Source: a virus
Strand: one strand, 5' to 3'
Length of the DNA: 26,263 nt
IMG/VR virus record: IMGVR_UViG_3300018080_000090
Location: 1 to 26,263 of that record
In this document: positions 1 to 26,263 of the stretch, piece after piece
Numbering within the stretch: position 1 is the stretch's first letter
Layout: the number at the start of each line of letters is the position of its first letter
The notes under the pieces: generated by a model
What the model was told of the DNA's origin: nothing
The model's database searches: none
What the model saw: only the letters and a program-made list of their open reading frames with translations
Made by a program: the position numbers and the translations under genes

Positions 1-123
1 GAAACAGCCTTGGGTATGGCTTATGTTCTTAAAACTCTTGAATTGATTAAGAAATTGAAACCAAAGTTTTTCTTTATAGAAAATCCAAGAGGAGTTTTAA
101 GAAAGATGGCTTTTATGGATGAA
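1..123. repeat. Terminal direct repeat (assembly overlap), identical to 26141..26263
   Basis: Base-by-base comparison: GAAACAGCCTTGGGTATGGC...GGCTTTTATGGATGAA is identical at both window ends over 123 nt. Confidence 0.95.
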
Positions 124-420
124 ATTTCAATTAGAAATACAGTAACCTATTGTCAATATGGAGATACAAGGATGAAGCCAACAGATATTTGGACTAATTG
201 CAGTTTTTGGAAACCGAAACCAATGTGCAAGAATGGAGATAGTTGTCACACTCCTGCACCAAGAGGATCAAAAACTGGAACTCAAGGTTTAAATGGAAGC
301 AAAGGTCGATCACGTGTTCCTGAAAAACTATGTTTAGAAATTTTAAAAAGCTGTGAGCAACTAATCGCAAATCCCTCTACTTTGCCTAACGGCAATCCTA
401 ACGGAGAGTTTAAAAAATGA
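1..420 (+). CDS. DNA (cytosine-5) methyltransferase, 3-prime part of the gene that starts at 25892 (wraps the circle)
   Basis: The frame is continuous with 25892..26263 once the 123-nt overlap is collapsed. Contains IENPRG (motif VI-like), TYCQYGDTRMKPTDIW (motif VIII-like) and RSRVPEKLCLEI (motif X-like). Joined length is about 222 aa. Confidence 0.9.
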   Translation, partial: ETALGMAYVLKTLELIKKLKPKFFFIENPRGVLRKMAFMDEISIRNTVTYCQYGDTRMKPTDIWTNCSFWKPKPMCKNGDSCHTPAPRGSKTGTQGLNGSKGRSRVPEKLCLEILKSCEQLIANPSTLPNGNPNGEFKK

Positions 421-569
421 TACCAAGATGTGAAGGATGTAAAATAGAACTTGAAATTTTAATTAGCGAAGAAAATAAAGACCTACACTTTGCAGGTTCA
501 GGGTTGTTTGAGAAAGGACACTTATTTCTAATCCTAGTTAATGATAAAGGGGAGGTAATTGTTGGATGA
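417..569 (+). CDS. Hypothetical small protein (50 aa, below the ORF-track cutoff)
   Basis: The ATG at 417 overlaps the MTase stop (ATGA). It reads MIPRCEGCKIELEILISEENKDLHFAGSGLFEKGHLFLILVNDKGEVIVG up to the TGA at 567-569. It fills the gap on the coding strand; the listed antisense ORF 410..607 is the less likely alternative. Confidence 0.4.
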   Translation: MIPRCEGCKIELEILISEENKDLHFAGSGLFEKGHLFLILVNDKGEVIVG

Positions 570-577
570 ACTAGAAG

Positions 578-778
578 ATGATAACCAAAAAAGACATAGC
601 TAGACAAAAGGCAAGAGAAATCTACTCAAAAGAGTTAAACAAGCTTGTAAATGAAACAAACCACTTAATAGAAAAGTATGTGAACGAAAAGATGACTAAA
701 TTTTATAACAAAGCTCTTAGAATCGCTGAAAAGAATGTTTTAGCATTTGAAGATATTTGTAGGGAAGATATAAAATGA
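578..778 (+). CDS. Hypothetical small helical protein (66 aa)
   Basis: ORF track. K/E-rich, coiled-coil-like sequence. Its stop overlaps the next ATG (ATGA at 775-778). Its 3-prime end lies inside copy 1 of the 53-bp repeat. Confidence 0.55.
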   Translation: MITKKDIARQKAREIYSKELNKLVNETNHLIEKYVNEKMTKFYNKALRIAEKNVLAFEDICREDIK

Positions 779-781
779 GTT
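729..781. repeat. 53-bp direct repeat, copy 1 (partner 1226..1278)
   Basis: AAAAGAATGTTTTAGCATTTGAAGATATTTGTAGGGAAGATATAAAATGAGTT is identical at both sites (offset 497 nt). Each copy contains two GAAGATAT sub-repeats 15 nt apart (749-756 and 764-771 in copy 1). Confidence 0.9.
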
Positions 782-1026
782 ATGAAGATGTATTTTTAAC
801 GATAGCATCTGGATTATTAATAATTATCATTATATCTTTTTCACTTCATTTAATCGGCATACAAATGCAAATAAATTTCTGCGATTATGATTCTTGTTCT
901 CAAGAAAGCGAATATTGGGAAATTAATGGTAGCAAATGTTTTGATGAAACTAACCCTGAGTGTAAAGACTTTTTACGATTATGGAATTATTGCCAACATT
1001 ATAAACAAAGGATTGGACAATGTTAA
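775..1026 (+). CDS. Small membrane protein with a Cys-rich C-terminal part (83 aa)
   Basis: ORF track. N-terminal hydrophobic helix (FLTIASGLLIIIIISFSLHLIG) followed by 6 Cys. Lies inside the repeat-bracketed cassette. Confidence 0.55.
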   Translation: MSYEDVFLTIASGLLIIIIISFSLHLIGIQMQINFCDYDSCSQESEYWEINGSKCFDETNPECKDFLRLWNYCQHYKQRIGQC

Positions 1027-1247
1027 TAAATATTCTATTAAAAATGTGGAAGAGTATGTATTGGATGAGATGTGATTACTGTAAAAAACTTATGAAACAT
1101 CCTACAGTACAGGCTTATATTTCTGGAAACCCTCCATATGATGTGTTTTATTGTGAACAGTGTGCTATTGATTTGGGATTTTATAAAGAAGTGACTTTAG
1201 CAAATAAATTATATGAAGAATCATTAAAAGAATGTTTTAGCATTTGA
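1020..1247 (+). CDS. Zinc-ribbon mini-protein (CxxC...CxxC); the true start may be an internal ATG (1044/1056/1065)
   Basis: RCDYCKK...YCEQCA motif pair. The 3-prime end runs into repeat copy 2, in a different frame from the one used in copy 1. Confidence 0.5.
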   Translation: MLINILLKMWKSMYWMRCDYCKKLMKHPTVQAYISGNPPYDVFYCEQCAIDLGFYKEVTLANKLYEESLKECFSI

Positions 1248-1278
1248 AGATATTTGTAGGGAAGATATAAAATGAGTT
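1226..1278. repeat. 53-bp direct repeat, copy 2 (partner 729..781)
   Basis: See copy 1. This copy lies about 80 nt upstream of the serine recombinase start. Confidence 0.9.
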
Positions 1279-1324
1279 TTGAGAAGTTGCACTAAACTAT
1301 ACTTTAATGTATAAAAGCAATAAA

Positions 1325-1333
1325 CTTAAATAA
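1325..1333 (+). promoter_or_regulatory. Putative TATA box for the recombinase gene
   Basis: CTTAAATAA is centred ~30 nt upstream of the ATG at 1361, which is near-leaderless geometry. Confidence 0.4.
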
Positions 1334-1360
1334 TAGAATAACACTATTGTTTCATAAAAA

Positions 1361-2005
1361 ATGGGAGAAAATAATAACATGATTAAAGCACCTGCTAAAA
1401 TCACAATAGCAAAGTATAGAAGGGTTTCTACAGATAATCAGGAACTAACACTACAAGATGAAGTCCTGGAGAAACATATCCAAAGATTAAGAGAAGATAA
1501 TCCACTGAATAAATATGAGGTATTGGATTTCAAAGATTTCGCATTCTCTGGCAAGACTAAGGAAAGACCTGATTTTAAAAGGATGATGGAACAAGTGGAG
1601 AAGAAAAAGATTAATATAATAATTTTTACAAAACTGGATCGCCTGGCCAGAAGTTTACAAGACCTTCTAAATATCTCATCAATCCTGGAAGAAAATGGGG
1701 TTAAGTTTACCGTAGTTGAACAGAATATCGACACTTCTACATACCAAGGAAGATTAAACTTTCAGATAATGGGAGCTTTTGCAGAATTCGAAAGGAATAT
1801 TACTAGGGAAAGGATGGAACTTGGGAGGAAAAGGGCAGACATAACTGGGAGTAAATCTGGTAAACCTTGCCATAGGCCAAAAGTGGATATCGATAATGAT
1901 GGAGTTAGGTTTAAACATAAACAGGGTTGGAGTATGCACCAAATAGCTAAACACTATAATGTTTCAATAACACCGATTAGGAGAATTTTAAATAATGGGA
2001 ACTGA
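1361..2005 (+). CDS. Small serine recombinase (resolvase/invertase family) with C-terminal HTH
   Basis: YRRVSTDNQ (catalytic Ser motif), KLDRLARS and FAEFERNITRERMELGRKRA are the canonical resolvase catalytic-domain motifs. The C-terminal GWSMHQIAKHYNVSITPIRRIL looks like an HTH. At 214 aa it is resolvase-sized, not large-serine-integrase-sized. Confidence 0.9.
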   Translation: MGENNNMIKAPAKITIAKYRRVSTDNQELTLQDEVLEKHIQRLREDNPLNKYEVLDFKDFAFSGKTKERPDFKRMMEQVEKKKINIIIFTKLDRLARSLQDLLNISSILEENGVKFTVVEQNIDTSTYQGRLNFQIMGAFAEFERNITRERMELGRKRADITGSKSGKPCHRPKVDIDNDGVRFKHKQGWSMHQIAKHYNVSITPIRRILNNGN

Positions 2006-2213
2006 ATATACAACAACAAAGGCGGTTATTTTATTTGGAATTATATTATTATTTACTCTTCCTTTCATAATTCTTTATGATCTATTAATGAACCACTTCT
2101 CAAATTTTAGTCAAGAAACGATAACAATACTAGCCACTTCAACATTCCATACAATAGTTATTTGTGTGTTGATTCTGATTTTGAATATTAATTCAAAAGG
2201 AGGTAGCAAATGA
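1995..2213 (+). CDS. Small two-TM membrane protein (72 aa)
   Basis: ORF track. Two long hydrophobic stretches. Overlaps the recombinase stop and is ATGA-coupled to the next ORF. Confidence 0.5.
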   Translation: MGTEYTTTKAVILFGIILLFTLPFIILYDLLMNHFSNFSQETITILATSTFHTIVICVLILILNINSKGGSK

Positions 2214-2371
2214 AGAAAGTATATTGTAAAGATTGTGGGCGTTCAGTCTTAGTAAAGAGTGGAAGTATTCTTGACATAGGTGCACAATCACAAGCAGAGG
2301 AGTATATGATAGATGGGGAAGTATGCTACAAATGCCACGCTTGTATACTAAAAAAGAAAAGTAAGAAGTAA
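2210..2371 (+). CDS. Zinc-ribbon mini-protein (53 aa, below the ORF-track cutoff)
   Basis: AAAGGAGG SD at 2196-2203. The ATG at 2210 overlaps the upstream stop. Reads MKKVYCKDCG...CYKCHACILKKKSKK with two CxxC pairs. The listed antisense ORF 2193..2402 is probably spurious. Confidence 0.55.
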   Translation: MKKVYCKDCGRSVLVKSGSILDIGAQSQAEEYMIDGEVCYKCHACILKKKSKK

Positions 2372-2379
2372 CTAAGCTA

Positions 2380-2430
2380 ACCTTAGTGCACAAAACAAAC
2401 ATTTAAATAGTTGTTATAATTATAACAACT
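2380..2430 (+). promoter_or_regulatory. Promoter with TATA box (TTTAAATA, 2402-2409) abutting a perfect 22-bp palindrome (AGTTGTTATAATTATAACAACT, 2409-2430)
   Basis: The TATA box is centred ~26 nt upstream of the ATG at 2432 (leaderless geometry). 25 nt of this element (2402-2426) recur in inverted orientation at 5528-5552. The upstream ACCTTAGTGCACAA recurs at 5583-5596. Confidence 0.6.
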
Positions 2431-2431
2431 A

Positions 2432-2581
2432 ATGGCTTTAACTCAAATCCTTTTCGATGAAAAAGAAGAGGGAATCATTCAAAGGTTTTCATTACTGTGG
2501 AAAAGTAATAAACCAAACACGATAAAGAAAATGGTTCAAGAGTTCGAGCAAATAGAAGAGGTAGAGGATGGGTCTGTTTGA
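2432..2581 (+). CDS. Putative ribbon-helix-helix (CopG/Arc-like) DNA-binding protein (49 aa)
   Basis: MALTQILFDEKEEGIIQRFSLLWKSNKPNTIKKMVQEF fits a beta-strand/helix/loop/helix pattern. It is the first gene after the palindromic operator. It is below the ORF-track cutoff and overlaps the next gene by 14 nt. Confidence 0.45.
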   Translation: MALTQILFDEKEEGIIQRFSLLWKSNKPNTIKKMVQEFEQIEEVEDGSV

Positions 2582-3326
2582 AGATTTAGGGATTCAGGGT
2601 ATGCCTAAGATTGAACTTGTAGGCATTTTTTCTTCCACTTGGACTTATATTATTATATTAGTTGTTGTGGGATTTTTACTTTTGGTGGCATTAGTGGTCA
2701 CATTATTTTTTATGACTTATAAAAAGAAAGTAGTTCTATTCGAAAATATTTCAGGGCAAGGATATGTTCCAGTAATCAAGACTAGAGCAAGAGTACTCAA
2801 TATTAAGAGGGGGGGAACTGACCAGGTATTAAAAACACTAGTGGGAGGATTATACCTTAATGCTTATGGGAAGAAGATGGGCAAAAACACTTTTTGGTTC
2901 GCAAAAGGTGAAGATGGATTTTTTTATAATTTTGTGTTAGGTGACCTTGATACAAAAAAAGCAATGCTCGATATAGAACCAATAAATAGAGATATAAGAG
3001 GATTCCAAACATTCGTCGATATGAGCACAATGGAAACTTATGGTAAGAGTTCAGTCGCCGCTCAGGTAATAATGTATACAACCGTGTTCTTATTTTTAGC
3101 ATTACTAGTTGGAGGTATGTGGATCCTTATTGGTAAGATGGGAGAATTAACTTCACCACTAGCTGGTTCAATAGAAAGGTCTGATGAGAACGCTATAAAA
3201 CTTCAGGAACAAACTCAAAAAACTGCACAGATGATGGAAGCCTTAATTAGAACAATGGGTTATGAGTTTGATAAGATTAAATTAAATGAGACCTCGCAAG
3301 GTGGCTTGGTACAGGCAAATGGATGA
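2568..3326 (+). CDS. Membrane protein, two TM segments (252 aa), function unknown
   Basis: ORF track. Hydrophobic segments TWTYIIILVVVGFLLLVALVVTLFF and VIMYTTVFLFLALLVGGMWILIG. ATGA overlap with the next ORF. Confidence 0.7.
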   Translation: MGLFEDLGIQGMPKIELVGIFSSTWTYIIILVVVGFLLLVALVVTLFFMTYKKKVVLFENISGQGYVPVIKTRARVLNIKRGGTDQVLKTLVGGLYLNAYGKKMGKNTFWFAKGEDGFFYNFVLGDLDTKKAMLDIEPINRDIRGFQTFVDMSTMETYGKSSVAAQVIMYTTVFLFLALLVGGMWILIGKMGELTSPLAGSIERSDENAIKLQEQTQKTAQMMEALIRTMGYEFDKIKLNETSQGGLVQANG

Positions 3327-3700
3327 TGAGAATTTACATAGAAGCAGTAATAATGATAATACTCTTCATCACATTTCTTCTTTGGGGAGCATGGTATATT
3401 ATCTCAACTAAATTATTATACAGGAAATATCAAAATGTTAAAACGAAAAAAGGAGGTTCCCAAGATTGCACCAGCACAACAACCAGCGGCGGCACCAGTA
3501 AAAGATTCTTCAGAGGATTTAAGAATCCTTTCAGAAGAAAACAATCAGTTGAAGGCGGCACTATCGACTTACGAAGAGATGAACAATTTGAAAGACGAGA
3601 GTTATTACCGACTGAAACTTTTGTCGATACTGGAAACGAAACTAGAAAGGATCGCAAACGCATTAGAGGAATCTTTAAACGAAGAAAGCGACGAAGCTGA
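3323..3700 (+). CDS. Hypothetical protein with N-terminal TM helix and very basic tail (125 aa); overlaps 3435..3734 in another frame
   Basis: ATGA-coupled to the upstream gene and has an N-terminal TM helix. The Arg/Lys-rich remainder could be a frame artefact of the acidic ORF in the +1 frame. Confidence 0.4.
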   Translation: MMRIYIEAVIMIILFITFLLWGAWYIISTKLLYRKYQNVKTKKGGSQDCTSTTTSGGTSKRFFRGFKNPFRRKQSVEGGTIDLRRDEQFERRELLPTETFVDTGNETRKDRKRIRGIFKRRKRRS

Positions 3701-3734
3701 AGACGGTTCCGACGATGAAACAACAGAAGAATAA
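3435..3734 (+). CDS. Acidic coiled-coil protein (99 aa)
   Basis: Natural-looking heptad-like sequence (EDLRILSEENNQLKAALSTYEEMNNLKDES...) with an acidic C-terminus. It overlaps 3323..3700 for ~265 nt. Confidence 0.5.
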   Translation: MLKRKKEVPKIAPAQQPAAAPVKDSSEDLRILSEENNQLKAALSTYEEMNNLKDESYYRLKLLSILETKLERIANALEESLNEESDEAEDGSDDETTEE

Positions 3735-3990
3735 ACATTTAATTATTCTCGACGTTGTTACATTGGTTGCTATCATCCTAATTATATTATCTTTTTTTTA
3801 TTTATTCTTTAACATTTATTCACCATACAAAAGTTGTAAGAACATCGACGGTGATTATAGTTTAACATTATCTTTAGAACATAAGTGCAATAATAAAAGT
3901 TATGTATTATATAGTGATGGCCATTGGGGTTTTGAGAATCAGTTTAACTTATCATATCTACTTAGCCTCCCATACGAGGAGCGAACATAA
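3715..3990 (+). CDS. Small membrane-anchored protein (91 aa)
   Basis: ORF track. N-terminal TM (LIILDVVTLVAIILIILSFFYLFF). Last gene before the convergent minus-strand module. Confidence 0.55.
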   Translation: MKQQKNKHLIILDVVTLVAIILIILSFFYLFFNIYSPYKSCKNIDGDYSLTLSLEHKCNNKSYVLYSDGHWGFENQFNLSYLLSLPYEERT

Positions 3991-4052
3991 GAACTAGTAT
4001 TAGTCCTATAATAAAACCTAAAGCAGCGACTAGAAGTTTCCACCATACTATA

Positions 4053-5096
4053 TTAATCACTCGTTGTTTGTTCTTCTTTGCCATTGTATCCTTCATCTAA
4101 GTTTACCCTATTATCATATTCTACTAGTTCTGCCTCATCCACTACTATCTCCTTTTTTTTGTTACTCAAAGGTAGTTCTTTATTATAAACTTTCTCTTGA
4201 CTACCTTGAGTTTCGCCCACGTCTACCTTTATCCAATCAGATAGTGTTTGTTTTGATACACATAACAAACTTGAGAGTTCTTCGTAAGTCATTTTAGGGA
4301 ATTTCTCTTTTAATTTTCCAAAAACTTTGGATCCATAAGCCTTTCTGATTCCAACTCTATGTGTAGTCTCAGGGTTTGCCGCCTCTTGTTTCACCATATC
4401 TTCATACTTTTCTTTTCGGTATTGGACTTCATCAACACCATATCCATCTGGAAACTTACCATAAAAAGTTGGCTTCCATGCTTTGTAATTGTAAGTTCTT
4501 TTACCATTAATATATAAAGCACGTTTCGCAGGAAAATTATAATAGTAAAAATTACCACGTTCAAGTTTATCACTAAACCTTACATCGATTGCAAACAAAC
4601 TTCTTGAAACTGCGTAACCGATTGGTAATTGAAACCAATTAGGAATAATACAAATCATAAAAAGGTTCATCTGTCTGCACTTCCTAAAAAATTGTCTAAG
4701 TGTTACTCCAAGGTCACTCCAATATGTCGCATCCTCCCATTCATCTAGTACTATGCAAGAGTAACGACCTTTGCCACCATCATATAATTCATAAGACCTC
4801 TCAATTAAATCCTTTGGATTCCAAACAAGATTTCTAACACTGAATTCTAAGTTAAGATTATATTTTTTATTAATCATCTCAGTCCAGGCCTCGCCAATTT
4901 GTGTAGCAAGAACGCTTTTACCTGTACCAACTTCTAAAGTTGAAGAATAAATAATACCCATAAAAGTCATATCGTCACTAATCTTATTAGCAAGTAATCC
5001 TAAATTCTTATACAAGTAACCATCCATAAACTTACCTGGTGTAACTTGCCCTTTCCAACTTCCCATAGGATATTTATCTACACAGAATTTTACCAT
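4053..5096 (-). CDS. P-loop NTPase (Walker A/B) with C-terminal HTH-like segment
   Basis: Walker A LEVGTGKSVLATQ. Walker B CIVLDEWEDA. C-terminal MTYEELSSLLCVSKQTLSDWIK resembles an HTH, followed by an acidic tail. I cannot assign the family by eye. Confidence 0.85.
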   Translation of the reverse strand: MVKFCVDKYPMGSWKGQVTPGKFMDGYLYKNLGLLANKISDDMTFMGIIYSSTLEVGTGKSVLATQIGEAWTEMINKKYNLNLEFSVRNLVWNPKDLIERSYELYDGGKGRYSCIVLDEWEDATYWSDLGVTLRQFFRKCRQMNLFMICIIPNWFQLPIGYAVSRSLFAIDVRFSDKLERGNFYYYNFPAKRALYINGKRTYNYKAWKPTFYGKFPDGYGVDEVQYRKEKYEDMVKQEAANPETTHRVGIRKAYGSKVFGKLKEKFPKMTYEELSSLLCVSKQTLSDWIKVDVGETQGSQEKVYNKELPLSNKKKEIVVDEAELVEYDNRVNLDEGYNGKEEQTTSD

Positions 5097-5515
5097 TAAC
5101 TCATCTTCATACCTGACATTCCAAGGTCATCCTTTGGTGGCATAAAGTACTTCTTCTTTTGAAGTTCTATTTGTACATTTCTTAGACATATATCAAGTTT
5201 CTTATTTAATTCGAAAGAATAAGTAATCCTTTTCTTTGATGAACCCACGTTTGATTTATCAACAAAAGTAATCTCTAAAGGTTTTATATCTAATATGTTT
5301 TCATACTTTTCAATTACTGGTGCATCAAATATTAATGGTGTAGAATCTACATAAAACCTTTTTACTAATTCAATCTTAATTCTTTGTCTTTCTTCTGGAG
5401 GAAAGTCTAACCTTCCTTCAACATCTCTAATCATATCTAGTGTCCGCCTTAAACTCATAAGAGTTGCAATTGCCATATTGAACGGAGCACCAGTTTCATA
5501 AACGTCATCAGCCAT
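5096..5515 (-). CDS. Hypothetical protein (139 aa), first gene of the minus-strand ATPase module
   Basis: ORF track. Its stop overlaps the ATPase start by 1 nt. It lies directly downstream of the inverted copy of the TATA/palindrome promoter. Confidence 0.75.
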   Translation of the reverse strand: MADDVYETGAPFNMAIATLMSLRRTLDMIRDVEGRLDFPPEERQRIKIELVKRFYVDSTPLIFDAPVIEKYENILDIKPLEITFVDKSNVGSSKKRITYSFELNKKLDICLRNVQIELQKKKYFMPPKDDLGMSGMKMS

Positions 5516-5527
5516 CTTATTACATAA

Positions 5528-5552
5528 GTTATAATTATAACAACTATTTAAA
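5528..5552 (-). promoter_or_regulatory. Minus-strand promoter: inverted copy of the 2402-2426 TATA-plus-operator element
   Basis: The reverse complement reads TTTAAATAGTTGTTATAATTATAAC, identical to 2402-2426. The palindromic core is GTTATAATTATAAC. The ATG at 5515 lies ~37 nt from the TATA start. Confidence 0.6.
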
Positions 5553-5582
5553 CATTACCAATACCTTTTATGCACATAGATG

Positions 5583-5638
5583 ACCTTAGTGAACAATAGT
5601 AAAACATATAAAGAATGAAGTACTGTTACAGTGTAACA
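5583..5638 (+). promoter_or_regulatory. Putative plus-strand promoter of the large membrane-protein operon, with a TGTTACAGTGTAACA palindrome
   Basis: ACCTTAGTGAACAA (5583-5596) and AAACATATAAA (5602-5612) mirror the 2380-2407 promoter. The palindrome at 5624-5638 shares its arms with 16781-16797. Confidence 0.45.
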
Positions 5639-5881
5639 AAGATGGTGAAGGTATTAGTGTTATTGCTTTTAGGAATCATTCTTCTAGGAGTTTCTATTAC
5701 AATTTATAATAATACACATGAAGTTTCCGTCGAGAAAACTATCGGAATGCCTGAATGGTGTAATGATTTTAATGGTGAAGATTTTCTTTTAACTGGTGGT
5801 AGTTCTAATCCTCAGACAATAGATGAAATAAAGTTTGAACTTGCACGTCTTAATTGGTTATGCTCGGGGGGTAATCGTTAA
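5615..5881 (+). CDS. Small secreted/membrane protein (88 aa); the start is more likely the ATG at 5642
   Basis: ORF track. Signal/TM segment VKVLVLLLLGIILLGVSITIY. The putative TATA at 5605-5613 is too close to 5615 but is well placed for 5642. Confidence 0.6.
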   Translation: MKYCYSVTKMVKVLVLLLLGIILLGVSITIYNNTHEVSVEKTIGMPEWCNDFNGEDFLLTGGSSNPQTIDEIKFELARLNWLCSGGNR

Positions 5882-5883
5882 AG

Positions 5884-8274
5884 ATGGCAGTAAGATTGGT
5901 TGAAGGCGGACTACAATCTTACGATCCAGGTCAACTTGGAAAAACTACTATTAAGAAAGGCACAACAACTCCAACAAGGAAAACGTCAAGTGGTTCTTCT
6001 TCTCGGACACAACCAACTCCAACCCCTGCACAAACTACAACTGTAACTCAAGTACAAACAGCTGAACAGGCACAAGCAGCAGCAGAACTTGCAGCAATAG
6101 AAAGACAGCGTGATATTATAGTAAGGTCTGGTGGTGCTGTTGGTCAAACAATAAGAGGCTACGATTATAAAACAAACCAACCATTACAAATCGATACAGT
6201 AAGGAAAGGTTCCAAATCTGTAACCCAAGTAAGGAACATTGAAACAGGTGAAGTAACATTAAAAGAGTATGGTGTGGGAAGGGTTGGTGGTACTCCAGAT
6301 ATAAGGCGAGGTGTAGGATTTAAAGTTGAAAGAAAACCAACCCAAGAAGTAACAATAACAACTCAAGAAGAAATTGAACAACCGATAACTCCTTTTGTAG
6401 CAAGACCACCATTTACATTAAAAGGTTCGATTGCACAAAGTGGCTATATCGGCGGAACTCTTGATTTCTTCTCTGGCAAGATTGGAAATTTATACAAAGG
6501 AACAACATCTCAAGCATTACAATTCTATTCTAAAGAAACGCCAACAGCTTTAAAAGTTGGAACACCAGAATTTGTCAAACAAATACCCAAAGCTGTTGTA
6601 CAAAACATTGATTTAGGTACAGCTACAAGAACAGTTCCTTATTTTATTCCAGGAGTAGGTAGTGTATTACTTGCCGGGGAAGGTATCGAAACTGTTAAGA
6701 TGTCACCAACACTTGGAGGTAAGGCATTGGGAGTTGTTCAAATTGGTTTAGGTTCAATCTCTGGAGCACAAGCATTTAAGAAAGTAAAAGCTATACGTCA
6801 AACACAATTAATAAAAGATATAAAATTGCAACAAGTTCTAGGTGGAAGAGTAAAAGGTGATAAGGCAGGTGTGGATGTTTTAGTCGGTTATTCAAGAACA
6901 CAGCCAACAAGACTTGATAGAACAATATTTAATATAAAACCTGTTGAATCAATATCAATAATCAAACAACCATACATCGTCGATAGTAAAGGTGTTCTTT
7001 TAATTGATGGTAGAGGAACATCTATTACTCAAATTAATAATAAGATTTATGCAAAGTCTGTAAGAACAACTGGTTATGCAAACCAGCTAGAGGCTACTTC
7101 AAGGATTGGAAGGGGTAGAGTTGTTAAGGAAGTTCAGGCACAGGCAGGTATTGGGAGGATAAATGTTCAAGAACTTGCACAATTAGAGGCAACAATTAAA
7201 GGTGGAAGAATTACAGGCTTTACAATACCTTCCACTGGTAAAATAAGTACACCATTTATTGGTATCAGTAAAGAACAAGGAAATATTATTGGCGTTTTAT
7301 CTGGCACCCCAACTAAGGCTAGAATTGGTAATGGTGTTACTAGAATTACTGGCGATGTGAGAAATGTTGGAGCAATAAAGGTATTCGATATGTCTAGCTT
7401 ATCTGAAAGTTTAAGAGGTGGTGTTACTACTGTTGTAAAGACTGGTGGTAAACCTAGTACACCATTCCAGGAAGCATTGGTAAAGCAGGTGACACAAACA
7501 ACATTACCAAAAGTTACAACGCCTGCAACTAGCTTAACTCAAACATTATCACCCGCTCCTGCAGCAGTTACTCAATCATTTAAACAACAACAATCAACTT
7601 ATTATGGGACAGGACAATATGAAAGAACACAAGGTAGTGGAACTTTAACTGTTCAGAAAACAAAACAGGAAACAAGTTTACTCCCTTCCACATCATTTAA
7701 TATTAAGAATTTACAGGTTCAATCTTTCCAACCAGCATTAGATACAAGAAGCAGAAATATAACAAGGCAAACAACTTCAACAGATTTAATAAGTGAAACA
7801 AGGTTGAGGCAATCCCCAGCAATATCCCAAACACCTACACAAAGTTCAGCATTAAAAACTCCACAATTACTAAAAACTTTTTTCCCTTCAACAGCATTTG
7901 TACCATCAACAAGGCCATCAATACAAGTAGCACCAAAACCTGTAGGAGGTTTCGCTTTCAAGTTTCCTAAATCTAAACAACCTAAAGCACCAAGAGTTGG
8001 AAGGTTTGGTGTACAGGTTCGAAGGTTTGGTAAGTTTAAAACTATAGGTTATGCACCAACATTAAAAGAAGCGTTCTCTATAGGTAAACAAAGAGTAACA
8101 CAAACACTTGGAGCAACGTTTAGAATACCAGGTGCAAGTGCTAGAGAGATTAAAGGGTTTAGAACCAAGAAAGAGAAAGGGCAAGTTCTTTACATCGAAC
8201 CAAGAGGAAGAAGATTGAAACGTGGTACAAAAGAAATTCCTGAAATAAATTTTTATCGAGGAATTAAGCGATGA
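5884..8274 (+). CDS. Large T/Q/G-rich soluble protein with a strongly basic C-terminal domain (796 aa); putative virion component
   Basis: ORF track. No TM segment. Low-complexity TSSGSSSRTQPTPTPAQTTT and TQ/PS-rich linkers. The C-terminal ~110 aa are rich in K/R (RVGRFGVQVRRFGKFKTIGY...RGRRLKRGTKE). Confidence 0.85.
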   Translation: MAVRLVEGGLQSYDPGQLGKTTIKKGTTTPTRKTSSGSSSRTQPTPTPAQTTTVTQVQTAEQAQAAAELAAIERQRDIIVRSGGAVGQTIRGYDYKTNQPLQIDTVRKGSKSVTQVRNIETGEVTLKEYGVGRVGGTPDIRRGVGFKVERKPTQEVTITTQEEIEQPITPFVARPPFTLKGSIAQSGYIGGTLDFFSGKIGNLYKGTTSQALQFYSKETPTALKVGTPEFVKQIPKAVVQNIDLGTATRTVPYFIPGVGSVLLAGEGIETVKMSPTLGGKALGVVQIGLGSISGAQAFKKVKAIRQTQLIKDIKLQQVLGGRVKGDKAGVDVLVGYSRTQPTRLDRTIFNIKPVESISIIKQPYIVDSKGVLLIDGRGTSITQINNKIYAKSVRTTGYANQLEATSRIGRGRVVKEVQAQAGIGRINVQELAQLEATIKGGRITGFTIPSTGKISTPFIGISKEQGNIIGVLSGTPTKARIGNGVTRITGDVRNVGAIKVFDMSSLSESLRGGVTTVVKTGGKPSTPFQEALVKQVTQTTLPKVTTPATSLTQTLSPAPAAVTQSFKQQQSTYYGTGQYERTQGSGTLTVQKTKQETSLLPSTSFNIKNLQVQSFQPALDTRSRNITRQTTSTDLISETRLRQSPAISQTPTQSSALKTPQLLKTFFPSTAFVPSTRPSIQVAPKPVGGFAFKFPKSKQPKAPRVGRFGVQVRRFGKFKTIGYAPTLKEAFSIGKQRVTQTLGATFRIPGASAREIKGFRTKKEKGQVLYIEPRGRRLKRGTKEIPEINFYRGIKR

Positions 8275-9080
8275 GTTCAGAACCATTTTATCCACCTTAC
8301 AATCAGATGAACGACCAAGCTATGATCAATAATCAACTTAACCAAGGTAACGCTGCTGCAGCACAAACAGCACAAATGCAATACCAGATGGAAGAGGTAG
8401 AAAAAAACCTTGCATCAGAACAACTTGATTGTGATAAACTAATAAACGAATTGTATCATAACCTTAAACAAGATATACTTAAACCTAACCTTGAAAAAGG
8501 AGGGATACTTGATTGGACACAACTCGCTGACCAAACAAAAAGGATACTGACTGACGAAGGTGTTGATAAGATAATGCAGATTATGAAGAATTATATTAAC
8601 AAAGAAACGTTATTATCTAACTTTGATGAAAATCAAATTAAAAGAAGAATGAAAGAATTTAGACTTGCTTTCTCTGGATTAGTTTTTATGAAGTATGAAA
8701 ATATATTTAGAACACCAACGATGAATGAATGCAGGGATATATTAAATGAAAGGATAAACCAACGAATAGAGAAAGAGAAAATGAGGGCAGAGTTATTTCA
8801 TAGAGATTTGGATATTAAAAGTATAGTTGATAAAGTTTTAAATGAGGCAGAGAAACAGTTTGATTATGAGCTTGATAAGATTAAGAGTGTTAAGACTTCT
8901 GAGAATTTAAGAGAATTTGTGATGATGTTCACACACCTAAGCCACTTAGTAGAATCAATACACAACCGAGCATGGAAGGGTGAAGAAAGAGGTAGCCTGA
9001 GAAGACACTTTAATATTAATGAGGTCATAGGTGGCCAATCTAGAGAACAGCCACGCAAGAAAAGGTGGGGGATATTTTAA
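8271..9080 (+). CDS. Hypothetical helical soluble protein (269 aa)
   Basis: ORF track. ATGA overlap with the upstream gene. No motif recognisable by eye. Confidence 0.8.
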   Translation: MSSEPFYPPYNQMNDQAMINNQLNQGNAAAAQTAQMQYQMEEVEKNLASEQLDCDKLINELYHNLKQDILKPNLEKGGILDWTQLADQTKRILTDEGVDKIMQIMKNYINKETLLSNFDENQIKRRMKEFRLAFSGLVFMKYENIFRTPTMNECRDILNERINQRIEKEKMRAELFHRDLDIKSIVDKVLNEAEKQFDYELDKIKSVKTSENLREFVMMFTHLSHLVESIHNRAWKGEERGSLRRHFNINEVIGGQSREQPRKKRWGIF

Positions 9081-9893
9081 ATGAAAAGATTATTATTAAT
9101 TCTGGTTTTGGTATTAGTAATAACATTATCAACTGCACAACCACCACTAACAACAGTACTAGTATTTCCTGAAGGGTACAATTTTGCAGAGATTAATTAC
9201 CAGGAAATTAAGGTTGGAGAAAATTTCACATATTTCTTTTATCTATTCAATTCAAGCACAGGATTAAAAATAGATAATGAAACAGTTAATTGTACATTCT
9301 ATATGACAGATAGTAAAGGTAATATTTTAATTAATGCTGCAGAAGTTTATCAACCCAATGGGTACTGGTACACAAACATTAGTGGAGATTTAATTGATGA
9401 GATTGGGTACTATTATTATGGAGTAGATTGTTCAAACGGATATGGAGGAGCATTGTCTGGGGTGTTTGAAGTTACATATACTGGTAGAGGAATTACCGAA
9501 GCACAATCAATATTATATTCAGTATTACTTGCAATAATGGTTTTATCATTCTTCTTAATATTTATTGGTATGAGTTACTTGCCACAATCGAACCACACAG
9601 ACGAACAAGGAAGACTGCTTCAAATAAGTTACCTTAAATATTTTAGAGTACCATTATGGATTTTTGCTTATTTCTTATTTGCAGGAATTTTGTTCATCTC
9701 GAGCAATATTGCTTTCGCATACTTAAACGAAGTGATGTTCGGTAAAACACTCTTTATGTTATTCACATTACTTATGGTGGTTTCACCGATAGTAATAATA
9801 CTATTAGTAATTAGTTTCTTTATCCAGTTCTTCCACGATAAAGAATTTCAAAGGTTACTTAACAGAGGCATAATGCCTGGAGGAGAATTATGA
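9081..9893 (+). CDS. Secreted glyco-type ectodomain protein with a multi-TM C-terminal half (270 aa)
   Basis: Signal-like N-terminus (LLLILVLVLVITLSTAQ). Several N-x-S/T sequons (NFT, NSS, NET, NCT, NIS). Four or more hydrophobic helices after residue ~145. GGTGGGGG SD upstream. Confidence 0.8.
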   Translation: MKRLLLILVLVLVITLSTAQPPLTTVLVFPEGYNFAEINYQEIKVGENFTYFFYLFNSSTGLKIDNETVNCTFYMTDSKGNILINAAEVYQPNGYWYTNISGDLIDEIGYYYYGVDCSNGYGGALSGVFEVTYTGRGITEAQSILYSVLLAIMVLSFFLIFIGMSYLPQSNHTDEQGRLLQISYLKYFRVPLWIFAYFLFAGILFISSNIAFAYLNEVMFGKTLFMLFTLLMVVSPIVIILLVISFFIQFFHDKEFQRLLNRGIMPGGEL

Positions 9894-10123
9894 TGGCAAA
9901 GATGAATAAGAATAAACTAAATATTAGTAAGCCGATAAGGTTACCATTACCAGTTGTGGCAGAGATTGATGCAGCACTTAACCAAAGGTTGAACAATAAA
10001 CTTATATCAAGGCGTGAAGCAAATTATGCAAGAGCTATGGAGTTAATAGGTAGAACGCCAGAGTGGAAACTTGCACTAGATAAACTGGCTAAACTTCCAA
10101 AGAAGGAGGACTTAAAATGGTGA
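9890..10123 (+). CDS. Hypothetical small protein (77 aa), possibly RHH-like
   Basis: ORF track with ATGA overlap. KPIRLPLPVVAEIDAALNQR resembles a strand-helix start. This is a weak call. Confidence 0.55.
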   Translation: MMAKMNKNKLNISKPIRLPLPVVAEIDAALNQRLNNKLISRREANYARAMELIGRTPEWKLALDKLAKLPKKEDLKW

Positions 10124-10371
10124 TTTGTAGAGGCTGCCAGAAAGAGATTAAAACAAAGGTAGAAAAGTATACGCATGTAGAAGATTATAATTGTGAGAGA
10201 AAAGAGAACGAAAGTTGGTGGCACTTAGCTTGTTTCGGTAAAGCAATGAATCGTGAACTTACTCAGTTAGAAAGAACGGCAGCAGTGATGCTAGGTAAAG
10301 CTGCAGTAATGTATAATAAATTGCCTGAAGAGTTCAGGCCTGAATCGGAGGAAGTGTTCACAGTAAAATGA
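10117..10371 (+). CDS. Cys/His-containing small protein (84 aa), possible zinc binder
   Basis: ORF track. CRGC...C...HLAC pattern. SD AAGGAGG at ~10103. Confidence 0.6.
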   Translation: MVICRGCQKEIKTKVEKYTHVEDYNCERKENESWWHLACFGKAMNRELTQLERTAAVMLGKAAVMYNKLPEEFRPESEEVFTVK

Positions 10372-10940
10372 GGAAATTGATTATTAAGAATAAACGAGGA
10401 GGAGTAGGTATGATCATCTTTGCGTTAGTACTACTAAGTGTATTAGTTCTGGGTTTTATCACAGTAATAGGATGGGCAGTATTAGATATTGCTAGTGACG
10501 AGATTACCCCTATAATGGAAGGCCTTGGTATGGTTGGAGATGTTAATCTCTCAGAAGCTTCACAATATTCATTCGGGGTTGCTGACACTTTTGTTCAGGC
10601 AATGCCCTGGTTAATAGCCTTTGGGTATGTGATGGCTTTGGTGTTTACTTTAGTGTTTGTGTTTGTTGTAGGGTATAACCCTCACCCAGCATTCATTGCA
10701 CTTTATGTGGCATTAATAATCTTAATAATATTTGGGTGTATTGTTATAAGTAATATGTATCAGGATATAATAGCAGGTGATGATGATGTTGCAGACAGAT
10801 TGGCTGAACAAACAATAATGACATTTTTAATAATACATTCGCCATTGATAATCGGATTTGTTGCGATTATGGGTGGGATACTAATGTTCACAATGAGGGC
10901 TGTTTCAGAAGGAGCACCTGTCGGAGGTTTCGGGATATGA
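10368..10940 (+). CDS. Polytopic membrane protein (190 aa) with an NKRG-hydrophobic N-terminus
   Basis: ORF track. 4-5 hydrophobic helices. The N-terminal KNKRGGVGMIIFALVLL resembles an archaeal class III (prepilin-like) signal. Confidence 0.75.
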   Translation: MRKLIIKNKRGGVGMIIFALVLLSVLVLGFITVIGWAVLDIASDEITPIMEGLGMVGDVNLSEASQYSFGVADTFVQAMPWLIAFGYVMALVFTLVFVFVVGYNPHPAFIALYVALIILIIFGCIVISNMYQDIIAGDDDVADRLAEQTIMTFLIIHSPLIIGFVAIMGGILMFTMRAVSEGAPVGGFGI

Positions 10941-13900
10941 AATCTAAATATATAATCTTTAGTTTGATATTGTTACTCTTAATCACAGTAGCAATTCCTG
11001 TAGCTAGTGCAGGAATAAGTAAAGAATTTACAAAAGATACACAGAAACAATTAATGTTAGAAGATGTTAAAACTAATTATGGTTATATAAACATTAAAGA
11101 AAAGGCATGGTACGATTTGTTTGGGTGGTGGGAGAAAGATGTTGCTAAACAAGAATTAACATCACATACCCCTGAATGTTTGATTAATTGTTATTCAGAA
11201 GGTAAGACTGAATTGTTTGTTAAAGGAAGATTGTTTGATAAGTTTGATTTTTATAACCGAAATTCTAAGGATGTTAATGTCGATTATAAAATTTATATCA
11301 AAGAAAAAGAATATTATGATGTAGAAGTTCCTGACACTTATAAAGAAGTTTGTGAAGAAGATACAAACATTACTAAAGATTTAAAAGAACTAGAAAAAGA
11401 ACCTTTCTGTTATCAAGATGTCGCAACTTACAAGACTGAAAAAAGAGAAAAAAATGTTTGGGTTGAGTATGATTATAGTATTTTAGATGAAGGAGTTTAC
11501 GAGTGGCGAATTGAAGGGACTAAAGGTAAAAACACTAATGTTGATTGGATTGGTACTTCTTTTGGAGTTAAGCTGGAAGAGTGGGCGTGGTGGAATAGTT
11601 CTTGGCAATACAAAAAAAAGATTAATCTTTCAACAGCGTCAGGTTCAACAGGAACTGATTATCAGATAACATTAAACGTTAGTTACGAATCTGCAATGGA
11701 GTCAGATTTTGATGATTTAAGATTCTTAAATTCTGATGAAGATACAGAACTGGATTACTGGATTGAAACTAAAGAAGATGATGAGTGGGCTTTAGTATGG
11801 GTAGAAATTGATTCTGATATTACAACAAGCACAAGTTCAATCTATATGTATTATGGGAATAGTGGTGCATCCTCTACTGCAAATGTTTCTGAAACTTTCA
11901 TCTTTGGTGATGATTTCTCTACAAATACTAGTAGTAGCTGGGATGGTAATTATGTATCTGGTGGGACTGACCCATTATTATGGAATAGTGAAGATGGTAC
12001 TATGTATATAGAACAGAGTTATGGTGGAGGGCATAGAATATTTATGCCAACATCTGCGAATATTTCTATAGAAGGAAATCGTAGAGTCATAACAAGAACA
12101 ATGACAAATTCTAATAGTGTTCAGGGCAGACCCGGAATTTCAGCATTCAATGTTACTGCAGGAAATATAAACAACCTAAACCCAATATTAAGGGGAGATA
12201 GTGGACAAAACACGTTTCAGGTAGAAATAATCAATAATGGAGCTGGGTCAAATGTAGATACTGGCGACCATATTGAACCTAATGTTTTCTATCCGATGCA
12301 ATTTGTACAGAATGACCAAGTGTATAGTATATATTATGGTGCGAACTATTCAGACAATAGTTCATATTCTAATAGTTTAGCGTATTTTACTAATCGAACA
12401 TTCCCAACAGCAAATAGATTAACTGTACCTTACGCAGGGCTTTATGTTAGAAAATTAGCAAGTGTTGTTGCATGGGATTATTTCCTTGTAGCAAGTTATT
12501 CAGGTAATGAACCAACAATTACTGTTGGTGCTGAAACAGCAAACAAGGCAACACCAACATTAAATTATACATTAGATAAATCTTCACCACAAACATACGG
12601 AACTACAATTAACTTTGACTGTTCTACTGACAGCAACGGAACTTTAGCATTTTACATTAACGATACAGATTTTACTGCTTCGCTTGGGAATGATATTACT
12701 TTGGGTGGAGGTTACTGGGAACTTAAATGTAACGTGACAGAAAACGATTACTGGCAAGGAAAAACAAACACTACATATTTTCAAATTGATAATGCAACTG
12801 CGGTCGGAAGTTGCACAGGAACATCTCCAATAGCACAAGGAACTTCAGCGAATGTTGAATGTACTGAATCAAATAGTGGTGACGGTGATTTGACTTATAA
12901 CTTATACCGTAATGGAACTTTGGTCGATAATCCTGATTTAAATAATTCTTTGGCGATTGATACTTATTATTATGTGTATAACACAACTGGAGGTGCAAAC
13001 TATTCAGCAACAAACCCAATAGATACCTTTACTCTTGAAGTGATTGAAGCACCGGGAATTTCAACTGTACTTAAAACACCAAATACTACTTACAATAGTT
13101 CAACTCCATACATAAATTTTACAGCGAATGTTACGGCAGTTGGTGGTGCGAGAGTAGATAATGCAACACTTACGATCTGGAACTCTAGCGATAATAGTGT
13201 TTATGATACAAAATTTACAGCCTTGGAAACTTATAGTAACACTTTTGAATGGAACGTTACAGGGTTAGATGATGGTAATTATCTTTGGAACGTGGAAGGT
13301 TGTGCAAACGATTCTACTGCTGGTTGTGCATCAGCAGTAAGCAATAGAACTTTTACAATTGATACAGTTAAGCCGATAATATCTATTTTTTATCCAGAAA
13401 ATGATGCAGTTTATAATAGTATAAATAATCTTAGTTACAATTATGCCGACGCTACTCTTGGTTGGTGCTGGTACAGTAAAGACGCTGGAACAACAAATTA
13501 TACAGCGGTTAGTAGTGGCACTAATTTTACAGGAGTAACTTCTACAGGATTAAACAATCAATGGTTCTTGTATTGTAATGATAGTGCAGGAAACTTGGCA
13601 GTTGATGACGTGAATTTTACTGTTAATAAGATTGCGGTTACTTTGGATACACCTTCTGATACGTCGATAGTTTATACTTCAACAGTAGGTTTTAATGTGT
13701 CAAGTTCAATGAATGACTTAACAGCAAACATTACTAACATGACTGCTTACTCAAACGAGAGTGGGACATGGAAAACATTATATCAAATAAACTCTACCTC
13801 ACAGTTCGATGGTTCTACACTTCCAACTGCTGCATTAGATGATACTAATTATACAATCGAACTTCTAAATCATAGTAGTAAAGTAAAGAATGTTACATTA

Positions 13901-16000
13901 TATTTATGGCAGTCTGGAGCATCATCACCAGTTAGAGCATGGGTAGAATTCCATTACACAAACGGTACAGATTTTAATACATCGTATCAAGAGACATCTT
14001 CAACAACAGGAGAACTATTAACATTCACACCACAATACTTAAACGAGAAAATGGACTCAATTGAAGTATGGTATAATGCGAGTGGTGGAACTAATAGAGC
14101 GAATGTTAGAAATATCACAATCAATAAACGACCACAAGATTATGAGTTCTATTTTAATAGTGTTTTTAGTTCGGGCGAAACAATCTTATGGAACGCTTAT
14201 GTTTGTGATGATACTGGCTTCTGTCAGTTCTCGAATACAAACAGTACATTCACTATGGATAGTGTTGCACCAGTAATAGAAGTTACATCACCTTTAACTG
14301 AAACATACTTGTATGAAGGGAAAACGCTTAACCTTAATTGGACTGTGACTGATACCAATACGGATAGTTGTTGGTACAATTATAATGGTACTAATAATAC
14401 TGTAACTTGTGGAGATTCGACGACCACATTTAGTTATGCAACAGGAGAGAATGACTTAATATTTTATGCGAATGATACTGTAGGTAATCTAGGAAGTGAG
14501 GCAATAACAATATCATATTATTCACAATTATTATCTGAGGCCTATGAAACACCAGTAACTTCAGGAGTAATAGCAGGTTTTGATTTGGATATATTAACTA
14601 ACGGAACTCAGATAACACTTGCGTATCTTTATTATAATGGTACAAGGTATCTGGGAACAATTAGTTCAACTGGTAATACTTACAATATAACCAGAAACCA
14701 ATTCATACCAGCAGTGACAACGACCACTAATATCAGTTTCTACTGGAACGTTACACTTAGTGGTGGTACAACATTTACTACAGCTGAACATAATCAAACA
14801 GTAAACCCATTAGGAATTTCAACAGTGTGTACTGGTAACAGAACAATATTCAACTTTACAATGTATGACGAGGTTGAGAGAACATACATAAACGAAACAG
14901 AATATAGTACATTAATCAAAATGGATATGAGTATTTATTCAAGCGATAGGAATAATATTATATCTAATTATAGTACAAACTTTACAGAAACTAACCCAGC
15001 ACAGATATGTATAAATAGTAACCTTACAGATAATGAAATATATTCAATAGATTTACAGGTAGAATATTCAGCAACAAATTATTCTACAGAGTTTTATAAC
15101 TTGTACAATTACACGCTAACTAATGAAAGTCTTGACAATAATATTAGTTTGTATGATTTGGATAGTGATAATACTCAAGAGTTTAAACTGAATGGTAGGG
15201 ATAGTTCATACTTGCCACTTTCAGACGCATTGATACATATTGAAAGAAAGTATATAGATACAGGAGAGTTTAAGGTCGTTGAGATTCCAATGACTGATGA
15301 CTTAGGTGTGGCTGTTGCATCATTACAATTGAATGATGTGATTTATAATTTTAAAGTTTACAAGTATGGTGTATTACTTAGGCAAGTTAATAATGTGAAA
15401 GCTATTTGCCAAACGCCTCTAGTTTCAACGTGCCAGATAGATTTTAATGCTTTCCAGACTGGAATAGAAATGCCAGACTTTACAGAAGGTGATGATTTTA
15501 ATTTTGATATTGGGTACAATAAAAGTAGTAGAATATTAACGGCACAATATTCTATACCGTCAGGAGAACCGTCAACTGTGGAATTAGTTGTAACAAGTTC
15601 AAGCACTGTAAGGGAAGAGATTTGTACAGATACAATATTTTCCTCAAGCGGCTATTTATATTGTACAATCGGTGACAGTTTTGATAATCAAACAGTTACA
15701 GCAAAACTTTCTAAAGATGGTACACTGCAAGGGACAGGGCAAATTAACCTGGGTAAAGATTCTTCAGAAATTTATACAGTAATAATAGTATTCTTATCAT
15801 TACTTGTTTTTATGACACTAATAGGTATAGGCATCTCAGACAGTCCAGTGATAACGATGGTGTTCTTAGTTGTGGGGATAATCTTTATGTCGATGATAAG
15901 CCTGATTAATAGTAATGGATTCTTTGGTGCAGGTGCTACAATATTGTTTATTGGTATAGCAGTAGTAATATTCTTAATTAAAGCGGCGAGGCGTTCATAA
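10937..16000 (+). CDS. Giant surface/adhesin-like glycoprotein (1687 aa): signal peptide, DUF2341-like segment, lectin/LamG-like segment, Ig-like repeats, C-terminal triple-TM anchor
   Basis: N-terminal signal IIFSLILLLLITVAIPVASA. WAWWNSSWQYKKKINL...DDLRFLNSDEDTELDYWIE...ALVWVEI...IYMYYGN matches my memory of the DUF2341 signature (nt ~11580-11880). About 70 N-x-S/T sequons by hand count. Two similar modules: TFTIDTVKPIISI...CNDSAGN and TFTMDSVAPVIEV...ANDTVGN. Three hydrophobic helices at the C-terminus. Confidence 0.95.
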   Translation: MKSKYIIFSLILLLLITVAIPVASAGISKEFTKDTQKQLMLEDVKTNYGYINIKEKAWYDLFGWWEKDVAKQELTSHTPECLINCYSEGKTELFVKGRLFDKFDFYNRNSKDVNVDYKIYIKEKEYYDVEVPDTYKEVCEEDTNITKDLKELEKEPFCYQDVATYKTEKREKNVWVEYDYSILDEGVYEWRIEGTKGKNTNVDWIGTSFGVKLEEWAWWNSSWQYKKKINLSTASGSTGTDYQITLNVSYESAMESDFDDLRFLNSDEDTELDYWIETKEDDEWALVWVEIDSDITTSTSSIYMYYGNSGASSTANVSETFIFGDDFSTNTSSSWDGNYVSGGTDPLLWNSEDGTMYIEQSYGGGHRIFMPTSANISIEGNRRVITRTMTNSNSVQGRPGISAFNVTAGNINNLNPILRGDSGQNTFQVEIINNGAGSNVDTGDHIEPNVFYPMQFVQNDQVYSIYYGANYSDNSSYSNSLAYFTNRTFPTANRLTVPYAGLYVRKLASVVAWDYFLVASYSGNEPTITVGAETANKATPTLNYTLDKSSPQTYGTTINFDCSTDSNGTLAFYINDTDFTASLGNDITLGGGYWELKCNVTENDYWQGKTNTTYFQIDNATAVGSCTGTSPIAQGTSANVECTESNSGDGDLTYNLYRNGTLVDNPDLNNSLAIDTYYYVYNTTGGANYSATNPIDTFTLEVIEAPGISTVLKTPNTTYNSSTPYINFTANVTAVGGARVDNATLTIWNSSDNSVYDTKFTALETYSNTFEWNVTGLDDGNYLWNVEGCANDSTAGCASAVSNRTFTIDTVKPIISIFYPENDAVYNSINNLSYNYADATLGWCWYSKDAGTTNYTAVSSGTNFTGVTSTGLNNQWFLYCNDSAGNLAVDDVNFTVNKIAVTLDTPSDTSIVYTSTVGFNVSSSMNDLTANITNMTAYSNESGTWKTLYQINSTSQFDGSTLPTAALDDTNYTIELLNHSSKVKNVTLYLWQSGASSPVRAWVEFHYTNGTDFNTSYQETSSTTGELLTFTPQYLNEKMDSIEVWYNASGGTNRANVRNITINKRPQDYEFYFNSVFSSGETILWNAYVCDDTGFCQFSNTNSTFTMDSVAPVIEVTSPLTETYLYEGKTLNLNWTVTDTNTDSCWYNYNGTNNTVTCGDSTTTFSYATGENDLIFYANDTVGNLGSEAITISYYSQLLSEAYETPVTSGVIAGFDLDILTNGTQITLAYLYYNGTRYLGTISSTGNTYNITRNQFIPAVTTTTNISFYWNVTLSGGTTFTTAEHNQTVNPLGISTVCTGNRTIFNFTMYDEVERTYINETEYSTLIKMDMSIYSSDRNNIISNYSTNFTETNPAQICINSNLTDNEIYSIDLQVEYSATNYSTEFYNLYNYTLTNESLDNNISLYDLDSDNTQEFKLNGRDSSYLPLSDALIHIERKYIDTGEFKVVEIPMTDDLGVAVASLQLNDVIYNFKVYKYGVLLRQVNNVKAICQTPLVSTCQIDFNAFQTGIEMPDFTEGDDFNFDIGYNKSSRILTAQYSIPSGEPSTVELVVTSSSTVREEICTDTIFSSSGYLYCTIGDSFDNQTVTAKLSKDGTLQGTGQINLGKDSSEIYTVIIVFLSLLVFMTLIGIGISDSPVITMVFLVVGIIFMSMISLINSNGFFGAGATILFIGIAVVIFLIKAARRS

Positions 16001-16434
16001 TGGCTAACAGTACATTAACACTTACAATATCGTTGATGATGATTGCACTATTCAGTGTAGCAATACTAGGTTACGCTTTCAATTTCGCTGTAGAAAATGA
16101 TGCAGCAATCAGTGTGGCAGACGATCCAGCATACTCTTCACTTAATATATCTACAAGGGCAAACACTAGTACCTTCAACTCCGAATCAGAATCAACTTAC
16201 CAGTCAATCACTGAATCGGAAGTGAAAGAAGGTAGCGATGTTTTAACTTCGGCCAGCTCATTCACAGTAACAACTGGGAACGTTTTTAGTATTACTAAGA
16301 ATATATTTACTGTTGGGTACGAGAAAATATTTGGAGATGGTGACACATTTGGAATATTCTTAACAGCATTCTTTGGTGTGATTGGATTAATGTTTGCATT
16401 GTATGTGATTAAAACTTGGAGAGGGCAACCATAA
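16000..16434 (+). CDS. Membrane protein with N- and C-terminal TM helices (144 aa)
   Basis: ORF track. Its ATG overlaps the giant gene's stop (TAATG). S/T-rich middle region. Confidence 0.7.
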   Translation: MANSTLTLTISLMMIALFSVAILGYAFNFAVENDAAISVADDPAYSSLNISTRANTSTFNSESESTYQSITESEVKEGSDVLTSASSFTVTTGNVFSITKNIFTVGYEKIFGDGDTFGIFLTAFFGVIGLMFALYVIKTWRGQP

Positions 16435-16781
16435 TGGTAGACTACATTTACACACTGCCAAATTCTACAACGGGTATAGATTCAATAATTGGTCAAACAA
16501 TGAACTCAGGCGGTTCAATGGCATCGTTTATACCAGGTAGTATACTTTTCTTTATCTTCCTTGTAGTGTTTATTGGAGGCTCGACCAGGCAGAAAACAAG
16601 AACAGGAACAGCAGATTATTCAGCGTGGGCAGTCGTGGGTTCAGTTGCTACATTCTTTGTAGCACTATTAATGTCTATTAGTGCAGAATATATACAGCTC
16701 GATTGGTTATTAATTGTTGTTACACTAACGATAGGTTCTGTTACATGGTTCTTTCTTGATAGGAAAACGTCAGAAGTCTAG
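16434..16781 (+). CDS. Three-TM membrane protein (115 aa from the ATG at 16434; the track ORF starts at a TTG at 16416)
   Basis: The ATG at 16434 overlaps the upstream TAA. GGAGAGG SD lies ~10 nt upstream. Hydrophobic helices are seen in the translation. Confidence 0.7.
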   Translation: MVDYIYTLPNSTTGIDSIIGQTMNSGGSMASFIPGSILFFIFLVVFIGGSTRQKTRTGTADYSAWAVVGSVATFFVALLMSISAEYIQLDWLLIVVTLTIGSVTWFFLDRKTSEV

Positions 16782-16809
16782 TGTTACAATGTAACACCAT
16801 ATTTAAATA
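16781..16809 (+). promoter_or_regulatory. Palindromic operator GTGTTACAATGTAACAC (16781-16797) plus TATA box ATTTAAATA (16801-16809)
   Basis: Perfect 8+1+8 palindrome immediately upstream of a consensus-like TATA box. The downstream gene carries an AAGGAGG SD (16856-16862) 11 nt before its ATG. Confidence 0.6.
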
Positions 16810-16873
16810 ATGATTTAGTATTAATATTTGATGAGCTTTGATAAAAAATTTCTGAAAGGAGGTTCTAAATAAG

Positions 16874-17188
16874 ATGGAGAATAAGAGAGGACAGATGACT
16901 GGTGGATTAATTACTAGTCTAGTTTTTGGTGTTGCTTCTTTGGTAATCGGTGTCATAATCGCATTCGTTATTGTTTCTACACTAACAGGTGCTAACCTTT
17001 TGACAGCTGATGGTGCTGAGGATAACGCTACTGACAGACTTGCAGGAAACTTTACAACAGGTATTGATAATGTTTCTGGAAAAATACCAACAGTTTTACT
17101 GGTTGCTGCAATCGTTCTAATCCTTGGAGTTCTTGTGTTACTAGTTACACAGTGGCAAAGAATGAGGTTAGGCGGAGGCGGTATTTAA
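16874..17188 (+). CDS. Small two-TM hairpin protein (104 aa) with a class III signal-like N-terminus; candidate major virion (capsid) protein
   Basis: MENKRGQ followed by a ~28-aa hydrophobic helix, a polar loop with sequons (NAT, NFT, NVS), a second hydrophobic helix and a GGGG tail. It has its own TATA promoter, the best SD in the genome, and a T-tract plus hairpin terminator. Confidence 0.8.
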   Translation: MENKRGQMTGGLITSLVFGVASLVIGVIIAFVIVSTLTGANLLTADGAEDNATDRLAGNFTTGIDNVSGKIPTVLLVAAIVLILGVLVLLVTQWQRMRLGGGGI

Positions 17189-17200
17189 GTATCGTATAAA

Positions 17201-17277
17201 TTATTATTTTTATTATTTTTGTAAATAAAGTGGGAGAAACACTTGACACTCCCACTATAATCTTTTAAAATAAAGAT
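17201..17277 (+). terminator. Terminator region: T-rich tract followed by two hairpins
   Basis: TTATTATTTTTATTATTTTTG (17201-17221). 8-bp GC-containing stem AGTGGGAG/CTCCCACT (17229-17236 / 17249-17256). AT hairpin AATCTTT/AAAGATT (17258-17277). Confidence 0.55.
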
Positions 17278-17407
17278 TGGAAATTGAGAGAATTGCATAC
17301 AATAAAAAGAAAAGGATTGATATGAATGTGAAAGTGACTATTGAAATGAAAAAGCCTAGAAGGAAGTACCAACCATGTAATAAACTAGATATGGGAGGTT
17401 ACAGGTT

Positions 17408-17533
17408 ATGAGTAAATGGTCTGACGAGTTCATTGCAAGTTATAAAAGTACAAAGAAAGTTAGAGATTTGACTAAAGAATGTAAAAAAAAGTTAGATCTT
17501 CCAAAATATAAAACCAAAACTGGAAAGTTGTAA
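17408..17533 (+). CDS. Hypothetical basic mini-protein (41 aa)
   Basis: GGAGG at 17393-17397 lies ~11 nt upstream of the ATG. ATGA overlap with a 29-aa upstream micro-ORF (17322..17411). Below the ORF-track cutoff. Confidence 0.3.
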   Translation: MSKWSDEFIASYKSTKKVRDLTKECKKKLDLPKYKTKTGKL

Positions 17534-17597
17534 ACGTATTCATTATTTTATCTTAAAACTCTTCTTAGAATGGCTCTATCAAAGAATTAGCTTATTT

Positions 17598-17816
17598 TTA
17601 ATTATTTTTTACGTGTAAAACAAGTGCGTGTCTTTTTTCTATTTCTTTATTGGACACATAAATAAAACAACTCTTGCAATAATAATTACCCAAATAGAGA
17701 ATTTTTCTCACCATCAACCTTTTACAACGTTTACATTTTACTTTTTCTTTACACATTAATTTAACTACGTCATCGTAGTATTTATTATTTCTGTTACCTT
17801 TTATTTGTGAACACAA
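17598..17816 (-). CDS. Zinc-ribbon mini-protein (the track uses a TTG start; the ATG at 17756 gives 52 aa)
   Basis: CKRCKR...CKSC motif pair. A minus-strand TTTAAATA sits at 17821-17828. The start codon is uncertain. Confidence 0.4.
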   Translation of the reverse strand: MCSQIKGNRNNKYYDDVVKLMCKEKVKCKRCKRLMVRKILYLGNYYCKSCFIYVSNKEIEKRHALVLHVKNN

Positions 17817-17973
17817 AAATTATTTAAAGAAGAAGATATTAATTCTTTTAATCTAATGAGCGTAAAAGACTAAACCCCTTTTATTTGGCTTGTGGTGGTT
17901 TGATTGCACCTTTCCACCCTTGCCCTCATATTCAAAAGAGGTTGGGGGCGGCTTCCTGGTGGAAGAAGAGAGG

Positions 17974-18162
17974 ATGAACGAAATGGAAATAAACAAAACA
18001 TATAATATTAAGGTTGAAGTGACAGGCAAGATTCTATTCTATTCTAAATGTAAAATTATTTCTATTAATGATAAATTTGTGACGTTTATTGATTCACATA
18101 CAAAATACCCTATTAGTTATAACTTAAACGTAGTAGTATTCTATGAAGAGGTGCAAGTATGA
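17974..18162 (+). CDS. Hypothetical small beta-rich protein (62 aa from the ATG at 17974; the track ORF starts at a TTG at 17890)
   Basis: GAGAGG lies just upstream of the ATG at 17974. The sequence MNEMEINKTYNIKVEVTGKILFYSKCKIISINDKFVTF... has alternating hydrophobic residues. Confidence 0.5.
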   Translation: MNEMEINKTYNIKVEVTGKILFYSKCKIISINDKFVTFIDSHTKYPISYNLNVVVFYEEVQV

Positions 18163-18290
18163 AAGTCGCTAGGAATAAATTTAGTTCGTGGTTGTCTTCC
18201 TGCACTTGCAAAAAAAGTTTATCTCTAGAGTATACGCAATTCCTAGCGACGTTTTATTCGAATTTATTGAAAGGGGGTGGATTAAGATGA
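18159..18290 (+). CDS. Hypothetical mini-protein (43 aa)
   Basis: ATGA overlaps at both ends (18159-18162 and 18287-18290) link it into the gene chain. Below the ORF-track cutoff. It competes with the 5-prime extension of the track ORF 18188..18487. Confidence 0.3.
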   Translation: MKVARNKFSSWLSSCTCKKSLSLEYTQFLATFYSNLLKGGGLR

Positions 18291-18487
18291 CATCTAAAAA
18301 GAAAAAGCTAATAGATTTAAATGATAAGAAAAACTTAAAAGAGAGAAAAGAAAAAAGACTTACATGCCTAAAATGTAAAAACCAATCTTTCTTAATTGTT
18401 TATGGTGTAGCTGATTTTCCATTCTTTGATGTTTTCTGTTCTGCATGTGGTAGTGGTTACCCTTTTTATGCAGACATGACTGATTGA
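18287..18487 (+). CDS. Zinc-ribbon mini-protein (66 aa from the ATG at 18287)
   Basis: GGGGGTGG SD lies 6 nt upstream of the ATG at 18287. CLKC...CSAC motif pair. The track ORF begins at an upstream GTG. Confidence 0.55.
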   Translation: MTSKKKKLIDLNDKKNLKERKEKRLTCLKCKNQSFLIVYGVADFPFFDVFCSACGSGYPFYADMTD

Positions 18488-18490
18488 AAA

Positions 18491-18835
18491 ATGAAAAGCT
18501 ATAAGAAATGGATATTATCTCGTAAAGAAATTGAGAAGGTATGGAAAGAAAGAAACCTCGAATTAGATAAAGAAATAATGGAAATAGAGGATGAGTTACT
18601 AAAAAATAAATATGCAGAGTTATGGAAGTTCATAATAGTAAACTTCTCAGAAGATTTAAAAGATGGTTTAAAACAAAAGCAATTAAGGACAGCCCTATAT
18701 AAATATATAAATTATATGTATACTGCTGAGATTGATGGAGTTGAAGATATCTTAGAATTATTCCAAAGAAGAGGTTTGTTGAATCTTTATGACGACCAAA
18801 CTATTGAAGGATTTGTAAGTTTTTCTCAAAAATAA
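18491..18835 (+). CDS. Hypothetical helical protein (114 aa)
   Basis: ORF track. Compact spacing with neighbouring genes. No recognisable motif. Confidence 0.7.
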   Translation: MKSYKKWILSRKEIEKVWKERNLELDKEIMEIEDELLKNKYAELWKFIIVNFSEDLKDGLKQKQLRTALYKYINYMYTAEIDGVEDILELFQRRGLLNLYDDQTIEGFVSFSQK

Positions 18836-18853
18836 ATCAATTAATTAACATTC

Positions 18854-18876
18854 GCCAGATTATTTTTTGTTCTGGC
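18854..18876 (+). terminator. Possible hairpin terminator
   Basis: GCCAGA/TCTGGC 6-bp stem with a T-rich loop (TTATTTTTTGT), just after the stop at 18835. Confidence 0.3.
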
Positions 18877-18919
18877 ATCATACTCAAATGTCGGTGGACA
18901 GTAAAACATAAAGAAAAAG

Positions 18920-20260
18920 ATGGAAAAGAAACAACAAACAACAAAAGAAGAGGCAGAGTTTCATAAATGGGTGGGAGTAATCGAAAGAACTCCCAGTTAT
19001 TTTAGAACAAAGGCAGATTTAAAAGTTAATGGAGTACCAAAAGAATTATGGGATAAGTTGTCAGAGGTCTGTGAACCTGTAAAAGAAGCGTTACATCAAA
19101 ATCCTACTCCAAGAGAAGCATTTAGACTGATTAAAGATATTATTGATTATTATTTAGATATGCCTGAGGATAAGAAAACTATTATCGCATTATGGATAAT
19201 TGGAACTTACCTACATGATAGGTTTGAATCATTCCCTTACTTATTCTTAAACGCTATGAGGGGAAGTGGTAAAACTAGAACACTTAAACTTATTACTGCA
19301 CTGGCAAAAGATGGTCAAATGCTAATGAGTTTGACTGAAGCTGGACTTTTTAGGACTTCTGGAACACTTGGGATTGATGAATTCGAGTCCTTAGGAAGTA
19401 AGGAAAAGCAGCCACTTAGAGAAATGCTTAACGCTTCATACAAAAAAGGCATAAAAATTGTGAGAATGAAGAAAAAAAAGACCATAGAAGGTGAAAATCA
19501 GGAAGCAGAATACTTTGAACCTTACCGCCCAATAGCTATGGCAAACATCTGGGGAATTGAAGAAGTATTAGGAGATAGGTCAATTTCTATCGTTTTAGAG
19601 AAATCTAATAATCCTATGTACACTAAAATCATGGATAATTTTGAGAACGATTCTGCCATTTTTACGTGTAAAAAAGCCATTTTTGACAGTTTAGTGTACA
19701 TAGTGAATGAACATACCGCTGGAAAACATATACATACACTAGCCAAATGGAACACATTTGTGAAAAACCTATGTTCATTACATACACTAAGTACATATAG
19801 TACATATAATACACTATATACACCAACTGCTGAAGAAGAAGAATTGTTCCAAGCAATTTGTGATACTGAAGTAGATGGAAGAAATTTAGAACTATATTTC
19901 CCATTATTTATTATTGCTAACCATATTGGGAAAGATATTTTACTTGAATCATTAGAAATTGCAAAGAGTAATATTCAAGCAAAAAAATTAGATGATATTA
20001 TTGAAAGTAAAGATATTACCGTTTACACTTTAGTTGCAGGATTAACAGAGGGTTCATACCATAGTATAAAGGATATTACTAATACAATGTTATTACTTGT
20101 TGGAGATAATATGGAAAATAGACAATGGTTAAACCCAAAGTGGATGGGTTCAGCACTTAAGAGATTAAACCTTATAATTGATAAAAGAAGAATGGGTAAT
20201 GGCATTGAAGTAACCTTAAACATAAAAAAAGCACAAGAAAAGATGGAGATGTTCAAATGA
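18920..20260 (+). CDS. Walker A/B P-loop ATPase, putative replication protein (resembles the DUF3631-type domain of phage/plasmid primase-helicases)
   Basis: Walker A MRGSGKTRTLK. Walker B LGIDEFESL. Then MLNASYKKGIKIVRM, and later PIAMANIWGIEEVLGDRSISIVLEK. From memory this order and spacing matches the DUF3631 pattern (LNAGhrrG...R...P.a.Agi...pdtl.DRsi.i). No primase or polymerase motifs are seen in the N-terminal part. Confidence 0.85.
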   Translation: MEKKQQTTKEEAEFHKWVGVIERTPSYFRTKADLKVNGVPKELWDKLSEVCEPVKEALHQNPTPREAFRLIKDIIDYYLDMPEDKKTIIALWIIGTYLHDRFESFPYLFLNAMRGSGKTRTLKLITALAKDGQMLMSLTEAGLFRTSGTLGIDEFESLGSKEKQPLREMLNASYKKGIKIVRMKKKKTIEGENQEAEYFEPYRPIAMANIWGIEEVLGDRSISIVLEKSNNPMYTKIMDNFENDSAIFTCKKAIFDSLVYIVNEHTAGKHIHTLAKWNTFVKNLCSLHTLSTYSTYNTLYTPTAEEEELFQAICDTEVDGRNLELYFPLFIIANHIGKDILLESLEIAKSNIQAKKLDDIIESKDITVYTLVAGLTEGSYHSIKDITNTMLLLVGDNMENRQWLNPKWMGSALKRLNLIIDKRRMGNGIEVTLNIKKAQEKMEMFK

Positions 20261-20433
20261 AATCACACTCTGGAACTAAATTCGGCTATATGCTAACCAA
20301 AAAACAAACATATGGGTTAACTATTTCTATTTGGAAATCTTTAATCACCTCTTTTTTATTTTTACGGTTGAGTGATGTGAACGGTTCTCACAAAACGATG
20401 AAACCCTGTTCCAGAGATTTAATTAAAAAATGA
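20257..20433 (+). CDS. Hypothetical protein (58 aa, just below the ORF-track cutoff)
   Basis: Its ATG overlaps the ATPase stop (ATGA at 20257-20260). Reads MKSHSGTKFGYMLTKKQTYGLTISIWKSLITSFLFLRLSDVNGSHKTMKPCSRDLIKK. Confidence 0.35.
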   Translation: MKSHSGTKFGYMLTKKQTYGLTISIWKSLITSFLFLRLSDVNGSHKTMKPCSRDLIKK

Positions 20434-20519
20434 ATAAATTTAGATTATATGCCCAAAACTGTAATATTTTTGATAAGGGTTTTTATCTTAATTTTATTAT
20501 TTTATCGTCTATAAAAGGA

Positions 20520-20645
20520 GGTGTTTATCATTATCAAATTAGTATTTGATAACCTTGATAATTGATAGGCTTATCACTTTATCATTATCATCACCCCCTT
20601 ATAGGGTGATAATGATAAACCTATGATAATGATGATAAAATCTAA
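20520..20645. promoter_or_regulatory. Iteron-like cluster of TTATCATTATC / GATAATGATAA motifs with a central imperfect palindrome; candidate replication origin or regulator-binding array
   Basis: TTATCATTATC at 20525 and 20579. The inverted form GATAATGATAA at 20607 and the variant GATAATGATGATAA at 20625. Further TGATAA/TTATCA copies between them. Palindrome TTTATCATTATCATCACCC..GGGTGATAATGATAAA at 20578-20619. An AT-rich tract at 20440-20515 lies upstream. Confidence 0.5.
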
Positions 20646-20689
20646 AATAGTTCGCAAAATAAAGTGTGTACGAACAACGGAGGCAAAAA

Positions 20690-20899
20690 ATGAAACAAAT
20701 AAACAAAAAGAAATGTATTGTATGTGAAAAAGAGTTCATTTATTATGATGAACGTTGCGGAAGAACTGCAAAGATAGTCAGAGGAAAAACATGCATAACA
20801 TGTTCAAAGAAGTGTGCAAAAGCATATGCAAGAATCTTAAACAGATTAAGGTCAAGGAAAGTAAACCCAAAGATAATATATTATAATGATAGCCTTTAG
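20690..20899 (+). CDS. Zinc-ribbon mini-protein (69 aa from the ATG at 20690)
   Basis: ACGGAGG SD 7 nt upstream. CIVC...CITCSKKC motifs. The track ORF begins at an upstream GTG. Confidence 0.6.
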   Translation: MKQINKKKCIVCEKEFIYYDERCGRTAKIVRGKTCITCSKKCAKAYARILNRLRSRKVNPKIIYYNDSL

Positions 20900-21140
20900 A
20901 TATTGCGATAGATGTGGAGAAGTTTTTAATCCTATGGGGAAATATTGTAGATTATGCGAGGCTTGTAAAGAAGAATCAACACAAAAAAGAAAACTTAGCG
21001 GTTATAGAAACAGGAGAGACAAATATCACTGCCCTTATTGCAGCTTCAAGTCAAGATTAAAAGTAACAATGAACGAACACGTTAAAACATGCCAACTATG
21101 GAACTTCAATAAAACTGTTACTCCTAAAAAAGGAAAGTAA
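20886..21140 (+). CDS. Zinc-finger protein (84 aa): zinc ribbon plus a C2H2-like finger
   Basis: CDRC...CRLCEAC, then YHCPYCSFKSRLKVTMNEHVKTC (C-x2-C-x12-H-x4-C). Confidence 0.6.
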   Translation: MIAFRYCDRCGEVFNPMGKYCRLCEACKEESTQKRKLSGYRNRRDKYHCPYCSFKSRLKVTMNEHVKTCQLWNFNKTVTPKKGK

Positions 21141-21142
21141 AA

Positions 21143-21152
21143 GTATATAAAT
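21143..21152 (+). promoter_or_regulatory. TATA box for the leaderless small-gene operon
   Basis: GTATATAAAT is centred ~26 nt upstream of the ATG at 21173. Confidence 0.5.
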
Positions 21153-21172
21153 AATAATAAATAATAATTAAT

Positions 21173-21313
21173 ATGAAAAGAATAAGATCAATAAAAAAAT
21201 ACGGTGATTCACACGCAATAAAATTAGAACCTGCTGATTTGAAGGATTTTAATGTAAGTGTTGGTGATGAAGTATGTATTGATGAGATAATGAAGGAGGT
21301 AAAAAGAAAATGA
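21173..21313 (+). CDS. AbrB/MazE/SpoVT-like (swapped-hairpin) DNA-binding mini-protein (46 aa)
   Basis: IRSIKKYGDSHAIKLEPADLKDFNVSVGDEVCIDEI fits the AbrB-type signature (x-v-xK-xG-xS-xa-i-xi-P...l-xl-xxGD-xv-xi). Below the ORF-track cutoff. Confidence 0.6.
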   Translation: MKRIRSIKKYGDSHAIKLEPADLKDFNVSVGDEVCIDEIMKEVKRK

Positions 21314-21444
21314 CACTAAACAACAGACAACTAATGAAACGGAGTAATTATACAGCAAAAAAGATAGAGTATGATAAATTAATGGATCCTTCTTACTATT
21401 CTGAAGACTTACTAACTAAAATAACAGGTGCTTACAATGAATGA
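21310..21444 (+). CDS. Hypothetical mini-protein (44 aa)
   Basis: ATGA overlap with the AbrB-like gene. An uninterrupted ORF in the chain. Confidence 0.35.
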   Translation: MTLNNRQLMKRSNYTAKKIEYDKLMDPSYYSEDLLTKITGAYNE

Positions 21445-21565
21445 AGCTGATCCAATGAAAAGAAGGCAACATTTCTCTGCGGATGATTTCATCAATCTTG
21501 ACATTAAAGAGTTCTGTGTAACAGAAACCAAGATTGCTGATGACCTTAACCACTTTGCAAGATGA
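21437..21565 (+). CDS. Hypothetical mini-protein (42 aa)
   Basis: Overlaps the upstream ORF by 8 nt and the downstream ATG by ATGA. Confidence 0.35.
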   Translation: MNEADPMKRRQHFSADDFINLDIKEFCVTETKIADDLNHFAR

Positions 21566-21696
21566 AAACAGAAGAACAGACCCGCCTAGATTCAATCAAA
21601 GAAGGCCCTGGGAGCCAATGTAAGAAGATTTTGCAGGAACAATGGGTAAGTTTAGGGGTAATGGTAGTTCCAAGCGAACAGGAGTATGAAAAATGA
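21562..21696 (+). CDS. Hypothetical mini-protein (44 aa)
   Basis: ATGA overlaps at both ends link 21565 to 21693. Confidence 0.35.
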   Translation: MKTEEQTRLDSIKEGPGSQCKKILQEQWVSLGVMVVPSEQEYEK

Positions 21697-21923
21697 GAGA
21701 TAAAATTGAAACAATAGAATACCAGAAAACTGAAGCCAAGATTAAACTAATTAAAGGCCAAAGGGATAATTATGGTTTTGAACTAACCCTCCCAAGAGTA
21801 GAAGGAACAACAAACGAAGCCTGGATTAGTGAATTAATGCACCTAACAAAAACAATAAACGAACAGATTGATACTTTAACTAAACTGAAGGAGGCAAAAA
21901 ACGATGGTAGAAGTGAACTTTAG
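21693..21923 (+). CDS. Hypothetical protein (76 aa)
   Basis: ORF track; ATGA-coupled. Confidence 0.6.
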   Translation: MRDKIETIEYQKTEAKIKLIKGQRDNYGFELTLPRVEGTTNEAWISELMHLTKTINEQIDTLTKLKEAKNDGRSEL

Positions 21924-22233
21924 TGGGAATTTTTTGAGTTCTGAAAACTGTAAAGTGGATGATATTGGTACTATTATTGATGAAGGTACATTAAATGAAC
22001 GCAGCAAAAACGGAAAAACATGGCAACAACTCACAGTGACAGTAGAAGTTAACCAGAAACAATATAGCCACAGTTTCAGAAGCAGTGAAGGAAAAAGATT
22101 CCAAGAATTGTATGGAACAGATACAAAGAAATGGATTGGAAAACAATTTAAGATTCTTTTTATCCCATATGTCGATAACGAAAAAAAGATTCAACAAGGT
22201 GTAGAAATTGCACCACTTGAAGAAAAAGTGTAA
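21904..22233 (+). CDS. Hypothetical protein (109 aa), possibly an OB-fold/ssDNA-binding type
   Basis: ORF track. Beta-rich pattern with KTWQQLTVTVEVN and WIGKQFKILFIPY. The fold guess is weak. Confidence 0.6.
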   Translation: MVEVNFSGNFLSSENCKVDDIGTIIDEGTLNERSKNGKTWQQLTVTVEVNQKQYSHSFRSSEGKRFQELYGTDTKKWIGKQFKILFIPYVDNEKKIQQGVEIAPLEEKV

Positions 22234-22248
22234 ACAAACACACATAAA

Positions 22249-22305
22249 CTTTATTATTTTTTTTATTTTATACTCACTTCACGCAGGAATCAAGGGGGAA
22301 GTGAG
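22249..22305 (+). terminator. T-tract plus hairpin terminator after the small-gene operon
   Basis: CTTTATTATTTTTTTTATTTTA (22249-22270), then the 8-bp stem CTCACTTC/GAAGTGAG (22273-22280 / 22298-22305). Confidence 0.45.
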
Positions 22306-22320
22306 GGGTATATCTGTGCC

Positions 22321-22327
22321 TTTAAAC
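22321..22327 (+). promoter_or_regulatory. Putative TATA box for the leaderless ORF at 22353
   Basis: TTTAAAC is centred ~27 nt upstream of the ATG at 22353. Confidence 0.4.
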
Positions 22328-22352
22328 ATCCCCTCCTGCAATCATAAACAAA

Positions 22353-22490
22353 ATGGAAATAGATGTAAGAGAGAAAATAAACGAATTTGAAAGAGACCAC
22401 TTAATAAGTGACATAATCCTTCTAGGTTTTGACGGTGCAATAAGAAGGATAACTTTTGAATTTAAGGACTTGTTAAACGATGGAGAATGA
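22353..22490 (+). CDS. Hypothetical mini-protein (45 aa)
   Basis: Leaderless geometry. Natural-looking sequence MEIDVREKINEFERDHLISDIILLGFDGAIRRITFEFKDLLNDGE. Both overlapping track ORFs (22208..22390 + and 22322..22507 -) look spurious. Confidence 0.45.
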   Translation: MEIDVREKINEFERDHLISDIILLGFDGAIRRITFEFKDLLNDGE

Positions 22491-22587
22491 ACAATGAATG
22501 AACACATTTACGACATAATAGAATTAAGCAGGGGTTACATCGGTGTAGCAATAATTAGCTACCTTATGTACAATGGAATAATATAAA

Positions 22588-23121
22588 ATGAAACTAAATA
22601 TTGGATGTGGTAATGATTACAGGAAAGGATATATTAATATCGATAACTCTGAATTAGTTAAACCTGATTACATTGTGAACCTTGAAGAATGCAAACTCCC
22701 ATTCCAATCTAACACTTTTGATGAGATAATTTGTAACCATGTTTTAGAACATATAAATAATTTCATCCCTTTAGTAAAAGAAATGCACCGAGTGAGTCAG
22801 AAAGGTTCTAAAATCCTAATAAGATGCCCTTTCTATGCCGCATGGGGACAATACAACGACCCAACTCATGTAAGATTCTTTTCATTATACACTTTTGATT
22901 ATTTTAATCCTTCTTCTTATTCACACGAATGTGGGATACACGAAGCAGGAGAACCAATGTTTAACATAAAAGTAAAATTAAACTATGGAGTAGGCAAGAT
23001 GAAAAAATTTAATTGGATAATGAACCAAATAATCAACCTATATAAAGATTTTTATGTACGCTTCCTAGCTTTTATAATCCCTTGTGTTGAGATAAGATAC
23101 GAGTTGGAGGTGTTAAAATGA
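22588..23121 (+). CDS. Class I SAM-dependent methyltransferase (Methyltransf_11-like)
   Basis: Motif I KLNIGCGND. YINIDN. FDEIICNHVLEHI (post-I/II pattern typical of type-11 MTases). No DPPY/NPPY motif, so the substrate is unclear. Confidence 0.8.
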   Translation: MKLNIGCGNDYRKGYINIDNSELVKPDYIVNLEECKLPFQSNTFDEIICNHVLEHINNFIPLVKEMHRVSQKGSKILIRCPFYAAWGQYNDPTHVRFFSLYTFDYFNPSSYSHECGIHEAGEPMFNIKVKLNYGVGKMKKFNWIMNQIINLYKDFYVRFLAFIIPCVEIRYELEVLK

Positions 23122-23276
23122 AACTAAAAAATTGTAAATATTGTAATAAATGTAAAGAATTTGATAAAGATTTTCTTGCTTGTATTAACTCTGGTGTTTA
23201 TTACATCTATGGCGATGAACCAAGAAACTGTGAACTTTATCTAAAATTTGAGAAAGGACAGGAGCAAAAAGAATGA
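23118..23276 (+). CDS. Cys-rich mini-protein (52 aa)
   Basis: ATGA overlaps at both ends. NCKYCNKC...C...C pattern. Below the ORF-track cutoff. Confidence 0.45.
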   Translation: MKLKNCKYCNKCKEFDKDFLACINSGVYYIYGDEPRNCELYLKFEKGQEQKE

Positions 23277-23503
23277 AAACCCAAACCGAGATAGTAGACG
23301 AAATTTTAAAAATGCCAAAACCACAATTTTCTCTAGCAAGAGAAGGAGTAATTATGACAGCCATCGCTTTACTCGAGGCACAACTTGAAGAAGCTAAATG
23401 GATTGAAAGTGCAATACGAAAAGAGAAGCCTTGTTTTGGTTATAATTTAGTAGAAGAAACCGAACACAATCTAAACCGACTGCGAGGTGAAAACAATGTG
23501 TGA
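23273..23503 (+). CDS. Hypothetical helical protein (76 aa)
   Basis: ORF track; ATGA-coupled. Confidence 0.6.
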   Translation: MKTQTEIVDEILKMPKPQFSLAREGVIMTAIALLEAQLEEAKWIESAIRKEKPCFGYNLVEETEHNLNRLRGENNV

Positions 23504-24143
23504 TTTCTATTCAGCAATCGTGACAAACAAAGGAGAAATATTGACAGACATTAGTCATAGCCACTCAACCATAAAATTAAAACATAATCTTGATGATACA
23601 AAAGATTTAGATAAACTTACTTTTTGCCCAATAGAGATACTACCAAAAGCTGGAAAGAATATTTGGGATAAACCTACCAAAGAAAACTGGACATTTCACT
23701 TAGGTGCTAGTAATTATAATTCCAAACAAGCCCCTAAATGGTGGAAGAATAGTTTTGAAAAAGATTGTTGGAATAAGTTTAAGGAAGATTGGAATCAACA
23801 AATACTTCTTAATAAAGAGATTGATAATATTGAAGGAAAGACTATTTATTTAATGAAAGATTGTAAAATTAAAACTCTTAAGAATTGTCAGGTTGGAAAG
23901 ATGTTTGGTAGCAGTCAGGTTAGAGAGATGTTTGGTAGCAGTCAGGTTAGAGAGATGTTTGGTAGCAGTCAGGTTGGAGCGATGTGGGATAATAGTCAGG
24001 TTGGAAAGATGCAATCAAAACAAACAACTATAAGAATTTTTGGATTAAAAGTCAAACTACCTCTATTAAAATTAGGAGTTATTATTGATTTTTCAAAAGA
24101 TAAAACTAAGGTTTTTATAGGAGATAAGGAGGCAGAAGAATGA
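23487..24143 (+). CDS. Protein with an MCDFYSAIV...SHS N-domain and C-terminal 9-aa tandem repeats (218 aa)
   Basis: ORF track. Repeats SQVGKMFGS / SQVREMFGS x2 / SQVGAMWDN / SQVGKM. The N-terminal MCDFYS...SHS...WW pattern resembles a widespread phage-borne family that I cannot name. Confidence 0.75.
   Translation: MKTMCDFYSAIVTNKGEILTDISHSHSTIKLKHNLDDTKDLDKLTFCPIEILPKAGKNIWDKPTKENWTFHLGASNYNSKQAPKWWKNSFEKDCWNKFKEDWNQQILLNKEIDNIEGKTIYLMKDCKIKTLKNCQVGKMFGSSQVREMFGSSQVREMFGSSQVGAMWDNSQVGKMQSKQTTIRIFGLKVKLPLLKLGVIIDFSKDKTKVFIGDKEAEE
23887..24011 (+). repeat. 27-bp in-frame tandem repeat, ~4.6 copies
   Basis: Units start at 23887, 23914, 23941, 23968 and 23995. Units 2 and 3 are identical (GTCAGGTTAGAGAGATGTTTGGTAGCA). 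Confidence 0.9.
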
Positions 24144-24649
24144 ACGACGAAACAATTGAAAATAATGTCTTTCAAACAATATGGAAGGAACAAGAAGACA
24201 AAAGGGCATATAGAAGTGAGTGGGAGAGATTTTTAATAAACAAAGGTTACGAGCAAGGCAAGTCAGATGCTATAAAATTGATTAAAAAATGTTATGAAAC
24301 TGCCCCTTGGGATGAAGAAACTATTAAAGAAATAATTGAAATCCTCACCTCACAACCTCAAAGTCAGCAACCCGAAGTATTAGCCTGTCAGGGCGAGGGG
24401 GAAACAATTGCTGGGTCGCTCCCAGATAGTAAATCTGTGCTTGATACCTCGGTTGAGACCACAGAAGTTGAAGATGTTGGCAAGTCTTCACGAAACCCCT
24501 CTGCTGACACTCAAACTCCCTTATCCTCTTGCGATGATGTCGTTGAAGAAAGGGAGAGCCTTCGGGCTAAAGGATTTGAAGATTGGAATGGTTATAATGT
24601 TAAAGATTATAGGAATAAAACTAAACAAGGAGCAGAAGATGTCGCATAA
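24140..24649 (+). CDS. Hypothetical protein with an acidic, low-complexity C-terminal half (169 aa)
   Basis: ORF track with ATGA overlap. The second half is noticeably more GC-rich than the genome average. Confidence 0.65.
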   Translation: MNDETIENNVFQTIWKEQEDKRAYRSEWERFLINKGYEQGKSDAIKLIKKCYETAPWDEETIKEIIEILTSQPQSQQPEVLACQGEGETIAGSLPDSKSVLDTSVETTEVEDVGKSSRNPSADTQTPLSSCDDVVEERESLRAKGFEDWNGYNVKDYRNKTKQGAEDVA

Positions 24650-24797
24650 TGTCTTATATTTGGATGTTCTACGCCAAAATGTCGTATCTCTCTATATTCA
24701 CCAAAATTTTCTCTTTGCCCTCCAAAGTCGGGTTCAATCCTCACACTCAATTAAAATGCTTCCCTTAACAGAAGTTAAAGGAAATTTAAAAATATAA
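24639..24797 (+). CDS. Hypothetical mini-protein (52 aa); this is the 3-prime portion of track ORF 24408..24797
   Basis: AAGGAG SD (24627-24632) 6 nt upstream of the ATG at 24639. The longer track ORF has a non-ATG start and overlaps 24140..24649 out of frame. Confidence 0.3.
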   Translation: MSHNVLYLDVLRQNVVSLYIHQNFLFALQSRVQSSHSIKMLPLTEVKGNLKI

Positions 24798-24798
24798 A

Positions 24799-25134
24799 AT
24801 GCAAAGTCACCAACTAAACGCCATTTATACGGAGAGACCATCTATAAAAGTTGCAACTTCCCAAATTTGTTCCGATTTGGTTTTAGGTAAGTCTGGGAGC
24901 ATTGTTGGTGACCCCTCTTTCATAAACACTGCAGTGGAGAGGGTTATATTTTCAAACTACACATTTCAAAGTGTATGGGACAAAGGAAAAACTCAAACCC
25001 CGTTGCACTCTCGCTTCGCTCGGGTCAGTGAATGTCTGGTTAGTAGTTCGTCGTTGCACTTCCTCACCCGAATTGGCTTCGCCAACTCTACTAAACTAAA
25101 TATTAAACCTAATCAGAAGGAGTTGCTCCAATGA
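24799..25134 (+). CDS. Hypothetical protein (111 aa) of atypical composition; coding status uncertain
   Basis: ORF track. ATGA-coupled to the downstream MTase. It is S-rich and K/E-poor and lies in a GC-rich island, unlike the other genes here. Confidence 0.35.
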   Translation: MQSHQLNAIYTERPSIKVATSQICSDLVLGKSGSIVGDPSFINTAVERVIFSNYTFQSVWDKGKTQTPLHSRFARVSECLVSSSSLHFLTRIGFANSTKLNIKPNQKELLQ

Positions 25135-25895
25135 CTAAATTCAGAATACTAATCGCTTGTGAAGAAAGCCAGGAAGTTTGTAAAGCATTTAGGGAGTTAG
25201 GACACGAAGCATATTCTTGCGATATTTTACCTTGTAGTGGAGGTCATCCTGAATGGCACATACAAGGAGATGTTCTCCCTATTTTAGAACAAGAGTGGGA
25301 TATGGTTATTGCACATCCACCATGCACCTATTTATCTACTGCAGGAATAAGGTGGTTTAATATTGAGAGGTATGGAGATAAGGCAAGAGAAAGATATAAA
25401 TTAAGAGATGAAGCATTGGAGTTTTTCCTCAAAATATATAACTCAAAATGTAAATTTATAGCTGTAGAAAATCCAAGAGGTTTTGTAAGTTCTATGTTTA
25501 GAAAACCAGACCAAATAATCCAACCTTGGCAATTTGGAGATTCATTCAATAAACCAACTTGCCTATGGTTAAAAGGATTGCCAAAGTTAAAGCATACAAA
25601 AATTGTAGATAAAGGAGAAATGGTTACACATATAACAAAAAAAGGAAAGAAAAAAACAGATAGTAAATGGTATTATGAAGCATTTAGTTTGCCTCCAAAA
25701 GAAAGAGCAAAATTCAGGAGTAAAACATTTCTAGGAATAGCACAAGCGATGGCTAAACAATGGTCAGAATATCTTGAGCAACAATCGGTGGCTGACTTTA
25801 CTTCGGCTACGCCTACACCCAAAGATGCTTCGCATCCTTCTCATCACCCTAATATTAAATCCAATAGAGGGATTTGCTCCCAGCGATTAAAATGA
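25131..25895 (+). CDS. C5-cytosine DNA methyltransferase-like protein (variant motif I)
   Basis: ILIACEESQEVCKAF (variant N-terminal motif). HPPCTYLS (motif IV PC dipeptide). VENPRGF (motif VI). QPWQFGDSFNKPTCLWLKGLP (motif VIII-like). RSKTFLGIAQAMAKQW (motif X-like). SD AGAAGGAG at 25116-25123. Confidence 0.85.
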   Translation: MTKFRILIACEESQEVCKAFRELGHEAYSCDILPCSGGHPEWHIQGDVLPILEQEWDMVIAHPPCTYLSTAGIRWFNIERYGDKARERYKLRDEALEFFLKIYNSKCKFIAVENPRGFVSSMFRKPDQIIQPWQFGDSFNKPTCLWLKGLPKLKHTKIVDKGEMVTHITKKGKKKTDSKWYYEAFSLPPKERAKFRSKTFLGIAQAMAKQWSEYLEQQSVADFTSATPTPKDASHPSHHPNIKSNRGICSQRLK

Positions 25896-26263
25896 AGATA
25901 CTTGAACTTTTTTCAGGAACAGAAAGCTTTTCTAATGTAGCAAGAGCAAGAGGACATCAAGTTTTTACAATAGAAAATAATTCAGACTTTAATCCAAGTC
26001 TTTGTAAAAACATTCTTGATGTCACAATTAAAGATATTCCATTTAAACCTGATGTAATCTGGGCTTCTCCTCCTTGCACTTGTTTTAGTGTTGCGTCAAT
26101 AGGTTCAAGTTGGTGTGGTAATTATCATCCAAAAAGAACAGAAACAGCCTTGGGTATGGCTTATGTTCTTAAAACTCTTGAATTGATTAAGAAATTGAAA
26201 CCAAAGTTTTTCTTTATAGAAAATCCAAGAGGAGTTTTAAGAAAGATGGCTTTTATGGATGAA
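25892..26263 (+). CDS. DNA (cytosine-5) methyltransferase, 5-prime part (continues at window position 124..420 after collapsing the overlap)
   Basis: Its ATG overlaps the upstream stop (ATGA at 25892-25895). Motif I ILELFSGTESFS. Motif IV ASPPCTCFS. Motif VI FIENPRG lies in the repeated segment. Confidence 0.9.
   Translation, partial: MKILELFSGTESFSNVARARGHQVFTIENNSDFNPSLCKNILDVTIKDIPFKPDVIWASPPCTCFSVASIGSSWCGNYHPKRTETALGMAYVLKTLELIKKLKPKFFFIENPRGVLRKMAFMDE
26141..26263. repeat. Terminal direct repeat (assembly overlap), identical to 1..123
   Basis: Same comparison as for 1..123. Confidence 0.95.

Follow-up and report, generated by a model that had tools for sequence, protein, structure and literature searches.

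Spindle-shaped viruses have two signature proteins, one of which is the ATPase represented by His1 ORF16 and SSV1 B251; SSV1 VP1 is reportedly cleaved after KG. In His1 and three His1-like elements, the block encoding the major capsid protein (MCP) is divergent from a set of small genes that is followed by the ATPase. Two MCPs occur in fuselloviruses, wyrdviruses and nanohaloarchaeal spindle viruses (bioRxiv 10.1101/2021.07.29.453957; 10.1101/2025.02.15.638363), and the spindle-virus ATPase also occurs on satellite plasmids such as pSSVx and the SRCE elements (bioRxiv 10.1101/2025.02.15.638363).

The window analysed here is a stretch of 26,263 nt. We consider it probable, at roughly 0.65 for the explanation as a whole, that it represents the complete circular dsDNA genome, 26,140 bp in length, of an uncultivated archaeal virus, and that its genes for morphogenesis are organised on the model of spindle-shaped archaeal viruses (His1, SSV, wyrdviruses). 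The assembly ATPase and the gene layout are common to this genome and to lemon-shaped archaeal viruses such as His1, whereas the capsid-protein family would be its own.

The ATPase and its operon

The ATPase operon includes two conserved genes:

4053..5096, minus strand: ATPase of P-loop type (Walker A GTGKS, Walker B LDEWED) with an HTH at its C-terminus, compared by hhalign with the His1 ORF16 family
5096..5515, minus strand: conserved partner protein of 139 aa, which opens the ATPase operon and lies beside the ATPase in relatives

Family-against-family comparison shows the predicted ATPase, which has 415 homologues, to be remotely homologous to the His1 ORF16 / SSV1 B251 spindle-virus ATPase. 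Against the His1 ORF16 family, hhalign gave a probability of 96.3% and an E of 1.9e-9; the 236 aligned columns are co-linear (23-295 against 27-303) and take in the C-terminal HTH. This HTH has separate HTH matches, and without it the comparison still returned 94.6% (E 6.8e-8). Reversed templates reached 0.2-0.3% and other P-loop proteins at most 8%; as a yardstick, the His1 family scored 77.5% against the single SSV1 B251 sequence, and a single PHROG holds both His1 ORF16 and SSV1 B251. Homologues in the His1 ORF16 family include some labelled Methanohalobium and Promethearchaeia. The structural model of the ATPase is modest (pLDDT 66), and its structural matches are generic P-loop folds only. 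The initial annotation had recognised no packaging gene, which is true of ordinary HMM searches only. No family match was found for the 139-aa partner protein.

Transcription of the ATPase operon diverges, as in His1-like elements, from that of a long operon whose products are membrane and secreted proteins. We suggest that the HTH would bind the viral DNA, and that the ATPase would power non-lytic assembly and extrusion of particles at the membrane.

The structural operon and a candidate capsid protein

The long operon, and the candidate capsid-protein gene with its promoter, are arranged as follows:

5615..5881, plus strand: membrane protein of 88 aa, with which the long structural operon begins
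5884..8274, plus strand: very basic 796-aa protein (pI 10.5), T/Q/G-rich and conserved at the C-terminus, lacking TM segments
8271..9080, plus strand: 269-aa soluble core protein, helix-rich on reading by eye
9081..9893, plus strand: 270-aa core protein with a signal peptide, a sequon-rich ectodomain and four further TM segments
9890..10371, plus strand: two small soluble proteins, one of 77 aa and basic, one of 84 aa and Zn-finger-like; weak zf-PARP match
10368..10940, plus strand: polytopic membrane protein of 190 aa, part of the core, N-terminus KRG-hydrophobic
10937..16000, plus strand: 1,687-aa putative receptor-binding adhesin, PF10102 (DUF2341) at 1.6e-17
16000..16781, plus strand: pair of small membrane proteins (144 aa and 121 aa), both conserved
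16783..16809, plus strand: promoter of the candidate capsid-protein gene, palindrome GTTACAATGTAAC, then TATTTAAATA
16874..17188, plus strand: 104-aa candidate major capsid protein, chosen on conservation, helices and expression signals

This 11.5-kb block (5615-17188) had been described as encoding almost exclusively TM or secreted proteins dense in sequons. The description holds in part: the block also encodes four proteins that lack TM segments (796, 269, 77 and 84 aa). The sequon density is confirmed for the giant protein, which carries 70 N-x-S/T sites against 32.9 +/- 4.9 in shuffles (z 7.6). Its sequons are selected, and are not a by-product of composition. The protein also has a signal peptide, the DUF2341 domain and three C-terminal TM segments, and its versions in relatives match Laminin_G_3. 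Held by its C-terminal TM helices, this glycoprotein may act as a receptor-binding adhesin. The basic 796-aa protein is a candidate DNA-binding or internal virion protein that might condense the DNA or travel with it. The 144-aa family weakly matches His1 ORF23 (E 0.005); apart from the ATPase, no core gene gave a convincing match to known spindle-virus genes.

The best candidate for a capsid protein is the 104-aa product, whose gene is the most conserved. It has 708 homologues; the best 120 of these 708 show identities of 76% or more, whereas those of the ATPase are 48-76%. The family counts 334 representatives of 50% clusters and includes short and loop-expanded forms. A variable N-terminus is followed by a [KR]G|Q motif and by two long hydrophobic helices with a loop bearing conserved NAT/NFT sequons; the AF2 model, of moderate confidence (pLDDT 68), places the helices at 5-46 and 52-99. 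Relatives have tandem short and long paralogues of this protein, resembling the paired MCPs of fuselloviruses, wyrdviruses and nanohaloarchaeal spindle viruses. Five of 30 family members weakly match phrog_16261 ('virion structural protein'; best E 1e-3). No homology to His1 VP21, SSV1 VP1/VP3 or Pfam His1_capsid was detectable, and Foldseek with the model returned no match; given this and the pLDDT of 68, the designation as capsid protein rests on architecture, conservation and expression signals. Among the latter is the strong ribosome-binding site GAAAGGAGGT, which follows the promoter at 16783..16809; the relative L097 has an element related to this promoter and an identical ribosome-binding site. 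The protein would be produced abundantly, through its own promoter and this site, and may be cut at the conserved [KR]G|Q, possibly by a host prepilin-type peptidase, in a trimming comparable to the reported cut of SSV1 VP1. Its loop would then be N-glycosylated, and the protein would insert in the host membrane and form the capsid lattice.

A virus of this family could instead build a particle that is not a spindle, either a pleomorphic, vesicle-like one (pleolipovirus-like) or a filament of a pilin-like subunit, in which case the 104-aa protein would be an envelope or pilin-like protein and not a spindle lattice protein. We regard this as unlikely, if the most serious of the alternatives. 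It would fit the lack of sequence homology between the 104-aa protein and spindle capsid proteins, the resemblance of its N-terminus to an archaeal class III (prepilin) signal, the numerous other membrane proteins encoded, and a weak T4SS_pilin match in four of 30 family members. However, the kinship of the ATPase is specifically to the spindle-virus ATPase, pilins do not have the architecture of a two-helix hairpin whose C-terminal helix is hydrophobic, neither a type IV pilus ATPase nor a platform protein was found, and Pfam/PHROG matches are limited to the recombinase, the methyltransferases and DUF2341.

The spindle-type reading is close to what the initial annotation had proposed, namely a new archaeal lineage of spindle or pleomorphic type or a virus-derived plasmid. 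It gains support from the ATPase homology, from the divergent ATPase and structural operons, from a tiny hydrophobic, glycosylatable two-helix protein as the most conserved gene, and from a sequon-rich, membrane-anchored protein of 1,687 aa in the adhesin slot.

Relatives, circularity and non-structural genes

Hundreds of relatives occur in metagenomes, on contigs of 11-38 kb, while IMG/VR holds only four loci of the family; 50,697 phage records and 72,556 plasmids in annotated collections gave no match. Among the relatives, L054 (19,259 bp, with a terminal repeat of 112 nt) has core genes as in this genome, and L006 is an 11.6-kb circle with the ATPase and a serine recombinase, the other core genes being absent. 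The non-structural genes of the window include:

1361..2005, plus strand: small serine recombinase (Pfam Resolvase 4.8e-37; NCBIfam serine-recombinase models)
18920..20260, plus strand: 446-aa P-loop protein (GSGKTR, IDEFE), with homologues in L003 and L071
22588..23121, plus strand: SAM-dependent methyltransferase (PF08241 at 5e-9)
25131..25895, plus strand: second DNA methyltransferase (PPC, ENPRG motifs; phrog_757 at 1.9e-67)
25892..26263, plus strand: N-terminal part of a C5 cytosine DNA methyltransferase (PF00145), its frame open over the junction and resuming at 124
1..420, plus strand: C-terminal part of the same gene, stop at 418-420
1..123, no strand: terminal direct repeat, left copy, same as 26141..26263; circle-closing overlap
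26141..26263, no strand: terminal direct repeat, right copy, same as 1..123

An archaeal plasmid or other non-viral mobile element with a virus-derived ATPase and surface-protein operon, which might travel in vesicles or depend as a satellite on a genuine virus, seems to us distinctly unlikely. Satellite plasmids carrying the spindle-virus ATPase (pSSVx, SRCE elements) are a precedent, the gene content of L006 would fit, and no canonical capsid fold was found in Pfam, PHROGs or NCBIfam; yet relatives with 34-67% protein identity keep a co-linear block of some ten core genes, among them those for the giant adhesin and the extremely conserved small protein, the longer contigs mostly fall in a narrow range of ~19-38 kb, and the 104-aa protein is equipped with expression signals typical of an abundant structural protein. 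The same HMM collections yielded no capsid, portal, terminase, polymerase, Rep or tyrosine integrase. The earlier statement that hallmark genes were lacking agrees with these searches, though it had overlooked the serine recombinase, which has a catalytic domain, a C-terminal HTH and a TATA-like box starting at -36, and which may serve in multimer resolution or integration. No integrated copy was seen. The 446-aa P-loop protein, a candidate replication protein, had no family match in Pfam and NCBIfam searches.

The two ends of the window share 123 nt with exact identity, which gives a unit of 26,140 bp. An ORF starting at the ATG at 25892 crosses the junction uninterrupted, ends with the stop codon at 418-420, and encodes a methyltransferase of 222 aa with FSG, PPC and ENPRG motifs (Pfam DNA_methylase PF00145 at 1.2e-9); the circular unit proposed earlier is thereby borne out. 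The gene at 25131..25895 is its adjoining paralogue, with repeat D7 between both genes. Together the three methyltransferases may shield the viral DNA from restriction. An artefact of assembly, in which the true molecule would be linear with terminal redundancy or a piece of a larger genome, is very improbable: circularity has the end overlap as its sole support, and an independent contig spanning the junction was sought and not found, but the junction rebuilds a full methyltransferase gene with all motifs in order, direct terminal repeats also occur in two relatives from separate assemblies that are whole contigs (L054 and L006), the complete core gene set occurs once, and neither a protein-primed polymerase nor inverted terminal repeats were found.

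The circular genome has a GC content of 33.8% (whole window) and a coding share of 93% of the unit, with 14 ATGA start/stop overlaps. The initial annotation was right about tight packing and about nearly all genes lying on one strand (43 of 46 on the plus strand), but its count of about 60 genes is too high: we find 46 credible genes, and ~53 at most if small ORFs are counted.

Transcription signals and host

Two operons share one promoter sequence:

2432..3990, plus strand: operon of four small proteins (49, 252, 125 and 91 aa), three of the four with TM segments
2402..2426, plus strand: promoter/operator of this operon, TTTAAATA, then palindrome GTTATAATTATAAC
5528..5552, minus strand: twin promoter/operator of the ATPase operon, inverted copy of 2402..2426

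Of the four, the 252-aa protein belongs to the conserved core. The two promoters form a perfect 25-nt inverted repeat, so that the operon at 2432-3990 and the ATPase operon convergent with it have identical TATA-plus-palindrome promoters, which might allow one regulator to switch both jointly; L054 has a twin arrangement too, with another shared sequence. Of five TATA-like boxes described earlier, those before the ATGs at 1361, 2432 and 5515 (minus strand) are strict (TTTAWAWA/YTTAWATA, starting 30-37 nt upstream), and those before 21173 and 22353 are only looser TATA-like boxes. The genome holds 22 strict boxes, nine of them in true intergenic DNA (8.8% of the sequence), where they are thus enriched, and two in methyltransferase coding sequence. 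Across relatives, an exact TTTAWAWA starts at -45 to -22 in 27 of 52 non-redundant ATPase-operon upstream regions, and an SD-like site is present in only 8 of the 52. The signals for transcription are of archaeal type, with a predicted TATA box ~30 nt before leaderless first genes and GGAGG before internal genes.

These conserved boxes, together with selected N-glycosylation sequons whose enrichment is confined to exported proteins, support an archaeal host, and the promoters conserved across relatives agree with the low-GC archaeon proposed earlier. The host might tentatively be placed in a DPANN lineage such as Pacearchaeota, while the four genome bins holding a relative disagree (one each Pacearchaeota MAG, Thermoplasmatales MAG, 'Bacterium' and Bacteroidales). 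A bacterial host (e.g. ultra-small Patescibacteria or Bacteroidales), with the element a non-tailed phage or plasmid, is the least probable reading of all: two of those four bins are labelled bacterial, sigma-70-like sites slightly exceed shuffles (103 vs 85.6 +/- 7.5), and the AT-rich palindromes downstream of the A/T boxes contain TATAAT in TGnTATAAT-like strings, so that a bacterial reading is possible site by site, but the conserved upstream element is TTTAWATA at ~-30 of SD-less starts and not TTGACA, intrinsic terminators are not enriched (7 vs 8 +/- 3), N-x-S/T sites are selected in exported proteins only, the prepilin-like motifs show [KR]G as in archaea and lack the bacterial G|F-T-L-I-E, and the nearest known relatives of the ATPase are archaeal-virus ATPases, in whose family homologues have Methanohalobium and Promethearchaeia labels.

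Overall, this genome and its relatives would constitute a large and apparently undescribed family-level lineage of uncultivated archaeal viruses.

A closed, compact genome and its relatives

The two ends of the window are identical over 123 nt, and once they are joined a single frame stays open across the junction, from an ATG at 25892 to a stop at 418-420. The 222-aa product carries FSG, PPC and ENPRG motifs in order and matches Pfam DNA_methylase (1.2e-9). Identical ends and an uninterrupted methyltransferase frame together support the closed unit of 26,140 bp (33.8% GC) proposed in the initial annotation. The dense, mostly one-stranded gene packing described there also stands, with 43 genes on the plus strand, 93% of the DNA coding and 14 ATGA overlaps, but the count of about 60 genes was too high: we list 46 credible genes, or about 53 when very small ORFs are counted. 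Pfam, PHROGs and NCBIfam recognise only the recombinase, the methyltransferases and a DUF2341 domain:

1361-2005 (+): small serine recombinase (Resolvase, 4.8e-37), not mentioned in the initial annotation
22588-23121: SAM methyltransferase
25131-25895 (+): C5-type DNA methyltransferase, adjoining the junction methyltransferase gene
25892-26263 and 1-420 (+): junction C5-type DNA methyltransferase (Pfam DNA_methylase, 1.2e-9)
within the 1,687-aa protein: DUF2341 domain

The same three sets of scans find no HK97-like or jelly-roll capsid, portal, terminase, DNA polymerase, Rep or tyrosine integrase, and for every protein of at least 104 aa there is no match to an HK97/jelly-roll MCP, portal, large terminase or FtsK/A32-type packaging ATPase. 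The window contains no tRNA and no Rfam family, and it has no match among 50,697 phage records and 72,556 plasmids by megablast and tblastn.

Several local repeats accompany this gene content. The junction methyltransferase gene and its neighbour are tandem C5-methyltransferase-like paralogues that share the PPC and ENPRG motif regions, with a repeat common to both that is 76% identical over 38 nt. A 57-nt direct repeat (729-785 and 1226-1282, 98% identical, 497 nt apart) flanks two small genes (775-1247) directly upstream of the serine recombinase gene; duplication, or insertion of a small cassette, could explain this arrangement. Within the gene for a 218-aa protein (23487-24143), a 27-nt tandem repeat at 23887-24021, in four to five copies, encodes the 9-aa repeat MFGSSQVRE.

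Searches with the ATPase of the window (4053-5096, minus strand) return 415 homologues at E <= 1e-3, on contigs of up to 38.5 kb, many of the longer ones being 19-30 kb. About 170 relatives come from JGI metagenome contigs, none longer than 30 kb, and IMG/VR holds the family at four loci only. Relatives occur in SRR6963352 and JGI 3300033148/9, among other samples. Judged from sample names, metagenomes of sediment, groundwater and lakes appear to be rich in members of the family. We found no description of it in the literature searched, the coverage of which was incomplete. Comparison of fetched loci defines a conserved, co-linear core:

2568-3326: 252-aa membrane protein
4053-5096 (-) and 5096-5515 (-): ATPase and its 139-aa partner
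opposite strand to the ATPase: 796-aa basic protein (C-terminus conserved), then 269-, 270- and 190-aa proteins
10937-16000 (+): giant LamG/DUF2341 protein of 1,687 aa, then two small membrane proteins and the 104-aa protein (16874-17188, +)

Around this core, the replication-type P-loop protein, the methyltransferases, the recombinases and many mini-proteins vary between relatives, and some relatives carry instead short tyrosine integrases, a DUF5906 primase-helicase, glycosyltransferases, radical-SAM enzymes or an IS element. Insertion sequences thus move within the family, since two relatives carry a DDE transposase (IS240-like) in the variable region (L097, 14339-15223; L098, 7190-7924). 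One relative, L054, is a contig of 19,259 bp with a 112-nt terminal direct repeat and the same core genes. A second whole-contig relative, L006 (CAZQXW010000056.1, 1-11616), is an 11,616-bp contig from a Thermoplasmatales bin with a 55-nt terminal direct repeat. Because both end in direct repeats, this type of circle recurs in independent assemblies. Of the core genes L006 has only a homologue of the ATPase (55% identity), the capsid-candidate gene being absent too; it also encodes a serine recombinase and a protein of 1,271 aa. By analogy with pSSVx and the SRCE elements, which accompany other spindle viruses, L006 may be a relative that lives as a satellite or plasmid. In another relative, L071, ARAGORN calls a tRNA-Gly(TCC) within an ORF in mid-genome (9467-9542); either the virus carries this tRNA or the call is a false positive.

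The ATPase and the putative virion module

On the evidence of profile alignment, the ATPase is a homologue of the signature ATPases of spindle-shaped archaeal viruses, His1 ORF16 and SSV1 B251. When the family of the window ATPase was aligned by hhalign with a His1 ORF16 family built from 120 collected homologues, the match covered 236 columns, with Walker A, Walker B and the helix-turn-helix (HTH) all in register, and it persisted when the HTH was removed.

Comparisons of the ATPase by hhalign (probability; E-value; aligned columns)
Window ATPase family vs His1 ORF16 family: 96.3%; 1.9e-9; 236 (23-295 vs 27-303)
The same, HTH removed: 94.6%; 6.8e-8; 125
Control, reversed His1 templates: 0.2-0.3%; 0.2-0.3; 10-27
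Either family vs the genome's 446-aa P-loop protein and PAV1 ORF375: <= 8%; 0.004-0.75; 15-38
His1 family vs single SSV1 B251 sequence: 77.5%; 1.9e-5; 139
Window ATPase family vs single SSV1 B251 sequence: 31%; 5e-4; 63

His1 ORF16 and SSV1 B251 have a PHROG in common (phrog_5484), and in its GenBank annotation His1 ORF16 has a C-terminal HTH and lies on the strand opposite the capsid block, the same architecture and position as the window ATPase. Family-against-family alignment was the sole approach to detect the relationship. An hmmsearch against the ORFs of His1 and SSV1 was not significant (E 0.046), and single-sequence methods detect the HTH only; the match of the ATPase profile to PDB sequences was limited to the HTH, and Pfam and PHROG scans of 26 family members returned HTH families only. 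The profile-profile and structure searches recommended in the initial annotation diverged, hhalign yielding the ATPase match and Foldseek of the AF2 model (pLDDT 66) against PDB and BFVD only generic P-loop matches (best E 1.7e-3). The earlier statement that hallmark genes are lacking holds for Pfam, PHROGs and NCBIfam, but not for the ATPase once families are compared. The 139-aa partner was silent when compared with the genes that precede His1-type ATPases.

No gene of the family is conserved better than that of the 104-aa protein: among its 708 homologues, identities of the best 120 are 76% or more, as compared with 48-76% for the best 120 matches of the ATPase; an exhaustive HMMER search collected 334 representatives of 50%-identity clusters. 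In the family alignment, a variable N-terminal stretch leads to a nearly invariant [KR][KR]G and a hydrophobic helix. The loop behind this helix has conserved NAT/NFT sequons; a second hydrophobic helix, with the motif KIPTVLLVAAIVLILGVL, and a basic tail complete the protein. Many members reach about 190 aa because a sequon-rich insert occupies the loop. Both short (about 105 aa) and long (about 190 aa) forms occur (P0246-P0394), the window having the short form only, and in L097 (10001-10916), as in some other relatives, a short and a long paralogue stand in tandem. Fuselloviruses, wyrdviruses and nanohaloarchaeal spindle viruses have two MCPs each (bioRxiv 10.1101/2021.07.29.453957; 10.1101/2025.02.15.638363). 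The 104-aa gene has its own TATA box (16802), which a palindrome precedes; its leader contains GAAAGGAGGT, and T-runs come past the stop. Its L097 homologue has a related upstream element and an identical ribosome-binding site.

AF2 models the 104-aa protein as two long helices, 5-46 and 52-99 (pLDDT 68). These two predicted helices, the sequon loop and the K/R-G ahead of helix 1 fit the architecture of a hairpin MCP. In the SSV1 VP1 precursor the cut falls after K-G directly ahead of the first hydrophobic helix, and the [KR]G|Q site of the 104-aa protein looks equivalent by analogy; we take this site to match the archaeal prepilin-peptidase pattern. On this model the mature protein would begin at Q7 and carry glycans. 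Direct comparison with known capsid proteins was mostly silent. There was no hhalign signal against single VP21, VP1 or VP3 sequences, with shuffled and reversed controls, and 3% against a four-sequence VP21 profile. PF25665 (His1_capsid) did not appear in the family table of the window protein up to an E of 1, nor, in a scan of 30 family members, among the 25 families listed, those with the most frequent matches. A PDB profile search and Foldseek returned nothing, and tblastn of the short and long forms against phage records gave nothing useful. Weak matches came from phrog_16261 ('virion structural protein'; 5 of the 30 members, best E 1e-3) and phrog_5402 (the SSV1 VP3 family; one of the 30, E 0.03). 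With VP21, VP1, VP3 and PF25665 silent and these two hints weak, we call the protein a functional analogue and candidate MCP rather than a proven homologue. A bolder proposal is that this capsid family is unrelated to the His1/SSV MCP, bears an archaeal prepilin-type [KR]G|Q signal and is matured by the host's type IV prepilin peptidase; we consider it unlikely.

The 1,687-aa protein has a signal peptide, its DUF2341 domain and three C-terminal TM segments, and contains 70 N-x-S/T sequons against 32.9 +/- 4.9 in shuffles of its own composition (z 7.6). Sequons are also enriched in the exported 270-aa (z 3.6) and 104-aa (z 3.1) proteins, and in none of the tested proteins that lack a TM segment. 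The giant protein fits an N-glycosylated, membrane-anchored adhesin comparable to SSV1 VP4 or the adhesin of more than 1,900 codons in nanohaloarchaeal viruses. For the 796-aa protein, which has a pI of 10.5 and no TM segment, we infer a DNA-associated role. The 1,687-, 796-, 139-, 252-, 269-, 270- and 190-aa proteins have no convincing match among the proteins of His1, SSV1 and PAV1. Fourteen gene families, of which 12 belong to the core block and the other two are those of the ATPase partner and the 446-aa protein, were searched as HMMs in the ORFs of three His1-like loci and of His1, SSV1 and PAV1. All matches were weak and probably caused by TM composition. Among these, the HMM of the 144-aa core protein (16000-16434; TM segments at both ends) weakly matched His1 ORF23 (7862-8308; E 0.005, 289 ORFs), which has 148 aa and the same topology, and may represent a second shared gene or a TM-composition artefact.

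Promoters, putative operators and the host

Operon-first genes of the window have a TTTAAATA-type box starting 30-37 nt upstream of the ATG and no SD, and internal genes are preceded by GGAGG sites. Upstream of the first gene of the ATPase operon in 52 non-redundant relatives, an exact TTTAWAWA starts between -45 and -22 from the ATG in 27 (mode -37 to -29), while an SD-like site and a near-TTGACA each occur in 8 of the 52. Archaeal TATA promoters with leaderless first genes, as first proposed, thus find support at the sequence level in the window and in 27 of 52 relatives.

Two of these promoters are twins. The 25-nt perfect inverted repeat TTTAAATAGTTGTTATAATTATAAC occurs at 2402-2426 and 5528-5552, and because each copy sits directly upstream of an operon's ATG (2432 on the plus strand, 5515 on the minus strand), two operons converge from identical promoters. 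A 14-nt palindrome lies between TATA box and start codon in both. L054 has the same twin design (about 9490-9530 and 12908-12945) with a different shared sequence of about 35 nt, and most other relatives have a TATA box and an AT-rich palindrome ahead of the ATPase operon. We read the twin sequence as a putative shared operator. Its identity within a genome, alongside its divergence from one genome to the next, points either to co-evolution with a regulator or to gene conversion of one copy by the other. A 25-nt inverted repeat near a serine recombinase gene might also delimit an invertible segment. We rejected this possibility: gene order and orientation are constant in all relatives, both arms are inward-pointing promoters, and L054 has twin promoters without a recombinase match, so that inversion is unlikely. 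A second palindrome, GTTACA(N)TGTAAC, lies at 16783-16795, upstream of the TATA box of the capsid-candidate gene, and at 5625-5637, at the start of the structural operon; it recurs as a palindrome or repeat near structural-gene TATA boxes or in intergenic positions in L017, L030, L018, L016 and L097, and is probably the binding site of a second regulator. The genome's palindromes GTTATAATTATAAC and GTTACAATGTAAC are putative targets of its small DNA-binding proteins.

Intrinsic terminators are at chance level (7 vs 8 +/- 3), and sigma-70-like sites are slightly above chance and scattered. Taken together, the TATA-type upstream boxes, the selected sequons and the [KR]G motifs of these sequences point to an archaeal host. 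In a GTDB scan the relatives, all of them short contigs or whole-contig elements, fell into four bins that disagree in taxonomy: MAGs of Pacearchaeota, Thermoplasmatales and Bacteroidales, and one labelled 'Bacterium'. Since none of the contigs of about 170 metagenome relatives exceeds 38.5 kb, these give no host flanks, and no integrated copy was found among them. The host is possibly to be sought among DPANN archaea, the viruses of which are, to our knowledge, barely described.

Proposed place among spindle-shaped archaeal viruses

One close parallel is with His1 virus (Halspiviridae) and the His1-like elements. Shared with them are a homologous ATPase with a C-terminal HTH, an ATPase operon divergent from the structural operon, a small two-helix capsid-type protein with a loop sequon, many CxxC mini-proteins and a large anchored adhesin-like protein. 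The linear genome of His1 (14.5 kb) differs in that it ends in inverted terminal repeats and encodes a protein-primed PolB, whereas the window is a circle of 26.1 kb with a direct terminal repeat, no inverted ends and no polymerase; DNA_pol_B_2, present in His1-like loci, has no match here. The two ATPases are about 17% identical in the profile alignment, with no similarity at the level of BLAST or HMMER, and the capsid candidate does not match His1_capsid. Three His1-like elements likewise have the ATPase gene behind two or three small genes, with the His1_capsid gene transcribed away from this group. One of these, from a Promethearchaeia (Asgard) MAG, has an ATPase 48% identical to His1 ORF16 beside its His1_capsid gene. 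As the window ATPase is far more distant than this, the genome is, judged by its sequence, neither a halspivirus nor a close relative of wyrdviruses. The published description of the layout of wyrdviruses (Wyrdviridae, of Asgard archaea) fits the window point by point, as a comparison of descriptions only, but their MCPs are His1-like, unlike the candidate here, and their genomes are 20 kb or less; as a family they are recognised by this MCP, an ATPase, an adhesin and a conserved block of five genes; with the Promethearchaeia ATPase as the one proxy, the window appears too distant for a wyrdvirus.

With the Fuselloviridae (SSV1), the element shares circular dsDNA. SSV1 has a hydrophobic two-helix MCP cut after K-G, glycosylated structural proteins, a large terminal adhesin (VP4/C792) and, by annotation, leaderless transcripts from TATA promoters, all with predicted counterparts here; SSV1 B251 falls in the same PHROG as His1 ORF16. 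SSV1 has an SSV-type tyrosine integrase, and the window a serine recombinase instead; no Phage_integrase domain and no match of the candidate to VP1 or VP3 (phrog_11172, phrog_5402) was found in the window. By description, the nanohaloarchaeal spindle-shaped viruses DNSV-1 and DNSV-2 are similar: they infect a DPANN host, and their genomes of 20.8-22.1 kb hold an AAA+ ATPase, a pair of paralogous hairpin MCPs and an adhesin gene of over 1,900 codons among mostly unannotatable genes (bioRxiv 10.1101/2025.02.15.638363). They differ in their hypersaline habitat and tyrosine integrase. PAV1 (Pyrococcus abyssi virus 1) is likewise circular (18 kb) and spindle-shaped, with a block rich in membrane proteins, two ConA/LamG-like lectins and a P-loop protein, and none of its proteins is similar in sequence to any of the window. 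For pleolipoviruses the proteins to look for are a VP4-like spike and a VP3-like membrane protein; in family scans the large proteins of the window yielded methyltransferase families, DUF2341 and, below threshold, two families that have no connection with virion proteins, and nothing else.

Known here from its genes, the element would work like a spindle-shaped archaeal virus: it combines the signature ATPase, a hairpin-type small hydrophobic protein (one or two copies in the family), a giant adhesin, a block of membrane proteins of unknown function, a variable replication module and many Zn-finger mini-proteins. We rate it as a new lineage, at family level or higher, of spindle-type archaeal virus, wyrdviruses and DNSVs being compared by description. 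The initial suggestion of a new lineage of spindle or pleomorphic archaeal type gains weight from an ATPase shared with spindle viruses; the defining features of Halspiviridae and Fuselloviridae are missing.

Spindle-shaped viruses are specific to archaea and have been argued to be ancient, and with every further deep branch one can test whether their ATPase has been coupled to the hairpin capsid protein from the start. In this branch the ATPase is conserved, while the capsid candidate comes from a family apart, which is very large, with 334 representatives at 50%-identity clustering. Despite its apparent abundance, the virus family has only four IMG/VR loci and none in annotated phage or plasmid collections, so that virus-detection tools have a blind spot for it. 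With its promoters and its candidate capsid and adhesin genes, the complete and compact reference genome offers targets for CRISPR host assignment, proteomics and microscopy. If the unlikely proposal of an unrelated, prepilin-like capsid were true, it would mean that archaeal virions assembled at the membrane can also arise by a distinct, pilin-like pathway, coupled to an ancient spindle-virus ATPase, in a globally distributed family of DPANN-archaea viruses that current virus-detection pipelines have almost entirely missed.

Follow-up and report, generated by a model that had tools for sequence, protein, structure and literature searches.

The coat proteins of spindle-shaped archaeal viruses, exemplified by SSV1 VP1 and His1 VP21, share a compact architecture of about 70-100 aa, in which two hydrophobic helices are joined by a short polar loop bearing sequons and the C-terminus is basic. 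For SSV19 VP1, a topology has been reported in which the termini lie inside and the loop outside (PMC9351363). SSV1 VP1 is made as a precursor, and mutagenesis revealed that the five residues preceding the cleavage site are essential, while the E66Q and E66A mutants are still infectious; the same work lists the VP1-processing protease as unknown (PMC5748691). In an S. islandicus pibD mutant, infection is blocked already before genome replication, and because the block precedes genome replication, that study leaves VP1 processing unsettled (PMC7217056). Newly published spindle viruses reach profile-profile probabilities of 95-99% (PMC9796341).

Here we analysed the 26,263-nt IMG/VR record IMGVR_UViG_3300018080_000090, referred to in full as the window, in which an initial annotation had singled out a stand-alone gene for a 104-aa two-helix protein as a candidate major virion protein of the spindle-virus type. 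Our analysis indicates that this gene probably encodes the major virion structural protein of an uncultivated archaeal virus with a circular dsDNA genome of ~26 kb.

Results

The element is circular and has metagenomic relatives

The window carries a 123-bp direct terminal repeat, indicating a complete circular element of 26,140 bp; its viral status is taken from IMG/VR membership and gene content only. Its IMG/VR relatives comprise three contigs of 25-29.5 kb, in one of which the gene for the two-helix protein (hereafter the hairpin protein) is split across the ends. Scans of the hairpin protein and more than 20 neighbours against Pfam, PHROGs and NCBIfam returned only DUF2341, a resolvase and methyltransferases. 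No recognisable capsid, portal, terminase or polymerase gene was found in the element, and longer related contigs (37-38 kb) contained no recognisable host-type genes by Pfam within ±10 kb of the ATPase gene. Among the related loci, the structural module is conserved and the modules for replication and integration around it differ.

The host is probably a low-GC DPANN archaeon, as judged from weak binning evidence. The window and its relatives gave no matches in Rfam and tRNA scans and therefore no attachment-site clue to the host. Our search of the literature on DPANN, Woesearchaeota or Pacearchaeota viruses yielded nothing relevant with such a protein, and we know of no virus isolates from Pacearchaeota or Woesearchaeota.

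The gene encodes a predicted membrane hairpin

We found that the protein is built as the initial annotation had described it: an N-terminus of MENKRGQ, two hydrophobic helices separated by a loop with three sequons, and a glycine tail (LGGGGI). Hydropathy maxima fall at approximately residues 10-44 and 66-95, and an AlphaFold2 model (pLDDT 74.7) contains helices at residues 5-39, 52-68 and 71-100. The sequons are N51-A-T, N59-F-T and N66-V-S, with N59 the most conserved across the wider family, and the sequon-bearing loop is predicted from the model to face outward. A Foldseek search with this model returned 0 PDB matches and only noise from BFVD, and a sequence search of the PDB with the family profile likewise gave no match. 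The positions of these and the other features of the locus are collected in Table 1.

Table 1. Features of the hairpin-protein locus and related positions in the window.
Feature	Position	Strand	Remark
CDS, two-helix hairpin protein, 104 aa	16874-17188	+	founding family member
Leader MENKRG, ends R-G	16874-16891	+	predicted class III-type cleavage G6/Q7
Hydrophobic helix 1, ~residues 10-38	16901-16987	+	AlphaFold2, hydropathy
Polar loop, three N-glycosylation sequons, short helix	17024-17077	+	AlphaFold2, alignment
Hydrophobic helix 2, ~residues 71-94, opens with conserved KIPT	17084-17155	+	AlphaFold2, hydropathy
Basic patch and glycine tail QRMRLGGGGI	17156-17185	+	family consensus W-Q-R-M-R-x-G-G-G-x-[IL]
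Polytopic membrane protein, 190 aa	10368-10940	+	[KR][KR][GA]-hydrophobic N-terminus, Gly-rich tail ending I
Conserved module neighbours	10937-16781	+	1687-aa surface protein; small membrane proteins, 144 and 121 aa
Palindrome GTGTTACAATGTAACAC, perfect, 17 nt	16781-16797	.	first base = final base of upstream stop codon
13-nt palindrome core GTTACAATGTAAC	16783-16795	.	matches family motif GTWACAWTGTWAC
TATA-like box TTTAAATA	16802-16809	+	within palindromic TATTTAAATA
Shine-Dalgarno AAGGAGG	16856-16862	+	11 nt 5' of ATG at 16874
T5 runs, two	17207-17211, 17216-17220	+	19-33 nt 3' of stop codon
Two adjoining 8-bp hairpins	17229-17236/17249-17256 and 17258-17265/17272-17279	+	fold z = -1.75
Second 13-nt motif copy GTTACAGTGTAAC, one mismatch	5625-5637	.	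head of + strand structural operon
Other TATA-like intergenic regions	2402, 5545(-), 17821(-)		

Expression signals are conserved among related loci

The palindrome, TATA box, AAGGAGG, T-tract and double hairpin on which the initial annotation had based its view of strong, independent expression are all present. The accompanying statement that this is the only gene in the window with its own signals was too strong, given the TATA-like sequences in other intergenic regions (Table 1). The proposed leader of ~45 nt is a length deduced from the spacing to the TATA box.

Taken alone, the palindrome is unremarkable: an equally good one occurs in ~30% of simulated 26-kb sequences of the same composition. 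TTTAWATA is not enriched in the window (13 observed vs 11.8 expected), and the double hairpin has just a modest folding advantage over shuffled sequences (z value in Table 1). It is on comparison with relatives that the expression signals exceed chance. In 9 of 10 related loci, GTWACAWTGTWAC precedes the hairpin-protein gene just 5' of a TATA-like box, mostly as a single copy per locus of 5-20 kb, where a base-composition estimate predicts ~0.05 chance matches over all related loci combined. A TATA-like A/T box occupies the equivalent position in the related loci, GGAGG precedes the first ATG by 6-11 nt in all 10, and most loci have T-rich tracts after the last paralogue; the related locus L004 keeps the first hairpin, with differences confined to the loop. 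The GTWACAWTGTWAC-type core just 5' of the TATA box is a probable regulator binding site, and the T5 runs likely act as an archaeal oligo-T terminator.

The hairpin gene is the best-conserved gene of the element

The hairpin-protein family comprises 708 clusters, all from metagenomes, with 342 representatives at 50% identity; no description of it or of the virus group was found in the literature searched or in Pfam, PHROGs or NCBIfam. Close relatives are 76-89% identical among the matches listed. Across related elements the gene shows 58-89% identity, as against 28-68% for the other core genes. Relatives carry one to four tandem copies of it: the short forms are highly conserved, whereas the long forms are highly diverse and contain a sequon-rich loop insert of ~90 aa. 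In addition, the C-terminal half recurs in relatives as the anchor of a Laminin_G_3 (lectin-domain) protein and of a fibre-like protein. The combination of conservation and tandem paralogues suggests that the protein makes lattice contacts.

The small size, the two membrane helices and the pilin-like leader would also suit a membrane protein with a role outside the particle, for instance as a holin or pore-former, in superinfection exclusion, or as a pilin-like remodeller of the host surface, and some members gave weak, sub-threshold matches to holin and small membrane protein families. Such a role is very improbable for the most conserved gene of the element, whose paralogues bear large exposed inserts and whose anchor is common to lectin and fibre-like proteins. 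Furthermore, no lytic-enzyme Pfam match occurred among the ORFs scanned, and the gene is the last of the conserved membrane-protein and adhesin module, which it closes outside any early or lysis cassette.

That module includes a 1687-aa adhesin-like protein, which is rich in sequons, contains DUF2341 (with Laminin_G_3 in relatives) and has a signal peptide and C-terminal membrane helices. It also includes two small membrane proteins of 144 and 121 aa. The neighbouring 190-aa polytopic protein is the one in which the initial annotation had noticed a similar N-terminus; the motif is indeed present, and homologues of the protein share it. Comparison of the polytopic protein with the hairpin family by hhalign gave a probability of 43% (P = 2.4e-4), and by this measure it may be a distant paralogue of the hairpin protein. 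We also considered it as a viral prepilin peptidase and rejected this identity: it has no Peptidase_A24 match and no GxGD motif.

A module rich in membrane proteins and equipped with a giant spike-like protein raises a further alternative, in which the hairpin, with its predicted glycosylated loop, would serve as the major membrane protein in a pleomorphic virion that is lipid-enveloped and buds from the cell, as in pleolipoviruses, rather than as a capsid subunit. Pleolipoviruses, like the related loci here, combine variable replication and integration functions with a conserved structural module (bioRxiv 10.1101/2021.07.29.453957). The comparison with HRPV-1 makes this alternative improbable: hhalign gave 0.1% against each of VP3 and VP8, and genomes of 26-38 kb are far above the HRPV-1 record (7,048 nt). 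The conservation and tandem paralogues, which hint at a lattice, also speak against it. To our knowledge, all known pleolipoviruses are far smaller than 26-38 kb.

The element's only P-loop protein is a 347-aa minus-strand ATPase with a C-terminal helix-turn-helix region. Its alignments by hhalign with His1 ORF16 and SSV1 B251 were not significant; that with ORF16 covered only the Walker A region (probability 40%), and BLASTP was also not significant. An AlphaFold2 model of the ATPase (pLDDT 73.8) found no PDB match below E = 0.1 with Foldseek, and a PDB sequence search with its profile found none. Searches of 50,697 phage and archaeal virus records by tblastn likewise yielded nothing useful for the 1687-aa protein or the ATPase.

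Together, the top conservation, the position in the module, the conserved signals, the tandem paralogues and the reuse of the anchor lead us to read the gene as encoding a major virion protein, most likely the principal shell or membrane protein in an archaeal virus group that is widespread and undescribed.

The leader follows a class III-like pattern

The prepilin-like N-terminus proposed in the initial annotation is well founded as a sequence pattern. Of 264 family members, 232 have [KR][GA] directly in front of helix 1 (G in 202, A in 30), the exceptions including a few members with S at -1, or with Q, N or I at -2. Leaders vary in length from 4 to 46 aa, and some paralogues are leaderless, beginning at the predicted mature end. 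Position -1 is G or A and Q7 is invariant among close relatives; across the family the +1 residue is Q (or G, A, V). Some Methanococcus EppA substrates also have Q at this position. By these patterns the leader behaves as a cleaved signal would, with cleavage predicted after the [KR][GA] pair; alternatively, the basic-Gly motif could serve simply as a positive-inside signal plus a helix cap. Class III signal and pilin N-terminal models gave no match in the Pfam or NCBIfam output.

We found the same pattern in five fusellovirus VP1 precursors (SSV1, SSV2, SSV-RH, SSV-K1 and SSV4), in which leaders of roughly 14-66 aa run up to a [KR][GA]/E site and the conserved hydrophobic part follows. It is conceivable, if on balance doubtful, that the hairpin family and fusellovirus VP1 are both matured by the host prepilin-type (class III) signal peptidase. 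Nothing relevant that connects class III peptidases with the coat proteins of viruses emerged from a literature search.

Conjugative pilins, too, are generally built as a cleaved leader followed by two hydrophobic helices, and 10 of 32 members weakly matched Pfam T4SS_pilin (best E = 0.012), as might be seen if the gene encoded a VirB2/TrbC-type conjugative pilin of a plasmid. We consider this extremely unlikely: all of the T4SS_pilin matches fell short of the threshold, domains of the VirB4, VirB6 or coupling-protein type were absent from the window and from the seven related loci examined, and the sole P-loop protein is the ATPase of 347 aa with its helix-turn-helix region.

The family is separate in sequence from spindle-virus coat proteins

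The hairpin protein fits the spindle-coat architecture outlined above, and we asked how far it can be matched to these coats as a true, very divergent homologue of the His1/SSV1 type, in a virus with spindle-shaped particles. The window protein gave no match at E <= 10 to Pfam His1_capsid (PF25665) or VP1_VP3 (PF06281) and none in PHROGs or NCBIfam, and neither Pfam family was in the best 25 of the 60 families matched when 32 members were scanned; as positive controls for the Pfam scan, His1 VP21 gave 1.5e-37 and SSV1 VP3 1.8e-38. By hhalign, the family reached probabilities of 8.2% and 6.8% against the His1 family and 0.3% against SSV1 VP1/VP3, vs the published 95-99%. A tblastn search of the 50,697 phage and archaeal virus records with the hairpin protein was empty, and the ATPase matches His1 ORF16 at the Walker A motif only.

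Several observations nevertheless favour homology. The size class, the two helices, the sequon loop, the proline opening helix 2 and the W/Y plus basic residues past it all correspond; hhalign aligns the full hairpin in register with His1 (P = 0.004), and only 4 of 200 architecture-preserving shuffles match the real score. The [KR][GA] cut-site pattern is common to fusellovirus VP1, and SSV1 VP1 itself reaches only E = 0.027 against His1_capsid, so that links between coat families of this type are hard to establish by sequence. Coat paralogues with an adhesin and an ATPase also reproduce the wyrdvirus layout (bioRxiv 10.1101/2021.07.29.453957). Weighing both sides, we regard true homology with the His1/SSV1 coats as unlikely. 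Of the original proposal of a spindle-type major virion protein, the structural role is supported by comparative evidence; the similarity to spindle coat families, for which an HMM comparison had been proposed, is not supported.

Discussion

Our results suggest the following model for the hairpin protein as a major virion protein. A strong promoter, controlled by a GTWACAWTGTWAC-binding factor, would drive solo transcription of the gene. The precursor would enter the host membrane as a helical hairpin, with both basic ends cytoplasmic and the loop outside, where it may be N-glycosylated. A host class III (prepilin-type) signal peptidase might then trim the short basic leader after [KR]-[GA]. 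Many copies would form the particle wall around the DNA at the membrane, and particles would exit without lysis. Paralogues with enlarged loops, and lectin-domain and fibre-like proteins with the shared C-terminal half, could join the lattice and display their outer domains. We found no significant sequence or profile similarity between the hairpin protein and known virion proteins.

The hairpin gene offers a compact, highly conserved marker for finding such elements, and the lectin and fibre-like proteins anchored through its C-terminal half point to a way in which such virions could display host-recognition domains. The [KR][GA] pattern held in common with fusellovirus VP1 makes the question of the SSV1 coat protease directly testable, Sulfolobus being tractable. 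If the proposals made here are correct, archaeal membrane-assembled viruses borrow the pilus-biogenesis protease for making their coats, and the long-sought SSV1 VP1 protease gets a name. Likewise, the gene would be the hallmark of a new, globally distributed virus family of DPANN archaea, whose lattice accommodates modular paralogues together with anchored lectin and fibre proteins.

Like archaeal class III signal proteins, the hairpin protein has a short basic leader that carries K/R at -2 and G/A (rarely S) at -1, and the hydrophobic helix straight after it would stay in the mature protein; unlike them, the hairpin protein is encoded by a virus-like element. Type IV pilins and archaellins have a globular domain where the hairpin family has a second membrane helix, a feature that, together with GG at +3/+4, is atypical of pilins.

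The likeness to SSV1 VP1/VP3 is closer. In both, the mature part (a predicted one for the hairpin family) measures ~73-98 aa and consists of two hydrophobic helices, a loop bearing sequons and a basic C-terminus that is short; each is made as a precursor whose poorly conserved leader, variable in length, ends in the sequence pattern [KR][GA] immediately ahead of the conserved hydrophobic part; both may have tandem paralogues, and both adjoin a large end-filament or adhesin gene. The predicted hairpin topology also agrees with that reported for SSV19 VP1 (PMC9351363). The hairpin family differs in the predicted short loop helix, in a glycine tail with I or L as its last residue, and at +1, where fuselloviruses have E and the hairpin family Q (or G, A, V). 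Furthermore, SSV1 makes a shared VP1-VP3-VP2 transcript in Sulfolobus, whereas the hairpin gene has its own promoter and terminator signals and its probable host is a low-GC DPANN archaeon.

His1 VP21 and the hairpin protein are both encoded by small stand-alone genes between non-coding spacers, and both proteins have ANLL after helix 1, a sequon in the loop, P opening helix 2, and W then basic residues past helix 2. In addition, each genome encodes, on the minus strand, a P-loop ATPase whose C-terminal part contains a helix-turn-helix region. VP21, however, is without a basic-Gly leader, and the His1 genome is linear with a protein-primed polymerase, whereas the element is circular. Wyrdviruses, which are likewise metagenome-only viruses from sediments, encode small two-helix coat proteins, one or two per genome, together with an adhesin, an uncharacterised morphogenetic block, an ATPase and variable replication modules, as the element and its relatives do; compared by description only, their coats are recognisable His1 homologues, unlike the hairpin family (bioRxiv 10.1101/2021.07.29.453957). 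From these comparisons, we conclude that the hairpin protein resembles SSV1 VP1 and His1 VP21 in architecture and precursor design, and by sequence is a separate family.

A conserved two-helix protein with modular relatives

The 104-aa protein contains two strong hydrophobic segments, and an AlphaFold2 model (pLDDT 74.7) places helices at residues 5-39, 52-68 and 71-100; the loop carries three sequons and the tail reads QRMRLGGGGI. Both sequence and model match the protein described in the initial annotation, with two hydrophobic helices, a three-sequon loop and a Gly tail. We found that 708 clusters match this protein at E <= 0.01. The 120 of these matches listed are 102-122 aa long with 76-89% identity, and none of the 120 has a Pfam assignment. 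When 1.8 billion representatives were searched with a profile, 342 matched at E <= 0.001.

Related elements share a conserved core, a membrane-protein and adhesin module corresponding to 2568 to 17188, within which the coat-like gene is the best conserved (58-89% identity; the remaining core genes, 28-68%). Genes for replication, integration and methylation differ from element to element. For integration or transposition, the window encodes a serine recombinase (1361-2005), the 37-38 kb relatives small tyrosine integrases (L019 13053-13550; L020 12050-12637), and other relatives a DDE transposase (L001 14339-15223); glycosyltransferases and a radical SAM enzyme occur in some relatives.

The window has a single copy of the coat-like gene, and relatives often have two to four in tandem. 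The family comprises two length classes: a short form of ~100-115 aa with few clusters, and a very diverse long form of ~175-218 aa, which keeps the helix 1, loop-helix, helix 2 and tail of the short form and has a ~90-aa sequon-rich insert in the loop. The C-terminal half (NFTxGVDNVSxKIPT, helix 2 and the glycine tail) also forms the C terminus of two other proteins: a 484-aa Laminin_G_3 protein in the related locus L004, and a 249-aa protein whose N terminus we take to resemble that of a phage tail fibre. A tightly constrained core subunit, display versions that vary and accessory proteins sharing its anchor are what would be expected of a protein forming a virion lattice or matrix. These same three features would not be predicted of a holin or exclusion factor. 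From comparative genomics, the initial proposal that the coat-like protein is the major virion protein is well supported, although unproven.

Features of the coat-like gene and loci of its tandem paralogues and anchor-sharing proteins
Feature	Position	Remarks
Perfect palindrome GTGTTACAATGTAACAC	16781-16797	First base is the last base of the preceding gene's stop codon
TATA-like octamer TTTAAATA	16802-16809	Upstream of coat-like gene
AAGGAGG	16856-16862	11 nt ahead of ATG
Coat-like ORF, 104 aa	16874-17188	ATG at 16874
Two T5 runs	17207-17220	Downstream of coat-like ORF
Two 8-bp hairpins	17229-17256 and 17258-17279	Downstream of T5 runs
Tandem paralogue/anchor loci	L001 10344-10916; L004 3697-5151; L006 4424-5102; L007 9653-10883; L008/L013 10001-10599; P0260	In related loci or sequences

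Expression signals of the coat-like gene

Every element initially listed for this gene (palindrome, TATA-like box, AAGGAGG, T-tract, double hairpin and ORF) was found in the sequence. Taken alone, none of the signals goes beyond chance: an equally good palindrome arises in ~30% of simulated sequences of the same size and composition, the TATA octamer is no more frequent in the window than expected, and the double hairpin folds modestly better than shuffles (z = -1.75). We then aligned the sequences preceding the gene in ten related loci. The 13-nt core GTWACAWTGTWAC, which usually occurs once per locus, lies a few bases 5' of the TATA-like box before the coat-like gene in nine of the ten, and GGAGG precedes the ATG in all ten; in most related loci, the last gene copy is followed by T-rich tracts. 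Because they are conserved before and after the gene in relatives, the signals are more than chance, and this conservation argues that the coat-like gene is a separately regulated, monocistronic unit, with a transcript leader whose length we infer. The claim that no other gene has its own signals was too strong, as TATA-like boxes occur in other intergenic regions too.

A second copy of the 13-nt motif with one mismatch (GTTACAGTGTAAC, 5625-5637) heads the long plus-strand structural operon, with a possible TATA on one side (about 5603-5612) and an alternative ATG on the other (5642); the operon and the coat-like gene may have a regulator in common. Upstream of a conserved 252-aa gene (2568-3326), TTTAAATA is directly followed by a perfect 16-nt palindrome, TGTTATAATTATAACA (together 2402-2427), whose half-sites TGTTA/TAACA are similar to those of the coat-gene motif. 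The first hairpin (AGTGGGAG...CTCCCACT) is kept in L004 (about 10345-10375) with only its loop changed, and may not be the terminator, since it lies downstream of the T-tracts. After the hairpin region comes a basic ORF of 41 aa (17408-17533), which has a GGGAGG of its own.

The element and its host

Positions 1-123 of the window are an exact copy of 26141-26263; this 123-bp direct terminal repeat shows that the window holds a complete genome of 26,140 bp, either circular or terminally redundant, with a GC content of 30-38%. Most of its genes returned no database match. Matches were obtained for methyltransferases, for a serine recombinase and for the DUF2341 domain of a 1687-aa protein, which is rich in sequons and has a signal peptide as well as membrane helices at its C terminus. 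The minus strand encodes a 347-aa P-loop protein that has a helix-turn-helix region at its C terminus; its gene diverges from the structural operon. A C5-methyltransferase-like ORF (25892..26140 joined to 1..420) spans the genome junction and overlaps, in ATGA, the stop codon of another methyltransferase-like ORF (25131-25895). The 796-aa protein (5884-8274) is rich in T, S, Q and P with a strongly basic end region, and the extremely basic 125-aa product of 3323-3700 is overlapped in another frame by an acidic 99-aa ORF (3435-3734); all three are possible DNA-binding or scaffold proteins. The product of 23487-24143 contains a short tandem peptide repeat, GKMFGSSQVREMFGSSQVREMFGSSQVGAMWDNSQVGKM.

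Three related contigs of 25-29.5 kb are present in IMG/VR, and in one of them the coat-like gene is split over the contig ends. Among species-representative genomes, the gene is on six contigs, binned with Pacearchaeota (two), Woesearchaeota, Methanosarcinales, Mycoplasmatota and a Bacteroidales MAG (one each), which weakly suggests DPANN hosts. Neither tRNA genes nor recognisable host-type genes were seen in the stretches examined. The carriers are apparently a widespread, undescribed group of archaeal viruses.

A pilin-like leader

Q7 does not vary among close relatives, which have G or A at -1; the residues before -1 differ in sequence and number. In the wider family, where leaders measure 4-46 aa and +1 is Q, G, V, A or another residue, 232 of 264 proteins have [KR][GA] no more than 14 residues before the hydrophobic core (G in 202, A in 30); in most exceptions, -1 is S or -2 is Q, N or I. 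Leaders are absent from some long forms, which start no more than a few residues from the predicted mature end (e.g. MAQGLVYGLV, MARGLIVG). Judged by sequence, the leader has the pattern of an archaeal class III signal peptide, in keeping with the prepilin-like N terminus first proposed. However, three features count against such a peptide: GG is at +3/+4, a second membrane helix takes the place of the globular domain, and curated class III signal models returned no match when the coat-like proteins were scanned. The basic-Gly leader could instead be a plain positive-inside signal.

The similar N terminus noted for the polytopic protein at 10368 was confirmed: this 190-aa protein (10368-10940) and its homologues have [KR][KR][GA] before helix 1, as in the coat-like family, and their Gly-rich tails end in I or V (GGFGI, GGGI). 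The two groups align weakly (hhalign probability 43%, 92 columns). The 270-aa protein (9081-9893) ends in a related ...PGGEL / ...PGGNI.

Comparison with spindle-virus coat proteins

We took the sequences of His1 VP21 and SSV1 VP1/VP3 from their genome records. Their architecture is that of the coat-like protein, and they share with it ANLL-like residues after helix 1, a sequon-bearing loop, a proline at the start of helix 2, and aromatic and basic residues after helix 2. The predicted topology also agrees with the SSV19 structure, in which the loop forms the shell outside and both termini line its inside (PMC9351363). The expected similarity to spindle-virus MCP families did not materialise in HMM comparison: His1_capsid and VP1_VP3 gave no match for the 104-aa protein, nor were they among the 25 families most often matched, of 60 in all (32 members scanned), and hhalign probabilities against the His1 family were 8.2% and 6.8%, with 0.3% for SSV1, versus 95-99% for new spindle viruses in print (PMC9796341). 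Of 200 shuffles preserving helix-loop-helix, four scored as well as the real alignment. Membership in the His1/SSV1 coat families was therefore not accepted. Pleolipovirus VP3 and VP8 showed no similarity to window proteins. Because these sequence tests fail, we file the coat-like protein with neither virus group; it represents a new family of proteins within a functional class already known, and probably works like the SSV1/His1 coat proteins.

SSV1 VP1 is made as a precursor whose mature end is Glu66; leaders differ among fuselloviruses (15 to 66 residues), the five residues ahead of the site are essential, infectivity is retained in E66Q and E66A mutants, and the protease is reported as unknown (PMC5748691). 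An S. islandicus pibD mutant is not infected by SSV9, but the block precedes genome replication (PMC7217056), and so this mutant is uninformative on VP1. Our literature search found no paper tying the VP1 site to the prepilin peptidase PibD. We translated VP1 from five fuselloviruses (SSV1, SSV2, SSV-RH, SSV-K1 and SSV4), and found that [KR][GA] directly precedes the conserved Glu at the known cleavage site in all five precursors (KLTKG|E, KSKKA|E, KLRRA|E, KLTRG|E, RITKG|E). Archaeal prepilin peptidases recognise this [KR][GA] motif. Processing of the coat-like protein by such a peptidase is plausible, and gains from the fusellovirus parallel: in VP1, [KR][GA] is followed by a conserved hydrophobic helix, which is the design of the coat-like family.
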